Part shown: positions 1 through 58,928 of the stretch, in pieces | Numbering within the stretch: the first letter of the stretch is position 1 | How the letters are laid out: the number at the start of each line of letters is the position of its first letter | From: an uncultured Elusimicrobiales bacterium | GTDB taxonomy: Bacteria > Elusimicrobiota > Elusimicrobia > Elusimicrobiales > CAZFMJ01 | Direction: 5' to 3' | DNA: 58,928 nucleotides | NCBI GenBank assembly: GCA_964520045.1 | Contig: CAZFMJ010000007.1 | Location: forward strand, 1-58,928 | Program-made: the position numbers and the translations under genes | Notes under the pieces: model-generated | Databases searched by the model: none | What the model was told of the DNA's origin: nothing | The model's input: the letters and a program-made list of their open reading frames with translations, nothing else

Positions 1-1028
1 GCTCCCGAAAACGAGGCGCTTGCGATTTTAATATCAGAACAGCCTGAAATACCGGCATATTCAAATATGGTGTCTTTGCCGCTTCCTATCAACTGCCTGC
101 CGGAGACGAAAATTTTTACCCTGCCGTAATTTCCGGGGCCGAGCTTTATCGTATCTCCGGGAGAAGATTTTAACAGGGCGGCTTCAAGGGTCTTGAAATC
201 GCCCCCGCCGTTTTTATCCACGGAAATGTTTTTCGGCGTATCGGAAAACATGAAAATATTAAGGGGCTGGGTCAGCGCGAAAAATCCGCCGTCGAGCAGG
301 CGCATTTTATAAAGTATTTTCTTTGAAAATTTTTTAAGTTCCCTGTACCTCAATATTTCCACCAAAACGGCGTCTCCCGACTTGCTTCTGCTTAAAATCG
401 CGTCTATGTCCCGTGTGGACATGGCGCGCGTCCGCATGCCGTTTATTTTGTCGATATACCATTGTATGCCGGAAGACGAATCCTTTACATAATATTTATA
501 AAGCGGATTTTCCGCGTCCATATGGGCGACAAGAGGCATATCCGCCGGCGGTTCCCGGCGTTTTGAGCTTTCGCTCGTAAGCCGTTGGTCAGACAGCGCA
601 TTAACGCCTATTTTAGGCGCGCCCGCCGTAAGCGGCACATATGCGCTTCTTACCGCGCCCTCTCCCCAGATTTCCAGATGCATGGTAGTTCCGGCGGGCA
701 GTCCCCGTATCTGTTCAATGCCCGAGCATTCTTTGCCGTTTATTTTCGTAAGGATTTCACCCGGCAGAAATAAGGCATTGGTAAAGGCTGTTTTTTCGTC
801 AACACCGTAAATGAGACAGCCCCGCGCCTCAGCCGGTATTTTAAGGTCCTCTCTTATTTCCGGAGTAATGGCTATTAATTCAAAAGGAATATGCCCGGGC
901 AGGAAAATATTTTTTTGTTTGTTTATAACCGACACCCTCGGAACCTTTCGGAAAATATTTAAAACGGAGCACCCGGAAAAAACCGCCGGTATTAAGATGA
1001 TAACCGCAATTCTTTTAAATATGTTCAT
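1..1028 (-). CDS. Secreted/lipoprotein with PDZ-like domain; C-terminus lies outside the window
   Basis: Not in the ORF track because it has no in-window stop. My reverse translation from ATG (1028-1026) gives MNIFKRIAVIILIPAVFSGCSVLNIFRKVPRVSVINKQKNIFLPGHIPFELIAITPEIREDLKIPAEARGCLIYGVDEKTAFTNALFLPGEILTKINGKECSG... It has a signal peptide with Cys (FSGC) and a PDZ-like segment, GEILTKINGKE. Confidence 0.6.
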   Translation of the reverse strand, partial: MNIFKRIAVIILIPAVFSGCSVLNIFRKVPRVSVINKQKNIFLPGHIPFELIAITPEIREDLKIPAEARGCLIYGVDEKTAFTNALFLPGEILTKINGKECSGIEQIRGLPAGTTMHLEIWGEGAVRSAYVPLTAGAPKIGVNALSDQRLTSESSKRREPPADMPLVAHMDAENPLYKYYVKDSSSGIQWYIDKINGMRTRAMSTRDIDAILSRSKSGDAVLVEILRYRELKKFSKKILYKMRLLDGGFFALTQPLNIFMFSDTPKNISVDKNGGGDFKTLEAALLKSSPGDTIKLGPGNYGRVKIFVSGRQLIGSGKDTIFEYAGISGCSDIKIASASFSG

Positions 1029-1118
1029 ATTCTTTCTCCTTTGGGTTCCTTCCCGCGTAAGCGGGAAGGAACAGTTGCCCAGCGGCCCAGACACCCAGAA
1101 ACACAGCCTCTTCTGTTC

Positions 1119-4100
1119 CTATTTAAATGAAAGAACGGATTCAAGCAGGCTTAGGGGGTCTTCGAAAATTCCGTTTATCCTGAAGCCGTCGCCGAGTTTT
1201 GAAGGCAGGAAGACGATATTGTCTTTGAACCGTTCGTTCCATGCCGTTACGGCCGACGGGGGGATAACCGCTCCCTGCCCGAAAAAAATTTCAATGCCCT
1301 GCTCCGTCTGGTTTACAAGTCTTATTCCCATAGAGGCGCATTTTTTTCTGGTCTCGATAAGGCGCGCCGTATTCTTCAGCGGCTGGGGCGCCGGTCCGCA
1401 GAGGTCTTCGATCTCCGCAAGTATGCTTTTAAGCCCCGAGGCGTCCGCATTGAGGAATTTTTTGTAATAATTGAGCCGTTCCTGTTCGTCGGGAAGATAC
1501 TGCTCCGGTATGAAAGCCGGAATTTTCAGGTCGACGGCGGTTTCCGGCTCCATGGTCCGGGCGGTTTTTCCCTTAAGCCTGTCTATTTCTTCGGCCAGAA
1601 GCTCGCAGTACATGCTTAAGCCCACTTCCGCAAGAAAGCCGTGCTGGCGCACTCCCAGAAGTTCGCCCGCCCCGCGTATTTCCATGTCGCGCATGGCCAG
1701 TCTGAACCCGGAGCCTAATTCTCCGAATTCCTGAAGCGCCGACAGTCTTTTCACCGCGTTTTCGGACATTTTCCTGGTTTTATCGGTTTCTTCCGCATCG
1801 GGATCGATCCATTCGTCATCTCTTAAGCTCCGCCTTTTCCTTTGACCGCGTTCCGGATGTCCGCCGTCCTTCTTAAGCCATGGGGGATAAAAAAGCCAGC
1901 AGTAGGCTTTCTGCTTTTCCCGTCCTATTCTTCCCCTCAGCTGATAAAGCTGGGCAAGGCCGAATTCATGGGCATTTTCTATTATAATGGTGTTTACCGA
2001 AGGTATGTCCAGCCCCGATTCTATTATTGTGGAAGCAAGGAGCACATCGTATTTTTTGCCGAAAAAATCCCACATCGCGTTTTCAAGTCTGCCGGATTCC
2101 ATCTGTCCGTGCGCCATCACGAATTTAACTTCAGGCATGGCGCGCGAAAGGAACGCCAGCCTTGCGGGCAGAGTCCTGACCCTGTTGTGCACGTAATATA
2201 CCTGTCCGCCGCGCTCAAGCTCCGCGCGCACCGCGGATACGGCGGTATCCTCGTTCCACGGCATTACAAAAGTTGAAATCGGAAGCCTGCCCGATGGGGG
2301 GCTTTCAATAACGGACATATCCCGCAGGTTTGACAGGGTTTGATAGAGAGTGCGGGGAATCGGGGTGGCCGAAAGCAGAAGCATGTGCACGTCTTTTGCC
2401 AGTATTTTGAGCTTTTCCTTGTCTTTTACCCCGAAGCGGTGCTCTTCGTCCACTATGACAAGCCCTATATTTTTAAATTTTATATCCTTCTGGAGCAGGC
2501 GGTGGGTGCCGATAGCTATATCGGCGATCCCGGCTGAAATATTGTCTATGATCTTTTTCTGTTCGGATTTTGTCTGGAAGCGGGATAATACCGCGATATT
2601 AAGCGGAAAGCCGGAAAATCTTTCGGTGAATGTCCTGTGGTGCTGGTCGGCTAGTATGGTGGTGGGGACAAGCACCGCCGTTTGTTTTCCTCCTAAGGCG
2701 CATCTTAAAGCCGCCCGCATGGCCACTTCCGTCTTTCCGAATCCCACGTCGCCCACCACGATTCTCTCCATCGGTTTGGAGGCGGACATGTCTTTGAGCA
2801 CATTTTCAATGGCGTTTTTCTGGTCGGGAGTTTCTTCGTAGGGAAAGGAATCTGCGAATTCATTTTCAATATGGCTTTCGCCGGACAGGGCGGGCCCTTT
2901 TGAAAGGGCGCGTTCGGCTTCAATCCGGAGAAGCTCTTTTGCCACATTCTCGATTCCGGAGCGCACCCTGCCTTTTATCTGCGACCAGCCTTTGGTGTCC
3001 ATTTTAGACAGGCGCGGAGCCTTTCCTTCCGAGCCTATGTATTTCTGGACTTTTTTAAATTCATACAGCGGAACAAAAAGCTTGTCCCCTCCTTTATACT
3101 CAATATGCAGGCAGTCGGTTTCTTCGCAGGCGCTTGGGATGTCCGAACCCGAGATAACCGACATGTGGCTGATGAAATCCGATTCCGGGGATACCTTTTT
3201 TAAGCCCTGATACCTTCCGATGCCGTAATCTTCATGCACCACATAGTCGCCGTTTTTGAGATCGTTCCAGCGGTAGCGTTTTGCCCCCGAGTCGCGGTAT
3301 TTCCAAAAGGAGGCGCGTTTGTAGCTTCGGCCCAGTATTTCGCCGGATGCGATAACCGCAAGTTTTGTTTCCGCGCTGTAAAACCCCTGCGCGATTCTTC
3401 CGATTGCGAATTCGCATATGTTCGTGATTTTTGCGCCGTCAAAGAGCTCTATAAGCCGTTCTTCTTCTCCCGTGTTAAGGCAGAAAATTATTATTCTGAA
3501 CCCTTTTTCCTTCAACCGCAGAGCTTCTTTTTCCAAGAGGGAAACATCGGCGTTAAACCGTATGTTCGAGCAGATTTTACTGTCAAGAGTTTGTTCCGAA
3601 TCCGGGCTTATCGCGGTTATGAATGAGAAGCCGTCGGGCAGCGGCCCAGTCAGAACAGAGGGTTGCAAGTCACTAGTCACCATGTCACCAGTCGGGGGAA
3701 AGTCACCAGATACAGGATTAGTCACCAAGTCACCAGTCAGGGGAAAGTCACCAGACACGGAATTAGTCACCAAGTCACCAGTTACAGAGTCACTAGACGA
3801 TAAAGAGTCACCAGTTGCCAGTCTCCGGTCTTTAGTTTGACTTGTTTTTTTGTTCTGTCTGGTGACATGGGCCGCTGGTGACTGGTGACTTCTGAATTGC
3901 TGTCCAGCTGTCCCGTCGTCCCGCTGGCTGGTGTCGTCGTTTGCAAGGAAGGAGAAGGAGCCGTCAAGCCAATCTCTAAGCGAGGCTTCGCCCTTTTTCA
4001 TCTTTGCCGGTAAAATCGTCACATCATGGACCGGCAGGTCTGTGCGCTGTGTCGGTATGTCGAAGATGCGTCCGCTTTCAAATACGTCTCCCGAAAAAAA

Positions 4101-4613
4101 TAGCCTTACCGGCTTCATCGGTTCAAGGCAGAAAATATCGATTATGGAACCCCGCACGGCATACTCGCCGGGGCTTTCCACAAAATCGGAACGCTCGTAG
4201 CCGGCGTTTTCCAAAACCGACAGAAGACCGGCGCGTTTGTAAGCCGTGCCCGTGCGCAGGTCCATTTTAGCCTGAGCATATGTCTGCGGTGAAAAAATTT
4301 TTTCCCGCAGGCTGGCATAAGTGGCCAGAATTATAAATTTGTCCGCGTCTTTATTGTTAAGCAGGCGGTCGAGAGTGATGGAGCGGGACCATTGGTCTTC
4401 GCCGAAAACAAGGGTTTCTATCCCTTTTGCCTCCGGCAGAACCTTTATCATGGAATCCAGAGAATCCTGAAAGTCGGAAATAAATTCTTCCCGCTGCGCC
4501 GCAAAAAGCAGATTTCTCCCGTTTTCATAAACAAACCGGACCGAGAAATAAGCCTTTGCGCCTATCGTAGGCAGTCCGCAGATATATTTTGGAAGAGAAG
4601 GATCATCAGGCAT
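1119..4613 (-). CDS. mfd: Transcription-repair coupling factor Mfd, carrying a repeat-derived in-frame insert
   Basis: 1164-aa ORF. Motifs: DYVVHEDYGIGRY (CarD/RID-like), VGDVGFGKTEVA (Walker A), VIVDEEHRFGV (DEEH box), SATPIPRT, QLYQLRGRIGR. Confidence 0.93.
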   Translation of the reverse strand: MPDDPSLPKYICGLPTIGAKAYFSVRFVYENGRNLLFAAQREEFISDFQDSLDSMIKVLPEAKGIETLVFGEDQWSRSITLDRLLNNKDADKFIILATYASLREKIFSPQTYAQAKMDLRTGTAYKRAGLLSVLENAGYERSDFVESPGEYAVRGSIIDIFCLEPMKPVRLFFSGDVFESGRIFDIPTQRTDLPVHDVTILPAKMKKGEASLRDWLDGSFSFLANDDTSQRDDGTAGQQFRSHQSPAAHVTRQNKKTSQTKDRRLATGDSLSSSDSVTGDLVTNSVSGDFPLTGDLVTNPVSGDFPPTGDMVTSDLQPSVLTGPLPDGFSFITAISPDSEQTLDSKICSNIRFNADVSLLEKEALRLKEKGFRIIIFCLNTGEEERLIELFDGAKITNICEFAIGRIAQGFYSAETKLAVIASGEILGRSYKRASFWKYRDSGAKRYRWNDLKNGDYVVHEDYGIGRYQGLKKVSPESDFISHMSVISGSDIPSACEETDCLHIEYKGGDKLFVPLYEFKKVQKYIGSEGKAPRLSKMDTKGWSQIKGRVRSGIENVAKELLRIEAERALSKGPALSGESHIENEFADSFPYEETPDQKNAIENVLKDMSASKPMERIVVGDVGFGKTEVAMRAALRCALGGKQTAVLVPTTILADQHHRTFTERFSGFPLNIAVLSRFQTKSEQKKIIDNISAGIADIAIGTHRLLQKDIKFKNIGLVIVDEEHRFGVKDKEKLKILAKDVHMLLLSATPIPRTLYQTLSNLRDMSVIESPPSGRLPISTFVMPWNEDTAVSAVRAELERGGQVYYVHNRVRTLPARLAFLSRAMPEVKFVMAHGQMESGRLENAMWDFFGKKYDVLLASTIIESGLDIPSVNTIIIENAHEFGLAQLYQLRGRIGREKQKAYCWLFYPPWLKKDGGHPERGQRKRRSLRDDEWIDPDAEETDKTRKMSENAVKRLSALQEFGELGSGFRLAMRDMEIRGAGELLGVRQHGFLAEVGLSMYCELLAEEIDRLKGKTARTMEPETAVDLKIPAFIPEQYLPDEQERLNYYKKFLNADASGLKSILAEIEDLCGPAPQPLKNTARLIETRKKCASMGIRLVNQTEQGIEIFFGQGAVIPPSAVTAWNERFKDNIVFLPSKLGDGFRINGIFEDPLSLLESVLSFK
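3660..3940. repeat. GTCACCA/GGTGAC plus CTGGAC short-period repeat block inside the mfd CDS
   Basis: GTCACCAGT/GTCACCAAGTCACCAG units at 3667-3815, a spacer, then inverted GGTGACATGGGCCGCTGGTGACTGGTGAC (3861-3890) and GTCCAGCTGTCCCGTCGTCCCGCTGG. This is the same vocabulary as the intergenic arrays at 9822-9839, 38021-38139 and 53030-53100. Confidence 0.85.
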
Positions 4614-4708
4614 ATTTAATTTATATTGTATATTTTATAAAAGCATATGGGTTTGTCCAAATGATATAATTTATATTCAAAATCAGACAGAATGCGGATG
4701 TATGTGAT

Positions 4709-5230
4709 GAACGTGGATAATTACCAACATTCGAAAAAAAACGAAGACTAACCGCAAAGAACGCAAAGTAAACGCAAAGGACACGGAGTGAATCCGATGG
4801 AGATGACGGAAAACGCATTGTCCAACCAAGTCATTGGCATGGCGATGAAAGTACATTCCGCCCTTGGCCCAGGCTTATTGGAAAGCGCGTATAAAGAATG
4901 CTGCTACTATATACTCACAAAAAGCGGCCTATGTGTGGAGAAAGAAAAGCCCGTTCCGCTGGTGTTTGAGGATGTGAAACTTGATTGTGGCTATCGTATG
5001 GATCTCCTCGTAGAAAACCGGTTGGTGATTGAAGTTAAATCGGTGGAAGCGCTGACTGATGTTCATCTGGCGCAGGTATTGACCTATTTGAAAATCGGAA
5101 ATTATAAGCTTGGGTTATTGATGAATTTTAATGTTGTAAGACTGAAAGACGGAATAAAACGTGTTGTTAATGGTTTGTAACTTTTGCGTTCTTAGCGTAA
5201 ATACTTTGCGTTCTTTGCGGTTATTTTTTT
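4709..5230 (+). mobile_element. Intact GxxExxY gene cassette with 21-bp perfect terminal inverted repeats
   Basis: AACCGCAAAGAACGCAAAGTA at 4750-4770 and its exact reverse complement at 5202-5222. The upstream leader GATAATTACCAACATTCGAAAAAAAACGAAGAC is shared with the miniature copies. Confidence 0.55.
4788..5180 (+). CDS. GxxExxY family protein (PD-(D/E)XK nuclease-like)
   Basis: 130-aa ORF containing GPGLLESAYKEC (the GxxExxY motif) and a D...E.K-like core (YRMDLLVENRLVIEVKSV). The real start is probably ATG at 4797 or 4803. The gene is flanked by CGCAAAG-rich inverted repeats. Confidence 0.85.
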   Translation: MNPMEMTENALSNQVIGMAMKVHSALGPGLLESAYKECCYYILTKSGLCVEKEKPVPLVFEDVKLDCGYRMDLLVENRLVIEVKSVEALTDVHLAQVLTYLKIGNYKLGLLMNFNVVRLKDGIKRVVNGL

Positions 5231-5243
5231 TGATTTATCGCTT

Positions 5244-6356
5244 ATGGATAAATGGATTGAGATAAACCTTGGGGCGGTGCGCGGCAATGTGCGGAAAATA
5301 AAGGAAAAGCTTTCGCCGTCCGCTTTTTTAACGGCTGTGGTGAAAGCCGACGGCTACGGGCATGGGGCCGCGGAAATAGCCGGAGTCGCCGTTGAGGAAG
5401 GGGCATATGCTTTGGGAGTCTTCGGCATAGACGAGGCGGTCGCATTAAGAAATGCCGGAATAAAAGGCCTTATTTTTTTACTGCGTCCCCAGCTGCCGGG
5501 GGATGCCGCCGAAATAGTGAGGAACCGGCTCATTCCTGCGGCAGACTCCGTTGATTTTATCGCGGCTCTTAACAAAGCCGCGGGAAAATATTTTTACCGG
5601 AAATCATCCATGTCTTCCCGTTTTCCGCTTTATCCGTATCATCTGGACATCGACTTCGGGCTGGGAAGATGGGGGATAAATCCGTCCGAAACAAAGAATT
5701 TTTTATGCTCCGCCGGCAAATTCAGGAACGTACGGCTGGGCGGGGTGTCCACCCACCTTGACTATGTGCCTGGTAAAAATGCGGTGGAAGCCGAGGAAAA
5801 ACTTTTAAAATTTAAGCGCTGCTGCGGTACCGTCAAAAGTTTTTATCCGGATGCCGTGTGCCATGCGGCAAACAGCTCGATTTTTATGGATTTTCCGCAT
5901 TGGCATATGGATATGGCCAGAATAGGCAATCTGATGTACGGAATACATCCGGCCGCGGCTCACGGACAGCCGGTTAAAGCGGAACTGGCCGGATTTAAAA
6001 ACCCGTGGAAGTTTCGCGCGAAAATAATTTCCGTCAAAACGGTTTCAAAAGGGGTTTCGATCGGCTATGCAAGCGAATACATAGCTCCGAAAAGAATGAA
6101 AATAGCCGCCGTGGCGGCCGGATATTCCGACGGAATAACAATGGAGCCCGCCGAGAGGTTTATAAGACTCGGCGGGGCGTTCCAGTACTGGGGTATGATA
6201 CGGGGAAGACAGGCGCCTTTTATAGGCAGGTGCGCGATTTCGCATACGCTTTTGGACGTGACAAAAGTTCCCGGCGCTAAAGCGGGAGATATCGTTCAGC
6301 TTCCCCTGCGCAGAACCGCCGCAAGCCGGGGAATACCGAGGATTTATATACGGTAA
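5244..6356 (+). CDS. alr: Alanine racemase
   Basis: 370 aa. PLP-lysine motif VVKADGYGHG. The N-terminus, WIEINLGAVRGNVRKIK, is typical of Alr. Confidence 0.9.
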   Translation: MDKWIEINLGAVRGNVRKIKEKLSPSAFLTAVVKADGYGHGAAEIAGVAVEEGAYALGVFGIDEAVALRNAGIKGLIFLLRPQLPGDAAEIVRNRLIPAADSVDFIAALNKAAGKYFYRKSSMSSRFPLYPYHLDIDFGLGRWGINPSETKNFLCSAGKFRNVRLGGVSTHLDYVPGKNAVEAEEKLLKFKRCCGTVKSFYPDAVCHAANSSIFMDFPHWHMDMARIGNLMYGIHPAAAHGQPVKAELAGFKNPWKFRAKIISVKTVSKGVSIGYASEYIAPKRMKIAAVAAGYSDGITMEPAERFIRLGGAFQYWGMIRGRQAPFIGRCAISHTLLDVTKVPGAKAGDIVQLPLRRTAASRGIPRIYIR

Positions 6357-6378
6357 CGGCGAAGAAATTTTTACCGCA

Positions 6379-6451
6379 GACCCATTCCTTCCTCAAAGGC
6401 ATTGAGAATGGGTCAGTCCAAACTCATTGCTTCTGAGGAAGGTTTGGACAG
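6379..6451 (+). repeat. Double-hairpin REP/MITE-like element, copy 1
   Basis: CCCATTCCTTCC..TTGAGAATGGG (hairpin 1), then GTCCAAACTCA..GGTTTGGAC (hairpin 2). Confidence 0.85.
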
Positions 6452-6482
6452 AGACGCGGAGGGCGCAGAGAAGCAACTGAGC

Positions 6483-6562
6483 GGTAGATGGTGAAATAAA
6501 AACAGATATAAAATTTCTCTGCTTATTTTTTTCCGTCTACCGTTTACCGTCTTCCATCTCCC
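6483..6562. repeat. Composite heptamer unit (purine arm / AT-rich core / inverted arm)
   Basis: GGTAGATGGTGAA ... CCGTCTACCGTTTACCGTCTTCCATCTCCC. Period 7. Confidence 0.8.
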
Positions 6563-6596
6563 TTAATAATTACGGAGGAAGAGGAGTCAATACTTT

Positions 6597-7952
6597 ATGT
6601 CTTTGAGCCTTAAAACCAGATTTTTTCTTGCGGCGCTGTTTGCGGCCTGCCTTATGGCCGGCTACTCCGCGATCATACTGCGCGGAAATAACACGATGGA
6701 CAGCCTTCTTAAAGAGAATCTGCCCAGGAGCCTTTCGGTTCTTCATGCCGCGGTTGAATTAAAGCATGCCGTTGTGTTTTACGACGATCTTATTTTCCGC
6801 TATATCACCACTTCGGACGCCCTTCTTCTTGAGGAAAGCATAAGGGCGAGAGAAAAAGCCAACCGTTATATTTCCGACTTAAAAAAACTTGAGCCGGGTC
6901 CGGTGGTCACCGAACTTCTTGACGAGCTGGGACGCGAAAGCAATGCCTATTTCAATGACGCCCAGAAGCTTATTTCAGCGGCTCCCAGTTCGGCTGTTCC
7001 CAGCGAGAAAGAATCGATACTCAAGATGATAGAATGGGCGCGCTCCGTCCCGCGCCAGCAGACCGCTCTTTCGATTCTTTCTTCCTCGGGCAGGGCGCGG
7101 CTTACCCGTCTTTATTCGCTTTGCGACAGGCTGGGAGATTTAAGCAGGCAGAATATCCAAAATGTGCAGATGCAGGCGGAAAAAATGTCCAGGTCCGGAC
7201 GCGATATGGCCGTATGGGCCGGAGGGGCGGTGATAACGGGCGGGTTCGGCATAGCGGTCATTCTGGCTATTTCAGTGCTTGCCCCGTTAAGGGGCCTTTT
7301 GGGCGGAATAAAAAGGATTATCGACGGCGACCTTTCCTTTGAGATCCCGCCGAAAGGGGACGACGAGATAGGAAGGCTTACCAACGCCTTCAATACCATG
7401 ACGCGCAAGCTTAAAGAAAAGGAAGACCAGCTGGTAAGGGAGACTATAACCGACGCTTTGACGGGCGCTTATAATTTCAAGTATTTCCAGGAGGTTCTGA
7501 AAAGCGAGGTGGAGAGGGCGAAAAGATACAAGCGGCCTCTTTCCGTTCTGATGCTGGATATCGATCATTTTAAAAAATTCAACGACTCTCACGGCCATGA
7601 AATGGGCAATGTGCTTCTGAAAAATCTTGTGCTCATTTTAAAGGAAAATATCAGGCCTTCCGATGTTTTCGCGCGCTACGGCGGAGAGGAGTTTGTTGTA
7701 CTTCTTCCCGACACGGATTCGGCGCAGGGCAAAGGCGTGGCTGAAAGGATCAGAGCCGCGGCTTCAGGGAGCGAATTCCCCGGGCAGGAAACCCAGCCTG
7801 GCGGAGTCGTTACGGTTTCAATAGGCGGTTCGACTTCTCCCATTCCGCCTATTTCAGCCAAGGACATCGTGCAGAAAGCGGACAAAGCTCTTTATCAGGC
7901 CAAAAACGAAGGCAGAAACCGCGTAATCTGGGAAGGGACCCATGGAAAATAA
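6597..7952 (+). CDS. Membrane diguanylate cyclase (HAMP + GGDEF)
   Basis: N-terminal TM segment. HAMP-like DDEIGRLTNAFNTMTRKLKE. GGDEF domain: LDIDHFKKFNDSHGH and RYGGEEFVVLLPDT. Confidence 0.9.
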   Translation: MSLSLKTRFFLAALFAACLMAGYSAIILRGNNTMDSLLKENLPRSLSVLHAAVELKHAVVFYDDLIFRYITTSDALLLEESIRAREKANRYISDLKKLEPGPVVTELLDELGRESNAYFNDAQKLISAAPSSAVPSEKESILKMIEWARSVPRQQTALSILSSSGRARLTRLYSLCDRLGDLSRQNIQNVQMQAEKMSRSGRDMAVWAGGAVITGGFGIAVILAISVLAPLRGLLGGIKRIIDGDLSFEIPPKGDDEIGRLTNAFNTMTRKLKEKEDQLVRETITDALTGAYNFKYFQEVLKSEVERAKRYKRPLSVLMLDIDHFKKFNDSHGHEMGNVLLKNLVLILKENIRPSDVFARYGGEEFVVLLPDTDSAQGKGVAERIRAAASGSEFPGQETQPGGVVTVSIGGSTSPIPPISAKDIVQKADKALYQAKNEGRNRVIWEGTHGK

Positions 7953-7967
7953 CGGAAAAGGAATAAT

Positions 7968-9770
7968 ATGAAACTTACGATCATCGACTGGGCCGTGATA
8001 GCGGCTTATTTCGCGGTAAATCTGCTTATCGGCTTATATTACAGGAAGCGCGCCACTAAATCCACCGAGGAATTTTTTGCGGGAGGACGCAATGTCTCAT
8101 GGTGGCTTGCCGGCACCAGTATGGTGGCAACGACTTTCGCGGCGGATACTCCGCTGGCCGTGACGGGGCTTGTGGCCTCTTACGGAATAGCGGGCAACTG
8201 GCTGTGGTGGAACATGCTTATGAGCAGTATGCTCACGGTTTTTTTCTTTGCGAGGCTGTGGAGGCGGTCGGGAGTTCTTACGGATGTGGAGTTTGCCGAA
8301 ATCCGCTACGGCGGTTCTCCGGCGGCTTTTCTCAGGGGGTTTCGGGCGCTTTATCTCGGCCTCCCCATAAACTGCATAATACTCGGCTGGGTGAATCTCG
8401 CAATGGTGAAAATCCTCATGATGATATTCAATTTCACGGATATCACCGTGATGGGAGTGGCGCTGAGCCCTAAAATACAGGCTTTGCTTGTGGTTTTTGC
8501 CATGATGTTTATAACGGCGTCCATTTCCACTCTTTCAGGGCTTTGGGGCGTGCTTGTGACCGATCTATTCCAATTTGTTCTTAAGATGGGAATGGTGATC
8601 GTGCTTGCCTATTATTCGGTGAAAGCCGTCGGCGGCATGGATGTTATGATCGAAAAACTGGCGCTCTTGAGCGCGGGCAAAGGGGGCGGCTCCATAATTT
8701 CTTTCACTCCGGATATCGGCTCCGTCTGGATGCCGATGATAACCTTTTTTGTTTATATCGCCGTAACATGGTGGGCCACATGGTATCCCGGGGCGGAGCC
8801 CGGCGGAGGGGGATATATAGCGCAGAGAATTTTCTGCGCGAAGGACGAAAAACATTCCCTGCTTGCCACCTTGTGGTTCAGTATCGCGCATTATGCCGTA
8901 AGACCGTGGCCGTGGATACTTACGGCATTGGCCTCTCTTGTGCTTTATCCGACTCTCGCCGATAAGGAATCGGGATTTATAATGACGATAGTAGACCCCA
9001 AGGTTTTTCCCGTCGCTTTGAGGGGCGTGATGATAGCGGCTTTCGCGGCTGCGTATATGTCTACTATAGCTACCCAGCTTAATTGGGGGGCGTCATACAT
9101 TGTAAACGACTTTTACAGAAGATTTCTTGTGAAAGGGCGCGACGAGAAGCATTATGTCGGCATATCGCAGTGGGCGACTCTTTTCCTTATGATAGTATCC
9201 TGCATAGTGACGTACTATCAGACCTCGATATCCGGCGCTTGGAAATTTCTTATGGCCGTGGGCGCCGGCACCGGAAGCGTTTTCATACTGCGCTGGTTCT
9301 GGTGGCGCATAAACGCATGGAGCGAAGTTTCCGCCATGGGGGCGTCGTTTGCCGTTTCGCTGGTTATGATGTATGTTTTTAATTTTAACACCGACGATCC
9401 GAGGCAGTTCGCCTATTCGGTGCTTATCACGGTCGCGTGTTCCACCGTAACATGGCTTGCCGTGACTTTTATCGCCGGCCCGGAAGAAAAGGAGAAGCTT
9501 TTGTCGTTTTACAGGAAAGTCAGGCCCAGTCCCATGCTGTGGGGGCCGATAGCGAAAGAGGCTGTCGACGTTAAATCAAAGCGCGACGAAATGAATAATC
9601 TGCTGGATTTTGCGGCTGGATGCGTGATGATATATATGGCGCTTTTCGGAGTGGGCAAGATCATTTTCGGCCAGACCGGAACCGGACTGATTTTTCTCGC
9701 AGTTTCGGCCTGCTCCGCGGGAGTGGTTTACTGGGACTTAAACCGCAGAGGCTGGAAAGTTATTGATTGA
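7968..9770 (+). CDS. Sodium:solute symporter (SSF) family transporter
   Basis: 600-aa polytopic protein with an SSF-like N-terminus, EEFFAGGRNVSWWLAGTSMVATTFAADTPLAVTG. It starts 15 nt after the cyclase stop. Confidence 0.8.
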   Translation: MKLTIIDWAVIAAYFAVNLLIGLYYRKRATKSTEEFFAGGRNVSWWLAGTSMVATTFAADTPLAVTGLVASYGIAGNWLWWNMLMSSMLTVFFFARLWRRSGVLTDVEFAEIRYGGSPAAFLRGFRALYLGLPINCIILGWVNLAMVKILMMIFNFTDITVMGVALSPKIQALLVVFAMMFITASISTLSGLWGVLVTDLFQFVLKMGMVIVLAYYSVKAVGGMDVMIEKLALLSAGKGGGSIISFTPDIGSVWMPMITFFVYIAVTWWATWYPGAEPGGGGYIAQRIFCAKDEKHSLLATLWFSIAHYAVRPWPWILTALASLVLYPTLADKESGFIMTIVDPKVFPVALRGVMIAAFAAAYMSTIATQLNWGASYIVNDFYRRFLVKGRDEKHYVGISQWATLFLMIVSCIVTYYQTSISGAWKFLMAVGAGTGSVFILRWFWWRINAWSEVSAMGASFAVSLVMMYVFNFNTDDPRQFAYSVLITVACSTVTWLAVTFIAGPEEKEKLLSFYRKVRPSPMLWGPIAKEAVDVKSKRDEMNNLLDFAAGCVMIYMALFGVGKIIFGQTGTGLIFLAVSACSAGVVYWDLNRRGWKVID

Positions 9771-9840
9771 AAGAAGACGGTAGACGGCTAACTGGGGAGA
9801 AGAGGCGGGACAGCAATTAAGAAGTCACCAAGTCACCAGC
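9771..9840 (+). repeat. Heptamer (GACGGTAGACGG) and GTCACCA repeats after the symporter stop
   Basis: AAGAAGACGGTAGACGGC...GAAGTCACCAAGTCACCAGC. Confidence 0.7.
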
Positions 9841-9842
9841 CA

Positions 9843-9903
9843 TCCCAAACTTTCAGGTTAATTGGGGTGGCCCATTCTCAAGGCTTTAATGGAAAGAATG
9901 GAC
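9843..9903 (-). repeat. REP-like element, copy 2 (inverted, degenerate)
   Basis: TCCCAAAC..TTGGGG followed by CCCATTCTCAAGGCTTTAATGGAAAGAATGG, which is the reverse-complement orientation of the consensus. Confidence 0.65.
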
Positions 9904-9923
9904 CGTCTACTATCTACCGTTCC
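9903..9923 (-). repeat. Heptamer array; the purine version is on the minus strand, after the stop of the minus-strand gene
   Basis: CCGTCTACTATCTACCGTTCC on the + strand. Confidence 0.7.
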
Positions 9924-9928
9924 CTTGA

Positions 9929-10270
9929 TTATTTCAATGAAAATCTGCTTCCAAGCATAACATAGCTTTCTTTTTGGTCGGCGGACACCACCCTGATATA
10001 ATACTGGTATTGAATCGTCGTTGTTTTCTTTACCGCCGCTTTTTCCTCTTCGGTGAGCGTTCTGAGATAGCCGAAATATTTTCCGCGGAAGTTGACAAGC
10101 TGTCCGTTGAGCATCACTTCAGGGCTTATATTCAGCGGGCCCATATCCTCTATGGTTATGTGCGGAACGCGGAATGTCCACTTATTTTCGGCGCAGTACA
10201 CCGCCAGATTGGCGTCTCCCGAAGGCGAGGGGAAATATTCCCGCAGTTCGCGGTTTACGTAAAAATGCAC
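9929..10270 (-). CDS. Hypothetical protein; possibly the 3' part of a frameshifted secreted-protein gene
   Basis: 113-aa ORF with no recognisable motif. A signal-peptide mini-ORF at 10255-10368 overlaps its 5' end in another frame (see findings). Confidence 0.45.
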   Translation of the reverse strand: MHFYVNRELREYFPSPSGDANLAVYCAENKWTFRVPHITIEDMGPLNISPEVMLNGQLVNFRGKYFGYLRTLTEEEKAAVKKTTTIQYQYYIRVVSADQKESYVMLGSRFSLK

Positions 10271-10574
10271 GCATTTAAGCTCTTCCGGCGTGATACCGCC
10301 GGTAAGTTTGTTCCTGCGCAGGCGGAACCCGCAAGTCCGAGTAGAAACACGATTGTAATTGTTTTCATTTTATCCCCCGTTAGATTTTAATCTGAATTTT
10401 GACGGCGCTGTGATCCATGCAATCTGCTGAATAAATAATATCACGGAATCCATTTTGCCGCATGAGTCTTTGGGGCAGATTTTTCCAGGCCTTAAGCCTG
10501 ATTGAACTCTGGGAAAAAGGTCCTATGCGTTTTTGCGGGAGACTGCCGGTTATTGTAGAATTTGGAGTAATAGC

Positions 10575-10997
10575 ATGGTGAAATATCTTAATAGGTATTA
10601 CTATCTGGCGCCTTTGTGGTTTCTGGTGGAGATTATTTTCTGGCCGGGTTTCAGGGCGGGGATAATTTTCGGAAATTCGACGGCGGGGATAGCCGCCTTC
10701 TATGCCGTTGAAACGGGAATAGCTGTGGCCGTATACAGGAAATCGCCATATGCTGATTTCAGCGCTTTTGCGGAAAATATGATATACCTTATTTTCGCGT
10801 TTAAATACATAATATTTGCTCCGCTGGATATAGCCATGAATTTAGAGTCAAACTCAGCCGGCGCCGGAGCGATGATTGCCGGCTACAGGGCATCTCTGCC
10901 GGGCATAATTTTTTCGGCGGCGCATGCGGTGTTTAATCTCAAAAGATTTATAAACGGAGGATTTAAATTGCCGGCGGATGGCGCAGATAAAGAATAA
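10575..10997 (+). CDS. Hypothetical integral membrane protein
   Basis: Part of ORF 10533-10997. I prefer ATG at 10575 (MVKYLNRYYYL), which follows a GGAG. It has about 4 hydrophobic segments. Confidence 0.5.
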   Translation: MVKYLNRYYYLAPLWFLVEIIFWPGFRAGIIFGNSTAGIAAFYAVETGIAVAVYRKSPYADFSAFAENMIYLIFAFKYIIFAPLDIAMNLESNSAGAGAMIAGYRASLPGIIFSAAHAVFNLKRFINGGFKLPADGADKE

Positions 10998-11199
10998 TGG
11001 CTCTACAGGGTTTAGCATTGGAGCGGGACAGTCATGGAATTGCCCCTCCGCCACGTAGGAAACCCTCCTGTGGCCTCCCATCCGCTATGTGGCTGCGGAG
11101 CAACTCCATGCCTGCCCCTTAGTGTTCATGGCAGTGCGATTGATTTACACCGGGAAGCCGGAAGAAACAGAATAATAACCAAAAGTCGAAATCAGAAGT

Positions 11200-11219
11200 C
11201 AGTAGACAGAATTCCGGCT
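11200..11219 (+). repeat. GAATTC-containing repeat subfamily (CAGTAGACAGAATTCCGGCT)
   Basis: 20 nt identical to 15605-15624. Confidence 0.8.
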
Positions 11220-11241
11220 ACTCAATGCTCTCTTTAATATT

Positions 11242-11928
11242 ATGGAAGAAAAAAAACAGAAAATACTTTTATATGTAAGTCTGCTTATACGTCTGGCATG
11301 GCTTTTACCCGCGAGCTTGTTCGCTTTGTTTTATGTTTTTTTGTTCGCGCAATATGTGTTTATCGCCGTAAAATACGGTCGTTTTGCGATGTTTTTATCT
11401 TTCGGCATGGTGGTCAATACCGCGGTCGGAGGCGTGTTCCTCTGGCTTTGCTTTTTGGCATGGCGCAAAACACGGACGCTTTTTAAAGGGGAAATGCGGG
11501 TGTCTGCGGGAAAGGTGTTTTTGCAGGGCTTAAGCGTTTTAGTCGGATTTGCCGTAGCCGGGATGATTGTCGTTCCGAAATTCACCGACCTTATGAGATA
11601 TTCATGTGAAGGTAAAAACAACGGGAATCTGGCGGTCTTGCGGATATCCCTGGATTCTTACAAAGACGCGAATGGAAAATATCCGGAAGATTTACATGCG
11701 CTTATCAGCGGCGGCGGCGAGTTAAAACAAATTCCATTTATTTGGGACGTATGGGGGGCCCGTTCCCCGCATCCAAGGACGGCGGAAATAGTTTATTATG
11801 ACGGCAGAAAAACCGGGGATAGCGGTAAATGGGCGTATGTGAACAACCCTAAAGATTCCGGCTGGGGAAATGTTTACATCGACTGCACGCATACAGACAG
11901 CAGGGGAACTGCATGGAGCGGGCATTAA
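11242..11928 (+). CDS. Polytopic membrane protein with a C-terminal pseudopilin/type IV pilin-like globular domain
   Basis: 228 aa with about 4 TM segments. These are followed by VVPKFTDLMRYSCEGKNNGNLAVLRISLDSYKDANGKYPEDL, which resembles the segment after the N-terminal helix of GspG/PilA-like proteins. Confidence 0.55.
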   Translation: MEEKKQKILLYVSLLIRLAWLLPASLFALFYVFLFAQYVFIAVKYGRFAMFLSFGMVVNTAVGGVFLWLCFLAWRKTRTLFKGEMRVSAGKVFLQGLSVLVGFAVAGMIVVPKFTDLMRYSCEGKNNGNLAVLRISLDSYKDANGKYPEDLHALISGGGELKQIPFIWDVWGARSPHPRTAEIVYYDGRKTGDSGKWAYVNNPKDSGWGNVYIDCTHTDSRGTAWSGH

Positions 11929-11933
11929 TTAAA

Positions 11934-12041
11934 GAGGGTAGAAGGCAGACGGGAGAAGGTAGACGGTAACCTAAAAACAAAGAAAAGAAACATCTAAGAC
12001 GAAGATAAGCCGTCTCGCAGTCCAGCTGTCCAGCAGTCCAG
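11934..12041. repeat. Heptamer array followed by an octamer (GTCCAGCN) array, between convergent genes
   Basis: GGGTAGAAGGCAGACGGGAGAAGGTAGACGG ... GCCGTCTCGCAGTCCAGCTGTCCAGCAGTCCAGC. Confidence 0.8.
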
Positions 12042-12818
12042 CTAACTGCTTAAAATACTGAAGATTTGTTTTGCTTCATGAAGGAACGACAGGTAAAATT
12101 CAGGTTTTTGCTGAATATTCGCTTTGTAAATCAGAATCCACTTCCCGCATCCTTCCGCATTCCAGCCTTTGGTCCGGCCTAAAGAAGCTAGTTTTGACGG
12201 AGAAAAAAACATTCTTATCGCATTTTCGTCCTTTCCCCGGAGCAGATAATTTTTTGAAAATTCGGGATCTTCGGCAAAATCAATGTCCTGATAGCCGAAA
12301 GCGGAAGCTATTTTGTGCAGAATATTTTCCGGCTGGAGATAAAAGTCCGGAAAAATGTACGCTTCGCGGGCAAACGCCGCCACGGTCTGGATGTGGGTTT
12401 GTCTGTTTTTACCGCTTCCCGTAGTGTATTTGTATTCAAATGAAAAAAACGGCAGGGAATCAAGATTGCCGGAGAGCGTATTGTAAGTTTTTGAGGAAGA
12501 GTTTGAGGAGAAGAAAGACGACGTCTTGCGCGAAAAAAGATTCGAACCCGAAAATTCATATTCCACATTGCGCGGAAGGGATTCGTTGTATGAAAAATTA
12601 TTTAGCGACGCCAGCTGTATGAGCGCCTGCCGGCGCCGGCGAGCGGAGATTATAGAGTAAAGCGCCGCCGCAATTATGGACAGAATAATGACAGGGATCA
12701 GCATCCCCGCCGGAAATGCGCCGCATGACGGCGCTTTAGCGGCGCTGTTTTGCGGGAAAAGGAGCGGTATTAATACCGCTCCCGAAAGCAGTATCGGAAG
12801 ACGGTTTTGTTTTTTCAT
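12042..12818 (-). CDS. Hypothetical membrane-anchored protein
   Basis: 258-aa ORF with a signal/TM region (LLSGAVLIPLLFPQNSAA and MLIPVIILSIIAAALYSII). No motif recognised. Confidence 0.55.
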   Translation of the reverse strand: MKKQNRLPILLSGAVLIPLLFPQNSAAKAPSCGAFPAGMLIPVIILSIIAAALYSIISARRRRQALIQLASLNNFSYNESLPRNVEYEFSGSNLFSRKTSSFFSSNSSSKTYNTLSGNLDSLPFFSFEYKYTTGSGKNRQTHIQTVAAFAREAYIFPDFYLQPENILHKIASAFGYQDIDFAEDPEFSKNYLLRGKDENAIRMFFSPSKLASLGRTKGWNAEGCGKWILIYKANIQQKPEFYLSFLHEAKQIFSILSS

Positions 12819-12927
12819 AAATTTCCGCCTAAATTTTGATATAATTTAACGTCCGCAGAAGCCGGTTCTTACAATAATAAAAAATTAAGAGCGTTGCGGC
12901 AATATTATCCGCTGTCCGGGGGCTGTT

Positions 12928-14418
12928 GTGCTGCGTTCCAATCCGCATCTTTACGAAATTAATGTCAGGGTATGGATGAGGCAGCTGCGCGAAAAATACG
13001 GCGCGGCTCTTACCCTTTCCACTATTCCCGACGAAGAATGGCTGGAGCTCAGACATCTGGGGTTTGATATTATCTGGCTTATGGGCATATGGCAGACAAG
13101 CCCAAGGGCTTTGGAGCTTGCCCGCTCAATGCAGTTCCTGCGCGACAGATTCATGAAGTCCTGCCCCGGCGGCAGTATGGATGATATCGCCGCCTCCCCG
13201 TATTCAATATACGACTACAAGCTTAATCCCGAACTTGGAACCGAAACCGAACTGGCTTTGGTGCGCGGGAAACTCAACGGAATGGGGATGAAGCTGTTTC
13301 TGGATTTTGTCACCAATCACCTTGCCGTAGATCATCACTGCATTAAGATGTGTCCGGATTGTTTCATGCAGGGCGGGCCGGAAGACGTCAAGGCTCATCC
13401 CGACTGGTTTTTTGAGGCCGAACTGGAAGGCAGAAAAATCTATCACGCATACGGAAGGGATCCCAATTTTCCGCCGTGGATGGATACCGCCCAGCTTAAT
13501 TATTTCCATTCCAAAACAAGGCAGGAAATGATAAAAAACCTTCTTAATGTCGCCGAAGTCTGCGACGGGGTGCGCTGCGATATGGTCATGCTTACGCTCA
13601 ATGACGTGCATGAGGGCACATGGGGCTGGCTGCTTGAAAAAAACGGTTTTAAACGGCCCGAAAGGGAGTTCTGGGAAGAAGCCATATCCGCGGTAAAGGA
13701 CAAGCATCCGCATTTCACCTTTTTGGCGGAAGTTTATTGGGGGCTGGAGTGGCAGCTTCAGCAGATGGGCTTTGATTATACCTACGATAAAGTCATCTAT
13801 GACAGGCTGCGGTCTATGGCGTCTTCAGAGATAAAAGGCCATCTGCGCGCGGAAAAACTTTACCAAAAGCGTTCCGCCAGATTTATCGAAAATCACGATG
13901 AAGAGCCCGCCGTTACGGCGTTCGGAAGGGACAAATCAATGGCCGCCGCCGTGGCTGTGTCCACGCTGCGCGGAATGAGATTTTTTTATGACGGCCAGCT
14001 TAACGGAATTAATATAAGAAGATGGGTGCAGTTCCTCTGTCTTCCCCCGGGCGGAGATCCCGCTATACGCAAGTTTTACGAGAAGCTCCTGAAAATAATA
14101 GACCATCCCGCTTTTCACGGAGGGGAATGGACGATGCTTGAACCCAGGCCCGCCGCGCAGGGCGACGATACCAACCGCAATTTTCTCTGCTGGACGTGGA
14201 ATCAGCGCAGGACGCAGAAGCTTGTGGTTATAAATTATTCCGATTCATGGTCGCGCTGCAAGGTTCCCATGACGGCCGGTTCCGCGGGTAAATCCCTTAC
14301 GATATTCGACGAGCTTTCAGAGAGATTTTTTTCATTTCCTTCGGAAGAAATCAGGCGCGACGGCCTGCTTGTGGAGCTCCCGCCGTACGGCTCTCATATC
14401 TTCGATATGGAATTATAG
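12928..14418 (+). CDS. GH13 alpha-amylase family glycoside hydrolase
   Basis: All four GH13 regions are visible: LDFVTNHLAVDH, GVRCDMVMLT, FLAEVYWG and FIENHDE. The GTG start is uncertain. Confidence 0.8.
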   Translation: MLRSNPHLYEINVRVWMRQLREKYGAALTLSTIPDEEWLELRHLGFDIIWLMGIWQTSPRALELARSMQFLRDRFMKSCPGGSMDDIAASPYSIYDYKLNPELGTETELALVRGKLNGMGMKLFLDFVTNHLAVDHHCIKMCPDCFMQGGPEDVKAHPDWFFEAELEGRKIYHAYGRDPNFPPWMDTAQLNYFHSKTRQEMIKNLLNVAEVCDGVRCDMVMLTLNDVHEGTWGWLLEKNGFKRPEREFWEEAISAVKDKHPHFTFLAEVYWGLEWQLQQMGFDYTYDKVIYDRLRSMASSEIKGHLRAEKLYQKRSARFIENHDEEPAVTAFGRDKSMAAAVAVSTLRGMRFFYDGQLNGINIRRWVQFLCLPPGGDPAIRKFYEKLLKIIDHPAFHGGEWTMLEPRPAAQGDDTNRNFLCWTWNQRRTQKLVVINYSDSWSRCKVPMTAGSAGKSLTIFDELSERFFSFPSEEIRRDGLLVELPPYGSHIFDMEL

Positions 14419-14456
14419 GGGGCATATTATTTCGTTGCGGCCCCCAAGGAGGAGTT

Positions 14457-15575
14457 TTGGACTACGGCATACTTGTAATAAATCCCGGTTCCACTTCCGA
14501 CGAAATAAGCTTCTTTAAAGGGGATACCGCAGTGTTTCACAAAGTAGTGCGGTATAATCCCGACGACCTTAAACCATTTGAAAAACAGAAGGTAACCGCC
14601 CAATATCAATTTAGGGAAAATTTAGTCATAAAAGCGCTTAAAGAAAACAGCATAGAATTATCCGAAATTCAGGCGGTAATCGGCAGGGGGGGGCTTTTAA
14701 AGCCTATGCCCGGCGGAACATACGCGGTTACCGCAAAAATGGCGGAGGACCTGCGCAACGGGGTTATGGGCGATCATCCCTCAAATCTCGGCGGACTTCT
14801 GGCCCGGGAAATAGCGGGATTGTGCGGGGCTAAGCCTTTTATCGCCGATCCCGTGGTTGTGGATGAAATGCACGGGCTTGCCAGATATTCAGGCATGCCC
14901 GAGAATCCGCGTCTGTCCATTTTTCATGCGCTTAACCAGAAGCGCGTGGCGCGGCTGGCGGCTGAAAAATTAGGGAAGAGTTATGAAGAATGCCGTCTCA
15001 TCGTGATGCACGGAGGAGGCGGAATTTCCGTGGGCGCTCATTCGGGAGGCAGGGTTATAGACGTGAATAACGCTCTCGACGGAGAAGGCCCGTTCACTCC
15101 GCAGAGAAGCGGAGGAGTCCCTTCCGGCGGCCTGGCAAAGATGTGTTATGGCGGTAAATACGGAGCCGGCGACATAAAGCTGAAAATAAAGGGAAAAGGC
15201 GGACTTGTCGCGTATACCGGCACTTCGGACGTAACGGCGCTGAAGAAGTATATTAAAGGCGAACCTTTTCCAAAGGAGTCCGGGCTTGATGTTTCCAAAG
15301 TCACTCCGGAAAAGGCGAAAGAGTGTCTGCTGGCTATGGCTTATCAGATAAGCAAAGAAATAGGAGCTCTTTCCGCCGCGCTCAAGGGTAAAGTCGACGC
15401 CATAGCGCTGACGGGCGGCATAGTTTATGACGACGAAATAATAGTGCCCGCCATAAAGGGGTATGTGGAATGGATAGCTCCGGTGCTGTTGTTTCCCGGA
15501 GGCGATGAAATGCGCGCTTTAAGGGACGCGGCTGAGTGCGTGATGGAGGATCCTTCAAAGCTGAAGGAATATTAA
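14457..15575 (+). CDS. buk: Butyrate kinase
   Basis: 372 aa. ILVINPGSTSDEISFF N-terminus of the ASKHA/acetate-butyrate kinase type. TTG start preceded by AAGGAGG. Confidence 0.9.
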   Translation: MDYGILVINPGSTSDEISFFKGDTAVFHKVVRYNPDDLKPFEKQKVTAQYQFRENLVIKALKENSIELSEIQAVIGRGGLLKPMPGGTYAVTAKMAEDLRNGVMGDHPSNLGGLLAREIAGLCGAKPFIADPVVVDEMHGLARYSGMPENPRLSIFHALNQKRVARLAAEKLGKSYEECRLIVMHGGGGISVGAHSGGRVIDVNNALDGEGPFTPQRSGGVPSGGLAKMCYGGKYGAGDIKLKIKGKGGLVAYTGTSDVTALKKYIKGEPFPKESGLDVSKVTPEKAKECLLAMAYQISKEIGALSAALKGKVDAIALTGGIVYDDEIIVPAIKGYVEWIAPVLLFPGGDEMRALRDAAECVMEDPSKLKEY

Positions 15576-15595
15576 AAAGAGTAACTACGCAGGTA

Positions 15596-15634
15596 GCCAG
15601 AATTCAGTAGACAGAATTCCGGCTCCTGAATCCT
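15596..15634 (+). repeat. GAATTC-type repeat arm after the buk stop
   Basis: GCCAGAATTCAGTAGACAGAATTCCGGCTCCTGAATCC. Confidence 0.75.
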
Positions 15635-15651
15635 CGGCTGTTCTGGATTCT

Positions 15652-15810
15652 GTCCAAACAAACCTTCCCGCCACTACAGCAAGGCGGGATCTCGCCCTCC
15701 GCCAAAAGCGGAGAGGCGGAAACGGCAGTGAGTTTGGACTGCCCTGAGACTTCGCTCAGGACTGCCTGCTGGACTGTCCCATTCTCACAGCTTTTGAGGA
15801 AGGAATGGGG
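15652..15810 (-). repeat. REP-like element, copy 3 (inverted, with nested inserts)
   Basis: GTCCAAAC..[~60-nt insert]..TGAGTTTGGAC, then an extra hairpin GCCCTGAGACTTCGCTCAGG, then CCCATTCTCACAGCTTTTGAGGAAGGAATGGGG. Confidence 0.75.
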
Positions 15811-15834
15811 CTGACTTCTGAATCCTGTCTACTC
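15811..15834 (-). repeat. Inverted GAATTC-type/heptamer arm before ptb
   Basis: CTGACTTCTGAATCCTGTCTACTC, an inverted relative of the 15596 arm. The two arms bracket REP copy 3. Confidence 0.7.
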
Positions 15835-15864
15835 GTGTAATAACTTAAGAGGAGACAATATAAT

Positions 15865-16791
15865 ATGAAATTCGCTAATTTTGACGAACTCGTAAAAATG
15901 ATGCGCGGCAAATCAAATAAGGTGGTGGTGCCCGGCGCAAATAATTTCGAGGCGCTTGAGGCCTGCAAAATGGCTCAGGACAACGGTCTTGTTTCGGGCG
16001 GAGTGCTCATAGGAAACAAGACGGCTATAGAGAGCATGGCGCAAAAGACCGGCCTGAATTTGTCCAAATTCGAGCTGGTGGAGTCCTCCGACCTGACTGA
16101 AATGTGCGAGAAAGCGGTGGCCTTTGTTAAGCAGGGCAAGGGGGATTTTCTTGTCAAAGGCCTGGTCGACACTAAATTTTACGTCAAAGCCATACTCAAC
16201 AAAAGCAACGGCATGGTTGAGCCCGGCAAGCTTTTGAGCCATTTTGTGCTGTTTGAGACCGCTAATTATCACAAGCTTTTTGCGCTTACCGACGCGGGCG
16301 TGATGATAGCTCCGAATCTTGAGGAAAAGCGTCAGATAGTGCAGAATGCCGTAGACTTAATGCGCATGCTCGGAGTCGCAACTCCGAAAGTCTCCGTAGT
16401 CTGCCCCGTTGAAAAAGTTAATCCAAAAATACCAAGCACTTTGGACGCGCAGGAGCTGTCTAAGATGAGTTCCGACGGCAGGATCAAGAACGCCGTGGTG
16501 GAAGGGCCGTATGATATTTATATTTCCGTTTCCCGCAAATTGGCCGAGGAAAAGGGCGTGACCGGCGGAAAGGTGCCCGGCGAAGTGGATATTATGCTTC
16601 TTCCCAATCTGGACGCGGCCAATCCCATATACAAGGCGATATCCTTTTTCGCCGCAGGGATCAAATCCGCGACTCTGCTCGCGGGAGCCAGCGTTCCCGT
16701 CATACTTCCTTCAAGAACGGACGCGCCGCTTACAAAAATGCTTTCCATAGCGCTGGCAAGCTTTCTCAAGGAACAGCAGGTGAAGGTATAA
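15865..16791 (+). CDS. ptb: Phosphate butyryltransferase (phosphate acetyl/butyryl transferase family)
   Basis: 308 aa. The N-terminus (FDELVKMMRGKSNKVVVPGANNFEALEA) and C-terminus (LAGASVPVILPSRTD) are Pta/Ptb-like. Adjacent to buk. Confidence 0.88.
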   Translation: MKFANFDELVKMMRGKSNKVVVPGANNFEALEACKMAQDNGLVSGGVLIGNKTAIESMAQKTGLNLSKFELVESSDLTEMCEKAVAFVKQGKGDFLVKGLVDTKFYVKAILNKSNGMVEPGKLLSHFVLFETANYHKLFALTDAGVMIAPNLEEKRQIVQNAVDLMRMLGVATPKVSVVCPVEKVNPKIPSTLDAQELSKMSSDGRIKNAVVEGPYDIYISVSRKLAEEKGVTGGKVPGEVDIMLLPNLDAANPIYKAISFFAAGIKSATLLAGASVPVILPSRTDAPLTKMLSIALASFLKEQQVKV

Positions 16792-16855
16792 CGGAGGCAG
16801 CGGGAAGCCGGAAGTCGGCGGACGGAATTCCAGTTTCTGAATCCTGTCTGTCCGA
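16792..16855. repeat. Composite purine arm plus inverted arm between ptb and the ATPase gene
   Basis: CGGAGGCAGCGGGAAGCCGGAAGTCGGCGGACGG then AATTCCAGTTTCTGAATCCTGTCTGTCCG. Confidence 0.65.
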
Positions 16856-16869
16856 GCGGCAGATAATTT

Positions 16870-17457
16870 ATGCAAAAGCGCATAGTATTCACAGGCGGGC
16901 CTTCGGGCGGAAAAACTTCGATTATAGAGATAGTGCAGAGGCATTTCGGCGCTAAAGTCGTTACAGTGCCGGAAGCCGCCACTATACTCTATCAAGGGGG
17001 GTTTCCAAGAAAGCCCGGCCCCGCAAATATGAGGCATATCCAAAAGGCCATATATTACGTGGTGCGGGAATTGGAAGATATGGCTGAAAGCGCAATAGCG
17101 GCGCCCGTGGCTTTATGCGACAGGGGCACTCTGGACGGCATGGCTTATTGGCCCGCGGGGGGCGAAGAATTTTTATTTTCCGTGGGTTCAAACCTTAAAA
17201 AAGAATTTTCCAGATATAATATCGTAATCCATCTGCGGTGTCCCGCGTCTAAAGGGGGGTATCAGCCCTCTCAGACAAGGATAGAGAGTCTGGATCAGGC
17301 GCTTAAACTGGATAAAAAGATAGAGCATGTGTGGGAGGGGCATTCCAAGAGATTTATCGTGCCGGATGAGCCCGATTTTCTTATTAAAGTAAGCCGGGTT
17401 ATGGAGATACTGGAGGCTGAAATCCCGAGGTTGATGCTTACAGGAGGGAAACTATGA
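16870..17457 (+). CDS. P-loop ATPase (AAA_28/NadR-like kinase fold)
   Basis: Walker A motif [11 protein letters not shown] at the N-terminus. 195 aa. Confidence 0.7.
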
Positions 17458-18035
17458 GTTGGAAATTTTGGAAAAAAGAAGTTCCCGCGGAGCGGGAGAA
17501 AGAAAAAGACAAGGGGCCGGAAATTAAACTGCCTTTGCCGCAGGAGGATAAAACCGTTTCTGAAGAGATAAAACCTGAGGTCGAGGTTAAGGAAACAGCG
17601 CGGCCGCAAAAGGCCGAAGTCTCGGCCGGCCTGCCGGCAGCGGGGCGGACGGCTGTTGAGGCCGCTCCTGTTGAAAAAGCTGTTTTGCCGGAAAAAAAGG
17701 AACCCAAGGTTGAGCCTAAGGACGAAAAACCGCGCCAGACCGACGAGGAACTTGAAGCTGAATTGATGAAAATAGCGCCGGAGCTGATGGCGCAAGCGAA
17801 GACCCCTGAATCACGTCGGCGTATCGTGGAACTGGCGCGTAAAATGAAGAGTGACGGCGTGGATATAAAAAGCACAAAACAGGTTAATAGTTGGCTGAAA
17901 AAAAATCCCGACGCTGTTTCTAACGAACCCGCGCAGAAAGTTGAGACGTATGTGCGCCCCGAACCTAAAGTGGGAAGAAATGATCCCTGCTCCTGCGGAA
18001 GCGGCAAAAAGTACAAAAAGTGCTGCGGAAAGTAG
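17454..18035 (+). CDS. SEC-C motif protein with a K/E/P-rich disordered N-terminal part
   Basis: C-terminal [20 protein letters not shown] (SEC-C zinc motif). Overlaps the upstream gene by 4 nt (ATGA). Confidence 0.75.
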
Positions 18036-18042
18036 TAAAGAA

Positions 18043-18108
18043 GTAAGACGGTAGACGGGAGATGGTAGACGGAAAAAAGCAGATAGCATAAAGTAGATAG
18101 TATACAGC
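18043..18108 (+). repeat. Heptamer array after the SEC-C gene stop
   Basis: GTAAGACGGTAGACGGGAGATGGTAGACGG...GCAGATAGCATAAAGTAGATAGTATACAGC. Period 7. Confidence 0.8.
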
Positions 18109-18157
18109 GAAACCGGCGATTAAAAACTAAATCGTTTGTTGCCGCCGGTTTCTTTTT
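18108..18157 (+). terminator. Possible terminator with a large loop
   Basis: GAAACCGGCG ... 25-nt loop ... CGCCGGTTTC, then TTTTTC. Confidence 0.45.
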
Positions 18158-18241
18158 CAATCCTACGTTTTTTATACCTTTGTGCGAGTGTTTTTTACCT
18201 AATTTTCGATTCCTGTATCTTATCGGCCGGCTGTTTTCTTC

Positions 18242-18268
18242 CCTGTCTGCTATCTACTGTCTACCTTC
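18242..18268 (-). repeat. Inverted heptamer arm upstream of the next gene
   Basis: CCTGTCTGCTATCTACTGTCTACCTTC. Confidence 0.75.
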
Positions 18269-18378
18269 TTCTTGGTGCCCGAAAGACCTATGCCGGATAT
18301 GGGACTAAGGACTCTTTGACCGATTTTTGTTTTGGTGTAAAATAACGGATATCAGCAATAAAAAAGGAGATTGTGTTT

Positions 18379-19062
18379 ATGGTAAAGAAAACAGTTATCA
18401 GCGCCGCTATATTTGTTCTGACAGGCGGTGTCATGGCCCATGGGGCGTCGTTTAATCCCGACAACAGCGCTTCGCCCTATAAAATTGATATGCCTGAGAT
18501 AACGATTCCTTCCGCAGGCATGCCGAAGGCCGGTATCCTTTCAGACCTGCTTCTTCTGTCCGCCCTTGGATCCGACGGTGAATGCATGTCCGTCACAAAT
18601 ATTCAGCTTGAAAAATTTATTTCCAGTTTTAAGAATTGGAGCGAAGAAACCGATTCTTATGTGGCGGATATAGTAGCGGAGAATCCTTCTCTTGCGGTGG
18701 ACCTCATAAAGTATTCCATAGATTTCCGCAGGCTGTGCGGAGATATGGAAAATAATGCGAATATAGCGGAATCGACGCGGAAATTATGGAAATCAATGTT
18801 CTACTACATGGGCAAGGTTCAGCCGAGATTTGCCGAAGCGATAAACAACCGGTTTAAGGAACTGGATAAAAAATCCGACTCCCAGCTTGTCGATATGGTG
18901 AAAAAAGACAAGGGTTTTGTTCTGCTGATGTCTTCATTGTGCAGCGAAGTGCAGGAGCGGCTGGGTTTTATGGCGGGGGACGCTTTCTGGGACGGACTGC
19001 TCGGCCTTGCAAAAAAAACAGGAGAAAGACTGGATAAGGCGCTTTCTTCCGTGTCCGACTGA
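18379..19062 (+). CDS. Hypothetical secreted protein
   Basis: ORF 18373-19062. I prefer ATG at 18379, about 9 nt after AAGGAG. Signal peptide MVKKTVISAAIFVLTGGVMAHG. Followed by a clean terminator. Confidence 0.6.
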   Translation: MVKKTVISAAIFVLTGGVMAHGASFNPDNSASPYKIDMPEITIPSAGMPKAGILSDLLLLSALGSDGECMSVTNIQLEKFISSFKNWSEETDSYVADIVAENPSLAVDLIKYSIDFRRLCGDMENNANIAESTRKLWKSMFYYMGKVQPRFAEAINNRFKELDKKSDSQLVDMVKKDKGFVLLMSSLCSEVQERLGFMAGDAFWDGLLGLAKKTGERLDKALSSVSD

Positions 19063-19078
19063 CAAAGGTTTGTATTGA

Positions 19079-19110
19079 AAAAAGCCGCCCCAAAAGGGCG
19101 GCTTTTTTTA
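19079..19110 (+). terminator. Rho-independent terminator
   Basis: AAAAGCCGCCC-CAAAA-GGGCGGCTTTTTTTA, 17 nt after the stop of 18379-19062. Confidence 0.85.
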
Positions 19111-19127
19111 TATATAATACTTCTTAA

Positions 19128-20033
19128 ATGAATCCCGTGGTTTCACTTTGGATATGCTGGCTTTTTAATTCCACGTGGCCGATAACCGGACATGTCGCGG
19201 TTTTAAAAATGTCGCCTGTTCTGCTGGCCTGGTTCGCTGCGTTCGCCGGGTTTTGCGTTTTTATTCCGCGGGTTTATAAAACAGGCGCGTGGAGAAAACT
19301 TCTGCGCGCGGATGTCTTCTGGAAGATGGTTTATGTCGGCGCTTTCGGGAGCGCCATCCCGATAATTTTCTTTTTTTCCGCGCTTAAATATACCACGCCC
19401 GCAAATGCCGCGATACTTGCCCAGATAGAGGTCGTATATTCTTTTCTGATCGCCTATCTGCTTCTCTCGGAAAAAATTTCAGGTTCCCAAATTGCGGGGA
19501 GTCTGCTCGTTGTATCCGGCACCTGTCTTATAGCCTTCAATGAAAGGCTTTCTCCAAGATGGAGGGGCGATTTGATGATACTTGCCACTCCGTGGATGTA
19601 TCAATTATCCCACGCCTTTGTAAAAAAACTCCCCGATGACTGCCCCGAATTTTTAATAGCGTTCGGAAGGCTGTTTTTCGGCTGGATTATCCTTACGCCC
19701 ATAGTCGCGGCATACGCTCTCTTCGGTAATTTGTATTTTGAGCCGGGGATTAAAGCTTTTTCCGTCATATTGTACCACGGTATTATTTTGAGCGCGTTTT
19801 CCATATTTTTGTGGTACAATACCATACGCAGAATGGACCTTGCAAAAGCCACGGCTGTTCTGCTTTCTTATCCCGTGATGACTACTCTGCTTTCATGGCT
19901 CCTGTTAAGGGAAAAGATTTTTCCCTACCAGATAGGCGGAATGGTTCTTGCTATCGCCGGAGCATGGTGGATAACTCTTCTATCAAAGCAATCCTCTCGT
20001 GGTATCATAAAGGATTCTTTAAGTCAGGTATAA
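19128..20033 (+). CDS. EamA/DMT family transporter
   Basis: 301 aa with about 10 TM segments and a two-fold EamA-like organisation. The start codon is uncertain. Confidence 0.75.
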   Translation: MNPVVSLWICWLFNSTWPITGHVAVLKMSPVLLAWFAAFAGFCVFIPRVYKTGAWRKLLRADVFWKMVYVGAFGSAIPIIFFFSALKYTTPANAAILAQIEVVYSFLIAYLLLSEKISGSQIAGSLLVVSGTCLIAFNERLSPRWRGDLMILATPWMYQLSHAFVKKLPDDCPEFLIAFGRLFFGWIILTPIVAAYALFGNLYFEPGIKAFSVILYHGIILSAFSIFLWYNTIRRMDLAKATAVLLSYPVMTTLLSWLLLREKIFPYQIGGMVLAIAGAWWITLLSKQSSRGIIKDSLSQV

Positions 20034-20039
20034 TTGACT

Positions 20040-21314
20040 ATGACAAAACCTCTTCTTATTACGGGCTTAAGGCAATTGCTTACATTGAGCGGGTCTAAAA
20101 CCGCGCGCCGCGGCAAAGCTATGGGCGAAACGGGCATTATAAAAGACGGCGCCGTTCTTATGGATAAGGGAGTTATACTCGCGTCGGGAGTCTCGGGCGA
20201 AGTGATGAAGCATCCGCTTGCGTCGTTGTCTGAGGATGTTTCCGTCAAAGGCGTAGCGCTGCCGGGTTTTGTCGACAGCCATACCCATCCGGTATTCGCG
20301 CAGGCCCGGCTGGCCGATTTTTCAATGAGGACGGCGGGGGCTTCCTATCAGCAGATAAAAGCCGCGGGCGGCGGAATAATTTCAAGCGTAAACGGCGTAA
20401 GAAATGCGCGTCAGACGGATATGGAAGACGACTTGCGCCAGAGAGCTGTTCGTTTTCTTGAGGCCGGAACTACCACGATAGAGGCAAAGAGCGGATACGG
20501 CCTTTCTCCGGAGTCGGAGGAAAAGATGCTTAGGGTCATAGCCGCCGTGGCCGGAGAAGGACCGCTTGAAATTCTGCCTACTCTGCTTGCGGCGCATGCC
20601 GTGCCTCCCGAATTCGGGGGGGACGCCGAAAAATATTCCGAATACGTAATAAAGGAAATCCTTCCGCGGATCTCGCGGCAGAAGCTGGCGGTATTTGCCG
20701 ACGTATTCTGCGAAAAGGGTTATTTTTCTCCGGAGCAGTCGAAGCGGATCCTTAATGCGGCAAAGCGTCTGGGGCTTAAATCCAAAGTGCATGCCGAACA
20801 GCTTAACAGATACGGCGGAGCGATGGTCGCGGCGCAGGTAAAGGCGGTGTCCGCCGACCATCTTGACTTCGCTTCGGACAAAGAGATTTCAGCCATGAAG
20901 AAGGCTAAAGTTATCGCCACTCTGCTTCCTGCTTCTAATTACTTTCTCGGATTAAAAAACTATCCGCAGTCGCGCAAAATGATAGACGCCGGACTGCCTA
21001 CGGCTCTTGCCACTGATTTTAATCCCGGCACCTGCCCGTGCTGGAATATGCAGATGGTCATTTCCATAGCCTGCACCCAGATGAGGATGTCTCCGGAAGA
21101 AGCGATTACCGCTTCAACCATAAACGGGGCGCATGCTTTGGGCATTGCCGGAAGGACGGGCAGTATTGAGCCCGGAAAACAGGCTGATTTAATCGTGATC
21201 GATGCAGACGATTACCGGGAGCTTGCCTATTATTTCGGCGACAATCAGTGCGCCATGACCATAAAAAAGGGAAAGATAGTTTACGATAAGCATAAAATAA
21301 GCGATAAGATATAA
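20040..21314 (+). CDS. hutI: Imidazolonepropionase
   Basis: LPGFVDSHTHPVFA metal site. ASYQQIKAAGGGIISSV matches the HutI signature region. ATG at 20040 lies inside track ORF 20034-21314. Confidence 0.88.
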   Translation: MTKPLLITGLRQLLTLSGSKTARRGKAMGETGIIKDGAVLMDKGVILASGVSGEVMKHPLASLSEDVSVKGVALPGFVDSHTHPVFAQARLADFSMRTAGASYQQIKAAGGGIISSVNGVRNARQTDMEDDLRQRAVRFLEAGTTTIEAKSGYGLSPESEEKMLRVIAAVAGEGPLEILPTLLAAHAVPPEFGGDAEKYSEYVIKEILPRISRQKLAVFADVFCEKGYFSPEQSKRILNAAKRLGLKSKVHAEQLNRYGGAMVAAQVKAVSADHLDFASDKEISAMKKAKVIATLLPASNYFLGLKNYPQSRKMIDAGLPTALATDFNPGTCPCWNMQMVISIACTQMRMSPEEAITASTINGAHALGIAGRTGSIEPGKQADLIVIDADDYRELAYYFGDNQCAMTIKKGKIVYDKHKISDKI

Positions 21315-21371
21315 GCGGAAAAGCAGAACGCAGATGACAGCGAAGCAGTCCCGCGCAGTTTGCGGGGCGCA

Positions 21372-21444
21372 GTCCCATTCTTTCCTTGAAAGGCTTTGAG
21401 AATGGGTCAGTCCAAACTCACTGCCCTTAAGGATAGTTTGGGGC
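21372..21444 (+). repeat. REP-like element, copy 4
   Basis: GTCCCATTCTTTCCTTGAAAGGCTTTGAGAATGGGTCAGTCCAAACTCACTGCCCTTAAGGATAGTTTGGGG. Confidence 0.85.
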
Positions 21445-21477
21445 AGCGTTATCAGCGTTCTATATTTAGTTGATGTT

Positions 21478-22329
21478 ATGAAAATTATTCTTTTTGACAT
21501 AGACGGAACGCTTGTAAAAGCCGGCGGAGCCGGAAAACTCGCCTTAAACAAGGCGGTAAAGACCCTTCACGGCGCCGAGGATGTCTGCTCAAAATTTTAT
21601 CTTGCCGGAGGCACCGATAAGGTTAATTTTATGCAGGCTTTTATCGAGGCAAAAGGCAGAAAGCCGGCAAGGAAGGAAGTAAAGGCCGTAGAAAAAAAAT
21701 ATCTCGAACTCCTGCCGGCGGAAGTGGACAATGCGGTTAAAGACGGCAGATACATGGAAATACCCGGAGTCGCGCAATTGCTTAAGTTTTTATCAAAACG
21801 CAGAGATGTTTTTATCGGGCTCGGCACGGGAAATCTAAAAAAGGGCGCTTTTATAAAGCTCAAGCCTTCGGGTTTGTCAAAATATTTTATATTCGGTGGA
21901 TTCGGCTGTGATTCCTATGAAAGGGCGGAAGTGCTGAAAAAGGCTGTTAAAAGGGCGGAGAAAATAGCGGGCAGAAAAGCGCGGGTCTGCGACGTGTATA
22001 TTATAGGAGACACCCATAAGGATGTTTCCGCCGGAAAAGAGGCGGGGTATCATACCGGCGCCGTAACGTGCGGTTTCGGCGACCGTTCTAAAATAATGAG
22101 AACAGGGCCTGAGCTTGTTGCCGAAGATTTTACGGATTTATCCCCGTGGCTTATATGGCTTGGGCTGAAAAAAGACCCGAAAGGAATAAAACGCGATTCG
22201 CTGATGTTTCCGGACACGCCTATCGAACATGTGCAATACGCGAGAACAGGAGAAGAGGGTAGATGGGAGACGGTAGACGGTAGACGGCAAATGGGGAAAG
22301 GGAGACGGAAGAGTAAAAACGGCAAATGA
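21478..22329 (+). CDS. HAD-superfamily hydrolase (phosphatase)
   Basis: Motif I is ILFDIDGTLV. Motif IV-like is YIIGDTHKDV. The last ~25 aa (GEEGRWETVDGRRQMGKGRRKSKNGK) are translated from the heptamer repeat array. Confidence 0.8.
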   Translation: MKIILFDIDGTLVKAGGAGKLALNKAVKTLHGAEDVCSKFYLAGGTDKVNFMQAFIEAKGRKPARKEVKAVEKKYLELLPAEVDNAVKDGRYMEIPGVAQLLKFLSKRRDVFIGLGTGNLKKGAFIKLKPSGLSKYFIFGGFGCDSYERAEVLKKAVKRAEKIAGRKARVCDVYIIGDTHKDVSAGKEAGYHTGAVTCGFGDRSKIMRTGPELVAEDFTDLSPWLIWLGLKKDPKGIKRDSLMFPDTPIEHVQYARTGEEGRWETVDGRRQMGKGRRKSKNGK

Positions 22330-22369
22330 TTTTTTTTACCGTTTACCTTTTACCATCTACCTTCTACCG
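22250..22369. repeat. Composite heptamer unit overlapping the HAD gene 3' end
   Basis: GGAGAAGAGGGTAGATGGGAGACGGTAGACGGTAGACGG...core...TACCGTTTACCTTTTACCATCTACCTTCTACCG. Confidence 0.85.
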
Positions 22370-22425
22370 ATTGAAACGGCGGAAAGGAAAATACAAAATT
22401 GGAAATCGCGAATTGAGAATAAAAT

Positions 22426-23289
22426 ATGTCTTTTCCTAATTTTAAGAATAAGTACGGGCAAAAACCTGTTTTCACGGCAAAGGACTATCTTAAATATCTG
22501 GAAAACACAAACCGTCTTCCCGGTTTTAAGCCTCCCGAAGGTATAATTTTCTGCTACAGCCGCAGGTTTATCGAACAAGTTCTTAGAAAACATAAAATAG
22601 CCGACGCCGCGGGTTTCGGCGGCAGAATATATCTATTGGAAGAGTCCGGCCGGCGGATAGGTGTCGCGCTATCGGGGATAGGCGCGCCTGCCGTTATAAC
22701 GAGGATGGAGGAATATATCGCCTTCGGGGTTAAAAAATTTATTTCAATAGGAACAGCCGGCAGTCTGCAGAAAGATTTGGATATAGGAAGTCTTGTAATA
22801 TGCGAAAAGGCGATAAGAGATGAAGGCGTGTCGCATCATTATCTTCCGCCGTCAAAATACGCATATGCTTCAAAAGATCTGACCAAAAAAATTATAAATG
22901 CCGTGAAATCAGCCGGCCTGAAATATACCTGCGGTCCAAACTGGACAATAGACGTCCCGTATATGGAAACAAAAGCTGAAATTAAAAAATATCAGCGGGA
23001 AGGGGTGTTGACCGTAGATATGGAAGCGGCATCAATTTTTGCCGCGGCGCAGCGCAGGGATGTTCAAGCCGGCGCAGTTTTTATGGTGAGCGATTCTTTG
23101 GCGGATTTAAAATGGAATCCGCAGTTTCACTCGGTAAAATTAAATGCGGGTTTTGAGACTGTATTTAATTCCTGCGTTTCGGCCTTGTCGGTAAATACCC
23201 GGCAGAACGCAGACCCATTCTTTCCCTCAAAAGCTTTGAGAATGGGTCAGTCCAAACTCACCGCTTTTATGGATGGTTTGGGCAGATGA
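22426..23289 (+). CDS. Nucleoside phosphorylase (PNP_UDP_1 family)
   Basis: GVLTVDMEAASIFAAAQ and ISIGTAGS motifs. The C-terminal ~25 aa and the stop codon lie inside a REP copy (23212-23284). Confidence 0.8.
   Translation: MSFPNFKNKYGQKPVFTAKDYLKYLENTNRLPGFKPPEGIIFCYSRRFIEQVLRKHKIADAAGFGGRIYLLEESGRRIGVALSGIGAPAVITRMEEYIAFGVKKFISIGTAGSLQKDLDIGSLVICEKAIRDEGVSHHYLPPSKYAYASKDLTKKIINAVKSAGLKYTCGPNWTIDVPYMETKAEIKKYQREGVLTVDMEAASIFAAAQRRDVQAGAVFMVSDSLADLKWNPQFHSVKLNAGFETVFNSCVSALSVNTRQNADPFFPSKALRMGQSKLTAFMDGLGR
23212..23284 (+). repeat. REP-like element, copy 5 (inside the 3' end of the nucleoside phosphorylase CDS)
   Basis: GACCCATTCTTTCCCTCAAAAGCTTTGAGAATGGGTCAGTCCAAACTCACCGCTTTTATGGATGGTTTGGGC. 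Confidence 0.85.
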
Positions 23290-23290
23290 C

Positions 23291-23612
23291 GCTGATAATT
23301 ATAAATATTAGGAAAAAAGCCGAAGACTAAACGCAAAGAACGCAAAGTAAACGCAAAGGACACAGACACATTCTTTCCTTAAAAGGCGTTGAGAATGGGT
23401 CAGTCCAAACTCATTGCCTTTTCCGCCTCTCCGTTTTTTGCGGATGGCGAGATCCCGCCGGGCTATGCGGCGGAAAGGTTTGTTTGGACAGAGTGAATCT
23501 GATGGATGAGGTGAAGACGAATTATCCAATCAGGTCGTTGGCATAGCGATGAAAGTTAATGGCTTGTAATCTTTGCGTTCTTAGCGTAAGTTCTTTGCGT
23601 CCTTTGCGGTTA
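23291..23612 (+). mobile_element. Miniature (internally deleted) GxxExxY cassette, copy B, with a nested REP
   Basis: It has the same leader and CGCAAAG repeats and keeps the 5' gene remnant ...CCAATCAGGTCGTTGGCATAGCGATGAAAGT. That remnant is joined directly to TAATGGCTTGTAA (the gene's last codons) and the right repeat. Confidence 0.6.
23367..23490 (+). repeat. REP-like element, copy 6 (with a ~60-nt nested insert in hairpin 2)
   Basis: The insert TTCCGCCTCTCCGTTTTTTGCGGATGGCGAGATCCCGCCGGGCTATGCGGCGGAAAGG is the reverse complement homolog of the insert in copy 3. Confidence 0.8.
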
Positions 23613-23674
23613 AACTTTTTGCGCTTTGGCTTGTTTATTAATGCGGGCGGTTATCTTTATCGGGGTGTTGTAGT

Positions 23675-24427
23675 ATGCGTGTAAAAAAAGACTGGTATAA
23701 AAAATTTTTTAAAGATTCATTTTATAATCCCGCCTCTCCCGCAGCCGTGGAACATGCTCCGGAAGAGGCCGCGTTTGTAATGAGGGTATTGGGACTAAAG
23801 AAAAGGGCGAAGATATTAGATTTATGCTGCGGTCCGGGCAGGCATTCAGTCCTGCTCGCAGAGAAGGGTTTTGACGTAACAGGCTTTGATTTTTCAAAAG
23901 AATATCTGGCTCAGGCTGAACAAAAAGCCGAAAGAGCCGGCGCGCGGATAAAATTTATTCACGGCGACATGCGGAGGCTTAAGTTTAAGAATGAATTCGA
24001 CGCGGCAATAAACATGTTCACGAGTTTCGGGTATTTCAGGAATTTTAAAGACGACATAAGGGTTCTTAAGGGAATAAACAAATCTTTAAAGCATAAAGGG
24101 TTGCTCCTGATGGATATAAAGAACGGAGAGTCTTTGCGCTGGAATTTTTCCCCCAGAGACTGGTATGAGGAAAATGGCGCGTTTTATCTTGAGGAGCGGG
24201 CTTTTAAGCCGGGGACTAAAAATATGCTTCAATGCAGAAGAGTTAAAATAGCGCCCGGCGGTAAAATGCAGGGGAGATTTTTTGAGATAAGAGTGTATAA
24301 TAAAAAATCCCTGAGCATAGCCCTGAGTAAAGCTGGGTTTATCCCCCTTAAATTCTGGGGCGGTTTTGACGGCCAAAAATTATCGGATAAAACGAAGCGG
24401 CTTATTGTATTGGCAAAAAAACAGTAA
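23675..24427 (+). CDS. Class I SAM-dependent methyltransferase
   Basis: Motif I is ILDLCCGPGRHS. 250 aa. Confidence 0.85.
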   Translation: MRVKKDWYKKFFKDSFYNPASPAAVEHAPEEAAFVMRVLGLKKRAKILDLCCGPGRHSVLLAEKGFDVTGFDFSKEYLAQAEQKAERAGARIKFIHGDMRRLKFKNEFDAAINMFTSFGYFRNFKDDIRVLKGINKSLKHKGLLLMDIKNGESLRWNFSPRDWYEENGAFYLEERAFKPGTKNMLQCRRVKIAPGGKMQGRFFEIRVYNKKSLSIALSKAGFIPLKFWGGFDGQKLSDKTKRLIVLAKKQ

Positions 24428-24449
24428 ATAACTTCTCTTGGAGGATAAC

Positions 24450-25937
24450 ATGTCAAAATATGTCGAATGTGTGCCTAATTTCAGCGAAGGCAGAGATGCG
24501 GGAAAAATCGAGCAGATAGTTTCCGCCGCGCGCAATACTGCCGGCGTAGTCATTCTTGACGTTGAGAAGGATATTGATCATAACAGAACTGTGCTTTCTT
24601 TTGTGGCGCCCGTTGAAACTGCCGTTGAAGCATGTTTTAAAGCTGTGAAAAAGGCGGCAGAGCTTATCGACTTAAATTATCATAAGGGAGAGCACCCTCG
24701 CATGGGAGCGATGGATGTGGCTCCCTTTATCCCCGTGCTCGGTTCTTCCATTGAAGACTGCATAACTTTGGCGAAACAGCTCGGGGAAAGAATCGGGAAA
24801 GAGCTTCAAATACCGGTCTATCTTTACGACCAGGCCGCATTAAGGCCCGACAGAAAAGATCTGGCAAAAGTGCGGAAAGGCCAGTTTGAAGGCCTCAAAA
24901 CCGAGATCGGAACAAATCCCGAAAAAATTCCCGACTTCGGCCCGAACAAGATACATCCTACCGCTGGCGCAATGGCCGTAGGGGCAAGGGAGCAGATAAT
25001 AAATTTCAATGTGAATCTGGATACAAAGGATATGGAATTCGGGAAGGGACTTGCCAAAAAGATAAGAACTTCCGGCGGAGGACTGCCGTGTCTGCGCGCC
25101 AAAGAAATATTCCTCGAATCAAAGGGACAGGTGCAGATATCCACGGTGCTTACCAATTACAAGGTGACTTCAATAAAGACGGTAATAGACGCCATACAAA
25201 GGGAAACGGAGCCGAAAGGAATAAAAATAGCGGATACTGAACTCATAGGCCTTACCACGCAGGAGGCTATAAACGGCTTTGCGCTTGAGACCCTGAAGGT
25301 GATCAATTTTCAGCCGTCGGCGCAGATTCTTGAAAGCCGGCTTTCAGATCTGCTTTCCACGTGGCAGTCAGGCTCGGACAAGCTTGTGGATGCTCTTTCC
25401 AACACGGACCCTACTCCGGGCGGAGGAAGCGCCGCAGCTGTTTCGGGAGCCATGGGGTGCGCTTTGGGGCAGATGGCTATGGGGATATCTCTTCAGAGTA
25501 AAAAACTGGATGAAGCCAAAAAACCCGCTTTAAGAAAAGGGCATGAAGCTCTCGGGCGCTTGAGAAGCGAAATGCAGGCCTGCATGAGGGAAGATTCAAG
25601 GGCGTTTGAGCTGTTTATGGAAACGCGAAAAATTCCCAAAGATGATCCGTCGAGGCCGGCAAAAATGCAGGCGGCTCTTTGTTACGCCGCCGAGGTGCCT
25701 TTAAAGACGGCGCGGATTGCGTCTCAGGCTTTGGATGAGCTTAAAGACAGCGGCGGCATATCGCCGTCCGTAGGTTCGGATTACAGAAGCGCCAATCATC
25801 TTTTGCTTTGCGCCATAAAATGCGCGGCGGAAAATGTTAAAATAAACATTGAATCAATACAGGATAAAAATTATTCCGCAAAGCTGGAGAAAGAGCTGGA
25901 GTCGTTTATGGATGCCGTTAAATGCGGATGCTGTTAA
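24450..25937 (+). CDS. ftcD: Glutamate formimidoyltransferase fused to a cyclodeaminase domain
   Basis: YVECVPNFSEGRD N-terminus (formiminotransferase). C-terminal TPGGGSAAAVSGAMGCALG (cyclodeaminase). ATG at 24450 follows GGAGGA and lies inside track ORF 24438-25937. Confidence 0.88.
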   Translation: MSKYVECVPNFSEGRDAGKIEQIVSAARNTAGVVILDVEKDIDHNRTVLSFVAPVETAVEACFKAVKKAAELIDLNYHKGEHPRMGAMDVAPFIPVLGSSIEDCITLAKQLGERIGKELQIPVYLYDQAALRPDRKDLAKVRKGQFEGLKTEIGTNPEKIPDFGPNKIHPTAGAMAVGAREQIINFNVNLDTKDMEFGKGLAKKIRTSGGGLPCLRAKEIFLESKGQVQISTVLTNYKVTSIKTVIDAIQRETEPKGIKIADTELIGLTTQEAINGFALETLKVINFQPSAQILESRLSDLLSTWQSGSDKLVDALSNTDPTPGGGSAAAVSGAMGCALGQMAMGISLQSKKLDEAKKPALRKGHEALGRLRSEMQACMREDSRAFELFMETRKIPKDDPSRPAKMQAALCYAAEVPLKTARIASQALDELKDSGGISPSVGSDYRSANHLLLCAIKCAAENVKINIESIQDKNYSAKLEKELESFMDAVKCGCC

Positions 25938-25947
25938 AAAAATAAAA

Positions 25948-26170
25948 CAGAAGATTAAACGCAAAGAGCGCAAAGCAAACGCAAAGGACACAGATCCATT
26001 CTTTCCATGAAAGTCTTTGAGAATGGGCAGTCCAAACTCATTGCCTCAAAGGAAAGTTTGGACGAAGCGGATCTGATGGGAATGACGGGAAATAGACTGT
26101 CAAGGTAAGTCATCGGTATGACAATGCGGGGACAGTGAATGGTTTATAATCTTTGCGTCCTTTGCGGTTT
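25948..26170 (+). mobile_element. Miniature GxxExxY cassette, copy C, with a nested REP
   Basis: CGCAAAG left repeats, then a REP at the same position as in copy B. The remnant ends ...GACAGTGAATGGTTTATAATCTTTGCGTCCTTTGCGG. Confidence 0.55.
25995..26063 (+). repeat. REP-like element, copy 7
   Basis: TCCATTCTTTCCATGAAAGTCTTTGAGAATGGGCAGTCCAAACTCATTGCCTCAAAGGAAAGTTTGGAC. Confidence 0.85.
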
Positions 26171-26197
26171 TATTTGTGTTAAAAAAAGGAGAAGACG

Positions 26198-26818
26198 ATG
26201 AAAATGTTGATTGCGGCGGTTCTTTTGGCGGGTCTTTTGTCCAGCGCGCAGGCGCAGGATGCCGGAGGAAAACCTCCGGAAAATAAACCTGCTCCGGGCA
26301 TAAGCGGTCAGATGCCTGATGAAATGAAACAGGAATTAACGGATAAGTTCATAGAAGAGCGCAAGCTTGAGCTGGATAAAATGCTTAATGCGCGCGTGGG
26401 TGAAATAGAGAAAGAATATTCAGGGATGCAGACGTTTCAGACTAAGATGAAAGATGACCGCGTGGCTTTTGAAAAGCAGGCGTCTGCCGAAAGAAAGATG
26501 TTTTTGGATTCCCTTAAAGGCATGAAGCCGGAACTGCGCAGGAATTCTTTCCAGTCTTTCAATATGCAGCAGAAGGAAAAACGCAGAATGTTTACCGAAG
26601 GACAGCGTTCAAAGCGCCGGGAATTTTTTGAAAATCTCAAAACCGAGCGTTTGGAAGTCAGACAGGAGTTAAGGCAGGATATCCGCGGGGACAGACAGGA
26701 GTTTAAGCAGGAAATGCGCAATCAGCGGCAGGAGATAAGGCAGGAAATGCTTCAGAAGCGCATGGAAATGCGTCCCAATCCTCCCGCTCCGGAGCAGCAG
26801 AAGGGCGGAGGGAAATAG
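26198..26818 (+). CDS. Hypothetical secreted protein with an R/Q/E-rich periodic C-terminal half
   Basis: Signal peptide MKMLIAAVLLAGLLSSAQA. Repeats RQELRQDIRGDRQEFKQEMRNQRQEIRQEM. Strong RBS AAGGAG. Confidence 0.6.
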   Translation: MKMLIAAVLLAGLLSSAQAQDAGGKPPENKPAPGISGQMPDEMKQELTDKFIEERKLELDKMLNARVGEIEKEYSGMQTFQTKMKDDRVAFEKQASAERKMFLDSLKGMKPELRRNSFQSFNMQQKEKRRMFTEGQRSKRREFFENLKTERLEVRQELRQDIRGDRQEFKQEMRNQRQEIRQEMLQKRMEMRPNPPAPEQQKGGGK

Positions 26819-26850
26819 CTGGGCTGCTGGACGGCTAGACGGCGGAATGA
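26819..26850 (+). repeat. Octamer-type array after a stop codon
   Basis: GCTGGGCTGCTGGACGGCTAGACGGCGG. Confidence 0.7.
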
Positions 26851-26885
26851 GGCCGCAAAAAATAAAATTAAGTAAGGATATAAAA

Positions 26886-26919
26886 AATAGACCCTGATTT
26901 TTCAGGGTCTATTTTTTTG
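26886..26919. terminator. Hairpin plus T-run (A-run on the other side) between convergent genes; possibly a bidirectional terminator
   Basis: AAAAAATAGACCCTGA-TTTT-TCAGGGTCTATTTTTTTG. Confidence 0.75.
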
Positions 26920-26958
26920 TAAATCCTACATTTTTCCGGTTGTGACTTTTTAACGGCC

Positions 26959-27016
26959 GTCCCATTCCTTTCTCAAGGGCTTTGAGAATGGGTCAACTTA
27001 AACTCATTCGAGTTGT
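26959..27016 (+). repeat. REP-like element, copy 8 (second hairpin degenerate)
   Basis: GTCCCATTCCTTTCTCAAGGGCTTTGAGAATGGGTCAACTTAAACTCATTCGAGTTG. Confidence 0.7.
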
Positions 27017-27023
27017 GTGGAGG

Positions 27024-27088
27024 GAAGGATGGTAGCTGTTGTTTTCTTTTACCTTCTACCGTTTACCGTCTTCCGTCTCCCGTCTATT
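27024..27088. repeat. Heptamer arms overlapping the GH20 3' end
   Basis: GAAGGATGGTAGC ... ACCTTCTACCGTTTACCGTCTTCCGTCTCCCGTCTA. Confidence 0.8.
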
Positions 27089-29116
27089 TGCTGCTTTTAT
27101 CAGTTTTTCCACGGCCGCGGCTATCATTAATTCAGCATGGCCGTAAGACTTTTTGGCTTCATCCGCTATCTTTAACCGTTCTCCAACCCATGCGCTTTCG
27201 GCTGATTTTCCAGAAGCGATGAAATCCAAAGCTTCAAGCCCCGCCTGCGATATCTTTGAAAGATTAACGGACAGCGGTTCTATTTCCTTCAATATCGGCG
27301 AGTTCTTGATCGTATCCTGAAGCCTGGCGTGATTATCTTTCCATGCGGAAAGGCGCGCTTTCAGGCTTTCCAGAAGAGCCGCATCTCCGGCAAGATATGC
27401 GTCCGCGTCCCTGCGGAAATTTCTGGCCGCCGCCGCGTCGGGCCGGCAGGCGTCCGCAAAGCGGGTGTAAGGCGAAAGGGAGTTATACATTCCCGAAAAA
27501 TGCCTGTCGTAAATTTTAATGGGCTCCGAGACATCCGCCAGAATTTTCAGCGCAGCTATGTCCCTGCCGGCTGAAAGTCTTCTGAGCATCATCTCGTAAT
27601 TTTTTTCATGGGTAAGGCCCAGTTCTTCCAGTTTCAGGCTTACGGTATCCAGCCGCTTATACATGTCTTCGATATCATTCATCTGCTCCGGCGACCAAAG
27701 CCGTTCCGCTATGGCGGCCGTGCGCGGCCAGATGCGCGAGTCTATGTTTTCAGGAGTGACAAGCTCCGACCACATGGTCGCTTCTCCTCCGAGAATTCTC
27801 TTTTTCTCCTCGTCGCTGAGTTTTAGTTCGGGGGTAAGCGGATCGGTCAAATAATGAAAATCGGTGGGCTGGACAAGGTCTATGTAATATCCGGTTGAAA
27901 GCAGACCCATATATCCCTTTTTGGCCGCGTCAGCCAGGAACTCTTTGCCCCGATATGACTGTATCACTATGTTTTTGGGCACATCCGGATGGAGGATATC
28001 GTCCCAACCTACCATTTTCCTGCCGTGGCCGGTCAGTATTTTGGCAATTTTGCTGTTGAAATACGCCTGAAGGCCGCTGTTGTCCTTAATGGAATTCTTC
28101 TTCATGAATTCCTGTATGGACTTATTGTTCGTCCAATGCAGGCCGGTCACTTCGTCTCCGCCTATGTGCAGGTATTCGTCGGGAAACAATCCCGCCATCT
28201 CTCCTAAAAATTTGTCCAGAAATTTATATACATTATTGTCGGTGGGGTTCATGGTGGGATCGGCTTTTATCCATCTGCGTTCCATGCCGTAAGGGCCGGG
28301 AGCGCTGGCAAGCTCCGGATACCCTATGAACCAGCTCGAGGTGTGTCCGGGGACGTCGAATTCCGGCACGACCCTTATTCCCAGTTCATCCGCGTATTTT
28401 ATGATGTCTTTTATCTGCTCCTGCGTGTAATAAAGGCCGTCTGACCCCAATTCGTGAAGTTTTGGAAATTTTTTGCTTTCAATGCGGAAGGCCTGGTCTT
28501 CGGTAAGGTGCCAGTGCAGAACATTAAGTTTAACCGCCGCCATTGCGTCGAGGTTGCGTTTAATAACGTCAAGGGGAAGGAAATGCCTGCAGGAGTCGAT
28601 AAGCAGTCCGCGCCACGCGAACCTCGGCTTGTCGAGTATTTCGACCACCGGGAAATAGTAGCCGTTTTCATCCCCGTTTAGAAGCTGGAGCAGCGTTTCA
28701 ATTCCGCGTACCGCTCCGATGTCGGTTACGGCGGAGAGTTCGATGTTATCAAGAGTTATTTTCAGCGAATAAGATTCGTCTTCGCCGAGCGCAACTTTTC
28801 CGTGCCGCGTTACTTTAATGAGCATTTGAGGCGCGCTGTTTTTATCTTCCGGTGTAACAAACCGCTGTTTTATAAAAAGGCCTGTTTTATCGTCAAGCCG
28901 TTTGAGCATCCTTGAGGCCTGCGAATAAAGCCGTTTGCCGGCTTCTCCCTGAACAGTCACCGTAAAAGAGCTTGTGACCGCGAATCTGCCGTCCATGGCC
29001 GTGAGGCTTTCGGGATACGGCATAAGATTATAAACAGTCGGACCTGCATGGCTGTTTATGCCCAAAAATACCGTTAAAACTGCGGCTGTCAGTAATTTGT
29101 TTATATTGTTTTTCAT
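27056..29116 (-). CDS. GH20 beta-N-acetylhexosaminidase
   Basis: PRFAWRGLLIDSCRHFLP and HIGGDEV catalytic region. I prefer the start at MKNNINKLL (29116), which has an upstream AAAGGGGA. The last ~12 aa are read from the heptamer array. Confidence 0.9.
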   Translation of the reverse strand: MKNNINKLLTAAVLTVFLGINSHAGPTVYNLMPYPESLTAMDGRFAVTSSFTVTVQGEAGKRLYSQASRMLKRLDDKTGLFIKQRFVTPEDKNSAPQMLIKVTRHGKVALGEDESYSLKITLDNIELSAVTDIGAVRGIETLLQLLNGDENGYYFPVVEILDKPRFAWRGLLIDSCRHFLPLDVIKRNLDAMAAVKLNVLHWHLTEDQAFRIESKKFPKLHELGSDGLYYTQEQIKDIIKYADELGIRVVPEFDVPGHTSSWFIGYPELASAPGPYGMERRWIKADPTMNPTDNNVYKFLDKFLGEMAGLFPDEYLHIGGDEVTGLHWTNNKSIQEFMKKNSIKDNSGLQAYFNSKIAKILTGHGRKMVGWDDILHPDVPKNIVIQSYRGKEFLADAAKKGYMGLLSTGYYIDLVQPTDFHYLTDPLTPELKLSDEEKKRILGGEATMWSELVTPENIDSRIWPRTAAIAERLWSPEQMNDIEDMYKRLDTVSLKLEELGLTHEKNYEMMLRRLSAGRDIAALKILADVSEPIKIYDRHFSGMYNSLSPYTRFADACRPDAAAARNFRRDADAYLAGDAALLESLKARLSAWKDNHARLQDTIKNSPILKEIEPLSVNLSKISQAGLEALDFIASGKSAESAWVGERLKIADEAKKSYGHAELMIAAAVEKLIKAANRRETEDGKR

Positions 29117-29212
29117 GGTATCCCCTTTGGAAATATAAATAGTCAACTATCTGATAAATATATAAAAAAAACATGTAAAAGCAAAGGAATTAAAGGGAAA
29201 TGATATAATATA

Positions 29213-29238
29213 TTGGTCCTATATAGAAGTAGGTCCAA
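29213..29238. promoter_or_regulatory. Imperfect palindrome (candidate operator) in the GH20/GH18 divergent promoter region, just downstream of a TATAAT box
   Basis: TTGGTCCTA-N8-TAGGTCCAA. GATATAAT lies at 29201-29208 (TATAAT at 29203-29208). Confidence 0.35.
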
Positions 29239-29353
29239 TGTCGTTTCTGAAATAGGACTTAAGGCACCTGTTTGTGTCCCAAAAATACGCAAGAATAATA
29301 TCAGGCGGATACAAATAAATGTAGGAACAGCTGTGTAATGCAGTGTGGCGTGA

Positions 29354-30358
29354 ATGAATAAAAAAATTGCAGCTAGTTTTGCTTTCGTAGTTTTGGCCGG
29401 GTTGATTTTTTCTGCGGCGGATGTGTCCTGTAAAATAAATAATACAAATCTTTTCGGGCCGGTCAAGGGAAGGCGCCAGATAGCTTCGTGGATCATTTAT
29501 AACGGCCCCGATACCATCAACGATATCTCCGCTCATGCCGGCGTTCTTTCTTCAGTGAGTATTTTCGGCAGGCCCACAAAAGAATTTATTGAGCAGTGCG
29601 CCGGGCTCAATGTGGAAACGTATCTCGCTGTCGGGGGAGATGAATCCGCGTTCGATACTCCCGAAAATGCGGAATCCAGTATCGAAGGGTATATCCGGAC
29701 AGCAAAAGAACTCGGGGTAGCCGGAATTGACATGGATTTTGAGCAATTAGACCCGAAATACCAAAAAAGTTTTTCTTCGTTTTTAAGGGATGCTTCCGCG
29801 AGACTTCATAAGGCGGGGAAAAAACTCAGCATATGCGTGGGATATTTTCCTAATATCCCGCCCATGAATAAGCCGTATTTTTATGATCCCAAAGTAGTGG
29901 GGGAAACCTGCGATATTGTGCGGGTTATGTGCTATGACATGCACTGGGCGGGCGGATATACCGGGAAAATGGGGCCCACGAGCACAAAGCCCTGGGCGAA
30001 AGAGGCGATGGGGTGGTGGCAGAGGACCGTGCCGGGGCATAAACTTGTAATGGGACTGCCCGCATACGGCAATGATTATAATTTAAATACAGGCAAGGCG
30101 GAGCAGATCTATCTGCCTGCTCCGGTTATAAAAGGCAAATTGATAAGGAAAGAATGGATGCCGTATGAGGCGCTGAACTCTTATCACTATACCGATGAAA
30201 AAGGAATTCCGCACATGTTTTTCGCAAGCGATTCCGCCAGCACTTCCGCCCACCTTGAGACCGTAGACGATTTGGATATTCCAGCCGTAGGTTTCTGGAC
30301 TCACCACAGCGTAGGCTCCGATACATGGAAAGTCATACGCAAATGGCTTGCAAAATAA
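29354..30358 (+). CDS. GH18 family glycosyl hydrolase-like protein
   Basis: GIDMDFEQL matches the GH18 DxxDxDxE motif. Has a signal peptide. Divergent from the GH20 gene. Confidence 0.7.
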   Translation: MNKKIAASFAFVVLAGLIFSAADVSCKINNTNLFGPVKGRRQIASWIIYNGPDTINDISAHAGVLSSVSIFGRPTKEFIEQCAGLNVETYLAVGGDESAFDTPENAESSIEGYIRTAKELGVAGIDMDFEQLDPKYQKSFSSFLRDASARLHKAGKKLSICVGYFPNIPPMNKPYFYDPKVVGETCDIVRVMCYDMHWAGGYTGKMGPTSTKPWAKEAMGWWQRTVPGHKLVMGLPAYGNDYNLNTGKAEQIYLPAPVIKGKLIRKEWMPYEALNSYHYTDEKGIPHMFFASDSASTSAHLETVDDLDIPAVGFWTHHSVGSDTWKVIRKWLAK

Positions 30359-30378
30359 AATAACCGAAGGAGAAATTT

Positions 30379-32721
30379 ATGCGTTTAACGAGAACAATAG
30401 CAGCGGCATTATTCTTTTTACCTGTAATTTGTTTGCCTGCTTATCCGCAGAAAAACGTTTCAATCCCGGATTATAAAAATCCCAAACTTTCTGCCGAAAA
30501 AAGAACAGCCGACCTGCTGAAAAAAATGACGCTTGAAGAAAAAGCCGCCCAGACCCAGGCGCTTTGGCAGATGAAAAAACTCATAATGGACGACAAGGGC
30601 GATTTTTCCGTCGAAAAGGCTACGGAAGTTCTAAAATACGGCATAGGCCAGATTACGCGGGCAAATGAAAAGAAAAGCGGTCCCAAAGAAGGCGCTGTCT
30701 TTGCCAATGACATACAGAGGTTTCTTGTCGAGAAGACGCGGCTGGGCATACCCGCGATGGTTCATGAAGAGGCGTTGCACGGGCATATGTCAAAAAAGGG
30801 AACAAGTTTTCCGCAGGCGATCGCTCTTGCCGGAACTTGGGAGCCGGAGCTTCTTGAAAGGGTGTTTTCCGCTGTGGCCCAGGAATTGCGCGCAAGGGGA
30901 GCCCAGCAGGTGCTTGCCCCCGTGCTTGATGTGGCGCGCGACGCCCGCTGGGGCAGGGTGGAGGAGACATACGGCGAGGACCCATACCTTGTTTCAAGGA
31001 TGGGGGTCGCGTGCATAAGGGGGTATCAGGGAACAGGGCCTGTCATAGACTCAAAGCATGTTATAGCCACCGTAAAGCATTTTGCGGCTCACGGCCAGCC
31101 TGAGGCGGGGGTTAATATCGCTCCCGCAAATTATTCTGAAAGAATTATACGGGAAGTTTTCCTCGCTCCGTTTAAGTCTGCTGTAACCGAGGCAGGAGTT
31201 TTAAGTTTAATGGCCTCCTACAATGAGATAAACGGGATGCCTTCTCACGCCAATAAATGGCTTCTGGACTCGGTATTAAGGAAGGAATGGGGGTTTAAGG
31301 GGTTCGTGGTGGCTGATTATAACGGCATAAATGAACTTTGTGAAATTCATAAAATCGCAGCCGACAAAGAGGAAGCCGCAAAAAAGGCTCTTGAAGCCGG
31401 AGTTGATATCGAGCTTCCGGACATAACGGTCTACCAGACTTTGGTTCAGCAGATTAAGGAAGGAAAAATCTCTGAGTCCGTTTTGGATAAGACGGTTTCA
31501 AGAATTCTTTACGCCAAGTTTTTGACCGGCCTTTTTGAAAATCCCTATGTCGATCCTGAATATGCGGAGAAAATAACGAACAGCCCCGGGCATCAGGCTT
31601 TGGCTCTTGAGGCGGCCAAAAAAGCGATTGTCCTTCTTAAAAACAAAAACAATCTGCTTCCGCTTGATATCAATAAAATCGGCTCAATAGCCGTAATGGG
31701 GCCGAATGCGGAGGGCTGTCATCTGGGCGAATACAGCGACGACCCCGGCAGATGCGTTTCGGTGCTTGACGGAATAAAGGTAAAGGCGGGGAATAAAATA
31801 AAAGTCAATTATGCGGAGGGTTCAAGAATAACTGAAGGCGATTCGGATTGGCGGGGCTGGTACCTTGACGAAGTAAAATTGAGCGGTGCCGCGGAGAATG
31901 AAAGAAGGATAGCGGAGGCGGTTGAAACCGCCAAAGCAAGCGATGCGGTTTTGCTTGTGCTCGGAGAAAATGAAAAAACTTCAAGGGAAGCATGGGGCGC
32001 TGAGCATCTTGGAGACAGGGACAGCCTTGAGCTTCTGGGAATGCAGAATGAGCTTGTAAAAGCGGTGCTTGGGACGGGCAAGCCGGTGATAGCGCTTATT
32101 TTAGGGGGAAGGCCGCTTTCAATAAACTATATTGCGGAAAATGTCCCTGCAATTTTAGAGGGCTGGTTTTTGGGGCAGGAGGGGGGGACTGCCGTTGCTG
32201 ATGTGATTTTCGGGGATTATAATCCCGGCGGAAAGCTTACTATTACTTTTCCGCGTTCAGTCGGCCAGATCCCCGTATTTTACAATCATAAGCCGAGCGC
32301 AAAGCGGGGCTATTTATTAGCCGATAAGTCTCCGCTTTTTTCTTTCGGGTACGGGCTTAGTTATACAACTTTTAAAATAGACAATCTAAGGCTTTCAAAA
32401 TCACGGATAAAAGCGGATGAGAAAACCGTTCTTAAAGTTGATGTTGCGAACACCGGCGCCAGAAAAGGCGATGAAGTGGTTCAGATGTATATCAGGGATA
32501 AAGTGAGTTCCGTAACAAGGCCGGTGAAAGAATTAAAAGGATTTAAGCGCGTGACTCTCGAGCCGGGGCGGACGCAGACCGTGGAATTTAACATTACGCC
32601 GGATACGCTGTCTTTCCTTGATGAAAATATGAAGGAGACCGTAGAGCCTGGCGCGTTTGACATTATGGCCGGCCCGAATTCGGTCGACCTGCAGACGGTA
32701 TCTCTTGAAGTGGTGAAATAG
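30379..32721 (+). CDS. bglX: GH3 beta-glucosidase-type glycoside hydrolase
   Basis: 780 aa. VKHFAAHGQPEAG and GFVVADYNG (nucleophile Asp region). C-terminal fibronectin-like domain. Has a signal peptide. Confidence 0.88.
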   Translation: MRLTRTIAAALFFLPVICLPAYPQKNVSIPDYKNPKLSAEKRTADLLKKMTLEEKAAQTQALWQMKKLIMDDKGDFSVEKATEVLKYGIGQITRANEKKSGPKEGAVFANDIQRFLVEKTRLGIPAMVHEEALHGHMSKKGTSFPQAIALAGTWEPELLERVFSAVAQELRARGAQQVLAPVLDVARDARWGRVEETYGEDPYLVSRMGVACIRGYQGTGPVIDSKHVIATVKHFAAHGQPEAGVNIAPANYSERIIREVFLAPFKSAVTEAGVLSLMASYNEINGMPSHANKWLLDSVLRKEWGFKGFVVADYNGINELCEIHKIAADKEEAAKKALEAGVDIELPDITVYQTLVQQIKEGKISESVLDKTVSRILYAKFLTGLFENPYVDPEYAEKITNSPGHQALALEAAKKAIVLLKNKNNLLPLDINKIGSIAVMGPNAEGCHLGEYSDDPGRCVSVLDGIKVKAGNKIKVNYAEGSRITEGDSDWRGWYLDEVKLSGAAENERRIAEAVETAKASDAVLLVLGENEKTSREAWGAEHLGDRDSLELLGMQNELVKAVLGTGKPVIALILGGRPLSINYIAENVPAILEGWFLGQEGGTAVADVIFGDYNPGGKLTITFPRSVGQIPVFYNHKPSAKRGYLLADKSPLFSFGYGLSYTTFKIDNLRLSKSRIKADEKTVLKVDVANTGARKGDEVVQMYIRDKVSSVTRPVKELKGFKRVTLEPGRTQTVEFNITPDTLSFLDENMKETVEPGAFDIMAGPNSVDLQTVSLEVVK

Positions 32722-34287
32722 ATTCCTACATTTTAGCGGCGGTTGAAAAGGGATCGTCCTTATTCTTTTTGATACGGCGAGATAGGTTTTTTTGAAGGTT
32801 TTATAAATTTCTTTATTTTCTTTTGACGGTTTTGTCAGGTTTTTTTCGTCAAATTCAATGAACTGGTTTACAAAATCAGAAACGGTCTTTTTGCAGGTTT
32901 TCTTATTGTCCGTCCACGCGGCGTGAATAGCCGCGCCCAATGCCGCGCCCTCGCCTTTGACCGGGATAACGTCGGCCTCAAAAATATCCGCTATGGTCCG
33001 TCGCCATTCCGGAGATTTCGACATTCCGCCCGTAAGATGTATCACGTCCGCTTTTATCGGGAATTTTGTATAGCCTTCATACAGATTCATCACATGGCCT
33101 TCAAGCACGGCCCGGCATAAGATCTCTTTCGTGAAATCGCCAAGGCCGAATCCGAAAAACATTGGGCGTGCATGGGGCAGGTTCGGCGTTCTTTCGCCGA
33201 TAAACCACGGCAGAAGGATCTTTCCGGAATTTCCGGGCTTGGTTTTCCGGATAATCCCTGCAAATTTCTCATGGCTTAATTTATATCTATTGATAATTTC
33301 GTTATAGCCGTTTGCGAGATTTGAAACGCACAAAAGCGGAAGATAATTTCCCGTGGAATCGCAGTAAGAGGCTATTTCCCCGTCTTCGCTTATATAAGGT
33401 CTTTTCAGGAATGTGCAGGCTGTTCCGCTTGTGCCGAGGCTTATCGTGACAATCCCTTCTTTCGCGTTTCCCGTGCCCAGCGCCCCGTACATGTTGTCGC
33501 CGGAACCCGCGTCTATCATGCAGTCCGGCGAAAACCCGTATTTTGCGCAAAGCTCAGGGGATATTCTGCCTATGAATTCATCCGCCGGTTTTACGGGGGG
33601 GAGTTTTTTAATTAAATCCCCGCTTATGGCATTGCACACATTTTTTGCCCATGTCTTTTTTATGGGGTTCCACAGAGCCATGCCTGAAACATCCCCGGGC
33701 TCCATAACACGCACCCCTGAATTTTTACCGCCGGTCAAAAACCAGTTTATGTAATTATGCACCAGAAAAAGCGCCGAGGTTTTTGCAAAAGCTTTGGGCT
33801 CATGTTTTTTGAAATGGAGTATTTTGCCCGCGGTATAGCCGGGTTTCTGGGTGTTGAGCGCCGCTTTGAGCATTTTTTCTTTTCCGCCGACGGCATCCGT
33901 AAGCTCTTCGCATTCTTTGACGGTGCTGACGTCATTCCAGAGCTTGCTGGTTTTGCGGGTGAGATTTCCTTCTTTGTCCAGACATACGAGCCCGTGCTGT
34001 TGGCCTGAGACTGATATGGCTTTTATTTTTGCCGGGTCAAATCCAGAACCCTTGAGCCGTTTGAAAAGGATGTAGAGGGCGTCAAGCCACATCTGCGGGT
34101 CTGATTCCGATACTCCTGTCCCAAGACCTTTAATAACGCCGTTTAAGGTGCTGTATTCCAGCAGGTCCTTGTCGTAATTAACCGCGGTGGTAAACACAGG
34201 CTTTTGAAGGCAATAATCCAAAAGCACAAGTTTGGCTCCCTGCGTTGAAACATCAAGTCCCAGATAGTAAGAAATGTTTTTTATCAT
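32533..34287 (-). CDS. xylB: FGGY-family carbohydrate kinase (xylulokinase-like) with an unusual ~75-aa basic C-terminal extension
   Basis: YYLGLDVSTQGAKLVLLD, ISLGTSGTACT and HLTGGMSKSPEWRRTIADIF. Kinase homology ends near ...YLAVSKRIR. The ORF then continues 189 nt antisense into bglX. Confidence 0.8.
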   Translation of the reverse strand: MIKNISYYLGLDVSTQGAKLVLLDYCLQKPVFTTAVNYDKDLLEYSTLNGVIKGLGTGVSESDPQMWLDALYILFKRLKGSGFDPAKIKAISVSGQQHGLVCLDKEGNLTRKTSKLWNDVSTVKECEELTDAVGGKEKMLKAALNTQKPGYTAGKILHFKKHEPKAFAKTSALFLVHNYINWFLTGGKNSGVRVMEPGDVSGMALWNPIKKTWAKNVCNAISGDLIKKLPPVKPADEFIGRISPELCAKYGFSPDCMIDAGSGDNMYGALGTGNAKEGIVTISLGTSGTACTFLKRPYISEDGEIASYCDSTGNYLPLLCVSNLANGYNEIINRYKLSHEKFAGIIRKTKPGNSGKILLPWFIGERTPNLPHARPMFFGFGLGDFTKEILCRAVLEGHVMNLYEGYTKFPIKADVIHLTGGMSKSPEWRRTIADIFEADVIPVKGEGAALGAAIHAAWTDNKKTCKKTVSDFVNQFIEFDEKNLTKPSKENKEIYKTFKKTYLAVSKRIRTIPFQPPLKCRNLFHHFKRYRLQVDRIRAGHNVKRARLYGLLHIFIKERQRIRRNVKFHGLRPPRLESHALKSF

Positions 34288-34300
34288 GTTTTTTTTTATT

Positions 34301-34332
34301 CCAGTAGACAGTAGATAACAGATAGTATATAG
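34301..34332 (+). repeat. Heptamer array upstream of the minus-strand kinase gene; it reads as the pyrimidine version on the coding strand
   Basis: CCAGTAGACAGTAGATAACAGATAGTATATAG. Confidence 0.75.
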
Positions 34333-34571
34333 GACAAAATAGTAATAATTTTATTCAGCGATAAGCGATAAGTTGTAAGTGATAAGTTTTAACGGCGACC
34401 TATATCTCCAGTTCACCGGACTGGTGTTCTCTTAATATCCGTTTCCCGTTTTCCAATAAATGGTGTCTGTCCCTATTTATAATATATAAACTATATGTAA
34501 AAATAACGACGGAGAAGATATATTCGCATTGTTGAGCTATATGTAAGTTTCTAATTGAGCATGTAATGATT

Positions 34572-35678
34572 TCACCATTGCTGTATGAGGATTTTTTCAA
34601 GTTTTCCGCGGTTTTTGTTGGGATTTAAGTGGCATTCCATGATGTCTTCATGCGGAAATTTAGCTATTTTCGCTTTGAGTTTGTGCAGGGCCTGCATGTT
34701 TATTTCAATGCAGGTTTCCGCCGGTATGTTTTCGGGGAAGATGTCTATGCCGTAATAGCCTTCATAGGCCATAGCCCAGAGAGAATAATAAAGAGCCATG
34801 GCTTCATGGGGGTTTACAACTCCGATATTGTTGTCCTGATCGTAATTGCCGTCCGGCTGGGAATTCCAATGAGTGTGGGCGAGCCGTCCCTCCATTCCGC
34901 AGAGGCTGTATGAGGCGGGCAGGATTTCAAATCCCATTTTGGCGTGGCCTATTTCCGGGTTCATTGCCACGAGCGCTTTTCCCTCTTTTAAGATTTTTAT
35001 GTTCGCCGGATTTTTAAGCTTTTCTTCCACCCTTTTTGCGGCAAGCAGTCCTTCGGCGGTGTTTCTGTAGATGTTGTTGGGGGCCGGTTCGTAAGGTTTC
35101 GGCTCTATGGCTATCATCACGCCCGGAACTTCATCCATCGCCTCCGCCATGGCGGTTTCAAAAATATCCCACATGTGCATAAATGGTTTTCCGTGCATGT
35201 ATCTGTACCCGTCTATGCCGGGCCACGAGATGGCGCATCTTGCCCCTAATTCTTTTACGAGCTTCAGGCCTTCGACCGCTATTTCTTTGGCTCTTTTGCG
35301 CGACTCTTCTATCGGGTTGGAAAGGCCGCCGAACTCAAATACGCTTTCGTAAAAGTGGGAAAACGGCACGGCCGCCACTTTTATGCCGGATTGTTTTTCA
35401 AGCTGTTTATAGAGGTGTATGTTGTCGCAATTTATTTCTTTTGGATAATGCGCCTCTATTCCAGTGACGCCGAGTTTGGCCATTTTTACGGCCATTTCCA
35501 TGCGTTCTTCGATCGTAGTGTCTTCAACATAGCGTTCGTGGAACCTTCCGCCTCCGGGCGTGAAATACCATATGCCCACGGACGCTTTTATCTCATAATC
35601 CTTTTTCAGGTTTTTAAGCATTACGTCGGGATTTACGGTTTTTTTCTGATATCTCAGGTCAGGCAGTATATAGCTCAT
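34572..35678 (-). CDS. Xylose isomerase-like TIM-barrel sugar isomerase
   Basis: 368 aa. IAIEPKPYEPAPN matches the xylose-isomerase EPKPxEP motif. Sits between the kinase and the xyl ABC transporter genes. Confidence 0.65.
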   Translation of the reverse strand: MSYILPDLRYQKKTVNPDVMLKNLKKDYEIKASVGIWYFTPGGGRFHERYVEDTTIEERMEMAVKMAKLGVTGIEAHYPKEINCDNIHLYKQLEKQSGIKVAAVPFSHFYESVFEFGGLSNPIEESRKRAKEIAVEGLKLVKELGARCAISWPGIDGYRYMHGKPFMHMWDIFETAMAEAMDEVPGVMIAIEPKPYEPAPNNIYRNTAEGLLAAKRVEEKLKNPANIKILKEGKALVAMNPEIGHAKMGFEILPASYSLCGMEGRLAHTHWNSQPDGNYDQDNNIGVVNPHEAMALYYSLWAMAYEGYYGIDIFPENIPAETCIEINMQALHKLKAKIAKFPHEDIMECHLNPNKNRGKLEKILIQQW

Positions 35679-35718
35679 GATTTATCTCCTATTTTTTTAT
35701 ACATTACCGGTTACTACC

Positions 35719-35746
35719 CGGGTAGACAGAATTCAGGAGTCAGAAT
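35719..35746 (+). repeat. GAATTC-type repeat upstream of the minus-strand isomerase gene
   Basis: GGGTAGACAGAATTCAGGAGTCAGAAT. Confidence 0.7.
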
Positions 35747-35822
35747 AGCTTATCCAAACTCACTTGCAAAATTTGGGCTAATTTTTTGTGTTTCTTGAAT
35801 CAACCCATACGGCCGATAATAA

Positions 35823-36821
35823 TTAATTTTCCGGGGCCGTAAAAAAAGAAGGAAGTTTTAATTTCCATTTGCATCTTCGGACGCCGGTATCGCCCATATA
35901 ATGCGTGTCGCCGTCCGGAATATGTATCTCTTCGGTCACAAGTTTTTCGCACCGGCGACTATTCCGTTCTTGTTTACGGATACATGAATTGTATGAGTAT
36001 TTCCGCCATCGCAGATATAGTTTGTCAAATAAGCCTGCCGGCGGTATGCTGAATCCTTTGTCGTCGCACTCTCCCATGCATCCGGCGTAGGCTTCGTTCC
36101 ATTTAAAAACTTTATCCTTTGTGCCGATCCACCGTTCCCCGATTTCACTGCAATCGGAGGCAGGCAGAGGTGTTTTCGCATATTTTTTAATCTCAAATCG
36201 TTTTCCTTCGCTTTCGCCTGTCAGATCGCAGTAATCTATTCGTTGAGACGGTGAAATGTGTCCGATACCGGATACGGTACAGCCATAATTGGGGCATGTG
36301 CGTGATGATGAAAAAATAAGCTCCGGGGTGTAAGTCCCGGGCTTTTTTAATAATTCATCAAGCCACGGTTCCTGCATGTATTCCCGCGATCTTTTTATTC
36401 TTTCGGCATTAATTAGCGTGGCAATTTCTGTTTTGACGTCTATTAATTCCTTTAATTCCTTCATGCGTTCCATCGAGTTCGGCGCTGGTCTATTTTTTAA
36501 AGCGCGAGCCTTCTTTTGTTTAAGGGATTTCATGAGTTCCGCTTCCAGCGCCGCTTCTTCTTGCTTTTTATCATTATTCCATTTCTGCCATGCTTTATTT
36601 GCAAGCGCGTCGGAGACGGTATAGCCGTAGCAGTTGATGGTGAATTTTAGAGGCTTGTCATATGGTTTCCCGTCTTTTTCAAAATAAATATCGATGATCG
36701 GGGACGGCATAACTATCCCGCATTGCAATACGTCGGAAAAACACAACAGAATCAGGAGGCAGTGGAGAGTAGGAAAACAAGCGGATAATATCTTAAAAGA
36801 TAATACGGAAAAAATTTTCAT
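35823..36821 (-). CDS. Hypothetical Cys-rich secreted protein, inserted in the xyl operon
   Basis: 332-aa ORF with a hydrophobic N-terminus, a central K/E-rich helix and a Cys-rich C-terminal half. Bounded by perfect 35-bp direct repeats (35785-35819 and 36832-36866). Confidence 0.6.
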   Translation of the reverse strand: MKIFSVLSFKILSACFPTLHCLLILLCFSDVLQCGIVMPSPIIDIYFEKDGKPYDKPLKFTINCYGYTVSDALANKAWQKWNNDKKQEEAALEAELMKSLKQKKARALKNRPAPNSMERMKELKELIDVKTEIATLINAERIKRSREYMQEPWLDELLKKPGTYTPELIFSSSRTCPNYGCTVSGIGHISPSQRIDYCDLTGESEGKRFEIKKYAKTPLPASDCSEIGERWIGTKDKVFKWNEAYAGCMGECDDKGFSIPPAGLFDKLYLRWRKYSYNSCIRKQERNSRRCEKLVTEEIHIPDGDTHYMGDTGVRRCKWKLKLPSFFTAPEN

Positions 36822-36824
36822 ATT

Positions 36825-38030
36825 CTATCCCTTTGTGTTTCTTGAATCAACCCATACGGCCGATAAAAGCACGAGGCCTTTTATGATCTGCTGCCAGAAG
36901 ATCTGCACGTTCATAAGGCTCATTCCGTTGTCAAGGCTGGCCATGACAAGAGCGCCTATCAGCGCCCCTGTTATGCTTCCGCGCCCTCCGGAAAGACTGC
37001 ATCCGCCTATGACGCAGGCCGCTATTGCGCTTAACTCAAACATGCTTCCGGCGTTGGCGGTGGCCGCGTCCAGACGGGCGGTAAGCACGATGCCTCCGGC
37101 GGCGGAAAGCGCTCCCATTATCGCGAAATTCCACAAAAGAATTTTGGGTATGTCGATCCCCGATAACCGCGCCGCCTCTTTGTTCCCGCCTATGGCATAG
37201 ATGTACCTGCCGAAAGTGGTGTTGTTGGAAAGAAATATCATTAGAGCCGATACGGCAAGCAGAATGATAACGGGGGCCGGTATCCCGCAGTATTTGTTCA
37301 TGACCGCCGTAAATATTATTATCCCAAGCGCCGATGAAGAGACCGCAAGGCCGAAAGTCCATAGAGGTCCGGCAGGCAGGCCGTAGGATATGGTTTTCCT
37401 TCTTTTGTTCCACATCAAAAAGGCGCATAAAACGGATGCGGTCAAAGATATTGCCCATCCCGCGGACGCCGGCACATAGGCTTGTCCAATGTCCCTGAAA
37501 AAGGTTTCCATAGGGCTTATCGTTATGCCGTCCGTTATTCCGAGTATGGCGCCCCTGAAAATAAGCATTCCGGCAAGCGTGACGATAAACGAGGGGACAT
37601 TCTGATATGCGGTCCAAAAACCCTGAAACAGCCCTATCAGCGCGCCCAGCAGAAGGGCTGAGAGTATCGCGGCAATGGAGATATAAAAGCTTATTTCGGA
37701 GACCTGTGAATCAGGGAAGCGCGCAAAAAGCCACGGCCCCAGCCATTTTACCTGCATCATGGCCGCGACCGCTCCGGTAAGCCCCGCGATAGAGCCGACC
37801 GAGAGGTCTATATGGCCGGAGATTATTATGAAAACCATGCCTACGGCCAAAAAGGATATCACCGCCGTCTGCCTGAAAAGGTTGGAAAGGTTCCGGGCCT
37901 CAAAAAATATGCCGTCCGTCACGGCGGAAAAGAAAATCCATATCGCAAGCAGGGCGAAGATCATTGTAAACGACCGCAGATGTGATTTTATAAAGTTCAT
38001 ATATTTATCCTCATCAGAAGAAGTCACCAA
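36825..38030 (-). CDS. xylH: Sugar (xylose-type) ABC transporter permease
   Basis: 401-aa polytopic protein with YAIGGNKEAARLSGI, the characteristic motif of XylH/RbsC-type permeases. Confidence 0.85.
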   Translation of the reverse strand: MVTSSDEDKYMNFIKSHLRSFTMIFALLAIWIFFSAVTDGIFFEARNLSNLFRQTAVISFLAVGMVFIIISGHIDLSVGSIAGLTGAVAAMMQVKWLGPWLFARFPDSQVSEISFYISIAAILSALLLGALIGLFQGFWTAYQNVPSFIVTLAGMLIFRGAILGITDGITISPMETFFRDIGQAYVPASAGWAISLTASVLCAFLMWNKRRKTISYGLPAGPLWTFGLAVSSSALGIIIFTAVMNKYCGIPAPVIILLAVSALMIFLSNNTTFGRYIYAIGGNKEAARLSGIDIPKILLWNFAIMGALSAAGGIVLTARLDAATANAGSMFELSAIAACVIGGCSLSGGRGSITGALIGALVMASLDNGMSLMNVQIFWQQIIKGLVLLSAVWVDSRNTKG

Positions 38031-38235
38031 ATCACCGGTTGCCAGCCGCCCAGTTTCCCAGCGACCCAGACACCCAGCAGCCCAGTCACCCGGTTTCCCA
38101 GCCGCTCAGCGACCCAGACACCCAGTCACCCAGCAACCCTTAATCTTGTCTTTAATTCTTCGTGCCTTAGTGTCTTCGTGTGAGTATTGTTTTTTTCCGT
38201 CTACCCTCTTCACAGCTGTCCAGCCTTCTTTCCTT
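38021..38235. repeat. Octamer-period array (CCCAGNNN / GTCACCC) inside the xylG-xylH spacer
   Basis: GTCACCAAATCACCGGTTGCCAGCCGCCCAGTTTCCCAGCGACCCAGACACCCAGCAGCCCAGTCACCCGGTTTCCCAGCCGCTCAGCGACCCAGACACCCAGTCACCCAGC. It contains an internal ~42-nt duplication. CCGTCTACCC..GCTGTCCAGCC follows at 38198-38228. Confidence 0.85.
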
Positions 38236-38331
38236 TCTTCTGTTGCCCCTTTTGCTTCCGGTGCGGTTTCGGCTTCCTGCCTCAACCACTTCCTCGCATT
38301 TGACCGCAAATGCTTCGGTCGCTTCTTTTGC

Positions 38332-39867
38332 TTATATTGCTTCCGTTGCTGTAGTTATTCCTGTCGCAAGCCTCATGATTTTTTCCTCAGTCGCGTCTTT
38401 TGCCTCAAGCCTGCCCGCTATTTTGCCTTCGTGCATTACAAGGATATTATGGGATAGGCCGAGGATTTCCGGCAGTTCTGATGAGATAAGAATTACGCCG
38501 AGTCCGTCTTTTATGAGTTCATTGATAAGAGTATATATCTCAAATTTTGCGCCGACGTCTATTCCGCGCGTCGGTTCGTCCAGAATAAGTATTTTGGGCT
38601 CCGTGTTGAGCCATTTTGAAAGCGCCACTTTCTGCTGGTTGCCTCCGCTCAGCGTATCAACGGCGCAGTCGAGACACGGCGCTTTCACCCGCACCTTTGA
38701 AAAAAGCCCGCCTGCGCGCTTGACCTCCGTGAATTTATCAATTACGCCTCTTTTTGCAAGCCTTCTGAGGCGTGCCATTGAAATATTATGAAGTATGGAG
38801 TGAGAAGTCACAAGCCCGCTTCCCTTCCTGTCTTCGGTAAGCAGAGCCATTCCCATGCTTATGGCGTCCCTGCAGTTTCTTATATGCGCTTTTACGCCGT
38901 CTATATATATGCTGCCGGAGCGGTTTATTCCATAAGCTCCGAAAACGGCCGTGGCAAGCTCCGTCCTGCCTGAGCCCATGAGTCCGGCAATTCCCAATAT
39001 CTCGCCTTTCCTTACGGAGAAGCTCGCGCCGTCTACCGCTTTTTTACCCGGCGCATCGGGATAATCGCATGAAAAATTTTCAACCCTGAGTATTTCTACT
39101 CCGGAGCCGGAATTTTCAATTTTAGGGAAGCGGTCGTTGATATCGCGCCCTACCATTCCGGATATTATCCAGTTTTCGTTTATGGTTTTTGTCTCCCGGC
39201 AGGCGACAGTTTTTCCGTCACGTATAACGGTGACCGAATCCGTGATCTCCATTAATTCGTCGAGTTTATGAGAAATGTATATGCACGACACTCCCAACTC
39301 CCTGAGAGAACGCAGGATGGACATGAGGATTTTAATCTCATTGTCCGTAAGGGCGGAAGTGGGCTCGTCCAAAATAAGGATATCGGCTTTTCCGGAAAGG
39401 GCCTTGGCGATTTCAACCATCTGCTGCTGGCCGACGCCGAGATTGCGGATTTTTTCGTAGATATCAAGCTTAAGGCCGTATTTATCCAGAATTTTGCGTG
39501 CTTTTGAATAAAGCTCGTGCCAATCTATGACATATTTGATTTTTTTCTGAGGTTCGCTTCCGATAAATATATTTTCCGCCACTGTTAATTCGGGAGCCAG
39601 CGCCAATTCCTGATGGATTATCCGTATCCCGGAATTCTGCGCGTCCTTGACGGAATGAAACTTCTGTATGCGGTCTTTGTATAGTATGTCGCCCTCATAA
39701 TCGCCGTGAGGATATATTCCGCTGAGGATTTTCATCAGGGTGGATTTGCCCGCGCCGTTTTCACCGCAGAGTCCGTGAATACTGCCCGCCGCAAGCGAAA
39801 AATCCACTCCGTCAAGGGCTTTCACTCCGCCGAACGATTTTTTTATGTTTTTAAGCTCAAGAAGCAT
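38332..39867 (-). CDS. xylG: Sugar ABC transporter ATP-binding protein (two ABC domains)
   Basis: Walker A motifs GENGAGKST and GLMGSGRTE. Signature LSGGNQQKV. 511 aa. Confidence 0.9.
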   Translation of the reverse strand: MLLELKNIKKSFGGVKALDGVDFSLAAGSIHGLCGENGAGKSTLMKILSGIYPHGDYEGDILYKDRIQKFHSVKDAQNSGIRIIHQELALAPELTVAENIFIGSEPQKKIKYVIDWHELYSKARKILDKYGLKLDIYEKIRNLGVGQQQMVEIAKALSGKADILILDEPTSALTDNEIKILMSILRSLRELGVSCIYISHKLDELMEITDSVTVIRDGKTVACRETKTINENWIISGMVGRDINDRFPKIENSGSGVEILRVENFSCDYPDAPGKKAVDGASFSVRKGEILGIAGLMGSGRTELATAVFGAYGINRSGSIYIDGVKAHIRNCRDAISMGMALLTEDRKGSGLVTSHSILHNISMARLRRLAKRGVIDKFTEVKRAGGLFSKVRVKAPCLDCAVDTLSGGNQQKVALSKWLNTEPKILILDEPTRGIDVGAKFEIYTLINELIKDGLGVILISSELPEILGLSHNILVMHEGKIAGRLEAKDATEEKIMRLATGITTATEAI

Positions 39868-39898
39868 ATGAGGTGATTACTATGGCGTTTACACGCGG

Positions 39899-40101
39899 CA
39901 AACGGTAGACGGTAAACGGTAGATGGTAAAACAAAAACTGATATCAATTTTCTTGTGTTTGTTTTGTCCACTATTTACCATTTACCTCTTTCAGTCTAGC
40001 GTCTCCCAGTTTGCCTTTAGCAATTTAGCCGTCAAGCTGTCCCGCTGTCTAGCTGCCCAGCAGCCGCTTTTCTTCCGTCTACCGTTTACCTTCTACCGTC
40101 T
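39899..40101. repeat. Composite heptamer/octamer unit filling the xylF-xylG spacer
   Basis: CAAACGGTAGACGGTAAACGGTAGATGGTAAAAC ... core ... TTTACCATTTACC...GCTGTCCCGCTGTCTAGCTGCCCAGCAGCC...CCGTCTACCGTTTACCTTCTACCGTCTTAC. Confidence 0.85.
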
Positions 40102-41120
40102 TACTTCTTCATCTGCCTATAAACATCCTCTTTTTTGTGAAATCCGCTCTGCACTATGACTTTATCCAGATTGGCTTTTGTCACGGGCGTTACATCCAGA
40201 AGGATGGCGTCCACTCCGTCCACTTTAGATTTTGCCTTGGCCGGTTTTTTCCCGTTTGCGAGTTCTATGGCCGCTTTTACCGCTTCTTTTATGAGGATGC
40301 GGATATCTTTTAAAATAGTCACGGCCTGAGTGCCTTCGGCCACGCGCTGGACGGCGGCTATTTCTGCGTCCTGTCCTGAGACGGGCACTTTCCCGGCCAG
40401 TTTCTGCGCCGCAAGCGCTTGTATGGCTCCTCCCGCGGTGCCGTCATTTGAAGCCAGAACAGCGTCTATTTTGTTCTGGTTTTTAGTAAGAGCGTTTTCC
40501 GTGTGTTTTAAGGCTTCCTGCGGGCTCCAGCCTTCGCACCACTGTTCCGCGATCAGTTTTATTTTACCTTTGTTGATAAGAGGCTGAAGTATGTTCATAT
40601 GGCCTTTGCGAACCAGATGCGCATTGTCGTCCGCCGGGTGTCCCCCGAGCCAGAGATAATTGCCCTGGGGTTTAAGGGCGGTTACCGCTTTTGCCTGCGC
40701 TTCCCCGACTTTTACGCTGTCAAAGGAGATATAAAGCGACACGTCTTTGCTTGGTATGAATCTGTCGTAAGCTATTACCGGAATTTTTTCCGCTTTTGCC
40801 GCGGTTACCGCTGGTATCACGGAATTTCTGTTCTGCGGGATAATTATGATTACATCGGCTTTCTGCGTTATGAGGTTTTCTATCTGCTGGTTCTGCACGC
40901 TTTCGTCGCCGTTTGCCACCTGTATTATCAGGTCGGCGTTCTGTTCTTTCGCGGTCTGCTCGAAAATCTTTTTTTCGCGCGACCATCTCTCCTCCTGAAG
41001 CGTGGCGAACGAGACTCCTATCTTCACCTTGTTTTCGGCCGCATATACCGTGCTAACCGATGACGCAAAAATATATATCGCCATTGCAAACAGCAATATT
41101 GCATTTATCATTCTTTTCAT
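40101..41120 (-). CDS. xylF: Periplasmic sugar (xylose-type) binding protein
   Basis: Signal peptide, then KIGVSFATLQEERW and the PBP type I organisation. First gene of the minus-strand operon. Confidence 0.85.
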   Translation of the reverse strand: MKRMINAILLFAMAIYIFASSVSTVYAAENKVKIGVSFATLQEERWSREKKIFEQTAKEQNADLIIQVANGDESVQNQQIENLITQKADVIIIIPQNRNSVIPAVTAAKAEKIPVIAYDRFIPSKDVSLYISFDSVKVGEAQAKAVTALKPQGNYLWLGGHPADDNAHLVRKGHMNILQPLINKGKIKLIAEQWCEGWSPQEALKHTENALTKNQNKIDAVLASNDGTAGGAIQALAAQKLAGKVPVSGQDAEIAAVQRVAEGTQAVTILKDIRILIKEAVKAAIELANGKKPAKAKSKVDGVDAILLDVTPVTKANLDKVIVQSGFHKKEDVYRQMKK

Positions 41121-41279
41121 TTTTTTCCTCCATGGGTTATCCCAGCAGGAAAATAATACTATTTTTTATTCATAGCAAGAAGGCCCAGCGCGCATATGGG
41201 GCCTTTGGGACAATCAGAGTGGGTCTTTAGCCGCTTTTCAAACATGTTTATGTCATGTAGAATACTAGTGAGAGGAAAT

Positions 41280-41462
41280 ATGACAACTACTGAAGATAAA
41301 TATTGCAGGCTCGGCAGGGAAGCGCTGAATTCGTTTTTGGCGCATGCCCCGCGCTCGTTTATATTCAGCAAGGCGGTTTTGCACAAACGCGTATGCCGGA
41401 TTTGCCGGGTTGACGGGCCTGATAATAATTCAAAATATATTTTAAGGTCGCGGACCAATTAA
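41280..41462 (+). CDS. Possible small protein (60 aa), unknown function
   Basis: ATG at 41280 is preceded by GAGAGG and a TAGAAT -10-like hexamer. A hairpin plus T-run follows at 41497-41533. No homology recognised. Confidence 0.25.
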   Translation: MTTTEDKYCRLGREALNSFLAHAPRSFIFSKAVLHKRVCRICRVDGPDNNSKYILRSRTN

Positions 41463-41496
41463 ATTTCCGCGGTTTTAAAAAAGAGACGGCTTATAT

Positions 41497-41533
41497 CCGC
41501 CGCGCATTTTTTTTTCTGCGCCGGCGGTTTTTT
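41497..41533 (+). terminator. Possible terminator after the small ORF
   Basis: CCGCCGCGCA-TTTTTTTTTC-TGCGCCGGCGG (one bulge), then TTTTTTA. Confidence 0.45.
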
Positions 41534-41587
41534 ATTTACTAAAATCAAAATAAGGCCAAAAATAAAAGAAAACCACTGAGACGCGGT

Positions 41588-41656
41588 CCCAGTCCTTCCT
41601 TAAAGGCGATGAGAATGGGGCAGTCCAAACTCATTGTCTGTGAGGAAGGTTTGGAC
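41588..41656 (+). repeat. REP-like element, copy 9
   Basis: CCCAGTCCTTCCTTAAAGGCGATGAGAATGGGGCAGTCCAAACTCATTGTCTGTGAGGAAGGTTTGGAC. Confidence 0.8.
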
Positions 41657-41729
41657 GGAAGCCGGGAAACACGGAAAAATGAGTTGGAATTAAAAGAATT
41701 TTGCAACTACTCAACGGCAGTAATATATG

Positions 41730-41922
41730 GAACGCGGATAATTACAAACATCTGGAAAAAAGTCGAAGACTAACCGCAAAGAACGCAAAGAGCACGGAGT
41801 GAGTCTGCCGGAGATAACGGAAAACAAATTTTCCAGCCAAGTCATTGGTATGGATATGAGGCATAGTTAATGGTTTGCAATCTTTGCGTTCTTAGCGTAC
41901 ATTCTTTGCGTCCTTTGCGGTT
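41730..41922 (+). mobile_element. Miniature GxxExxY cassette, copy D
   Basis: GAACGCGGATAATTACAAACATCTGGAAAAAAGTCGAAGACTAACCGCAAAGAACGCAAAG... then a remnant ...CCAGCCAAGTCATTGGTATGGATATGAGGCATAGTTAATGGTTTGCAATCTTTGCGTTCTTAGCG. The deletion junction is the same as in copy B. Confidence 0.6.
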
Positions 41923-42002
41923 TGGTTTGTTTATTGAGGCTGGGAGTTTTGGCGTTTCCGTGGTCAATGTTTGATAATGCAGATAAAAAAGCAGGAGGGA
42001 AA

Positions 42003-43604
42003 ATGAAATTTATAAAAATATTGATATTTTTCGCTTTTTTGCCGGCCGGCTTGGGATTGTGCCAGACGGACGCGGTTTTAAACAACCATAAAGTGGTTCT
42101 GGATGCGCAAAAAAAAATACTGCCATGGGTTGTTCCTCAGGACAGGGCTTTTGATAAAGTCATCCGGCTTGCATGGAATTTTCTGCTTAAAAAAACGCTT
42201 GTGGAATCCAACGGGCTTAAGAGCTATTTTACCCACTGCTGTGTCGACCAGAAGACATTTATGGGCACAGAATGGCCTCATAATCCAGCCGGGCTTTACG
42301 CCATGTTTACGGATTCCGCTCTGGCGTATTACGCCTATTCGGGGGATATCTCTGTCATAAATCTTGCGCGGGAAACGCTGGACTACCAGCTCAAGCACGG
42401 AACAACGCCCTCGGACTGGGAATGGGCGAAAGTCCCTTATTCAAGCAGTCATTACGGCGACAAGGAATACCGCGGGGGCTATGATTTTCTTTATGATCCG
42501 AAACTGCCGGGAAGAGGGGACGGATACGGAGTAGTTGAGCCTGATAAAATAGGCGAACTTGGGTTTGGGTATTTGAAGTTTTATGAGTTTAGCGGCGAGC
42601 CGAAATATAAAAAAGCCGCCATAGCCTGCGCGGACGCTCTTGCGAAACATATAAGAAAAGGCGATAAGATAAAATCTCCGTGGCCTTTCAGGGTTTACGC
42701 CGAGACCGGAAGGATAAGGGAGGAATACACTTCCAATGTTTTGGGTCCGGTAAAACTGCTGGACGAGCTTATGCGCCTTAAAATAGGAGACGCGGTTTTA
42801 TATAAAAAAACGCGGGATGCGGCATGGGCGTGGCTAATGGAATATCCCATGAAGAATAATCTGTGGTCGGCATATTTTGAGGACGTTGTCGTATATGAAA
42901 AGCCGGAAAATTTCAACCAGATAACGCCGCTTGAGACGATCAGATATATAATGGAGCATCCGGAATATGACCCCGACTGGGAAAAACACGTCCCCGCCGT
43001 TATTAAATGGGTGGAGAAGATATTTGCGGGGGATACGGATAAGGAAAAAGGGGCGCAGTGGGGCGCAAACGCCATATCCGAGCAGATCCACTACATGTAT
43101 AAAATGGGAAGCCACACCGCAAGATATGCGTCCGTAAACGTCTTGTGGCATGAAAAAAACGGCGATGAGACGGCCAAAGAAAAGGCATTCAGGTCCTTTG
43201 CCTGGGCGACCTATTCATGTAAAGAAAACGGCATAGTGAATCTTGGTCCCGTGGAACAGCAGGTCTGGTTTTCGGACGGATACGGCGATTATGTTAAACA
43301 TTTTCTGGCCGGCATGGCTTCCGCTCCGGAATGGTCTCCCTCCGGCGAAAATCATCTTTTGCGCTCGTCTTCGGTAATCACTAAAGTGACTTACATATCC
43401 GGCGGAATAAGCTATGAAACATTTTACGCGGATTCTGAGGAAATTCTGCGCGTTAATTTCAAGCCCGCCGTAGTCACAGCCGGAAACAAGGGCCTTGAAA
43501 AGCGCAATGATACGGAAAAACCCGGCTGGGTTTACGACGAAAAAAGCGGAGTTCTTAAAATAAGGCACGCCGGAGCCAAAAATATAAAAATTACGGCGGG
43601 ATAA
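42003..43604 (+). CDS. Hypothetical secreted protein; possibly an (alpha/alpha)-toroid glycoside-hydrolase-like fold
   Basis: The track ORF 41922-43604 begins inside a repeat. I prefer ATG at 42003, after AGGAGGG, which gives the signal peptide MKFIKILIFFAFLPAGLGLC. The fold guess is from composition only. Confidence 0.55.
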   Translation: MKFIKILIFFAFLPAGLGLCQTDAVLNNHKVVLDAQKKILPWVVPQDRAFDKVIRLAWNFLLKKTLVESNGLKSYFTHCCVDQKTFMGTEWPHNPAGLYAMFTDSALAYYAYSGDISVINLARETLDYQLKHGTTPSDWEWAKVPYSSSHYGDKEYRGGYDFLYDPKLPGRGDGYGVVEPDKIGELGFGYLKFYEFSGEPKYKKAAIACADALAKHIRKGDKIKSPWPFRVYAETGRIREEYTSNVLGPVKLLDELMRLKIGDAVLYKKTRDAAWAWLMEYPMKNNLWSAYFEDVVVYEKPENFNQITPLETIRYIMEHPEYDPDWEKHVPAVIKWVEKIFAGDTDKEKGAQWGANAISEQIHYMYKMGSHTARYASVNVLWHEKNGDETAKEKAFRSFAWATYSCKENGIVNLGPVEQQVWFSDGYGDYVKHFLAGMASAPEWSPSGENHLLRSSSVITKVTYISGGISYETFYADSEEILRVNFKPAVVTAGNKGLEKRNDTEKPGWVYDEKSGVLKIRHAGAKNIKITAG

Positions 43605-43666
43605 ATTTCTTTTTATCTTTATTTTTTGTATTCTTGAGACACTACACTACGAAAAGGGGCGAAAAT

Positions 43667-46219
43667 ATGAAAACGCATTCATTTAACGTGATTCCCAATC
43701 TTCCTGAAAATCTTAAAAAACTGGCGGATATTTCCATGAACATGTGGTTTACATGGAATTGGGAAGCCATAATGATGATGGTGGGCATGGATGAAGGTTT
43801 ATGGCATAAATCCCATAGAAATCCGAAGTGGGTTCTGGGCAGTCTGCCCCCTGAAAGGCTGGATGAGCTCAGCCGCGATCCGGAGTTTTTGAAGCGTCTT
43901 GAAAGCGTATGGGGGCATTATCAGGATTATCTTAAAAGGCCGACATGGTTTGAAAAATACCGGTCTCCGCAGGAGGAAGGTTTTACCGCCGCGTATTTTT
44001 CAATGGAATACGGGATAGGAGAAGGTCTTCCGATATATTCGGGAGGACTCGGCATGCTTTCCGGAGATCATCTCAAAACTGCCAGCGATTTGGGGCTTCC
44101 GGTCATAGGCGTGGGCCTTCTTTATCAGAAGGGCTATATCCAGCAGGTGCTTAACCGTGATTTCTGGCAGGTGGAGCGCTATCCTGAAAATGACTGGTAT
44201 AATATGCCGGTCCAAATCGTCAATGACGGTTCGGATAAGCCGCTTCGCGTCGAAGTTCCGCTGGGCGACGAAATAATAAAGGCCGGGGTATGGAAAGTTC
44301 CCGTGGGCAGAACGTCTCTTTATCTTCTTGACACCAATATTCCTGATAATCCTCCGCATTACCGCGATATAACGGAACAGCTTTACGGGGGCGACCGCGA
44401 AACCAGAATACGGCAGGAAATAGTTCTGGGCGTGGGCGGAGTTAAAGCTCTTTCGGCCATGGGCATAAATCCCACCGTGTATCATATAAACGAGGGGCAT
44501 TCGGCATTCCTTCTTTTTGAAAGGATACGCATGCTTATGTCGGAAAATAAATTTTCTTTTTCCCAGGCGCGGGAAGCGGTGTGGGCAAGCTCCGTTTTTA
44601 CGACGCATACTCCGGTGATAGCAGGAAACGAGCATTTTGATCCAGGGCTTGTAAAACGCTACATGGAGCCGTATTCAAGACAGTTCGGCATTTCATGGGA
44701 TGAGTTCCTTAAAATGGGAAAAGAGGACGACAATTCGCCGTCCTTCTGCATGACCGTGGTGGCTCTGCGTCTTGCGGCTTTTCTTAATTCCGTAAGCCTT
44801 CTGCATCAGAAAACTTCAAGGAGCATGTGGCAGAAGGTCTGGCCCAGCCTTCCCGAGCATGAAATTCCGATACAAAATGTTACAAACGGCGTGCATACCT
44901 GCTCATGGGTGAGCCACGAGTACCACGAACTTTACCGGAAATACATAACGCAGGCGGGGCAAAGCTGTGACGCCGATATGGCGGATGCCGCGATGTGGGC
45001 AAAAGTGGAAAATATCCCCGACGAAGAATTATGGGGCGCCCATATAATACGCAAGAACAAGCTTTTTAATCTTGTGAGGGACAGGCTTAAAAGGCAGTTG
45101 ACCAGGCAGGGAGCGGATCCCACTGTGGTCGGCGATGTGAACGCGTTATTTGATCCGGGCCTGCTTACCATAGGTTTTGCCCGCAGGTTCGCAAGCTATA
45201 AACGGGCAAATCTCATTTTTAGGGATTTGGAAAGGCTTGAAGAAATAGTCAATAACAGCAAGATGCCGGTGCAGTTTATTTTTGCCGGGAAAGCGCATCA
45301 GGCCGACACCGTAGGCAAGGAGATAGTCAAGTCCGTAGCCAGACTGATGACTGATAAGCGGTTCAGGGGCCGCGTCGTTTTCGTAGAAGACTACAATATG
45401 AATGTGGCGCGCTATCTGGTGCAGGGAGTCGACGTGTGGCTTAACAATCCGATAAGGCCTATGGAGGCTTCGGGCACGAGCGGAATGAAGGCGGCCGTAA
45501 ACGGTGTGCTCAACCTGTCTGTTTTAGACGGCTGGTGGTGCGAAGGCTATTCTCCCGAGACAGGCTGGGCGGTAGGCGGAGCCGAGCAGTATAAGGATGA
45601 TGAAGAGCGGGATTATGTGGAATCGGAGGCGGTTTATAATCTCATACAGAAAGTGATAGCGCCGCTTTATTACAGGAAGGATGACAAGGGCATTTCGCGC
45701 GACTGGATGCGGATGATGAAATCCTCAATAAAAAAACTGGCTCCCGTATTTTCAACCCACAGAATGCTTCGCGAATATTACGACAGGTTTTATGTTCCGG
45801 CCAACCGCGCCTGCAGGAAACTGGCTTTTAACGGAGGGGCAAGAGAGGTCGCCGGGTGGCGCAGTAAGATAGAAATGAACTGGCCCATGGTGAAAGTAGC
45901 CGTGGAATCTTTCAAGCCCGACATGGAAATCCGGGCCGGCAATAAAGTGCCTGTAAGGGCAAAGGCATGGCTCGGAGAGCTTACTCCGGATGAAGTGGAA
46001 GTGCAGATTTATACCGGCAAAATAGACGCTTCCGGCAGTTTTATGAACGGAATGCCTGTTACTATGCATTCCGAAGGCAGGGACGGGGACGCATATGTTT
46101 TTGCCGCGGATATCCTGTGCGGAAAAAGCGGACGGCATAATTTTGCGGTAAGGGTGCTTCCCAAACACGGAGATCTGCCCCATTCGTTCATGCCGCTTTT
46201 TATAAAGTGGAATGAGTAA
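43667..46219 (+). CDS. glgP: Alpha-glucan phosphorylase (GT35, DUF3417-type N-terminus)
   Basis: MWFTWNWEA N-terminal motif. PLP-lysine motif EASGTSGMKAAVNG. ATG at 43667 follows AAGGGG. Confidence 0.9.
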   Translation: MKTHSFNVIPNLPENLKKLADISMNMWFTWNWEAIMMMVGMDEGLWHKSHRNPKWVLGSLPPERLDELSRDPEFLKRLESVWGHYQDYLKRPTWFEKYRSPQEEGFTAAYFSMEYGIGEGLPIYSGGLGMLSGDHLKTASDLGLPVIGVGLLYQKGYIQQVLNRDFWQVERYPENDWYNMPVQIVNDGSDKPLRVEVPLGDEIIKAGVWKVPVGRTSLYLLDTNIPDNPPHYRDITEQLYGGDRETRIRQEIVLGVGGVKALSAMGINPTVYHINEGHSAFLLFERIRMLMSENKFSFSQAREAVWASSVFTTHTPVIAGNEHFDPGLVKRYMEPYSRQFGISWDEFLKMGKEDDNSPSFCMTVVALRLAAFLNSVSLLHQKTSRSMWQKVWPSLPEHEIPIQNVTNGVHTCSWVSHEYHELYRKYITQAGQSCDADMADAAMWAKVENIPDEELWGAHIIRKNKLFNLVRDRLKRQLTRQGADPTVVGDVNALFDPGLLTIGFARRFASYKRANLIFRDLERLEEIVNNSKMPVQFIFAGKAHQADTVGKEIVKSVARLMTDKRFRGRVVFVEDYNMNVARYLVQGVDVWLNNPIRPMEASGTSGMKAAVNGVLNLSVLDGWWCEGYSPETGWAVGGAEQYKDDEERDYVESEAVYNLIQKVIAPLYYRKDDKGISRDWMRMMKSSIKKLAPVFSTHRMLREYYDRFYVPANRACRKLAFNGGAREVAGWRSKIEMNWPMVKVAVESFKPDMEIRAGNKVPVRAKAWLGELTPDEVEVQIYTGKIDASGSFMNGMPVTMHSEGRDGDAYVFAADILCGKSGRHNFAVRVLPKHGDLPHSFMPLFIKWNE

Positions 46220-46261
46220 GAAGATGGTAGACGGTAGAAGGTAAACGGGAGACGGTGAAAA
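46220..46261 (+). repeat. Heptamer array after the glgP stop
   Basis: GAAGATGGTAGACGGTAGAAGGTAAACGGGAGACGGTGAAAA. TAG/TAG/TAA at 46228, 46235 and 46242 fall in all three frames. Confidence 0.85.
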
Positions 46262-46350
46262 GCGGAGCCGTCATTCCTGCGAAAGCAGGAATCCAGACAC
46301 ATGATAGATTCCCGATTAAAGCGTTTGGGAAATGACAGGGAAAAAAGAGG

Positions 46351-46392
46351 ACTGGCAACTGGGTGTCTGGGTCGCTGGGAAACTGGTGATGA
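46351..46392 (+). repeat. Octamer-type array (G-rich orientation)
   Basis: ACTGGCAACTGGGTGTCTGGGTCGCTGGGAAACTGGTGATGA. Confidence 0.75.
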
Positions 46393-46531
46393 CTTATAAC
46401 TTCTTGAGGGTGGAAATATGAAATTAGGAATCAATATACCTCGCAGAATTGAATTTACAAGCATTAATTTTTAATGCTGTGAATTGTATCCGCAGTCCAT
46501 ACCTGCCTCTGAATTTTGCTAAACTTTTTAT

Positions 46532-47278
46532 ATGATCAGAACCATATTTCTTTTTGCATTTCTATTATTTCCGTCTCTGGCGTCCGCTTCGGAAGTCGAT
46601 GTGGAGAAGATAGTGCGGGAGGTGGATAAGCTTTACCGGAGCAGCGCCAGCTATGCCGAGATGTCCATGACGATCGAGACTCCCGACTGGAAAAGGACGC
46701 TTGAGATGAAAGCCTGGACGCGGACCATGGATGAGACTTTCATAAGAATACTTTCTCCCAAAAAGGACGCGGGCATAGCGACATTGCGCAGGGGCAAAGA
46801 GATGTGGAATTATTATCCCAAAGTCGACAAGGTGTTAAAAGTCCCTCCTTCAATGATGATGGGCTCATGGATGGGCTCGGATTTTACCAATGACGATCTG
46901 GTTAAAGAGTCCTCATTTCTGGAGGACTATAATTACAGGCTGATTACTCCGAAAAAACCTCTTGCGGATTATTACTATATTGAATTTATTCCTAAAACCC
47001 AGACCGTCACGGTGTGGGGTAAAATAATAATCGCGGCGCGCAAAAAAGATTATATCCCGGTCGAAGAATCCTTTTTTGACGAAAAGGGCGTTTTGATGCG
47101 GGTGATGTGGCTAAGCGATATAAAGGAAATGGGTGGCAAACTCATACCTGCTTTCATAGAAATTATTCCGCGCAGCAAAGAAGGCCAAAAAACCACACTG
47201 CGCTACAAAACGGCGGTTTTCGCAACCAGTATAAACAGCGACGTATTCACTTTAAGAAATCTCAGGAGAAGAGATTAA
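46532..47278 (+). CDS. LolA-like outer membrane lipoprotein-sorting protein
   Basis: Signal peptide. A 248-aa LolA_like-type sequence (SYAEMSMTIETPDWKRTLEMKAWT...GSDFTNDDL). Located directly upstream of the FtsX-type permeases. Confidence 0.75.
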   Translation: MIRTIFLFAFLLFPSLASASEVDVEKIVREVDKLYRSSASYAEMSMTIETPDWKRTLEMKAWTRTMDETFIRILSPKKDAGIATLRRGKEMWNYYPKVDKVLKVPPSMMMGSWMGSDFTNDDLVKESSFLEDYNYRLITPKKPLADYYYIEFIPKTQTVTVWGKIIIAARKKDYIPVEESFFDEKGVLMRVMWLSDIKEMGGKLIPAFIEIIPRSKEGQKTTLRYKTAVFATSINSDVFTLRNLRRRD

Positions 47279-47427
47279 GACAGCGAGACGGCTAGGCGGC
47301 GAGACAGCGAGGCCGCAAGACGGCTGGACAGCGGTCTGGCAGCTCAGCTGCCCAGCCGTCCAGCAGTCTAGCCTTCTTAAACTGATGGTTCCGGCGGTCC
47401 AGCCGTCCAGCAGTCTAGCTTTTTTAT
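47279..47427. repeat. Composite octamer unit filling the LolA-like/FtsX spacer
   Basis: GACAGCGAGACGGCTAGGCGGCGAGACAGCGAGGCCGCAAGACGGCTGGACAGCGG, then inverted GCTGCCCAGCCGTCCAGCAGTCTAGCC and GGTCCAGCCGTCCAGCAGTCTAGC. Confidence 0.85.
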
Positions 47428-48636
47428 ATGCTGCTAAAACTTGCGTTCCGCAATATTTTCAGGCAGAAGAGGCGGTCTTTTCTCACTGGGCTTACTATCG
47501 CCATGGGGACTTTTCTCTGCGCTGTTTTTTTGGGGATAAGCGAGGGAAGCTATTCCCGCCTCATAGACGCCTTCACGCGCGATCACACCGGCCATATCCA
47601 AATACACAGGAAAGGATATCCGGACAAGCCGGTTCTTTGTAAAACCATAAACGGGCTTGATGAAATAGAAAAGGCGCTTGCGGGCCGTTCCGAGGTGGTT
47701 TCATGGACGTCGAGGATCACCGCGCCGGCCATGGCGTTTTACGGCAATAGATCAACCTCTGTAAGAGTTATCGGAATAGACGGGAGGAAAGAGCCGCTTA
47801 CCACCAGATTTATGCGGAAAATACGTTCCGGCAGTTTCTTTTCATCCGCAGGAAACGAGGTAATTTTGGGCGCGGGCGCCGCAAAAATACTGGGCGCGCG
47901 GACAGGCGGTGAAATAGCGCTTATAAGTCAGGCGGGGGACGGCTCCGTAGCCAATGCTGTTTTTACCGTCTCCGGCGTGATAGGAAAGGACAACGATTCT
48001 TACGAGCGGCTGAACTGCTATATGGAAATCCGGACAGCCGGCAGTTTTTTCGCGCTGGAAAACAGATATCATGAAATAGCGGTTCTGTTAAAAAAGCCGT
48101 CGCTTTCAGTTAAAACGGCGCAATTAATAAATAACGCCCTTAACAATTCCGATCTGGAGGCATTGCCGTGGCAGGAGATTGAAAAGCCTTTTTATAAGGC
48201 GATGAAAGCCGACAAAAAAGGCAATACGATAATGCTGGTGATAATACTTGTTCTTATGGCCGTGGGAGTGCTCAATACTGTGCTTATGACGATACTCGAG
48301 CGCACCCGCGAATTCGGCATATTGAAAGCTCTGGGCTCCAGGCCTTCCGGCATATTTTTGCTCATAGTCTTGGAAACGGTTTTCCTTGCGGTTGTTTCGG
48401 TGTGCGCCGGCATTGCGATGGGCATGGCCGCGAATTTCCTGCTTGGAAAATACGGGATACCTTCCGGCCCCGCAGTTGAGATAGGGGGGATAAGGTTTGA
48501 AAAAATATACGGCAAGGTTTCATTCTATACCGTCTGGGCTCCTTCTTCGGCGGCGTTCTTGTCGGCCCTGCTTGTGAGCCTGCTCCCGGCTTTGCGCGCC
48601 GCAAGAATCGTGCCGGTAAAGGCTATAAGAGAATAA
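47428..48636 (+). CDS. ABC transporter permease, FtsX/MacB/LolC type
   Basis: LKLAFRNIFRQKRRSFLT N-terminus, a large periplasmic loop and a C-terminal 3-TM FtsX domain (REFGILKALG). Confidence 0.85.
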   Translation: MLLKLAFRNIFRQKRRSFLTGLTIAMGTFLCAVFLGISEGSYSRLIDAFTRDHTGHIQIHRKGYPDKPVLCKTINGLDEIEKALAGRSEVVSWTSRITAPAMAFYGNRSTSVRVIGIDGRKEPLTTRFMRKIRSGSFFSSAGNEVILGAGAAKILGARTGGEIALISQAGDGSVANAVFTVSGVIGKDNDSYERLNCYMEIRTAGSFFALENRYHEIAVLLKKPSLSVKTAQLINNALNNSDLEALPWQEIEKPFYKAMKADKKGNTIMLVIILVLMAVGVLNTVLMTILERTREFGILKALGSRPSGIFLLIVLETVFLAVVSVCAGIAMGMAANFLLGKYGIPSGPAVEIGGIRFEKIYGKVSFYTVWAPSSAAFLSALLVSLLPALRAARIVPVKAIRE

Positions 48637-48742
48637 GAAGACGGTAAACGGTAGACGGGAGAAGGTAGACGGAAAAATATACCGAGGAAAATTTAATACC
48701 GTTTTTGTTTTACCGTCTCCCGTTTACCATCTACCTTCTACC
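48637..48742. repeat. Composite heptamer unit (core type 1) between the two FtsX genes
   Basis: GAAGACGGTAAACGGTAGACGGGAGAAGGTAGACGG / AAAAATATACCGAGGAAAATTTAATACCGTTTTTGTTTT / ACCGTCTCCCGTTTACCATCTACCTTCTACCG. Confidence 0.9.
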
Positions 48743-48782
48743 GATTAAAAAGGCGGAAAGGTTGAAAACAGAGACTTATAAT

Positions 48783-49988
48783 ATGTTATTAAAACTTTCT
48801 TTGCGCAATATTTTAAGGAACAGGCGGAGGACGTTTCTCACCGGCCTTGTGATAGGCATCGGGCTTGCCGCGCTGATGTTTACCGATTCCCTTGTCATAG
48901 GCACGCGCGAAAATATGACGCATGCGGTTACCGACACGTTTCTTGGAAACGGGCAGATACATTCCGCGGGCTTCAGGGAAACGCTTGATTCCGCTCTTAC
49001 TGTTAAAAAACCGGAAAAGCTGTCCGCTCTTCTTGATAATGATCCGCAGGTTAAGGCCTGGAGTCCCCGCGCCTTGGCTTACGGCATGATTTCTTCTCCA
49101 GCTAATATCGCTCCCGCCGTAGTCTACGGCATAGAACCTTTAGCTGAAAGGCGCGTGTCCAAAATAGCGCAGGCGGTAAAAGAGGGCGGTTATCTTGAAG
49201 TCTCCGGAGGCGGCGCAAACCAGATCCTCATAGGCAGGAAACTTGCCGAAACAATGGAGGCCGGGATAGGCGATAAGCTGGTAGCCACCGTATCTCACGC
49301 CGGCACCGGCGGACTCAGCCAGGAGCTTTTCCGCGTGAAGGGGATCTTTGAATTCGGGGACAGGGAAATGGACGGCAGAATGGTTTTTGTAAATCTTGAG
49401 ACCGCGCAAAGTCTTCTGGGAATAAATAAAAACTTCCATGAGATAGCGGTAAGGACCGATGAAACGGCGGCGGATAATTTCTGGAAAAAATATTCGGGAG
49501 ACGGCAATGAGTCGCTGGGCTGGAAAGAGCTTCTGCCTGAGATGAGCTCGGCTCTCGATTTCGCCGATTTTTCCACGCTTATACTGGGGGTGATAATATT
49601 TGCGGTTGTCTGCGTGGGGGTCGTAAATACGCTTTTCATGTCAATATACGAGCGGATGTTCGAGTTCGGGATATTAAGAGCGGTGGGCACAAGGTCTTTT
49701 TCAATGGCCGGGATAATAATGCTTGAGGCGGGATGGCTTTCTTTTTTCAGCATGATAATAGGGGCTGTTCTGGGATGGGCGGTAATTTATATAGTTTCAA
49801 GAACAGGCATACGCTATGAGGGGATTGAACTTGCAGGCGTGACCATATACAGCATTTACCCTGTTCTGCAGGCAAGGCAGTTTTTCGTATTTCCGGCCTA
49901 TGTCTTTATTCTGACGCTGTTGGCGGCTTTATACCCGGCTTTTTACGCCTCAAGAATAACGCCGGTAAAAGCAATGAGGCATGAATAA
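48783..49988 (+). CDS. ABC transporter permease, FtsX/MacB/LolC type (paralog)
   Basis: The track ORF 48705 begins inside a repeat (MFYRLPFTIYLLP). The true start is MLLKLSLRNILRNRRRTF at 48783. FEFGILRAVG motif. Confidence 0.85.
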   Translation: MLLKLSLRNILRNRRRTFLTGLVIGIGLAALMFTDSLVIGTRENMTHAVTDTFLGNGQIHSAGFRETLDSALTVKKPEKLSALLDNDPQVKAWSPRALAYGMISSPANIAPAVVYGIEPLAERRVSKIAQAVKEGGYLEVSGGGANQILIGRKLAETMEAGIGDKLVATVSHAGTGGLSQELFRVKGIFEFGDREMDGRMVFVNLETAQSLLGINKNFHEIAVRTDETAADNFWKKYSGDGNESLGWKELLPEMSSALDFADFSTLILGVIIFAVVCVGVVNTLFMSIYERMFEFGILRAVGTRSFSMAGIIMLEAGWLSFFSMIIGAVLGWAVIYIVSRTGIRYEGIELAGVTIYSIYPVLQARQFFVFPAYVFILTLLAALYPAFYASRITPVKAMRHE

Positions 49989-50022
49989 GAAGAAGGTAGA
50001 CGGAAGAAATAAGAGGGTAGAC
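49989..50022 (+). repeat. Heptamer arm after the FtsX stop, immediately 5' of REP copy 10
   Basis: GAAGAAGGTAGACGGAAGAAATAAGAGGGTAGACGG. Confidence 0.8.
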
Positions 50023-50093
50023 GGCCCATTCCTTCCTCAAAAGCAGTGAGAATGGGCCGCCCCAAACTCACTGATTTTAATGATTGTTTGGGG
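50023..50093 (+). repeat. REP-like element, copy 10
   Basis: GCCCATTCCTTCCTCAAAAGCAGTGAGAATGGGCCGCCCCAAACTCACTGATTTTAATGATTGTTTGGGGCG. Confidence 0.8.
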
Positions 50094-50210
50094 CGGGAGA
50101 TGGTAGATGGTAGACGGAAGAAAATAAGAGGGGAAACCGAGAAAAAATCACCTTATGTCTTTTTCTTTATTTATTGTACCTTCTACCGTCTACCTTTTAC
50201 CGTTTACCCT
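50094..50210. repeat. Composite heptamer unit (core type 2) before the ABC ATPase gene
   Basis: GGAGATGGTAGATGGTAGACGG ... ACCTTATGTCTTTTTCTTTATTTATTGTACC / TTCTACCGTCTACCTTTTACCGTTTACCC. Confidence 0.9.
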
Positions 50211-50220
50211 CTGCTGATTT

Positions 50221-50946
50221 ATGAACATTCAAAATAAACCAGTCCCTGTGATAGACGTTGAAAAGGTGAGCAAAATATACGGCTCCGGCGAAACCGCCGT
50301 CACGGCGGTAAATTCGGTTTCAGTAAAGATATATCAGGGAGAATTTACCGCCATAATAGGTCCTTCGGGGTCCGGAAAATCCACTCTGCTTAATATCATA
50401 GGGGGGCTGGATATTCCGTCTTCCGGAAGCGTATTGCTTTCCGGAAAGTCTATAAGCGCGATGACAGGCAGGGAGCTTTCTGATTTCAGGCGCGATAGGA
50501 TAGGCTTTGTTTTTCAGTCATACAATCTTATTCCCGTTCTCAATGTGGCGGAAAATGTTGAATATATCATGCTTCTTCAGGGGATAGGCTCCGCTGAGCG
50601 CAGGCACAGGGTCATGGAGATGCTTGAGGAAGTGGGATTAGGCGATAAGGCGGAAAGAAAACCCAACCAGCTGTCCGGCGGTCAGCAGCAGAGGGCGGCG
50701 ATAGCAAGAGCGATGGTTTCAAAACCCGATATAATACTTGCCGATGAGCCTACCGCAAATCTGGATTCGGCCTCCGGCATAGCCCTTGTGGAGATGATGC
50801 GGGCCATCAATGAGAAAAGAAAAGTCACTTTTGTCTTTTCAACGCATGACTATAAAATAATAGAAAGAGCAAAACGCATGATAACTCTCAGGGATGGAGC
50901 GGTGGTGGAAGACGGTAAACGGGAAACGGTAGATGGTAGACGGTAA
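50221..50946 (+). CDS. ABC transporter ATP-binding protein (LolD/MacB type)
   Basis: GPSGSGKST, LSGGQQQRAAIARA and ILADEPT. The last ~12 aa (EDGKRETVDGRR) come from the heptamer array. Confidence 0.9.
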   Translation: MNIQNKPVPVIDVEKVSKIYGSGETAVTAVNSVSVKIYQGEFTAIIGPSGSGKSTLLNIIGGLDIPSSGSVLLSGKSISAMTGRELSDFRRDRIGFVFQSYNLIPVLNVAENVEYIMLLQGIGSAERRHRVMEMLEEVGLGDKAERKPNQLSGGQQQRAAIARAMVSKPDIILADEPTANLDSASGIALVEMMRAINEKRKVTFVFSTHDYKIIERAKRMITLRDGAVVEDGKRETVDGRR

Positions 50947-51044
50947 AAAGGAAACAGAAGAGGGAAAATAGAAAAGAAAATTACCTTATGTCTTTTTCTT
51001 GATTTTTTGTACCTTCTACCATCTCCCATTTACCATCTACCTCT
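50907..51044. repeat. Composite heptamer unit (core type 2) overlapping the ABC ATPase 3' end
   Basis: GGAAGACGGTAAACGGGAAACGGTAGATGGTAGACGGTAAAAAGG ... ACCTTATGTCTTTTTCTTGATTTTTTGTACC / TTCTACCATCTCCCATTTACCATCTACC. Confidence 0.9.
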
Positions 51045-51048
51045 CAAT

Positions 51049-52305
51049 ATGAAAACGCTATTTTATGTAGAACTAGCTGCTTTAGTTTTTCTTTTTTCTG
51101 CGGGGGCGCGGGCGGGGGATATTGTAAAGACGGACGGGTATGTGAAAAGCTATTTTTATGCGATATCTCCCGAGCCTGGCGCTGTCGGCGCAAAAAATTC
51201 GCATATTTTTGAACTTCCTTCCAGGATCAAGCTGTCGGCTGAGCCGTTGGGCGGGCTGTATCTGGAAACCGCGTATGAAATTTCGGCGCGGTTTCAGGAT
51301 AAAGACGCGGTGTCATTGAATTCCGGTCAGGCTCTTCGGGCGGGGGTTTCGGCATACAGGGCTTATGATTTAAACCGGAGACTTTATCCCGCAAGCGGAG
51401 CGTCCGCCGGAGACAGATTTTTTTTATTTCAGAATCTGGACCGGCTTATGGCAAGATATTCCGCGGGGCCCGCTGATTTTTACATAGGCAGACAGCCGGT
51501 AAGTTTCGGGTCCGCGAGAGTAGTAAATCCCACGGATATTATTGCTCCTTTTAATTACGGGGCGATAGACAAGGAATACAGTTCGGGGGTCGACGCGGCT
51601 ATAGCCAGAGTATCGTTTGGCGGAATGTCTTCTGTGTCCGGAGGAGTTATAGCCGGCAATAAAGCGAATTCAAATGAAAGCGCCGCATTTGTAAAGGCGG
51701 AAATCCCTGTTCCGGAGGGGATGGTTTCGCTTCTGGGTTCGATTTTTTCTGGTAATATGCTGGCCGGTTTCGACCTGCAGAGGTCCATGAAAGGGGCGGG
51801 TTTCTGGCTTGAAACGGCATATGTCAGAACCTCCATATCCATGCCTTCCGCGGTCAGGGAGGAATATTCAAGGCTTTCCACCGGGCTTGACTACAGTTTC
51901 GGGCATGGCTTTTACGGCCTTGCGGAATACCATTATAACGGGGCGGGCTCCGCTCATGCTGGTGATTACGGCTCTAGGGCATATAAAACCGCCTACAGGG
52001 AGGCCGGCGTTTTTCTTCTTGGAAGGCACTATTTTATCCCGTCGCTCAGCTATGAGGCGTACGGGCTTTTAAGAATTTATGCAAGCTCCATATTTAATGT
52101 TCAGGATAGATCGGTTTTCGCCTCTCCGCGCATTGAATATAATTTTGCGCAGGATTTTTTTGCGGACTTGGGCGCATTCGTCAATGTCGGCAGGAGCGTG
52201 CGGTATAGCGTATCTCCTTTGACCGGAATAAGCCTTCCTTCCGCGCGTTCCGAATTCGGCGCATACTCAGATCTTTATTATTTTTCCGCAAGATATTATT
52301 TTTAA
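51049..52305 (+). CDS. Putative outer-membrane beta-barrel protein
   Basis: Start at MKTLFYVELAALVFLFSAGARA (signal peptide). Alternating-hydrophobicity strands. Aromatic C-terminus ...YYFSARYYF. Confidence 0.55.
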   Translation: MKTLFYVELAALVFLFSAGARAGDIVKTDGYVKSYFYAISPEPGAVGAKNSHIFELPSRIKLSAEPLGGLYLETAYEISARFQDKDAVSLNSGQALRAGVSAYRAYDLNRRLYPASGASAGDRFFLFQNLDRLMARYSAGPADFYIGRQPVSFGSARVVNPTDIIAPFNYGAIDKEYSSGVDAAIARVSFGGMSSVSGGVIAGNKANSNESAAFVKAEIPVPEGMVSLLGSIFSGNMLAGFDLQRSMKGAGFWLETAYVRTSISMPSAVREEYSRLSTGLDYSFGHGFYGLAEYHYNGAGSAHAGDYGSRAYKTAYREAGVFLLGRHYFIPSLSYEAYGLLRIYASSIFNVQDRSVFASPRIEYNFAQDFFADLGAFVNVGRSVRYSVSPLTGISLPSARSEFGAYSDLYYFSARYYF

Positions 52306-52365
52306 ATTAAGTTTTGTAATATCTATAAAGGGATTACATCAGGTCGTTTAGGCTGAAGACTGATA

Positions 52366-52443
52366 AAGACGGGAGATGGAAGACGGTAAATGGTAGACGG
52401 GAAAAATATACACGAGAGAATTTGTGTCTGTTTTTGTTTTGCC
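52366..52443 (+). repeat. Heptamer arm plus core type 1, 5' of REP copy 11
   Basis: GACGGGAGATGGAAGACGGTAAATGGTAGACGGG / AAAAATATACACGAGAGAATTTGTGTCTGTTTTTGTTTTGCCG. Confidence 0.85.
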
Positions 52444-52518
52444 GCCCCATTCTTTCAACTAAAGCCTTGAGAATGGGACTGTCCCAAACCCAACTGCCTT
52501 TAAGGAATCGTTTGGGAC
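52444..52518 (+). repeat. REP-like element, copy 11
   Basis: GCCCCATTCTTTCAACTAAAGCCTTGAGAATGGGACTGTCCCAAACCCAACTGCCTTTAAGGAATCGTTTGGGAC. Confidence 0.8.
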
Positions 52519-52550
52519 GTCTACCGTCTCCCATCTACCGTTTACCTTCT
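52518..52550 (-). repeat. Inverted heptamer arm, 3' of REP copy 11
   Basis: CGTCTACCGTCTCCCATCTACCGTTTACCTTC. Confidence 0.85.
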
Positions 52551-52630
52551 TATACATGAAACCTAATAAATTTTCCAAGGGAAAACACCAGTATACGAAA
52601 TGGGGACGCAACTTTAAGGAGGTGCGCACT

Positions 52631-52939
52631 ATGACCGAAGTTAAACCGCCGCCGCAGCAGCCCGCCCAGTCAGTTCAGCTTCAGGTTGATATGGACGATA
52701 CGCTGGCTCAGGGGGTATACGCCAATCTTGCCGGAGTCACGCACAGCGAAACGGAATTTATACTTGATTTCCTTTTTCTCCAGCCCAATCAGCCCAAAGC
52801 CAAACTGCGCTCAAGGATAATTTCAAGTCCCGTCCACACAAAGCGTCTTCTTGCGGCTATTGCCGACAATGTGCGCAAATACGAAGAAAGGTTCGGCGTC
52901 ATTGCGGACAAGCCCATAGTTCCGCAGGCGCACAGCTGA
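52631..52939 (+). CDS. DUF3467-like small protein
   Basis: ATG at 52631 follows AAGGAGG. VYANLAGVTHSETEFILDFLF resembles the DUF3467 core. This call is from memory, not a search. Confidence 0.6.
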   Translation: MTEVKPPPQQPAQSVQLQVDMDDTLAQGVYANLAGVTHSETEFILDFLFLQPNQPKAKLRSRIISSPVHTKRLLAAIADNVRKYEERFGVIADKPIVPQAHS

Positions 52940-52943
52940 AAAA

Positions 52944-53100
52944 GAGAGTAGAAAGTAGATAGTAGAAGAGAAACAGAAAGCAAGAGAAGCAACGGAAAAA
53001 TGCTGGACGGCTAGACTGCTGGCAGCCGGAACTGGTGACATGGTGACTGGTGACTCTGTCACTGGGCAACTGGGCTGCCGGGTGTCTGGGCGGCTGGGGA
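52944..53100 (+). repeat. Heptamer, then octamer/GGTGAC arrays after the DUF3467 gene
   Basis: AGTAGAAAGTAGATAGTAGAAGAGAAACAGAAAG...GCTGGACGGCTAGACTGCTGGCAGCC...CTGGTGACATGGTGACTGGTGACTCTGTCACTGGGCAACTGGGCTGCCGGGTGTCTGGGCGGCTGGGG. Confidence 0.85.
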
Positions 53101-53110
53101 GGGGGAACTC

Positions 53111-53911
53111 ATGAAAATAAAAATACCGCATGAAATAGAAATCACAAAAAAACATTTGGGCGCGATCGCAGTGATCGCTCTGCTTTGCATCGGCTATGCC
53201 GTGATAGACACCGAGACCCTTACCCTGCGCGCGTATTATCCCTCGCCGGTGGGAATTTACACAAGGCTTGTGAGCCTAAACAAAGCAACATTTGCCAGAG
53301 AGAAAGGCAATGTTGTGCTGACATCAGAAAAAAATCCAACCGGCATGGTGGGAATAGGCACCACCGATCCCAAAGCCAAACTGGATGTAAGAGGGATTAT
53401 AAAAGTCAGCGCCGATAACACCACTAACACTATGGTCTGCGGTCAGGATAGGAGAGGAGCAATACGGTATTTTTCGGCAAACAGCGATGATCCCGGAAAG
53501 TTTCAATACTGCGATGGGGGCACAGAGTGGAAAGACATGGGGGGGGCGGACGGCGGACCCTGTCCTTCGGGTTTTAATGATACCGGCTATGGTTACTGTA
53601 TTCAGAACGTTGAAAACCCTGCTGTTTATACGTGGTTTGAAGCGAGCCGATACTGCGCTGCGAATTATAATGCCCGCCTATGCCGTTCGTCCGAGTGGTA
53701 TCTTGCCTGCGTCAATGGTAAAGCGAGCGGGATGGGGGGGAATTTTGAGTGGGGAGATGATTTTGGCACAATCGACGGCGGGCATCAGTATGTGGGTTTG
53801 TGGGGTGGTAATACGGGAGTGTCTGGGGGCGGGGGGTGTAACTATGGTTCTTCATGGATAGACGGGTATCCCGGCGATCTCTATAATTTCCGCTGCTGCC
53901 GCAATAAATAA
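53111..53911 (+). CDS. Membrane-anchored protein with a Cys-rich, lectin-like C-terminal domain
   Basis: N-terminal TM segment LGAIAVIALLCIGYAVI. GIGTTDPKAKLDVRG, a motif common in fibre/surface proteins. The C-terminal YTWFEASRYCAANYNARLCRSSEW resembles C-type-lectin/DUF1566-like folds. Confidence 0.55.
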   Translation: MKIKIPHEIEITKKHLGAIAVIALLCIGYAVIDTETLTLRAYYPSPVGIYTRLVSLNKATFAREKGNVVLTSEKNPTGMVGIGTTDPKAKLDVRGIIKVSADNTTNTMVCGQDRRGAIRYFSANSDDPGKFQYCDGGTEWKDMGGADGGPCPSGFNDTGYGYCIQNVENPAVYTWFEASRYCAANYNARLCRSSEWYLACVNGKASGMGGNFEWGDDFGTIDGGHQYVGLWGGNTGVSGGGGCNYGSSWIDGYPGDLYNFRCCRNK

Positions 53912-53989
53912 AACGCATTTGCGTTTTACTTAATCGGAAAGTGACGGTTCCCATACCGGTGGGAGATATAGGAGATTTCGAGGTTGGGT

Positions 53990-54075
53990 AAGAGAAGCAA
54001 CGGAAAAATGCTGGATAGCGAGAAGGCTGGATAGCTTGACAGCTTGGCTGCTAACGGCAAACTGGTAGCCGCTCA
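53990..54075 (+). repeat. Post-stop repeat sharing a 26-nt identity with 52982-53007
   Basis: AAGAGAAGCAACGGAAAAATGCTGGA, then TAGCGAGAAGGCTGGATAGCTTGACAGCTTGGCTGC. Confidence 0.8.
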
Positions 54076-54277
54076 TTGTATACTCGAATGTAATTCGGAT
54101 TAAATACGATTTGAATAAATGTTTGGCAGGGCAATGGTTTTTTGCAGTATCTTCATACCTCATACCGCATAACATCCGCCGTGTTTTATCTATTCTTTGT
54201 ATAAATAATAGAAATGATTTTGTAACAGTAAACCGCTAGAATTTCGTCAGGTATACGGCGCATAAACCGTAAAAACC

Positions 54278-56221
54278 ATGAAAACGTGTTGCGGAAAATT
54301 TCTCATTATGTTTTTCATCGGCGCTCTGCCGGTTTTTCTTCCCGCGGGGGGAAGAGCTGAGATAGAGGCTTTGGATATCGCTTTGCTCGAGAGAGAGGTG
54401 GAAATCAGGAAGGATGTGGAAACGAAAATAAAAAGCGAGATCCTGGACCCCATATTAGGGGAAGGCAGGTCGTCAGTATTCGCCGACGTTGAGCTTGAGA
54501 TAGTGTCGCGCAAGGCCGACCAGACCCGCACCGGAATAGGGGTGGCCCAGAAATACAAAGAAAAAAGCTCGGGGGGCAATTCAAAGGGCGATATACAGTA
54601 CATAATGCCGGGCATTCCAAAACCCAAATCAGTGCTGGGCGGAGGGTCGGACAAGCCCGAGGCGGCGCAGGGACAGCAGGCCCAGCAGGAAAAGGGAGTG
54701 AAGGAAACGCGCTACGGCATGGAAGTGGACATAAAAAGATTCCAGCTTACGGTCATCCATGACGACTCTCTTTCCCAATCCAGCCTTAAGACGGCCAGAG
54801 AGAGAATAAACGACGCGCTTCTTCCGTATAAGATAAAAAAGAAAGACCTTCCGACCGTGGTTTTTAAGCCCACGAAATTCAAAGCGCATAATATGCTTGA
54901 CGACTTAAAAAGGCCGGGCGTCTATCTTCCGCTTTTATACGCTTTTTTGTCGCTTCTCCTTCTGCTGTTTTTGTTCGGTCCGGTGGCTTCGTTCCTGAGA
55001 AAATACGTAAAGGCCTTTCTTGAGAAACCCGGCGCGGAGGTGAATATCGAGTCAAAAACCGAAACTCCGGAAAATGCCGGCGGAGGCAAGGGAGGCGTGG
55101 AGGAGGGGCATCAGCAGATCGACATGATGTTCCAGCAGAAAGAAGAGGACAAGGAGGACGAGGAGGACGAGGCCATGAAAAAATTTGAGCCGTTTTCCTA
55201 TATAAACGAGGAAAATCTTAAGCGGTTGATTTATATGTTTCTTTTGAGGAGGGAGGAGCCGTGGGTTATAGCCGTTGTTTTAAGCTATCTTAGGCCGGAA
55301 TTTGCGAGACAGGCTCTTTCCATGCTTCCGCTTGAAATTCAAGCCAAAGTCGCCATGGAGGCGCTTACGGTGAGGCAGATCACGAAAGACCAGGTAAGGG
55401 CGATCGACGCCCAGGTAAAGGAGAATGTGGATTTTGTGGTCGGGGGAGTGGACAGGCTTACCAGAATGCTTGAGGATTCCGACCCCGGCACGCGGCAGAA
55501 TATATTGGAATATCTCAAGACGCAGAAGCCGGCCACGTACGAGAGACTTAAAAAATCCATCCTTACGTTTGAGGATATGGGGCATTTCCCGGATAAAGAC
55601 ATGCAGATCGTGATACGCGGGCTGAATACGGAAGATATAGCAAAGGCTCTCCAGAAAGCGCCTCCCGAGGTGGCGGACAAGTTTTTTGCCAATATGTCGG
55701 AGCGGGCGGGGGCGATGCTTAAGGAAACCATGGAATATTTCGTGGATATAACGCCCGTGCAGATGGAAGAAGCCCGCATGAAAATAATCGACGTGATAAA
55801 GACGCTTGAAAAAGAGGGCAAGATAACCGTAAGGGAGCAGAATTCCGACGAAGCCAGAATAGACGAGATGGAGATATCCGCCGAAAACGAACGGAGAAAG
55901 AAATTGGAAAATATCGCGGGCATGGATGCGTCGCAATCGTCCGCCGCGCAGCCGGCGGGCGGACAGTTCGGACAGTATCTGGAGGCCGGAACGGCTTTGT
56001 ATAACGAGGGGCGTTACGAAGAAAGCATGCAGTATCTGCAGTATGCCGTATCCGGAGATCCGTCGCTTTGGCAGGCTTACCAGTATTTAGGGGCCGCCTG
56101 TTATGCTTTGGGCAGAGCGCAGGAAGCCGTGCAGTTTTATGAAAAATATGCCCTAGAAAGCAATGACCCGGCGGTAAAGGATTGGGTCGCAAATTTTAAG
56201 CAGAATGCGGGAAAAAGTTGA
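54278..56221 (+). CDS. FliF(RBM3)-like periplasmic domain + TM + FliG middle/C-terminal domains + TPR fusion protein
   Basis: IKSEILDPILGEGRSSVFADVELE and ETRYGMEVDIKRFQLTVIHDD (FliF/YscJ-like split RBM). TM segment VYLPLLYAFLSLLLLLFLFG. FliG-like EEPWVIAVVLSYLRPEFARQALSMLPLEIQ, ILTFEDM and FFANMSERAGAMLKETMEY...EEARMKIIDVIKTLEKEGKI. TPR repeats at the C-terminus. Confidence 0.75.
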   Translation: MKTCCGKFLIMFFIGALPVFLPAGGRAEIEALDIALLEREVEIRKDVETKIKSEILDPILGEGRSSVFADVELEIVSRKADQTRTGIGVAQKYKEKSSGGNSKGDIQYIMPGIPKPKSVLGGGSDKPEAAQGQQAQQEKGVKETRYGMEVDIKRFQLTVIHDDSLSQSSLKTARERINDALLPYKIKKKDLPTVVFKPTKFKAHNMLDDLKRPGVYLPLLYAFLSLLLLLFLFGPVASFLRKYVKAFLEKPGAEVNIESKTETPENAGGGKGGVEEGHQQIDMMFQQKEEDKEDEEDEAMKKFEPFSYINEENLKRLIYMFLLRREEPWVIAVVLSYLRPEFARQALSMLPLEIQAKVAMEALTVRQITKDQVRAIDAQVKENVDFVVGGVDRLTRMLEDSDPGTRQNILEYLKTQKPATYERLKKSILTFEDMGHFPDKDMQIVIRGLNTEDIAKALQKAPPEVADKFFANMSERAGAMLKETMEYFVDITPVQMEEARMKIIDVIKTLEKEGKITVREQNSDEARIDEMEISAENERRKKLENIAGMDASQSSAAQPAGGQFGQYLEAGTALYNEGRYEESMQYLQYAVSGDPSLWQAYQYLGAACYALGRAQEAVQFYEKYALESNDPAVKDWVANFKQNAGKS

Positions 56222-56375
56222 AGAAGAGGGTAGAAGGTAGACGGGAGACGGTAGAAGGTAAACAGCAGAAGGTACAAAGAAAATGATAAACAGAAGATGG
56301 GATACCGGAGACGGAAGAAATGAGATGTTAGGTGTAGATTTTACCGTCTACCATTTACCGTTTACCATCTACCTT
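56222..56375. repeat. Composite heptamer unit between the FliG-like and coiled-coil genes
   Basis: AGAAGAGGGTAGAAGGTAGACGGGAGACGGTAGAAGGTAAAC ... core ... TTACCGTCTACCATTTACCGTTTACCATCTACCTTC. Confidence 0.9.
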
Positions 56376-56391
56376 CTTTTCTGGAGGTTTT

Positions 56392-58785
56392 ATGGACGAA
56401 GAAAAAGATAAATTTGAAAAACAGCGCAAACCTTTGCCTCCTTTGCCGCCTCTGCCTCCGGGGATGATTCCTCCGCAGTCCGCCGGCAATACCATTAATC
56501 TCAATTCTGCCAAAAATCAGGGTTTTCTGCCTTTTCCGCCCGGCATGCCGTTGTCTAAACCCGGCATTCCGCAATTTTCTCCGGCATCGTCCAATCAGCC
56601 GCCTGCTTTCGGCTCCATTCCGCCGGCGCCTCCTTTTACACAGCAGTCATGGCAGTATCCGGCGGAAAGGCCTGCCGAGGCCGAAAAGGCCCTGAAGCAG
56701 TCTGAAACCGAAAAACACGAACTGGAGCATAAGCTTGCCGATGCGGAAAAGCTTTTGTCTCAGGAAAAAGAGAAGGTTCTGCTTGCAAATATAAGAAGCC
56801 AGGAAGAAGCCGCTCTTTCCGCAAAAGTCGAGATTTCCCTCAAGGAAATACAGGACAGGCTCCGCAGAGACAGGCGCGAGCAGGAGATAGAGGAAGAAAA
56901 AGCCCGTCTGCAGTCAAAAGTCAAGGAACTAGAAGCGCGCATCCTGCAGGAAAGAGAAACATGGATGCAGACTCTTAAAACGCAGATGGAAAAGCGCGAA
57001 AGCCAGGACAAAGACATAGAAATTCATTTTGTTTCCCGCCTTCAGGAAATGGAGCGGAGATGGCTGGATGAAAAAGCGCAGTGGCAGAGGACCATAATGG
57101 CGAAGGAAGAGGAACTGCGCGAGCATAAAGGGGGCTCCGCTAAAATAAGGGATTTGGAAGACGAGCTTAGAAAAACGGCGTTTGAAAAAGAAAATCTTGA
57201 TAAGGATATTTCAAAGCTGCGTGAAACCATAGTTAATCTGGAAAAACAGAGAGCCTCCGATGAATCGGCTTTGCGCAACGTTTTTGAAAAAGCCAGGGAA
57301 CTTGAGGCGGTCAGGTCCGAGATGTCGGCGATGAAGAACAGGGAAGACAAAATGCTGGCGGACATGGAACGGCTTCAAAGGGAATTGGGTTTATCGGCGG
57401 ACAGGCATCAGGATGAAAAGGAAACCGCGCTTAAAAAGGCGCAGGAATCTTATGAGCGCTCTCTTCAGGAAAAAGACAAAGCGTTGGCCGATGCCGCAAG
57501 AGAGAGGGTTCAGGCTGTTTCGGAACTGGTAAAGATAAAAAGCTTTATTTCAAAACTGCAGGCCGTAAACTCGGCGCTGGAAAAGGAGCGCGGCGCTTTG
57601 CGCATGGAAAAGATGCAGCTCGCGCAGGCTCTTGCCGGGCATACCGGCGCCATGAACAAGCTTAAGGAGGAGATGTCCGAACTCGAGGCAAAGCGGCGGG
57701 AGGAAATAGAGAAACTCTACCATGCCTGGTCCGCAAAAGAGGCCGAAAACCGGAAGAACTACGAAGAGACTCTCAAGCAGCAGTTTGAAAGCATACTCCG
57801 CAACGAAACCAAGAAAATAGAGACAAAATACGAAATGGACGCGTTGGATATAGAGAAGAAAACCCGCCAGCAGGCTGAAGCCGAATATGCCAAGCGCAAC
57901 GAAGAGCTGGTGTCCAGAGCCGAACTGGCGGATATGAATGCCGGCAAACTTAAAGATGAAAATAAGAAGCTTGACGGGCAGTATAAAGCTCTTCTCGCGA
58001 ATTATCAGTGCGCGGAGCTGGAAAAGAAATATGCCGAAGAGGGAACCGGCCGTCTGGAGGATACGATTAAGGTTTTTGAGGCCGAAAAAGCCGAACTTAA
58101 GGGGGCGTTGAATAAGCTGCGCGAAGAGGGTATGCGTTTTGAAGAGGCAAAAAAGAATCTTAAAAATGATAAGAGCCGGCTTGAAACGGAAAAGCGGAAT
58201 CTTATTCTTCAATTGCAAAGCAGCGCGTCGCAGGGCGGAGTTCCGGATGAGCGGTTAAAGGCTTTAGAAGAGGAAAAGGACCGTCTTGAACGGGAAAATC
58301 AGGATCTTATCCTTCAATTGAAGAGCCGCGGTCCGCAGAGCGGAGTGTCGGAAGAGTCGTTTAAGGCCATTGAAAAAGCAAAGGCTATGCTGGCTGAAGA
58401 AAAACGTCTTTTGGACGGGCATAAGCGCCTGCTTGCGCAAGAGGTTGAAAAAATTTCAGCGGAGAGGGAGCAGGAGAAAACGGCCATAGCCGGGATTCAG
58501 GAGCAGATAAATAAAATGCAGGAGGAACGCGCCGGGCTGGAATCTGAAATCCTGAATCTGCGGAACAAAAATCAGGAGGCGGCTTCTCAAATAGAGGGAT
58601 TCAGAAGGCAGACACAGGGGGAAAGAGAGGCGTATGAAAGAAAACAGACTGAACTTAAATACCAGCTTGAGCGGTGCTCGGGGTTTATTGCCGAGCTTCA
58701 GAAAAAAAACAGCTATTATGAAGAGAATATGTCAAAAGGTTTTATCGACCGCATGAAATGGGCCGCGAAGTATAAAGGAGAGTAG
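56392..58785 (+). CDS. Giant coiled-coil protein with a proline-rich N-terminus
   Basis: 797 aa. N-terminal PLPPLPPLPPGMIPP...PAPPF, followed by about 650 aa of E/K/R/L/Q-rich heptad-like sequence. Good RBS (GGAGG). Confidence 0.7.
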   Translation: MDEEKDKFEKQRKPLPPLPPLPPGMIPPQSAGNTINLNSAKNQGFLPFPPGMPLSKPGIPQFSPASSNQPPAFGSIPPAPPFTQQSWQYPAERPAEAEKALKQSETEKHELEHKLADAEKLLSQEKEKVLLANIRSQEEAALSAKVEISLKEIQDRLRRDRREQEIEEEKARLQSKVKELEARILQERETWMQTLKTQMEKRESQDKDIEIHFVSRLQEMERRWLDEKAQWQRTIMAKEEELREHKGGSAKIRDLEDELRKTAFEKENLDKDISKLRETIVNLEKQRASDESALRNVFEKARELEAVRSEMSAMKNREDKMLADMERLQRELGLSADRHQDEKETALKKAQESYERSLQEKDKALADAARERVQAVSELVKIKSFISKLQAVNSALEKERGALRMEKMQLAQALAGHTGAMNKLKEEMSELEAKRREEIEKLYHAWSAKEAENRKNYEETLKQQFESILRNETKKIETKYEMDALDIEKKTRQQAEAEYAKRNEELVSRAELADMNAGKLKDENKKLDGQYKALLANYQCAELEKKYAEEGTGRLEDTIKVFEAEKAELKGALNKLREEGMRFEEAKKNLKNDKSRLETEKRNLILQLQSSASQGGVPDERLKALEEEKDRLERENQDLILQLKSRGPQSGVSEESFKAIEKAKAMLAEEKRLLDGHKRLLAQEVEKISAEREQEKTAIAGIQEQINKMQEERAGLESEILNLRNKNQEAASQIEGFRRQTQGEREAYERKQTELKYQLERCSGFIAELQKKNSYYEENMSKGFIDRMKWAAKYKGE

Positions 58786-58885
58786 ATAGTATATAGTATA
58801 TAGCAGAAAATAGACGGGAAAATCGGGTGTCTGGGCCGCTAGGCGGCTGGACGGCGAGACAGCTATTTAAGATGTCACCAGTCAT
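58786..58885 (+). repeat. Heptamer, then octamer arrays after the coiled-coil gene
   Basis: GTAGATAGTATATAGTATATAGCAGAAAATAGACGGG...GGGTGTCTGGGCCGCTAGGCGGCTGGACGGCGAGACAGC...GTCACCAGTC. Confidence 0.8.
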
Positions 58886-58928
58886 CTATGAAAAGGCATG
58901 TCAAGGGAATAAAAGTCCCCCGATAGCA

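Follow-up and report, generated by a model that had tools for sequence, protein, structure and literature searches.

An in-frame insert in the mfd gene of an Elusimicrobia-like bacterium, probably copied from the intergenic spacer repeats of the same genome

How does a gene for a large enzyme come to hold, in the middle of its reading frame, some 300 nucleotides of the kind of repeat that fills the spaces between genes, and what becomes of the enzyme? The question is raised by mfd, which encodes the transcription-repair coupling factor, in a 58,928-nucleotide stretch of Elusimicrobia-like DNA (hereafter the window), where an earlier note had described about 100 extra residues as an in-frame insertion of an intergenic repeat element. 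The open reading frame encodes a complete Mfd, with the UvrB-homology N-terminal module, the RID, the SF2 translocase and TRCF: Pfam recovers UvrB_inter (residues 118-204, E 3e-16), CarD_TRCF_RID (452-526), DEAD (595-756), Helicase_C (795-898) and TRCF (1029-1119), the product matches PDB 2eyq/6x26 with an E-value of 5e-164, and its N-terminal module also matches UvrB and Mfd N-terminal structures. The AF2 model (mean pLDDT 82.7) compares with apo Mfd structures at TM 0.68-0.74 in Foldseek, and the GFGKT and DEEH motifs are invariant across the Mfd alignment, every catalytic motif and domain downstream of the insert being intact. Calling mfd an essential-type gene was nevertheless an overstatement, since it is dispensable in model bacteria.

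The limits of the insert follow from an alignment of 15 Mfd proteins, in which the query carries 100 extra residues and reads ...ASLRDWLDGSFSFLA-NDDTSQRDD...VLTGP-LPDGFSFITAISPDSEQ... across the site. Codons 225-324 are lacking in all 14 close homologues; about 11 residues stand there in the nearest of them (65% identical) and about five in three further relatives (L196, L200 and L002). No exact copy of the protein is on record, and the closest relatives found among genome and metagenome contigs are 55% and 53% identical, respectively. The segment is thus an insert of about 90-100 residues and not conserved Mfd sequence, much as had been proposed. The preservation of the frame and the layout of two inverted arms around a spacer were likewise seen correctly. 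Frame 0 is open, against 2-13 stops in the remaining five. Of the nine GGTGAC units on the sense strand, six fall at codon offset 0 and three at offset 2; none falls at offset 1, where it would read TGA. Given the frame, 100 open codons have a probability of about 1% in spacer-type DNA, in which stops make up 4.5% of triplets. The arms themselves (3667-3682 and 3876-3891) are 16 nt long and 94% complementary, with the A-rich centre between them (Table 1), and the insert is the main site of GTCACCAG in the window: nine of its 13 occurrences lie here, six on the + strand (3684-3814) and three on the - strand (3859-3889), against 0.47 expected for the whole window, where no shuffle reached 13.

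Table 1. Positions in the window of mfd, the parts of its insert and the related intergenic DNA. Alignment scores and z values are those of gapped local alignments with the insert.
Feature	Position	Strand	Description	Basis
mfd (transcription-repair coupling factor)	1119..4613	-	1164 codons, intact	Pfam, PDB, AF2
In-frame insert	3642..3941	-	codons 225-324 (NDDTSQ...VLTGP), 300 nt	alignment; sole open frame 0
Sense-5' arm	3873..3924	-	GGACAGC/GCTGGAC units, AATTCAGA, then AGTCACC units	
Sense-5' arm, detail			three GTCACC units, the last at 3861-3866; peptide FRSHQSPAAHVT	
A-rich centre	3826..3858	-	sense ACAGAACAAAAAAACAAGTCAAACTAAAGACCGG; peptide RQNKKTSQTKDR; T-rich on the + strand; separates the arms	
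Sense-3' arm	3667..3825	-	nine GGTGAC units; peptides TGDLVTN and SGDFP	
45-bp (15-codon) tandem duplication	3674..3782	-	2.4 copies, 89-92% alike	TRF
Predicted disordered loop	3648..3920	-	residues 232-322; pLDDT <50, no secondary structure	AF2
Related intergenic copy	9778..9840	+	post-stop side; against the sense-5' arm	score 57, z 14.6
Related intergenic copy	58846..58914	+	post-stop side; against the sense-5' arm	score 40, z 7.1
Related intergenic copy	52973..53089	+	pre-start side; against the sense-3' arm	score 50, z 11.2
Related intergenic copy	46341..46397	+	GACTGGCAACTGG...CTGGTGATGACTT; against the sense-3' arm	score 38, z 6.9
Related array	38021..38139	-	(GGTGAYTT)2, then upstream (CTGGGNNN)n; weak similarity	score 31

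Is this DNA really kin to the spacers of the genome? Outside the insert, its 12-mers occur 25 times in the window, and 23 of these occurrences are intergenic. The window is 86% coding by a gene map lacking a 584-residue ORF at 32533-34287 (-), so the true coding fraction is slightly higher and the intergenic enrichment only stronger. The 7-mers of the arrays are enriched 8- to 47-fold in intergenic DNA, where TRF finds tandem arrays of 7-8-nt units, the units of the window being AGACGGT, AGTCACC(A), GTCCAGC and AACGCAAAG. At the level of whole segments, blastn-short aligns the insert with 9808-9840 at 31 of 33 positions, covering the non-repeat TTCTGAATTGCTGTCC, and with 53031-53055 at 24 of 25 (E 3.6e-6 in both cases). 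The sense-strand scores of the four related spacers in Table 1 compare with shuffle means of 18-19 and with antisense scores of 38, 39, 26 and 29 (spacers in descending order of sense score), whereas spacers made of other units score 19-31 against the insert. The copy at 52973-53089 ends at the ribosome-binding site of a gene starting at 53111, and the A-rich centre of the insert aligns with the A-rich centre of that spacer (52973-53010). The kinship with spacers to which the note had pointed thus holds: DNA of the GTCACC/GGTGAC and GTCCAGC types is shared, collinearly, by the insert and four spacers. The array at 38021-38139, directly upstream of the start of a gene at 36825-38030 (-), is only weakly similar to the insert. 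The module is found at full length nowhere else in the window, where the aligning segments measure 17-110 nt. It is therefore no discrete element whose ends are defined, and the insert, made up of short-unit arrays, is no element of fixed length. The 59 kb hold no further clusters of spacer 7-mers inside genes.

The likeness extends to polarity and to folding. Spacers between co-directional genes carry forward units in their 5' half and the complements in their 3' half (31/6 versus 3/22 for AGAyGGT, 2/1 versus 1/6 for GTCACC), and the insert keeps this order and this sense orientation, with AGTCACC units, the A-rich centre and GGTGACT units following one another along the mfd transcript. Its RNA folds better than shuffled sequence, with z between -3.9 and -4.5, as do 14 of 16 spacers (z -3.4 to -6.5). 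The spacer at 9771-9973 is not among the hairpins; unlike most spacers it folds no better than its shuffles (z -0.4).

Taken together, these observations make it probable that the mfd insert is a real in-frame repeat insertion resembling those of the Rickettsia palindromic elements (RPEs), and a copy of the genome's own intergenic spacer module. In such a history, a spacer module, with a short-unit array before its A-rich centre and an inverted array after it, would have entered mfd by transposition, recombination or template switching, in its usual intergenic sense orientation, at a length-variable junction after the UvrB-interaction domain, in a reduced D1b region. What would have let the copy survive is a length divisible by three together with an mfd frame free of stops, every GGTGAC unit falling in a register that avoids TGA, and the tandem duplication of 45 bp (15 codons) would later have enlarged it. 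Transcribed and translated with mfd, it would form a disordered loop of about 91 residues rich in Ser, Thr, Gly, Asp and Pro, hanging off the folded N-terminal module without affecting the RID, the translocase or D7. The insert would then most plausibly be neutral or selfish DNA that Mfd tolerates, as host proteins tolerate a Rickettsia palindromic element. The analysis shows the insert itself, its homology and common polarity with the spacers, the open frame, the predicted disorder and the in-frame repeats of related genomes; that the insert is translated, that Mfd goes on functioning and that the DNA moved from spacer to mfd is what we infer.

The predicted structure fits such tolerance. The note had placed the insert in the N-terminal UvrB-homology/D1b region as a plausible surface loop, and it does lie between UvrB_inter and the RID, in the reduced D1b region, at the junction where E. 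coli Mfd carries about 85-100 extra D1b residues. The AF2 model predicts residues 232-322 to be disordered, between confidently modelled strands (220-225 and 330-332) and within an overall fold that matches apo Mfd. Mfd proteins of known structure (2eyq, 6ac6, 6m6a) vary greatly in length between bacteria from the UvrB-interaction domain to the RID, which is where our insert sits; the extras of E. coli and mycobacteria, however, are folded domain segments, whereas the present one is repeat-derived and predicted to be disordered.

Might the insert nonetheless be kept for a function? It could act in the mRNA as a hairpin, for instance as a processing or stability site tuning mfd expression, or in the protein as a disordered interaction or spacer segment, for which the TGDLVTN/SGDFP repeats would be the candidate. 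Such a role would be compatible with an origin as an inserted repeat, and it draws some support from the folding of the insert, which equals that of the spacers, from the retained sense polarity and from the extra structured residues that other Mfd proteins hold at the D1b site. We nevertheless consider it unlikely. The two 45-bp copies differ at 5 nt, changing three codons non-synonymously and one synonymously, and so give no sign of protein-level constraint; the insert is missing from the closest homologue; and a search of the whole window gave no match to any Rfam family. The 97-residue insert peptide is also unique, a search of 5.8 billion proteins at E-values up to 10 returning no match. 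In the same library, the peptide signature (VTGDLVTN / SGDFP) for which the note had suggested a search recurs in no protein. We know of no function for the intergenic modules.

In-frame repeats are not confined to this gene or this genome, and the habit is common to related genomes. The Mfd homologue P0002 is also enlarged at the identical site, by a different insert about 70 residues long. In a sister MAG (L001), mfd has a 60-nt palindromic repeat at three sites, each time in frame, and alanine racemase has it as a clean in-frame insertion of 19 residues. In Omnitrophota MAGs the in-frame repeat is (AAGTCACC)n, found in LeuRS, ValRS, PheS, TopA, PurD, PurH and MiaB, the peptide KSPSHQVT being an example in aminoacyl-tRNA synthetases, TopA, PurD and PurH. 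Within the LeuRS loop of Omnitrophota, loop sequence gives way to arrays, which differ in their 7-8-nt units, while the length stays nearly constant; this hints at conversion in place, and not insertion, for at least some in-gene arrays.

These relatives also lend something to the view that no DNA moved at all, and that a linker under low constraint grew by slippage from short seeds, the same bias building the intergenic arrays so that the likeness is convergent. The LeuRS loop, with its different arrays at nearly constant length, counts for such growth; P0002 shows an independent 31-residue tandem duplication within its insert; the 45-bp duplication indicates that slippage or unequal exchange has acted at the site in our own gene; and heptamers are reported to be the commonest of the longer bacterial simple repeats, with polymerase slippage as the proposed cause (PMC4679880). 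However, local growth would have to reproduce the whole spacer layout, A-rich centre included, and sense alignments that run collinearly, in spacer order, through several unit types and non-repeat sequence (31/33; scores 50-57). A 16-nt non-repeat match is not expected under convergence, and we hold a purely local origin to be distinctly improbable.

That the insert is no feature of a functioning gene, being the product of an assembler's collapse or misjoin or the accidentally open frame of a broken or split mfd, is very improbable: repeat arrays are prone to assembly error, the insert resembles a complete intergenic spacer and contains an in-frame ATG close to its 3' end, but mfd continues in one frame on both flanks, 100 codons are open, for which the chance is about 1%, and the length is a multiple of three, the N-terminal part has no terminating stop, the insert contains no promoter-like or terminator-like site, no GGAGG-type ribosome-binding sequence precedes the internal ATG (as read by eye), the downstream motifs and domains are whole and the same site has taken in-frame inserts independently in relatives. 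A gene split by an internal promoter or terminator was accordingly rejected, as was an intein or self-splicing intron, residues 205-451 having no Pfam domain and the insert no predicted structure and no Rfam match.

How far, then, does the parallel with Rickettsia reach? RPEs are described as discrete elements of about 150 bp (range 100-150) that fall into defined families, each with a conserved peptide (Ogata et al. 2000, 2002, via PMC10969869), and they are reported from Rickettsia alone, where they occupy many genes per genome. Like them, the repeat-insertion reading of mfd involves a dispersed, palindromic, non-autonomous repeat that forms a hairpin and sits in frame in a protein gene, at a place compatible with the fold in the AF2 model and with predicted translation; in L001, one repeat occurs in several unrelated genes. 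Unlike them, the insert is pieced together from arrays of 7-8-nt units, 300 nt in all, lacks defined ends, appears once in the 59 kb, is collinear with whole intergenic spacers and encodes a peptide found nowhere else, in a host that is Elusimicrobia-like and not Rickettsia; nothing about it is a family-consensus element with a conserved peptide in many genes. The parallel drawn in the earlier note is thus apt in the sense of working like an RPE, as the L001 repeat in mfd and alanine racemase also does, and fails as membership of the RPE family: from unit composition and host phylum, homology to RPE-1 to RPE-10 is unlikely.

The arrays themselves also have analogues elsewhere. The STRR heptamers of cyanobacteria are intergenic tandem repeats of 7 nt. 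In marine Beggiatoaceae, TAACTGA repeats form intergenic tandem arrays near start codons, with an orientation bias, and inside ORFs they occur only in an orientation or register that avoids stops (PMC4679880). Our arrays share with both a tandem organization, a unit of 7-8 nt, a strongly intergenic distribution, proximity to start codons, an orientation bias and a stop-avoiding register within the ORF, but differ in their units, listed above. The in-ORF repeats of BOGUAY lie mostly at protein ends (PMC4679880), whereas mfd holds a full two-armed module midway in an enzyme of 1164 residues.

More speculatively, the mfd insert may be one case of an undescribed repeat system in Elusimicrobia-like and Omnitrophota genomes, with a role at the RNA level, a tentative reading to which we lean less than to its alternative. 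In this system, families of arrays with 7-9-nt units may bracket most spacers as inverted pairs whose polarity is fixed relative to transcription, giving long intercistronic hairpins, and may spread by a sequence-specific process, colonizing or overwriting unconstrained loops of housekeeping proteins in stop-free register. We found no description, in the literature searched, of spacers bracketed by polar inverted arrays together with the same octamer in Omnitrophota housekeeping genes. If the reading is right, the modules would have a role in RNA, for instance in processing polycistronic transcripts or insulating them, and such a site would lie within the coding region of the mfd mRNA. Translated repeats in bacterial proteins are best documented in Rickettsia; on the main reading, mfd would present a similar outcome in a free-living uncultured Elusimicrobia-like lineage, reached with another kind of repeat, a two-armed spacer module of short units. 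As a natural experiment it would test the tolerance of the Mfd N-terminal clamp for disordered sequence, and it would be a marker of recent repeat activity; it also cautions annotators that such inserts are neither signatures of pseudogenes nor new domains.

As to mobility, ERIC, BOX, Correia and Anabaena MITEs are short non-coding hairpin repeats able to form in-frame fusions (PMC10969869), and the AGTCACC/GGTGACT inverted arrays on the two sides of the insert recall their terminal inverted repeats. The termini of our module, however, are arrays of short units and not single inverted repeats, and the GTCACC-type module shows neither a target-site duplication nor a consensus of unit length, nor any linked transposase or other mobilizing gene. 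A candidate duplication, GACGGC(TCC)TTCTC(C/A)TTC, was discarded, its score being reached by 109 of 2000 shuffles and 11 of 149 real controls; this flanking direct repeat encodes DGSFSF / DGFSF, and both strands are ancestral in the homologues. A link between GTCACC arrays and GxxExxY nucleases was also rejected, no GxxExxY gene being present in 114 array-bearing loci. Separately, AACGCAAAG arrays in the window bracket a small GxxExxY nuclease gene as well as three copies of this gene with internal deletions, a MITE-like behaviour; within the 59 kb, near-unit-length copies are absent for the GTCACC-type module and present for this cassette.

Within mfd, a stretch of 300 nt (3642-3941, minus strand) encodes 100 residues, 225-324 (NDDTSQ...VLTGP), that have no counterpart in other Mfd proteins in a 15-protein alignment, so that the roughly 100 extra residues claimed by the earlier note are indeed an insert. 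At the same site, about 11 residues are found in P0001, the nearest homologue, about 5 in three more relatives, and about 70 of unrelated sequence, duplicated internally, in P0002, from a sister MAG. The window Mfd also has DEAD and Helicase_C motor domains and a C-terminal TRCF domain, and its match to E. coli Mfd structures has E 5e-164; its nearest relatives in the databases, at most 65% identical, belong to uncultured Elusimicrobia-type bacteria. An AlphaFold2 model (109 homologues in the input, mean pLDDT 82.7, pTM 0.74) superposes on apo Mfd crystal structures with TM 0.68-0.74. In this model residues 232-322, for which pLDDT falls below 50, form no secondary structure; a confidently modelled strand (220-225) and a short helix precede them, and the next strand (330-332) follows. 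In a profile alignment with E. coli Mfd, the insertion falls at the junction with roughly 85-100 extra D1b residues of E. coli that the window lineage is missing, which makes the site a length-variable junction. As judged from this alignment, it follows the UvrB-interaction domain and precedes the RNA-polymerase interaction domain (RID) by a wide margin; together with the predicted disorder, this agrees with the loop in the N-terminal D1b region that had been supposed.

The model dips to low confidence again at residues 434-450, 484-495 and 925-930. Two of these three regions are lineage-variable extra segments: residues 484-495, within the RID (SPESDFISHMSVISGSDIPSACEE), and 912-945, following motif VI (KKDGGHPERGQRKRRSLRDDEWIDPDAEETDKTR). 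Segments 434-450, 484-495 and 912-945 (window positions about 3264-3314, 3129-3164 and 1779-1880) lack the array units described below.

The insert is an inverted structure, as first described: its 16-nt arms are 94% complementary around an A/T-rich centre. Its GTCACC/GGTGAC-type units are equally real, since the window has 13 copies of GTCACCAG versus 0.47 expected (all within-genome counts being limited to 59 kb of genome), with nine of the 13 inside the insert: six at 3684-3814 and, on the opposite strand, three at 3859-3889.

Across the 300 nt only the mfd frame is open, the other five having 2-13 stops. Stops make up 4.5% of triplets in spacer DNA, so that 100 codons would be open in a given frame about 1% of the time, and three units of a pure (GGTGACTT)n array suffice to bring TGA into all frames. 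The insert's units stand at most in pairs, and its nine sense-strand GGTGAC units are read as GGT-GAC six times, as G-GTG-AC three times and never in the TGA register, a pattern due in part to the 45-bp duplication. The frame is thus preserved despite these TGA-carrying units, as the earlier note had it. Promoter-like or terminator-like sites were not found within the insert. Together, these observations argue for translation through the insert, in a gene that would be neither a pseudogene nor split. An antisense ORF of 140 codons, 3418-3840 (+), runs across mfd sequence that includes part of the insert, probably as a side effect of the scarcity of stops on the AAGTCACC strand.

By sequence comparison, the insert belongs to the intergenic repeat population of the window. 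Its 12-mers recur 25 times elsewhere in the window, which is about 86% coding according to a crude gene map missing one ORF; 23 of these occurrences are intergenic. With blastn it matches 9808-9840 at 31/33 positions, 16 nt of the match being outside repeat units, and 53031-53055 at 24/25 (both E 3.6e-6). Gapped sense alignments are collinear over several blocks: the 5' part follows spacers 9771-9973 (score 57) and 58786-58928 (40) on their post-stop side, and the centre and 3' part follow spacers 52940-53110 (50) and 46220-46531 (38) on their pre-start side. Shuffles gave means of 18-19, but they overstate significance for repeat-rich DNA, and we therefore added as controls real spacers built from other units, which scored 19-31, and antisense alignments, which were lower in 4/4 spacers. 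The RNA of the insert folds with z = -3.9 to -4.5. These lines of evidence, which support the earlier attribution to intergenic-spacer units, indicate that mfd contains in effect a whole spacer-type module, one that keeps the orientation of the intergenic modules.

Most spacers of the window are flanked by inverted arrays of 7-9-nt units (for example AGACGGT/ACCGTCT, AACGCAAAG/CTTTGCGTT, GCTGGAC/GTCCAGC, AGTCACC/GGTGACT). Array polarity is evident in co-directional spacers, whose 5' half holds forward units and whose 3' half holds complements (31/6 versus 3/22 for AGAyGGT, 6/0 versus 1/6 for CGCAAAG, 2/1 versus 1/6 for GTCACC), purine-rich AGACGGT-type units coming directly after the stop codon and the complement directly before the next RBS. 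Folding of 14 of 16 spacers beats dinucleotide shuffles by 3.4 to 6.5 standard deviations, and the window spacers matched no Rfam family. At least nine spacers contain a conserved double hairpin of about 90 nt (CCCATTCYTTCC..GAGAATGGG..GTCCAAACTCA..TTTGGAC), which usually has arrays on either side.

Coordinates of the gene, the insert and the repeat features in the window and in relatives' contigs
Feature	Position	Strand	Remarks
mfd	1119..4613	-	1164-residue protein, all Mfd hallmarks
UvrB-interaction domain of Mfd	residues 118-204		Pfam match
CarD/TRCF RNA-polymerase interaction domain of Mfd	residues 452-526		
Tandem repeat in insert	3674-3782		45 bp, 2.4 copies
A/T-rich centre of insert	3826-3858		
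Array-bracketed spacers, examples	22254-22369, 48637-48750, 49989-50220, 56222-56391		
Double-hairpin element	6385-6470, 15790-15830, 21380-21450, 23375-23500, 26010-26075, 27000-27050, 41590-41660, 50030-50100, 52470-52535		approximate
Palindromic element in mfd of L001	6718-6906, 7647-7671, 7971-8035		in frame, three times
Palindromic element in alanine racemase of L001	499-545		
Omnitrophota contigs with in-frame arrays	L084, L085, L099, L104, L114, L115, L118, L123, L125, L126, L131, L135, L144, L154		

Most likely, a spacer-type module would have entered the permissive junction of mfd, persisted only in a stop-free version of 3n length, been enlarged by a 15-codon duplication, and would now be carried as a predicted disordered loop. 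No significant target-site duplication, defined ends or mobilising gene linked to the module was found for the insert. A selected RNA or protein function of the insert is possible but unsupported, and against it stand the two 45-bp copies, whose differences are mostly non-synonymous, and the uniqueness of the peptide. Multi-block collinearity with spacers speaks against purely local slippage, and the open frame, the 3n length and the intact domains against an assembly artefact or broken gene.

Adjoining mfd is a GxxExxY / PD-(D/E)XK gene (4788-5180 (+), TIGR04256, E 1.8e-40), whose cassette (4700-5260) has inverted (AACGCAAAG)n arrays on both sides. Three copies elsewhere in the window (41730-41935, 23285-23621, 25940-26175; 79-87% identity) have lost internal sequence and keep both flanks, the first ~20 codons and the 3' end of the gene. 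The cassette thus looks MITE-like, one clue that array-bracketed modules can move.

In-frame repeats also occur in relatives. Contig L001, which encodes P0002, has a palindromic element about 60 nt long, in frame around residue 461 of its mfd; both ends of the element flank a larger insert near the N-terminus, and the insert at the D1b site contains part of it, inverted. In alanine racemase, an 87% identical copy forms a clean 19-residue insertion relative to the enzymes of the window and of contig L081, so that this protein and the L001 Mfd both contain the peptide GGPPEAGH. The 17-mer AGTCACCAAGTCACCAG is present in more than 114 public contigs versus about 70 expected by chance (an estimate for the collection size) and clusters in Omnitrophota MAGs (25 of 80 among the matches listed), several with multiple contigs. 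There, (AAGTCACC)3-4 arrays often lie inside long ORFs, on the stop-free strand, and are read as KSPSHQVT, in LeuRS, ValRS, PheS (twice), TopA (same site in two MAGs), PurD, PurH, MiaB (twice) and other proteins, several with two copies. The LeuRS array occupies a surface loop, net +3 residues versus T. thermophilus LeuRS. After HHLPMRIVI, the LeuRS loop (L126, L276, L278, L290) holds different short repeats in different Omnitrophota MAGs, (AAGTCACC)n, a CCTGCCTGCC/GGCAGGCAGG palindrome, (AGACCAA)3 or (CGAATCC)n, with its length almost unchanged, as if unconstrained loops were overwritten; replacement rather than simple insertion may thus explain at least some of the arrays inside genes.

Cyanobacterial STRRs are intergenic heptamer repeats. 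The window arrays resemble these and the heptamers found between genes in Beggiatoaceae (PMC4679880), but they consist of different units and form inverted pairs. The parallel with Rickettsia palindromic elements drawn in the earlier note holds as a functional likeness (PMC10969869) and fails as family membership, because the insert has no discrete consensus element, conserved peptide or many in-gene copies. A more novel lead than the mfd insert itself is the combination of polar array-bracketed spacers with one octamer in frame across Omnitrophota housekeeping genes, which may, though less likely than not, be an undescribed repeat system. An Omnitrophota intergenic region (L110, 1960-2320) has the architecture of the window spacers, with (TAGAGGG)n then its complement (CTACCTT)n beside GGTGACT arrays, tandemly duplicated.

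Some ORFs of the window (21478-22329, 50221-50946, 27056-29146 (-), 40101-41120 (-)) extend from a few to about 25 codons into the following array, which may supply their C-terminal tails or overlap the true stops. The 584-residue ORF 32533-34287 (-), presumably sugar-kinase-like, overlaps the convergent gene 30379-32721 over its last ~60 codons, a tail that looks like read-through past a lost stop.

Follow-up and report, generated by a model that had tools for sequence, protein, structure and literature searches.

A PD-(D/E)XK nuclease gene of the GxxExxY family between conserved inverted heptamer arrays, and its gene-deleted miniatures, in an uncultured Elusimicrobiales bacterium

The REP-associated tyrosine transposases (RAYTs) belong to the HUH Y1 (IS200-like) class, and together with their REPIN repeats they form one of the described systems with which the locus reported here can be compared. 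This locus is a small intergenic cassette, in which a 125-aa PD-(D/E)XK nuclease gene of the GxxExxY family lies between two inverted arrays of the core CRCARAG. In both systems a nuclease-type gene is placed between inverted short repeats that are also found as gene-less palindromic doublets, and in both the gene is conserved and largely vertically inherited. They differ in the enzyme, which is a PD-(D/E)XK nuclease in the GxxExxY cassette and not an HUH Y1 transposase, and in the arms, where a 7-nt core is repeated in tandem as opposed to the single REP hairpins of RAYTs. In addition, many genomes contain several copies of GxxExxY, whose miniatures retain remnants of the gene. Homing endonuclease genes, either free-standing or intron-borne, include the PD-(D/E)XK enzymes I-Ssp6803I and I-Bth0305I. 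The cassette shares with them a small intergenic nuclease ORF co-oriented with its neighbours, an orthologous locus that is filled in some lineages and empty in others, the spacer being replaced in a way that recalls co-conversion, and degenerate copies such as are expected from a homing cycle. However, conservation of the GxxExxY protein is much stronger than homing enzymes usually show. The many insertion loci per genome imply that its proposed target would be a common palindrome and not a host gene.

Pairs of autonomous transposons and MITEs are exemplified by Ac/Ds, IS-derived MITEs and Correia elements. Inverted terminal repeats on full and miniature copies, unlinked intergenic sites and nesting are common to these pairs and the GxxExxY cassette, whereas the cassette is without a known transposase class and without a direct target duplication. 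Furthermore, its copied unit extends past the repeat, conservation of its arms spans phyla, and many of its copies are fixed at orthologous sites. The intervening sequences of 23S rRNA genes may carry ORFs as well, encoding four-helix-bundle proteins (PF05635), and the likeness here is that a long inverted repeat in the transcript surrounds a small ORF which is conserved and multi-copy. The protein family is different, though, and the GxxExxY arms display no sign of selection at the RNA level. The DNA analysed here (the window) is a stretch of 58,928 nucleotides from an uncultured Elusimicrobiales bacterium. No rRNA genes were found in it, so its four copies of the cassette (A to D) lie outside rRNA. 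Finally, the STRR heptamers and small dispersed repeats of cyanobacteria are intergenic tandem units of 7-9 nt that often form hairpins and are often nested. The window is full of comparable tandem-unit hairpin arrays with nesting, but STRR repeats have no associated gene, whereas the CRCARAG arrays are tied to one nuclease gene.

Copy A is the intact one and is located between mfd and the alanine racemase gene. On the forward strand it opens with the leader GTGGATAATTACCAACATTCGAAAAAAAACGAAGACT (4713-4749), which B and D also possess and which recurs in part, in mirrored form, 3' of the right arm. The left arm (4750-4787) consists of four units, with the cores CGCAAAG at 4753, 4762 and 4773 and CACGGAG at 4782, the last of which supplies a GGAG Shine-Dalgarno sequence. 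The intact gene extends from 4788 to 5180, and directly 3' of its stop codon begins the right arm (5181-5222), composed of CTTTTGCG, CTTAGCG, CTTTGCG and CTTTGCGGTT. An earlier note on this DNA had claimed perfect 21-bp terminal inverted repeats, and AACCGCAAAGAACGCAAAGTA at 4750-4770 was verified as the exact reverse complement of 5202-5222. When mismatches were allowed the repeat extended to 50 nt with 76% complementarity (4721-4770 and 5202-5251). Exact AACGCAAAG 9-mers were confined to copies A to D within the 58.9-kb window. Scanning of copy A for promoters and terminators revealed nothing that exceeded background.

The ORF at 4788-5180 reads 130 aa from a GTG start, but the true start is likely the ATG at 4797 or 4803, the family consensus being MTEN... 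The claim that this ORF between the repeats encodes a GxxExxY protein was borne out by scores far above the cut-offs of both TIGR04256 GxxExxY (137.9 bits, cut-off 35) and PF13366 PDDEXK_3 (133.4 bits, cut-off 22), with the profile covered over its full length (2-116/116). Residues D69, E79 and K81 were invariant in an alignment of 30 sequences, and the window copy has RMDLL...IEVK. By these putative catalytic D ... E-x-K residues the copy A protein is a predicted member of the PD-(D/E)XK superfamily. An AF2 model of the protein was of moderate quality (pLDDT 71), and all Foldseek matches to this model were PD-(D/E)XK nucleases, though at non-significant values (E 0.2 or worse); the top match, likewise non-significant, was the homing endonuclease 3r3p. 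Only PF13366 was found in the copy A protein, and neither a known transposase class nor, specifically, an HUH Y1 (IS200-like) transposase was present. No match to the protein was obtained in a sequence search of the PDB, PHROG contained no family matching GxxExxY, and the PADLOC search for defence systems returned only a marginal similarity to Cas4. Among the viral contigs of IMG/VR there were no GxxExxY relatives, and only eight plasmid-borne members were found, all of them distant. The family (PF13366 / TIGR04256) comprises 23,373 clusters at 50% identity and is annotated across many bacterial phyla, as an orphan family with almost no literature. In the searchable literature we found no description of an association between GxxExxY and the arms.

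The main new result of this study is that the architecture of GxxExxY gene and arms is conserved across phyla. We collected 85 non-redundant GxxExxY loci from other genomes by protein similarity, mostly from Bacteroidota, and arms were present at 80 of them. Gene and arms occurred together in at least seven phyla (Elusimicrobiota, Bacteroidota, Ignavibacteriota, Planctomycetota, Acidobacteriota, Gemmatimonadota, and Pseudomonadota). The order left arm, gene, right arm was found at 38 of the 85 loci, and at another 20 a complete gene-less palindrome lay on at least one side of the gene. One clear arm was seen at 16 loci and arms in swapped order at six, which leaves five with no clear arm, two of them truncated by the end of a contig or a masked stretch. 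The arms are built from tandem units of 9-11 nt with the core CRCARAG, spaced by 9, 11-14 and 9 nt and usually arranged as two doublets per arm, and the outer ends of the palindrome read TTAACC...GGTTAA (TTAACCRCARAG ... CTYTGYGGTTAA). The core varied among loci (CGCAAAG, CACAAAG, CACAGAG, CGCAGAG, and CGCGAAG), and loci that seemed to have no motif carried the variant CACAGAG/CTCTGTG. Where both arms had a dominant core variant, it was the same one in the left and the right arm at 34 of 41 loci. Arms at one locus paired only moderately better with each other than did arms taken from different loci (median score 36 vs 26).

The earlier note had reckoned with the possibility that the terminal repeats are part of the general intergenic repeat background, and this was not the case. 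The density of CRCAAAG/CTTTGYG was 11.5 per kb in the immediate flanks of the genes vs 0.43 per kb at more than 600 nt away, a 27-fold difference. This enrichment and the presence of arms at 80/85 loci demonstrate a specific link between the arms and GxxExxY genes. One locus from another context (L005) had a 92%-identical gene and the same arms. Arms were also found with members of only 45-51% identity in Bacteroides finegoldii, Sphingomonas and Gemmatirosa, the Sphingomonas cassette being located inside the fabD-fabG spacer with the core CGCGAAG. As a separate observation, the last residue of the protein and V122 track position 2 of the arm motif, and S7/N8 track position 5, both being confounded by phylogeny and by the overlap of ORF and arm.

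To assess purifying selection on the full copies, the copy A gene was compared with that of L005, and a dN/dS of 0.09 was obtained. The left arm was identical at 37 of 38 positions in this pair, while 31% of the synonymous sites differed. Between phyla the median pS was approximately 0.86, i.e. saturated, and pN approximately 0.19. Because the synonymous sites are saturated, the protein identities of 75-82% between phyla reflect strong constraint and not recent transfer. Judged from these substitution patterns, the gene and the arms are evidently both under strong purifying selection. Synonymous sites at the gene ends that are kept in the miniatures showed no constraint at either end. Across phyla the arms retain their sequence and not only their complementarity, which suggests that a conserved factor recognises them by sequence. 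The most economical candidate for such a factor would be the GxxExxY protein itself.

The three other copies in the window are miniatures, all on the forward strand, and all keep the left arm, the Shine-Dalgarno region, both gene ends and the right arm. Gene positions are counted here from the ATG of MTEN, the family start in copy A. Miniature B (23291-23641) consists of the leader, a left arm (23328-23363), a nested REP-like insert (23364-23489), gene nt 1-48 and 364 to the stop, and a right arm that reaches 23611; its conserved right flank, GGCTTGTTTATTAA, was also found in L005 and L094. In miniature C (25948-26170) the left arm (25956-25991) is followed by a nested REP-like insert (25992-26063), gene nt 1-53 and 364 to the stop, and a right arm shortened by one doublet. 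Miniature D (41734-41937) has the leader, a left arm without one unit (41772-41795), gene nt 1 to approximately 46-52 and 364 to the stop, a right arm that ends at 41922, and a short conserved flank 3' of it. The earlier note had placed the deletion junction at the same position in all three. Breakpoint mapping confirmed this for the 3' breakpoint, which is identical (gene nt 364), but on the 5' side the breakpoints vary by as much as 5 nt (48 in B, 53 in C and 46-52 in D). The join of 4852 to 5168 that had been proposed matches the deletion in copy B. The leader had been assigned to all three miniatures, and a scan for GATAATTAYAAAYAT located it only at copies A, B and D, leaving C without it. 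A search with the mini-junction pattern matched exactly B, C and D in the window, with none expected in shuffled sequence, and this window-type pattern had no match in JGI metagenome contigs. In B the coding stretch that remains is frameshifted, and for this reason the miniatures are regarded as dead remnants. The REP-like insert, a short two-hairpin element, was present in B and C at the same internal position as had been claimed, GGACAC|AGAGTG. The inserts of B and C are not each other's closest relatives. Their common position may reflect site preference and not common descent.

All four copies sit between protein genes at unlinked intergenic sites. The neighbours of B are a phosphorylase-family gene and a methyltransferase gene, those of C the FTCD (glutamate formimidoyltransferase) gene and the gene of a secreted coiled-coil protein, and those of D the genes of a periplasmic binding protein and an uncharacterised protein. 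By the homologues of its FTCD gene, which come from groundwater metagenomes, the window falls within Elusimicrobiota. In the two nearest recorded Elusimicrobiota relatives (L097 and L098, FTCD identity 78% and 76%) the same gene order was kept. At the C site their spacers measured 20 nt and 9 nt, compared to 260 nt with miniature C in the window, and at the B site the genes overlap in L097, the sole relative contig that reaches it. These relatives are too distant for exact insertion boundaries, but their compact orthologous spacers identify miniatures B and C as insertions in the window lineage. Two derived states set miniatures B, C and D together apart from the full copies A and L005, namely ..TCT in place of GAATCC and GTCCTTTGCGG as the outer right unit. 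The miniatures are internal-deletion derivatives, and the shared breakpoint together with these two substitutions favours one deleted ancestor that was subsequently copied.

Miniatures also occur in other genomes. A scan with the left-arm 23-mer retrieved only five loci, all of them miniatures from one other groundwater sample (Ga0180009). These have the window arms and the same 3' start (TTAATGG), and their 5' junctions and filler differ. In a Pyrinomonadaceae genome (L057) one full gene is accompanied by one miniature just upstream and at least six tandem miniatures downstream, with a period of approximately 210 nt, which keep gene nt 1 to ~50 and ~345 to the end. A similar tandem array was found in Prolixibacteraceae (L040). 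The 5' breakpoint of miniatures thus lies near nt 50 in two phyla. Gene-less palindromes with abutting left and right arms were found at L009 and L074, and the L094 miniature contains no gene remnant. As miniatures in other genomes have other junctions, they have arisen repeatedly, and both local amplification and dispersal can take part. For the same reason the argument from identical deletion to copying, as made in the earlier note, holds within the window lineage, where derived bases are shared, and does not hold in general.

Orthologous loci in Bacteroidota provided a second view of gain and loss. In Bacteroides finegoldii a cassette occupies the spacer between radA and the gene of an FAD protein, with only 1 nt left on one side and 5 nt on the other. 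Four Bacteroides relatives with the same gene order (RadA identity 99%, 96%, 96% and 94%) have spacers of 80, 66, 65 and 13 nt without the cassette, so that presence and absence are documented at one orthologous locus in five lineages. With the compact spacers at C and the gene overlap at B, this substantiates the empty sites. Nothing of the 80-nt spacer of the closest relative survives in the filled allele of B. finegoldii. The spacer has been replaced and not split, so that simple insertion is a poorer fit than allelic recombination. TTCACCA, the outer 7 nt of the cassette, stands at the start of the 13-nt spacer, where it could mark either a footprint or a site of preference. Elsewhere the cassette is stable. 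It occupies the same site in the nuoF-nuoG spacer of four species, in a lineage with the order right arm, gene, left arm, and one orthologous locus in three species of Cyclobacteriaceae. From these comparisons we conclude that cassettes have been gained and lost at orthologous spacers, and that miniatures persist, disperse (in the window), or amplify in tandem (L057 and L040).

A direct target-site duplication was found neither at copies A to D nor at 55 other loci, the palindromic TTAA / TAA ends being ambiguous. A direct repeat beside miniature C was considered as a candidate and rejected, since it is an A-rich ribosome-binding context common in the genome. The copied unit exceeds the 21-bp repeat, as the leader (A, B and D) and the right flank (B, L005 and L094) belong to it. 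The description of the intact copy as an autonomous element was not supported, given that no known transposase and no target duplication were found and that many copies are stable at orthologous sites. The MITE-like relationship proposed for the miniatures stands as far as shared inverted repeats, unlinked sites and empty sites are concerned, and fails with respect to target duplication and transposase.

It is conceivable, though on balance improbable, that the cassette acts at the RNA level, with arms that pair in the transcript and form a stem around the ORF, which controls translation, stability or RNase III-type processing of the operon mRNA, much as in 23S rRNA intervening sequences that carry an ORF, and with miniatures that persist because their stem brings a benefit or does no harm. 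The predicted stem in A does enclose the ORF (-145 kcal/mol, z -3.5), a stem is likewise predicted for miniature D (-51.8 kcal/mol, z -3.1), swapped arms could still pair as RNA, and the last left-arm unit contains the Shine-Dalgarno sequence. Cassettes are inserted inside operons such as fabD-fabG and nuoF-nuoG, and the gene has the same orientation as its upstream neighbour at 69 of 76 loci and as its downstream neighbour at 65 of 78, a bias strong enough to indicate that the transcription context matters. However, arm complementarity reached a median of only 79% over approximately 44 nt at 63 loci, and the mismatches at these loci showed no sense excess of G:U-compatible changes (120 sense vs 128 antisense) and were mostly transversions (443). 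A purely structural stem would drift, whereas the motif sequence is conserved across phyla, and a stem does not require the regular tandem-unit design. Rfam 15 had no match in the window at the gathering score, and in 11 loci it gave only chance miRNA-like matches. The mismatch pattern mildly favours recognition at the DNA level, and the RNA reading stays a serious rival. We also consider it unlikely that the palindrome is an independent repeat of the REPIN/MITE type, spread by another enzyme or by replication and repair, in which GxxExxY is a passenger. Clean gene-less palindromes (L009 and L074) and the remnant-free miniature L094 would be accounted for in this way, and both the window genome and the Ga0180009 organism (L092-L096) contain many cargo-less families of tandem-repeat hairpins, with repeat elements nested inside one another. 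Those of the window genome include inverted tandem-repeat hairpins with 7- and 8-nt units and no gene, which implies that such palindromes can arise without GxxExxY. Against a mere passenger, every CGCAAAG array in the window carries the gene or gene remnants, arrays are enriched 27-fold beside GxxExxY genes, and an association that persists across phyla and down to 45% protein identity would be hard to keep without a functional link.

For the miniatures of the window, decay in place of four ancient full copies, with a deletion hot spot that gave B, C and D their similar junctions, is a distinctly improbable account. Each miniature is closer to A (0.76-0.87) than to the other miniatures (0.72-0.78), as this account would have it, but such star-like distances are equally expected if miniatures drift freely while full copies are constrained. 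Likewise, the Acidobacteriota miniatures of L057 have their 5' breakpoint at the same codon (nt ~50) and a different 3' one, and the Ga0180009 miniatures combine the same 3' start with other 5' ends, as recurrent breakage might produce. A hot spot is contradicted by the lack of synonymous-site constraint or an obvious repeat at the breakpoints, and independent decay by the identical 3' breakpoint and the two derived substitutions common to B, C and D. Chance similarity or segmental duplication has a negligible probability. Shuffled sequences gave no match to the miniature pattern, compared to the three observed, and the genes that flank the four copies belong to unrelated families, which excludes the duplication that the earlier note had named as a possible refutation.

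Our preferred interpretation, which we hold tentatively and at somewhat less than even confidence, is that of a nuclease cassette within its own recognition palindrome, with the miniatures as degenerate derivatives. The arms would be sequence-specific recognition sites, at the DNA level, for the encoded nuclease, which would cut at arm palindromes. Repair of the break from another copy could then carry the gene into gene-less palindromes, and the same repair could spread whole units between copies or alleles. The outcome would be a homing-like cycle of invasion, degeneration to miniatures, and loss. Miniatures B, C and D would stem from one degenerate copy, and their movement, if any, would depend on intact copies like A. 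In the best-supported reading, this cassette would resemble the RAYT/REPIN system or a homing cycle and belong to neither, since the enzyme classes that define those families are absent. Counted against the preferred interpretation is the conservation of the gene, which is far higher than that of typical selfish nucleases. Retention of the cassette at one spacer across genera argues for low mobility or for a role that is useful to the host. The swapped arm order of one conserved lineage, the negative result for direct target duplications, the co-orientation with neighbouring genes and the gene-less hairpins of the window genome also weigh on this side. The broader proposition, that GxxExxY genes with CRCARAG arrays constitute an unrecognised, pan-bacterial class of self-propagating cassettes whose nuclease cuts its own palindrome, is at present doubtful.

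The association described here provides the orphan GxxExxY family with a predicted nucleic-acid partner, one conserved 7-nt motif in inverted arrays. In Bacteroidota, Elusimicrobiota and other phyla, GxxExxY cassettes would explain a class of intergenic palindromes. Palindromes of this type complicate assembly and annotation, and they sit within essential operons. If the nuclease is specific for the sequence or the structure of the arms, it would represent a compact recognition module of 125 aa. If the proposed cycle is true, a family that counts over 20,000 sequence clusters would gain a function and a substrate.

Tandem-heptamer-armed hairpins lie in most spacers of the window and are densest at 46-57 kb (11919-11990, 18039-18272, 22254-22387, 27042-27095, 39886-40123, 46215-46262, 48632-48761, 50098-50234, 50903-51060, 52360-52560, and 56218-56392). 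Each is built of (AGACGGT)n followed by (ACCGTCT)n, with the purine-rich arm first in every case. These hairpins enclose no gene, and they show that tandem-repeat palindromes arise in this genome without GxxExxY. Arrays of 8-nt units were also observed adjoining gene ends, with up to 12 copies of the unit types CCCAGNNN or GCTGTCCA/GCGAGACG, some of them as inverted pairs (1070-1120, 12017-12049, 38033-38147, 40020-40067, 47283-47425, 54018-54043, and 58838-58863). An in-frame 45-nt tandem repeat of GTCACCA units (3674-3823) lies within the minus-strand gene mfd (1119-4613), where it adds a low-complexity segment (..VTGDLVTNSVSGDFPLTGDLVTNPVSGDFPPTGDMVTS..) to the Mfd protein. The same unit is found in spacers at approximately 9826-9845 and at 53031-53065, and the coding region of mfd seems to have absorbed a repeat of intergenic type.

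A REP-like element of approximately 75 nt is present in 11 copies, two on the minus strand (9840-9905 and 15690-15800) and the others at 6375-6452, 21369-21446, 23209-23286, 23364-23489, 25992-26063, 26955-27032, 41582-41659, 50019-50096, and 52441-52520. It comprises two hairpins, CCCATTCYTTCC..GAGAATGGG and GTCCAAAC..GTTTGGAC, and the copies co-vary in the second stem. Nested copies are contained in the gene-less miniature copies B and C and in the heptamer arrays. The opening 2-3 nt of the element often recur directly 3' of it (AGA/AGA, GGT/GGA), which may represent a tiny target duplication.

Miniature copies were also found in other genomes. A single full GxxExxY gene is flanked by a tandem array of gene-less minis in an Acidobacteriota genome (L057 2210-4240, period approximately 210 nt) and in a Bacteroidota genome (L040 2250-3700, period approximately 160 nt). 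Four species share a cassette in the nuoF-nuoG spacer (L041, L051, L053, and L066) in which the arm order is swapped to [CTTTGCG array]-gene-[CGCAAAG array], and GGTTAA / AACC, normally the outer ends, adjoin the gene. In the organism of L005, whose gene is 92% identical, and of the metagenomic loci L092-L096 (Ga0180009), TTGTAACTACTCAGC stands 5' of several distinct arm families (CGCAAAG, CACAGAG, CACAAAG, and ACGCAGATG); the complement of TTGTAACTACTCAGC comes after the right side of L005, so that an additional inverted repeat surrounds the cassette on the outside.

One Bacteroides radA spacer that lacks the cassette measures 13 nt (TTCACCATAAGCT, L103 3869-3881), and its first 7 nt equal the outer end of the B. 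finegoldii cassette. The match may mark the footprint of an excision, or else a site that is preferred for entry. Directly downstream of the cassette lies an alanine racemase gene both in the window (Elusimicrobiota, 5244-6356) and, as a fused murF-alr, in Arachidicoccus (Bacteroidota, L006 1924-3381), an adjacency that is probably coincidental.

In some relatives (P0241, P0242, and P0245), two GxxExxY domains are fused into one protein of 270-295 aa, and the D...ExK residues have been lost from the second domain. These fused two-domain proteins suggest that the GxxExxY protein functions in dimeric form and that evolution has produced a single-chain pseudo-dimer. Alignment of the 85 non-redundant loci revealed that, in the N-terminal helix, residues 7-8 (S/N vs. 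T/E) follow position 5 of the 7-nt arm core (A vs. G), and that V122 and the last residue follow position 2 (G vs. A). This tracking may reflect phylogeny or the overlap of the ORF with the arm; residues 7-8, V122, and the last residue provide a lead towards candidate specificity-determining residues.

Follow-up and report, generated by a model that had tools for sequence, protein, structure and literature searches.

Tandem heptamer arrays as the arms of palindromic intergenic repeat elements in an uncultured Elusimicrobiales bacterium

The tandem heptamer arrays of the 58,928-nt stretch of DNA analysed here (termed the window) form the two arms of short palindromic repeat elements that lie between genes. 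In each element an A/G-rich heptad arm is followed by an A-run, an AT-rich core, a T-run and a complementary heptad arm; as a class, the elements fall among the long simple-sequence, STRR-like heptamer repeats. Some of them, at least, are dispersed copies of one element lying in either orientation, because four have a 45-nt core in common, in both orientations; the arms of such copies differ locally in unit number and unit variant. The placement rule that fits best is that the A/G-rich strand runs 5' to 3' away from the nearest gene, at a stop or a start alike.

Arrays were detected by TRF and by a unit-chaining scan, both of which recovered those reported in a preliminary description of this DNA. 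When an array is counted as at least two GG[TGA]A[GA]AN units, the window contains 25 (12 on the plus and 13 on the minus strand), versus a mean of 0.54 and a maximum of 3 over 50 shuffles, which confirms both the existence of the arrays and their very strong enrichment; the 25-26 GGNARAN arrays comprise about 116 units in total, and a typical array has four or more. Heptamers occur in about 17 of the 32 spacers longer than 50 nt (i.e., in about half)--in none of the 5 divergent spacers (hypergeometric p = 0.015), in all 3 convergent spacers and in about 14 of the 24 co-directional ones. Hence the earlier statement that more than 20 junctions, or most of them, carry heptamers stands for about 17, and 'most' is correct only if sister families with 8- to 11-nt units are included; the preliminary description recognized the heptamers and did not tell these other repeats of the same layout apart. 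About 12 of 17 stop-side arms either overlap the stop codon or start no more than 10 nt from it, and arrays extend into coding ends and into a linker within mfd. Two independent assemblies, L001 (ENA ERZ5996431; 99.9% identical) and L125 (JGI 3300009296; 98.9% identical), contain the arrays with the same unit counts, which rules out an assembly artefact.

Four elements share the non-palindromic 45-nt core, two on each strand, versus 0.13 expected. The element at 6483..6562 (purine arm 6483-6496, pyrimidine arm 6528-6562), flanked by alr (5244-6356) and a GGDEF gene (6597-7952), has the core in reverse orientation (6490-6534) and folds with a minimum free energy of -29.1 kcal/mol (z = -6.3). 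The second reverse-strand core (39925-39979) is within the spacer 39897..40104, which leads from a sugar-binding protein gene (40101-41120, minus strand) to an ABC ATPase gene (38332-39867, minus strand) and which holds arms at 40070-40104 (minus; after the stop at 40101), 39973-39986 (minus) and 39897-39931 (plus; before the start at 39867), as well as 8-mers at 40026-40055. In the plus orientation the core is found at 48671-48714, within the element 48636..48742 (arms beginning at 48636 and 48708; z = -4.5) between two MacB/FtsX permease genes whose counterparts in the relative L002 overlap by 4 nt, and at 52399-52443, within the element 52364..52546, where a double-hairpin element has been inserted ahead of the pyrimidine arm (52519-52546). 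A second core is 92% identical between two neighbouring elements. One of these, 49995..50215 (-85.6 kcal/mol), has a purine arm split into 49995-50022 and 50095-50122 (both plus) by an inserted double-hairpin element (50024-50092) and a pyrimidine arm at 50181-50215; L001 has the same sequence but for 2 SNPs. The other, 50907..51041, has a purine arm (50907-50948) that codes for the C-terminal 12 residues and the stop codon of an ABC ATPase, and a pyrimidine arm (51014-51041) that ends 5 nt short of the start at 51046. The shared cores point to dispersed MITE/REP-like elements.

Three further pairs complete the eight described previously for the plus strand, all of which were found. At 18043..18270 the arms (18043-18077, plus; 18243-18270, minus) make up the foot of a 230-nt hairpin (-80.2 kcal/mol) that is topped by a terminator-like stem; at 22251..22368 (z = -6.3) the purine arm (22251-22313), which faces a pyrimidine arm at 22334-22368, lies within a HAD-hydrolase ORF, which reads on through it as a C-terminal tail; and 56222..56380 (arms beginning at 56222 and 56339; z = -5.8) separates a FliG-like gene, with its stop at 56221, from an ORF at 56392-58785. 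The minus-strand examples of the preliminary description were likewise all recovered: the two outer arms of the 39897..40104 spacer and the arrays at 9905-9925, 27047-27088 and 34303-34332. The first of these three, which follows the stop of a minus-strand ORF (9929-10270), is one of two short arms at a convergent junction (9773..9925; the other is 9773-9790, plus), with an AGTCACC array (9822-9838) and a reversed double-hairpin element in between. The second is a solo minus-strand array overlapping the stop of a GH20 gene (27056-29146, minus strand); non-complementary 8-mers (26818-26845) lie opposite, beyond a bidirectional terminator-like hairpin. The third belongs to a run of variant heptamers in the minus-strand xyl cluster (34303..34454), with AGTAGAC/AGTAGAT units (34303-34332) ahead of a start at 34287, AGCGATA-type units at 34357-34392 and GGAAAAC/GGGAAAC units at 34441-34454 (minus). 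Solo arrays on the plus strand are found at 11937..11964, 9 nt past the stop at 11928 and facing a non-complementary 8-mer array (12020-12043) that itself follows the converging gene's stop; at 46219..46253, beginning at the stop codon of a glgP-like gene, lacking a pyrimidine partner and succeeded, at about 46355-46395, by a solo array of G-rich 8-mers; and at 52943..52967, where AGTAGAA-type units lie immediately past the stop at 52939 and G-rich 8- and 9-mers (53000-53105) then reach to the next start. Variant AGTAGAT/AGTATAT units at 58781..58803 (plus) overlap the stop at 58785 and precede G-rich 8-mers (58826-58862).

The 8- to 11-nt sister families, which in the window are without stop triplets, have the same layout as the heptamer elements, coexist with them and nest with them. 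Other nesting partners are the 75-nt double-hairpin element and a GxxExxY nuclease cassette that has tandem-repeat arms of its own and three internally deleted derivatives. No target-site duplication was found for the elements, nor any canonical terminator or promoter in their loops. Occupancy of orthologous junctions varies among relatives: the MacB1/MacB2 and ABC/OMP gene pairs, which overlap in L002, L003 and L124, are 60-230 nt apart in the window, where the median spacer is 171 nt, versus 93 nt in L130 and 28 nt in L131. By such comparisons of sequence the elements have enlarged this lineage's spacers, including those between cistrons that overlap in relatives. The same layout is built from AAATCCC, GGGTTAG and GAGTGCG units in L002 and L129 and from AGAAGTC and GGTAAGAA units in L130; thus unit sequence turns over fast among relatives, while the layout persists.

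As the preliminary description had proposed, the arms are complementary and are predicted to fold as long, imperfect stems far more stable than those of shuffled controls, with energies of -26 to -86 kcal/mol and z-scores of -2.8 to -6.3; the elements do lie inside operons and must therefore be part of polycistronic RNA. That the pairing itself is under selection finds no support: complementarity is no greater between arms of the same locus than between arms of different loci (permutation p = 0.83), and sense and antisense folds show no systematic difference in free energy, with 5 junctions favouring each and G-U counts of 63 versus 52. Moreover, several arms are solo and, at two convergent junctions (11937/12020 and 26818/27047), facing arms are of different, non-complementary types, so that a hairpin is not required.

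The reported locking of polarity to transcription proves to be mostly a symmetry effect. A sequence of the form A-loop-rc(A) reads alike on both strands; an inverted repeat with its purine arm first is therefore purine-first on either strand, and the minus-strand examples follow automatically. The element at 6483, inverted relative to its genes as judged by its core, still has its arms in the purine-first order, which is thus a property of the element and not a read-out of transcription direction. The outward A/G-strand rule holds in the window by 31:4 when judged by AT skew and by 29:6 when judged by GC skew. Across 120 loci from many other phyla, including many cyanobacterial arrays recovered by the same scan, it holds by 60:5, and paired arrays are G-first in 21 cases and C-first in none. 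Of the solo arms, 11 of 12 in the window and 39 of 50 in other phyla follow a stop and are purine-rich on the coding strand; in the mRNA, the solo arrays that precede starts in other phyla are pyrimidine-rich (7:0), which fits a rule of pointing away from the gene, and not one of following the coding strand. C-rich units with A in excess of T (AGTCACC, and AAATCCC in relatives) also occur after stops on the coding strand, which argues against a simple filter for Rho/rut avoidance.

These observations are tentatively explained, with a likelihood just short of even, by elements that are transcribed within mRNAs, where they have a structured-spacer role, and whose placement is due to filters on insertion. 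Within the mRNA the elements would form imperfect stems with a length of 30-40 bp or more, most of which would start at the upstream stop codon or within about 10 nt of it; the stem would loop out the inserted DNA and serve at most as a generic structured spacer, acting perhaps as a barrier to 3'-exonucleases or as an RNase III substrate, much as REP/BIME elements and phage T7 intercistronic sites do. Next to coding ends, the only insertions tolerated would be self-pairing ones with the A/G-rich strand leaving the gene; in divergent promoter regions insertions would not be tolerated. The two filters together would give the observed placement.

A possible, if rather unlikely, alternative is that the arrays are functionless selfish or neutral DNA, arising from replication slippage and MITE-like spread of palindromes, and that placement and orientation merely reflect where insertion does no harm. 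The absence of covariation between arms, the rapid turnover of units within a persistent layout, the differing occupancy of orthologous junctions and the invasion of coding ends and of the mfd linker all accord with this, as does the lack of any regulatory role found by Rehm et al. (2015; PMC4692102) for similar repeats. Against it, two strains at 99-99.9% identity show stable unit counts, and the 21:0 and 60:5 orientation biases across phyla need a strong general filter or mechanism. Variation within units is also position-specific: across units, retention of G1, G2, A4 and A6 is 85-97%, against 33-52% variation at positions 3, 5 and 7, which neither neutral decay nor selection for pairing predicts and which hints at a sequence-specific reader or generator.

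Such a reader might be an abundant protein recognizing GG.A.A. heptads in double-stranded DNA (or in single-stranded nucleic acid), with the arrays serving at gene boundaries either for insulation or as nucleoid or partition sites. A model is provided by the omega repressor of pSM19035, whose contiguous 7-bp target heptads may be arranged directly or inverted. Four near-invariant and three free unit positions, a 14-nt super-period in some arrays and the dispensability of arm complementarity would be expected of such sites, and heptad operators are established (compare the title of PMC9499535). The idea nonetheless is improbable: close relatives have quite different units in the same layout, so that the reader would have to co-evolve quickly; the sister families would call for several readers; and no candidate protein was identified.

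Quite improbable, too, is the model first put forward, of transcription-locked intercistronic modules combining a sink of stops in three frames with a selected RNase III/RNase E stem. The stems are stable, most solo arms follow a stop and are purine-rich on the coding strand, and TAG 46228, TAG 46235 and TAA 46242 do cover all three frames. Such coverage, however, is a matter of arithmetic (7 is not divisible by 3) and does not explain placement, since heptamer arrays lacking any stop triplet obey the same rule by 39:3; the stop-free sister families, a core orientation not locked to genes, the lack of both covariation and sense bias, and the pyrimidine-rich solo arrays before starts likewise count against this model. 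A narrower proposal was borne out, namely that the stop-free pyrimidine arm gives rise to spurious N-terminal ORF extensions, such as LFYRLPFTIYLLP; the true starts are likely 48783 and 51046. Finally, it is very unlikely that the arrays modulate transcription or translation near gene ends as G-quadruplexes, as proposed for GGGAATC and GGGGAYT repeats: despite arrays of typically at least 4 units and a genomic layout equal to that of repeats with in vitro G4 structures (PMC4692102), the units offer only GG runs and 5-nt loops (at best a weak two-tetrad G4), related clade families without G runs (AGAAGTC, AACGCAAAG and AAATCCC) keep the layout, and orientation is predicted by AT skew no less well than by GC skew.

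Several known repeats resemble these elements. The STRR heptamers of heterocystous cyanobacteria, fairly proposed earlier as an analogue, are likewise tandem heptanucleotides in many dispersed non-coding copies; they come from another taxon, have other unit sequences and have been described mainly as direct arrays rather than as palindromic elements with cores. REP/BIME/REPIN elements of enterobacteria and pseudomonads, which are linked to RAYT transposases and whose stem-loops can stabilize upstream mRNA, are also dispersed imperfect palindromes, 3' or intercistronic, mosaic or nested, in either orientation and transcribed into stem-loops; their arms, however, are a conserved sequence of about 35 nt rather than tandem short repeats, and no RAYT transposase was seen within the window. 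MITEs share small size, non-coding content, inverted terminal arms and a common interior among dispersed copies, and the window even has an autonomous-looking relative with internally deleted derivatives in its GxxExxY cassette; yet the arms here are tandem arrays of variable length, not fixed terminal inverted repeats, and no transposase was identified for the elements. The TAACTGA repeats of Beggiatoaceae, cyanobacteria and Bacteroidetes (MacGregor 2015; PMC4679880) also form intergenic arrays at many unrelated genes, set relative to coding boundaries and suspected of a post-transcriptional role, but are nearly all direct (with one inverted set), occur immediately ahead of starts and consist of a single exact unit.

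The closest counterparts are the G-rich heptamers of Xanthomonas (GGGAATC) and of Nostoc/Anabaena (GGGGA[C/T]T), for which Rehm et al. (2015; PMC4692102) reported 70-75 convergent plus/minus pairs per genome, the G-strand 0-50 bp after stops (coding strand) or before starts (non-coding strand), and under-representation between divergent genes, so that the paired-arm, stop-to-start layout, which earlier seemed distinct, was already published. These, too, are tandem 7-nt units, typically in about 4 or more copies, about 90% intergenic, often in close convergent pairs, sometimes overlapping the stop, and next to ordinary metabolic genes, with unit sequence and length differing among close relatives. 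The window differs in its degenerate units (GGNARAN) of weak G4 potential, in the pairing of most of its arrays and in its host, an uncultured lineage whose Mfd has its best named match in Elusimicrobiaceae (48% identity). With 26 arrays, its 59 kb have a density about 12 times higher than that of 186 arrays in a genome taken to be about 5.1 Mb. The window thus represents, in extreme and multi-flavoured form, a type of repeat known previously from Xanthomonas and cyanobacteria; what is new is this density, the shared non-repeat cores, the 8- to 11-nt sister families, the nesting with a palindromic double-hairpin element and a GxxExxY nuclease cassette, and the insertion between cistrons that overlap in relatives.

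Matches to GG[TGA]A[GA]AN chained at 7-nt spacing form 25 arrays of at least two units in the window, 12 on the plus strand and 13 on the minus strand, as against an average of 0.54, and never more than 3, in 50 shuffles of the same DNA; the modal array length is 4-5 units. Every 7-nt-period array that the preliminary description had located is also listed by TRF, but heptamers are less widespread than was stated there: of the 32 spacers that exceed 50 nt, about 17 contain them, and the count of more than 20 junctions is thus too high. Conservation within the unit is position-specific (about 116 units): G at positions 1 (85%) and 2 (91%); T (59%), A (20%) or G (18%) at position 3; A (97%) at position 4; G (67%) or A (30%) at position 5; A (97%) at position 6; and C (48%), A (25%) or T (19%) at position 7. 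That is, GG is followed by T, A or G, and only 18% of units contain GGG. Such conservation is compatible with a sequence-specific reader or generator. None of the Rfam 15 families matches the window at the gathering score.

Because the same arrays, with equal unit counts, are found in two independent assemblies of this organism--one from ENA (L001; 99.9% identity over 1662 nt) and one from JGI (L125; 98.9% identity)--an assembly artefact is ruled out. Synteny between L125 (1560-1914) and the window (52540 onwards) ends exactly within a right heptamer arm, and a second break (L125 1-113 versus window 51081) falls within the signal-peptide region of the OMP gene; these breaks point to recombination at the arrays or, alternatively, to a chimeric join induced by repeats, the assembly being of low coverage. 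Similar degenerate heptamers (GGAAGAC/GGGAGAA) occur in an Elusimicrobiota MAG (JBDRNC010000003.1, 866-900 and 6768-6794), where the C-rich strand lies within apparent coding regions of genes that, by eye from their translation, are D-Ala-D-Ala ligase-like and UDP-GlcNAc 2-epimerase-like.

The arrays belong to palindromic elements with simple-sequence arms, which are inserted in transcribed spacers between ordinary genes: alr, a GGDEF gene, amylase, ack/pta, GH20/GH18/GH3, a sugar ABC system, glucan phosphorylase, a LolA-like/MacB/MacB/ABC/OMP operon and a FliG-like gene. A reading of all spacers in the window indicates that heptamers are one flavour of several sharing a single layout. The sister families include 8-mers (AGACRGCK/GCTGGACG and CTGGGTGN/AGTCACC(A)) and 9- to 11-mers (AACGCAAAG), with GTAGACAGAATTC as a further type; the AGACRGCK/GCTGGACG and CTGGGTGN octamers, at 47278-47419, 38042-38139, 53000-53105, 26818-26845, 12020-12043, 40026-40055 and 58826-58862, are laid out in spacers just as the heptamers are. 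Two long solo octamer arrays, G-rich on the coding strand, reach the start codons at 38030 (minus strand) and 53111. Heptamers occupy none of the 5 divergent spacers (p = 0.015), all 3 convergent ones and about 14 of the 24 co-directional ones, and, on the stop side, about 12 of 17 arms begin within 10 nt of the stop codon or overlap it.

One practical effect of the arrays is systematic gene-calling error (N-terminal extensions and C-terminal tails) and, possibly, assembly breakage. The stop triplets reported downstream of the glgP-like gene do occur and fall in all three frames, and the spurious LFYRLPFTIYLLP extension is real, the true starts likely being 48783 and 51046. A 113-aa ORF at 9929-10270 (minus strand) looks more protein-like than the overlapping TTG ORF at 9974-10390 (plus strand), though neither has a Pfam or NCBIfam match; if the former is taken as the gene, then 9770/9929 is a convergent junction. 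Coding tandem repeats also occur in ORF 56392-58785 (58176-58367; 1.8 copies of 105 nt, or 35 aa) and in the FliG-like gene (55145-55172; 9-nt unit GAGGACGAG).

The supposed locking of polarity to the direction of transcription is not supported by paired arms: a structure of the form A-loop-rc(A) is the same on both strands, so that a purine arm after the stop and a pyrimidine arm before the next start arise automatically, whichever strand is transcribed. This is directly demonstrated by a core, about 45 nt long and non-palindromic (GGAAAAATATAC..GA.AAATT....GTTTTTGTTTTACC), that is common to four elements (4 matches in the window, two per strand, versus 0.13 expected), which has one orientation relative to the flanking genes at 48637, 52364 and 39897 but the opposite orientation at 6483, while all four elements are purine-first. 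Since cores are shared, the elements spread as units, and some are dispersed copies of one another. What the elements do obey is a symmetric orientation rule. Each of the roughly 10 +/- pairs in the window is purine-first and, for all short-period arrays there, the A-rich strand leaves the nearest gene in 31 cases versus 4 by AT skew (29 versus 6 by GC skew), the apparent exceptions being nested arms or coding sequence. Families that are C-rich but have A>T, such as AGTCACC, obey the AT rule.

The rule extends far beyond this organism. A loose pattern, (GGDARAN)x4, scanned against 185,579 species genomes returned at least 120 loci among the matches listed, from cyanobacteria, Gemmatimonadota, Bacteroidota, Planctomycetota, Elusimicrobiota, Proteobacteria and other phyla. 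For those of the 120 listed loci that lie within 60 nt of a long-ORF end, the G-strand points outward in 49 and the opposite way in 5 on the stop side, and in 11 and 0, respectively, on the start side (60:5 overall); the start counts are soft because ORF ends across phyla were assigned heuristically. Solo arrays among these matches behave likewise: 39 follow stops with the G-strand coding, as against 4 in the opposite orientation, and all 7 that precede starts have the C-strand coding. Among the 109 listed arrays with full flanks, a complementary partner lies downstream (G-first) in 21 and upstream in none, a convergent rule for which none of the models tested accounts.

Rho/rut avoidance as the sole filter is weakened both by C-rich A>T units after stops and by solo pyrimidine-rich arrays before starts. 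G-quadruplexes are improbable where units have GG alone, and several sister units could not form them at all. A three-frame stop sink as the driver of polarity is ruled out by listed arrays that have no stop triplet and yet keep the outward rule by 39:3. Because the rule also applies to units that lack stop codons or G-tracts, both of the popular explanations, stop sinks and quadruplexes, are removed.

That the arms are complementary and able to form stems, as was proposed, is borne out by modeling: long imperfect hairpins are predicted, with energies of -26 to -86 kcal/mol and, for spacer folds, z scores of -2.8 to -6.3 relative to dinucleotide shuffles. All three pairing tests, however, count against a stem under selection. 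First, sense and antisense folds give no signal as to the strand of action: minimum free energies favour each strand at 5 junctions (mean difference about 2 kcal/mol), and G-U pairs number 63 versus 52. Second, the duplex that a left arm forms with the right arm of its own locus is no stronger than those it forms with right arms from other loci (permutation p = 0.83). Third, the facing arms at the convergent junctions 11937/12020 and 26818/27047 are of different, non-complementary flavours, and several arms in the window (46219, 52943 and others) are solo. Arms at the same locus resemble independent draws from one degenerate unit set. The predicted double-stranded stems lie between cistrons, as at T7-type RNase III sites, where stems of about 20 bp or more are cleaved in vivo. 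Whereas in an intrinsic terminator a short GC-rich stem precedes the U-tract, the T-run of an element is inside the stem, 5' of the 3' arm, rather than after it; a scan of 40-59 kb, in itself uninformative, showed no canonical promoter or terminator in heptamer loops, and the element at 18043 is the only heptamer element that encloses a terminator.

Other elements are nested in or adjoin the repeat arms. A double-hairpin element, conserved and about 75 nt long (CCCATTCYTTCC..TTGAGAATGGG, then TCCAAACTCAYTGC..GGTTTGGA), has 10 or more copies in 59 kb (a pattern search gave 9 matches versus 0.06 expected): at 6380-6450, 21378-21450, 23217-23290, 23370-23490, 25990-26060, 26960-27015, 41590-41660, 50024-50092 (where it splits a purine arm) and 52441-52516 on the plus strand, and at 9845-9904 and about 15640-15830 in reverse. 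It resembles either a small structured RNA or an element of the REP/MITE type, has no Rfam match and, in two metagenome scans, gave no matches and 3 chance matches, respectively. In L125 an 11-nt indel deletes the loop of its hairpin 2, the stem being kept. Within that same loop two window copies carry a palindromic insert (..CCGCCTCTCCG..GCGGATGGCGAGATCCCGCC..; 23420-23475 and 15660-15745), so that there are three levels of nesting. At 4749-5240, a PD-(D/E)XK nuclease gene of the GxxExxY type (PDDEXK_3, TIGR04256; ORF 4788-5180) lies between inverted tandem AACGCAAAG arms, and three internally deleted derivatives (23312-23621, 25940-26170 and 41755-41935) all retain both arms, about 20 N-terminal codons and the 3' end; judged by sequence, this is the pattern of a putative autonomous element with MITE-like derivatives. 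Arrays also enter coding sequence: within mfd (1119-4613, minus strand), AGTCACC/CTGGTGA arrays at 3668-3890 form a 45-nt super-repeat that is translated in frame, giving a linker insertion of about 85 residues that is missing from the Mfd proteins of three relatives (P0241, P0243 and P0252), while that of L130 (P0242) has a different repeat insertion at the equivalent site.

The proteins nearest to those of the window are only 52-65% identical (the best named match to Mfd, from Elusimicrobiaceae, is 48% identical), and the taxonomy is only approximate. Comparison of spacers revealed that the layout recurs in relatives (L002, L129 and L130) but that the units differ, and that one relative, the compact L131, has no arrays. 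The organism represented by L002, L124 and L129, all from one Logan sample, has a matching layout built from other units (AAATCCC/GGGATTT, GGGTTAG and GAGTGCG), and L130 (GCA_043817835.1) has AGAAGTC and GGTAAGAA pairs; hence the layout is a trait of the clade, whereas the sequence of the units changes rapidly. Spacers have a median length of 171 nt in the window, 93 nt in L130, which has arrays, and 28 nt in L131. In L002, which has the syntenic glgP-LolA-MacB-MacB order, MacB1 and MacB2 overlap by 4 nt, and L124 has an 11-nt overlap between its ABC and OMP genes; at these junctions the window has 60-230 nt of element.

Over-representation of heptamers in bacterial intergenic DNA has been known since the work on STRR around 1990, and again from surveys of 2007-2015; to our knowledge, such repeats so far have no accepted function or origin. 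The STRR of heterocystous cyanobacteria, the one analogue offered in the preliminary description, are indeed an analogue, but differ in their units, and the gene content and best matches of the window are non-cyanobacterial. The window arrays are the same kind of repeat as the intergenic heptamers GGGAATC of Xanthomonas and GGGGAYT of Nostoc (Rehm et al. 2015; PMC4692102), which form 70-75 convergent +/- pairs per genome, lie 0-50 bp past stops (coding strand) or before starts (non-coding strand), are rare between divergent ORFs and are transcribed, no function having been identified (PMC4692102). Shared features are enriched tandem 7-nt arrays of about 4 or more copies; an intergenic location near the end of the upstream ORF, with the G-strand coding after stops and non-coding before starts; frequent convergent pairs; and scarcity between divergent ORFs. 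Unlike those repeats, the window units are degenerate and GG-only and, but for the 18% with GGG, lack the 3-4 G tracts able to form stable G-quadruplexes; their density is about 12 times higher; pairs predominate; and there are shared cores, sister families, nesting and insertion inside operons. TAACTGA repeats are a further analogue. REP/BIME sequences are similar in their 3' or intercistronic position and palindromic form, and the core occurs in 4 copies within 59 kb, but they repeat, genome-wide, one conserved palindrome of about 35 nt, whereas the window arms are tandem repeats, and no RAYT (IS200/IS605-like) transposase gene is found within the 59-kb window. The terminal inverted repeats and dispersed copies with homologous interiors typical of MITEs are both present; no consistent target-site duplications are seen in flanks read by eye, and relatives lack these spacers, though at 52-62% amino-acid identity exact empty sites are not definable.

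The observations underlying the preliminary description are thus confirmed, and its interpretation is partly supported. We suggest that the RNA of an element would loop the insertion out to give a structured spacer, which may stop exonucleases or undergo RNase III cleavage, and that purifying selection would shape where and how elements persist. A more speculative and, in our estimation, improbable idea is that of a general, unrecognised process in which repeats are synthesized onto 3' ends at breaks or insertions in spacers, with telomere-like polarity, and the ends are then rejoined. Such synthesis would lay down short-period arrays, across phyla, with the A/G-rich strand running 5' to 3' away from gene ends, might be linked to small nucleases (for example, that of the arm-bearing GxxExxY cassette), and would have run away in this clade, rebuilding nearly every spacer as nested hairpins.

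The rule that the A/G-rich strand leaves the gene and that pairs are always convergent holds across the sample of 120 loci, among the matches listed, from many phyla. Within this setting the window stands out as unusually dense in arrays and informative: several of its unit families come under one geometric rule; and, because relatives have overlapping cistrons where its elements lie, what these elements do to operon expression is directly testable.

Follow-up and report, generated by a model that had tools for sequence, protein, structure and literature searches.

RESULTS

A single gene lies between direct repeats in a sugar operon

The DNA analyzed here, referred to as the window, is a stretch of 58,928 nucleotides from an uncultured Elusimicrobiales bacterium. 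On its minus strand lies an operon for sugar utilization, the genes of which are listed below together with the features of the insertion in it.

40101..41120, minus strand: xylF-like periplasmic sugar-binding protein, at the head of the operon (Pfam Peripla_BP_4, E 1.1e-58)
38332..39867, minus strand: xylG-like ABC ATPase (two ABC domains; Pfam ABC_tran matched over two segments, E 1.5e-48)
36825..37964, minus strand: xylH/GguB-like permease, 379 aa, ending ...SRNTKG-TAG (gene call P0010; Pfam BPD_transp_2, NCBIfam GguB)
36832..36866, minus strand: direct repeat copy 1, the 35 nt that precede the final 1.3 codons of the permease gene (exact match)
36822..36831, minus strand: left junction GGGATAGAAT, which completes a Lys codon and adds Gly and TAG to the permease (from sequence)
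35823..36821, minus strand: ORF332, the inserted cargo (19-protein family; AlphaFold2 model)
35820..35822, minus strand: right junction TTA, from the ORF332 stop to repeat copy 2 (from sequence)
35785..35819, minus strand: direct repeat copy 2, non-coding (exact match)
35778..35784, minus strand: AAATTAG, alternative permease terminus, which in the permease frame completes Lys and adds Asn and a stop
35679..35777, minus strand: native-style spacer before the isomerase-like gene, with a CCAAA...TTTGG hairpin, a GTAGACAGAATTC-family repeat, and an AGGAGA ribosome-binding site
34572..35678, minus strand: xylose-isomerase-like TIM-barrel protein, 368 aa (Pfam AP_endonuc_2; below the TIGR02631 cut-off)
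32533..34287, minus strand: XylB-like FGGY sugar kinase (Pfam/NCBIfam)

The bounds of the permease are those of the gene call; the mechanical ORF reaches back to a TTG at 38030. The hairpin in the spacer before the isomerase-like gene is half of a dispersed REP-like family. The original prediction described a xyl operon with an isomerase, and a sugar operon of this form is present. The permease scored best against GguB, a multiple-monosaccharide permease (369.3 bits; cut-off 450), the kinase fell slightly under the XylB cut-off (361.7 bits; 380), and the isomerase-like protein fell far under that of the XylA family TIGR02631 (63.7 bits; 447). Because these family scores are below cut-off, we refer to the operon as xyl-like, its specificity for xylose being unproven.

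The 35-nt direct repeat occurs exactly twice, with zero mismatches, as had been predicted; no chance occurrence is expected (100 shuffles), and the pair is the longest exact repeat of the whole window. The unique insert between the copies measures 1012 nt (35820-36831), the repeat spacing is 1047 nt, and the insert holds one ORF (ORF332, 332 aa) that begins 3 nt past the permease stop and finishes 3 nt short of copy 2, also in agreement with the prediction. On the minus strand, the permease terminus reads ...LSAVWVDSRNTK-G-TAG (stop at 36827-36825), and the three nucleotides AAT separate its stop from the ORF332 ATG (36821-36819). At the other end, the ORF332 stop TAA (35825-35823) is followed by TTA and repeat copy 2, which continues in the permease frame as ...NTK-N-TAG (35780-35778). 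The insertion leaves the permease intact except for its last residue. The edge of identity is sharp, as 35/35 identical positions are followed by 0/4 (GGGA versus AAAT) and a shared TAG; the description of the copies is corrected here by this divergence at the 4 nt right after the 35 nt. Copy 2 had been proposed to be the ancestral permease terminus; its in-frame TAG is present, and the ancestry fits either copy, the relative's permease (see below) reading ...NTKGN... with a Gly that matches the NTKG terminus of the left copy.

Together with the preceding AAA, the left junction would form a Shine-Dalgarno-like site, AAGGGA, 6 nt before the ORF332 ATG, and the 3-nt spacing after the permease stop suggests translational coupling of ORF332 to the permease. 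Promoter and terminator scans gave consensus-level matches only, including TTGATT-17-TAGAAT spanning the left junction, and these were not counted as evidence. Tandem duplication was rejected as the origin of the repeats, as the sequences beyond the two copies are unrelated.

Independent assemblies contain the insertion

Both junctions were found at 100% identity in contigs of four other assemblies, namely MEGAHIT k127 assemblies of three sequencing runs (L003, L007, and L008) and a JGI assembly (L002), so that 5/5 assemblies carry the filled form. An assembly artefact had been named as an outcome that would undo the original prediction, and such an error, in which a foreign ORF is stitched into the operon via a short shared sequence, might be entertained for a metagenomic window when relatives of ORF332 occur in archaea and candidate-phyla bacteria of similar habitats. 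It is extremely unlikely, given that the identical junctions recur in all three runs and the JGI assembly, that contig L007 covers the permease, ORF332, and the isomerase in one piece, and that a 35-nt repeat is far below k (127). From these results, we conclude that the insertion is genuine.

In the closest relative found (L009, permease 68% identical), the permease stop is followed by 14 nt and then by the isomerase-like gene, and relatives with a 59-62% identical permease have no ORF332-like gene after it. The absence of an ORF332-like gene at this site in relatives argues for a lineage-specific insertion. A check for the empty site had been called for; the adjacency of permease and isomerase was recovered in L009, which at 68% identity shows the ancestral adjacency and not an empty site within the population. 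The exact empty-site permease (...NTKN) is absent from a 15-billion-protein collection, a permease search of GTDB species genomes and JGI metagenome contigs returned only relatives of ≤49% identity, and every exact match to the isomerase-like protein or to ORF332 was either the filled form or a contig too short to be informative. A diverged relative co-occurs in the JGI sample, where contig L002 changes allele within the isomerase-like gene. Loss of a second permease gene was rejected as an explanation of the locus, as the closest relative has one permease, directly before the isomerase-like gene.

ORF332 belongs to a rare protein family

The original prediction saw no recognizable homology for the 332-aa protein, a statement overturned by the finding of remote homologs; their family is very rare, with 19 members in a set of 5.8 billion proteins. 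A family profile search gave E 8.5e-54, and ORF332 contains the family domain, VYFEKDG..(F/Y)T(I/V)NCYGY...PGTYTPE..F..S..C..YGC...IDYCDL.G..F.I, after a signal peptide; residues F47, C64, Y65, G66, D196, C198, and C224 are invariant across the family alignments (A1 and A2). Genome matches of the family are to Methanoregula, Ainarchaeum, Bathyarchaeia, and Peregrinibacteria, with DPANN archaea among the hosts, and no member was found in the viral contigs searched. ORF332 itself ends ...KLPSFFTAPEN and does not have the CFFKxLFGxxC-like C-terminal tail of the family, and a tblastn search of the window for the downstream polytopic membrane partner of the family (∼115 aa, MLYETRFLISL...) found nothing.

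No Pfam or NCBIfam match was obtained for ORF332. Its AlphaFold2 model (mean pLDDT 67.5) has an N-terminal signal/anchor helix, a Cys-containing beta-sandwich interrupted by a ∼80-aa helical hairpin, and a low-confidence C-terminal part, and comparison of the model with PDB folds gave no match (best E about 1). We predict that ORF332 is secreted or anchored in the membrane and that it is rich in disulfides. The GC3 of ORF332 is 0.456, the lowest of the 17 genes compared (the other 16 span 0.49-0.64), and its codon usage is near-native and not an outlier (z = -1.3).

Two short repeats near homologs were rejected as insertion scars. The 16-mer by the Methanoregula homolog (L015) reflects tandem paralogs with a common C-terminal tail, and the 19-mer by the Peregrinibacteria homolog (L018) is a repeated promoter-like TTTGCAAA...TATATT region.

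Searches for known mobile elements

The prediction that no integrase, attC site, or IS lies nearby was borne out by domain, fold, and end searches of the window, all of which were empty. No integrase/recombinase, transposase, or Cas1 domain was found in ORFs of at least 150 aa in the 59-kb window. An attC site takes the form of an imperfect palindrome, some 57-141 nt long, at the cassette 3' end; the ORF332 stop is only 3 nt from the repeat, and folding was no better than that of shuffled sequences for the repeat (z = -0.04), the hypothetical circle junction (z = -0.47), and the downstream spacer (z = +0.32). Neither IntI nor an attI/Pc platform was found in the window. The locus had been likened to a precise cassette insertion (1012 nt plus a 35-nt duplication), and this description stands for a single-gene insertion but not for a cassette in the integron sense, which would have attC and IntI.

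As with attL and attR of integrative elements, the direct repeats duplicate the 3' end of the target gene, but the only supported ORF between them is ORF332, which has no recombinase domain in place of the integrase that such an element would carry. In structure alone, the locus matches the CIMEs, a described class in which attL and attR are kept and the integrase is lost (PMC5704250), with integration and transfer genes gone; no remnants of decayed ICE/IME genes were found between the repeats. Terminal inverted repeats or end motifs of the IS, MITE, or transposon kind were found at neither this insert nor the second one described below, and the duplications, of 35 and 26 bp, differ from the short target duplications of constant length made by such elements. 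With regard to casposons, the window has no Cas1, and the duplications of the two inserts differ in length (35 versus 26); a trans-acting Cas1-type enzyme encoded elsewhere in the genome is possible. An Rfam search of 32-42 kb gave no match, neither the 35-mer nor the 26-mer was found in the viral contigs searched, and a comparison by eye with dif consensus sequences revealed no resemblance to a dif/Xer-type site.

A second repeat-flanked unit

Outside the operon, the window contains a further repeat-bounded gene.

52982..54015, plus strand: second unit of the same form, with 26-nt perfect direct repeats (52982-53007 and 53990-54015) spaced by 1008 nt

This unit is supported by an independent contig (L012). 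Its one ORF (53111-53911, 266 aa) encodes a membrane anchor and a Cys-rich C-terminal domain and has its own octamer-repeat leader and terminator-like hairpin. The repeat sequences of the two units are unrelated to each other, and local alignment found no motif shared by the four junctions of both events (best p = 0.11), which argues against the action of one site-specific recombinase.

DISCUSSION

ORF332 is a single horizontally acquired gene that entered the end of the permease gene as a genuine, lineage-specific insertion. Tentatively, and as a leading guess, we propose that it did so by integration of a ∼1-kb circle across a short stretch of identity. The foreign origin of the cargo is supported by its membership in a rare family of archaeal and Peregrinibacteria affinity and by its low GC3. 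Based on the perfect 35/35 identity of the repeats and the lowest GC3 in the neighborhood, the arrival at this site was probably recent; the codon usage of ORF332, not being an outlier, indicates that the gene may have been in the genome for longer than the repeats suggest.

The proposed circle would be small (∼1,047 bp) and would consist of ORF332 and a 48-nt non-coding stretch with a copy of the permease terminus, and its junction, like that of a tandem form, would read ...GAAAATTAATTA, repeat, GGGATAGAATATG.... One reciprocal crossover inside the 35-bp identity, that is, a Campbell-type integration, would flank the insert with two direct copies of the shared 35 bp, with the element-borne terminus (...NTKG-stop) staying on the gene and ...NTKN-stop displaced downstream. 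The crossover could be catalyzed by a recombinase encoded elsewhere that acts on att-like sequences, as for cis-mobilizable elements that lack an integrase, or by the host's homologous recombination working just above the minimal homology length; the second unit, with its 26-bp repeats, would have arisen by the same process. Circle integration fits the sharp boundary of identity, the completeness of the permease terminus formed by the left copy and GGGATAG (with Gly as in the relative's ...NTKG...), and the presence of a second like-built unit in the window. The 35- and 26-bp repeats are near the RecA threshold, quoted as roughly 30 bp (PMC2884548). Against it, the data examined revealed neither a circular form nor an excised product nor an empty site within the population, there is no recombinase in the 59 kb, and the model gives no account of how a foreign circle gained 35 bp identical to its target. 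If the unit were instead a CIME, decay of a larger element would not be expected to leave an ORF packed so tightly, 10 nt from one repeat and 3 nt from the other.

The main rival, which we consider somewhat unlikely, is a target-site duplication. Here, the two chromosomal strands would have been nicked at positions offset by 35 nt (by 26 nt for the other unit) and a linear piece of ∼1 kb ligated in, after which filling of the single-stranded gaps duplicated the target. Candidate agents are an integrase of the transposase, casposase, or Cas1 type supplied in trans, the end-joining of a staggered break, and a switch of template during replication with re-priming 35 nt upstream. Such a sequence-independent process fits two events with unrelated repeats and no common junction motif, the sharp edges of the duplications, and the lack of homology between insert ends and target, and it does not require the arriving DNA to have carried a copy of the target beforehand. 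The IS1634 family makes long target duplications of variable length, and the CRISPR repeat is duplicated over roughly 28-37 bp. However, neither insert has terminal inverted repeats or end motifs, the window is without a transposase or Cas1, a stagger of 26-35 bp is beyond the range of ordinary transposases, and the in-frame stop, Shine-Dalgarno-like site, and 3-nt spacing at the left junction would need chance or selection. It is decidedly unlikely that single-gene mobility of an undescribed kind operates in this lineage, in which ∼1-kb units are inserted anywhere, including exact gene ends in operons, and duplicate 26-35 bp; this would point to a long-stagger trans-acting integrase (Cas1- or casposase-like, or reverse-transcriptase-primed) or to short-homology gene circles.

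Homology-facilitated illegitimate recombination, a process described in naturally transformable bacteria and E. coli conjugation (PMC2884548; PMC3240628), offers an unlikely route by which the segment "permease 3' end plus ORF332" from a sibling-strain donor recombined in the permease and was joined at its other end 42 nt upstream of the recipient stop, leaving the recipient's own terminus behind as the second copy. Copy 1 with GGGATAG does resemble a bona fide permease terminus contiguous with ORF332, and the diverged relative in the JGI sample and the allele switch in L002 are in keeping with such exchange. Deletion of recipient DNA, not its duplication, is the usual outcome of this process, no donor arrangement was found (ORF332 is known in this context only), and the proposal shifts the question to how ORF332 arrived 3 nt after the donor permease. 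An older insertion, the repeats of which were held identical by a function of copy 2 (for instance, as an mRNA processing or stability element before the isomerase-like gene) or by gene conversion, is very unlikely. The near-native codon usage of ORF332 and the filled form of all assemblies, with no empty allele found, are compatible with age, but the repeat and its surroundings match no RNA family and show no significant fold, gene conversion between repeats of only 35 bp would be inefficient, and perfect 35-nt identity that ends abruptly is most simply explained by a recent event.

The unit resembles several known systems. Like CIMEs and other site-specific elements at gene 3' ends (PMC5704250), it has direct repeats of tens of bp that duplicate the target 3' end, no internal integrase, and a target gene rebuilt with an element-borne terminus, but it is just 1 kb long, with one tightly packed ORF, no larger-element remnants, and no known cognate integrase, the second event uses unrelated sequence, and its mobility is putative. 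With integron cassettes, it shares the form of a promoterless ∼1-kb single-ORF unit with minimal non-coding DNA, in sense orientation within an expressed array or operon, whereas it lacks an attC hairpin, IntI, and attI and is bounded by 35 bp identical to the target and not by a 7-bp core site. It also resembles the "microdiversity" segments of Touzain et al. (2010; PMC2884548), which are kb-scale, strain- or lineage-specific segments with short direct repeats and no known mobile element that were ascribed to illegitimate or short-homology recombination; the repeats in that survey were mostly <30 bp, whereas those found here (35 and 26 bp) are perfect, with both flanking genes intact. Campbell-type integration of a circle gives the same product structure, an insert between direct copies of a shared segment, although the homology here is at the RecA lower limit and the model does not account for the presence of the shared segment on a natural circle. 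Phage morons, too, place one extra gene of unrelated function between two conserved neighbors, but morons have their own promoter and terminator and no bounding duplications, and the context of ORF332 is chromosomal and not a prophage.

The ORF332 locus would be a very small and cleanly bounded case in which a single foreign gene, mainly of archaeal and candidate-phyla affinity, entered a bacterial operon with its neighbors undamaged, and the presence of two such units in 59 kb hints at a recurring process in this genome. It would be one more repeat-flanked case of microdiversity from rare illegitimate recombination unless many such units or a circular intermediate were confirmed, in which case it would point to a way for uncultivated groundwater bacteria to acquire genes one at a time with neither an integron nor a classical mobile element.

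A single gene is inserted between perfect 35-bp repeats in a sugar-uptake operon

An exact search of the window found exactly two copies of the 35-mer TTTGTGTTTCTTGAATCAACCCATACGGCCGATAA, with no near-matches elsewhere in the window and none expected by chance. This 35-mer is the longest exact repeat of the 58.9-kb window, and the features around it, together with a second repeat-flanked unit, are as follows.

36825-37964, minus strand: permease gene (xylH/GguB-like)
36832-36866: repeat copy 1, within the permease 3' end
35823-36821, minus strand: ORF332, encoding a 332-aa secreted-type protein
35785-35819: repeat copy 2, non-coding
34572-35678, minus strand: isomerase-like gene
32533-34287, minus strand: kinase gene
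52982-54015, plus strand: second unit, a single ORF flanked by 26-nt repeats

On the minus strand, the permease gene ends ...TTA TCG GCC GTA TGG GTT GAT TCA AGA AAC ACA AAG GGA TAG, and this stop is followed by 3 nt (AAT) and the ATG of ORF332 (332 codons, 36821-35823). Three more nucleotides (TTA) separate the TAA stop of ORF332 from copy 2, which in the permease frame reads ...AAC ACA AAA AAT TAG; a 99-nt spacer, the 368-aa isomerase-like gene, and the kinase gene come next. After the 35 shared bases come four positions that all differ (GGGA versus AAAT), then a TAG common to both copies, and then unrelated sequence. The repeats have a period of 1047 nt, of which 1012 nt are unique insert. 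The original prediction placed the repeats, the single ORF between them, the 3-nt gaps, and the copy 2 terminus as we find them in the sequence. Overall, we conclude that the ORF332 unit is real: one gene has been cleanly inserted, and 35 bp of the permease terminus have been duplicated.

Operon genes assigned with Pfam and NCBIfam
Periplasmic sugar-binding protein
ABC ATPase, two-domain
Permease, GguB/XylH-type
Xylose-isomerase-like TIM barrel (score far under the XylA cut-off)
FGGY kinase (score just under the XylB cut-off)

Judged from these assignments, the operon is a xyl-like one for sugar uptake and catabolism, with xylose specificity unproven by the family scores. In Pfam scans, the remaining large ORFs of the window had ordinary chromosomal functions only (for example, Mfd, alanine racemase, glycoside hydrolases, ABC/FtsX/LolA-like proteins, and a phosphorylase), and none encoded an integrase, transposase, Cas1, or reverse transcriptase; the 59 kb contain no recombinase genes. 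The ORF332 repeats and junctions form no hairpin or attC-like fold, in agreement with the proposal that no integrase, attC-like site, or insertion sequence lies nearby. Separately, the 647-aa protein encoded at 54278-56221 combines the middle and C-terminal domains of FliG with TPR repeats at its C terminus and a signal- or membrane-like segment at its N terminus, an unusual arrangement for a FliG-like protein.

The junctions recur in independent assemblies

Exact-protein look-ups led to contigs of four other assemblies, which were compared with the window by BLAST. A 4055-nt MEGAHIT k127 contig from SRR2177951 (L007) is 100% identical and covers the permease, ORF332, and the entire isomerase-like gene. 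Contigs from SRR2177956 (L008) and SRR2177954 (L003) cover the left and right junctions, respectively, and one from JGI sample 3300009296 (L002) covers both. Because an assembly with k = 127 is not misled by a 35-nt repeat, the possibility raised earlier that the duplication is an assembly artefact is effectively excluded. L003 starts exactly at the first base of copy 1, as expected of a de Bruijn vertex with two predecessors, such as a circle or tandem junction; the other repeat has no matching break, and we give this little weight.

L002 is identical to the window across ORF332 and the greater part of the isomerase-like gene, then switches at its positions 2052-2142 (window 34839-34749) to a ∼70%-identical allele that differs mostly at one codon position. 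This switch reflects either a co-occurring diverged relative or a recombinant or chimeric contig. If the former, the co-occurring relative suggested by this allele could hold the true empty site.

ORF332 is a lineage-specific addition

Among 5.8 billion proteins, the nearest permease besides the window's own is 68% identical (P0011), and its contig (L009) has the orthologous 368-aa isomerase-like gene 14 nt beyond the permease stop. Relatives with 59-62% identical permeases have unrelated genes after the permease or an altered operon order, and an ORF332-like gene after the permease is absent from them. These comparisons show that ORF332 is specific to its lineage and was added between two genes that were neighbours ancestrally. 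The predicted empty arrangement was thus seen as permease-isomerase adjacency in the 68%-identical relative but not within the population, where all contigs have the filled form. An exact "...NTKN" permease is missing from a 15-billion-protein collection, and the relative's permease reads ...NTKGNKKILNF, by which the Gly of copy 1 looks ancestral too.

ORF332 belongs to a small family

ORF332 has no match in Pfam or NCBIfam. The prediction that it lacks recognisable homology was nonetheless wrong, as a very small family was found (8 matches with the single sequence, 19 with a profile). Genome matches are in Methanoregula, Candidatus Ainarchaeum, and a Peregrinibacteria MAG, one protein match is named as from Bathyarchaeia, and a viral search found no members. 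ORF332 is a rare secreted-type protein with mainly archaeal and candidate-phyla affinity. The family-wide part is a signal peptide and a ∼110-aa domain with invariant Cys and aromatic positions, into which ORF332 has an insertion of ∼80 aa. An AlphaFold2 model of ORF332 (mean pLDDT 67.5) has an N-terminal helix, a beta-sandwich broken by a long helical hairpin, and a low-confidence C-terminal third; it has no fold match in the PDB.

When the genomic contexts of the homologs were compared, a two-gene module was found elsewhere: a conserved gene for a ∼115-aa polytopic membrane protein follows the family gene, and most members have a CFFKxLFGxxC-like tail. ORF332 has neither this tail nor the partner gene. 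The module lies on four outside contigs (L101, 415-1816; L018, 4064-5446; L102, 4880-7033; L015, 3908-5191). Its first gene encodes a secreted Cys-containing protein with a tail usually like CFFKxLFGxxC or CWFGWFLGRGC; the membrane protein (MLYETRFLISL...) is 46-52% identical between the Peregrinibacteria MAG and two metagenome contigs, and Methanoregula L015 has a copy that is clearly related. Pfam gives no convincing match for either protein, and the pair might be dedicated to C-terminal sorting or processing. At 3594-4768 of L015, a truncated 105-aa paralogue (signal peptide, domain start, and C-terminal tail) lies directly upstream of the full-length gene, with which it has a 16-nt tail-coding sequence in common.

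The GC3 of ORF332 (0.456) is at the bottom of the 17 genes compared, and its synonymous codon choice is no outlier (z = -1.3). Its family affinity marks ORF332 as foreign, but the gene did not arrive very recently from a donor of distant composition. It may have reached this site from another place in the same genome.

A second repeat-flanked unit and other repeats of the window

Apart from the 35-mer, the window has just one unique perfect repeat of similar length, a 26-mer at 52982 and 53990 (spacing 1008 nt), which encloses one ORF (53111-53911, 266 aa) in an intergenic region; this unit is independently present on contig L012. The ORF has its own leader of octamer repeats, as elsewhere in this genome, and a terminator-like hairpin, and so looks native in style. 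Its protein is one of a large family (4674 matches) whose members are conserved over the N-terminal ∼100 aa but have hypervariable, Cys-rich C-terminal domains. Genomic matches of this family are mainly in Omnitrophota and Elusimicrobiota, with some in Planctomycetia, which hints at where the window's organism belongs at phylum level. Isolated perfect repeats of at least 26 nt at such spacings are ∼10 times rarer per base in ∼1.06 Mb of comparison loci than in the window, a rough comparison with a non-random sample.

Two consecutive genes, those for an ABC ATPase (50221-50946) and a 432-aa ORF without a Pfam match, are each preceded by one copy of a 65-nt direct repeat of 88% identity (50144-50208 and 50977-51041), which consists of a unique leader-like segment and heptamers. 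This repeat reflects either the duplication of a 5' region or an older event of the kind seen at ORF332.

Intergenic regions consist of degenerate tandem heptamers. Stop codons are followed by AGACGGT or GGTAGAC, and the start of the next gene is preceded by the complement (ACCGTCT or GTCTACC), which allows pairing between the two sides. In some regions octamers take their place (CCCAGNNN or GCTGGACR). The heptamers recall cyanobacterial STRR heptamers. They also recall the intergenic TAACTGA repeats of Beggiatoaceae (PMC4679880). The genome that has them here is probably Omnitrophota- or Elusimicrobiota-like. Two dispersed intergenic families are present, a REP-like double hairpin of ∼78 nt (CCCATTC..GAGAATGGG plus CAGTCCAAAC..GTTTGGAC) and a CGCAAAGAACGCAAAG-type element in inverted pairs around short segments.

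Intergenic repeats of the window
7-nt period, examples: 48632-48742, 50903-51041, 56218-56373, 39886-40104
8-nt period, examples: 38033-38147, 47283-47425, 53002-53100, 40020-40067
Dispersed, first list: 6375-6452, 21369-21446, 23209-23286, 23382-23419, 25989-26066, 26955-27032, 41582-41659, 50019-50096
Dispersed, second list: 4734-4820, 23313-23399, 25941-26027, 41732-41790; inverted partners 5166-5254, 23555-23643, 41866-41954

Possible routes of insertion

The direct repeats of both units are perfect and sharp-edged (35 and 26 bp). Neither insert has terminal inverted repeats, the two events have no junction motif in common, and no Rfam element was found around the ORF332 locus. We tentatively rank first a Campbell-type integration, in which a circle with its own copy of the 35 bp would undergo one reciprocal crossover with the chromosome and leave exactly the observed structure. 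In the classical picture, elements that target gene 3' ends bring a replacement terminus, and the ORF332 unit matches this. Integrase-less elements that retain both att sites are a described class, CIMEs (PMC5704250), and both repeats are near the RecA homology threshold, quoted as roughly 30 bp (PMC2884548). Campbell-type integration, however, leaves the source of the target sequence on the circle unexplained, and the tightly packed ORF332 is unlike a decayed larger element.

A sequence-independent staggered break with fill-in is a lesser possibility; it would explain two unrelated targets without prior homology but needs a stagger of 26-35 nt, which is unusual, and good fortune at the left junction. 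A third route, illegitimate recombination facilitated by homology to a sibling-strain donor, would account for the terminus of copy 1, which looks intact, yet it shifts the problem to the donor, and we consider it doubtful. The insertion is probably recent, and an older one with conserved repeats is unlikely.

By its structure, the ORF332 insertion is an att-like or repeat-flanked small insertion. Small variable segments with flanking repeats are known from well-studied species as a class with no assigned mechanism; in one survey, 10-18% of the segments had such repeats, mostly <30 bp (PMC2884548). Because such segments are already known, the ORF332 insertion stands out more for being so neat than for the kind of event it is.
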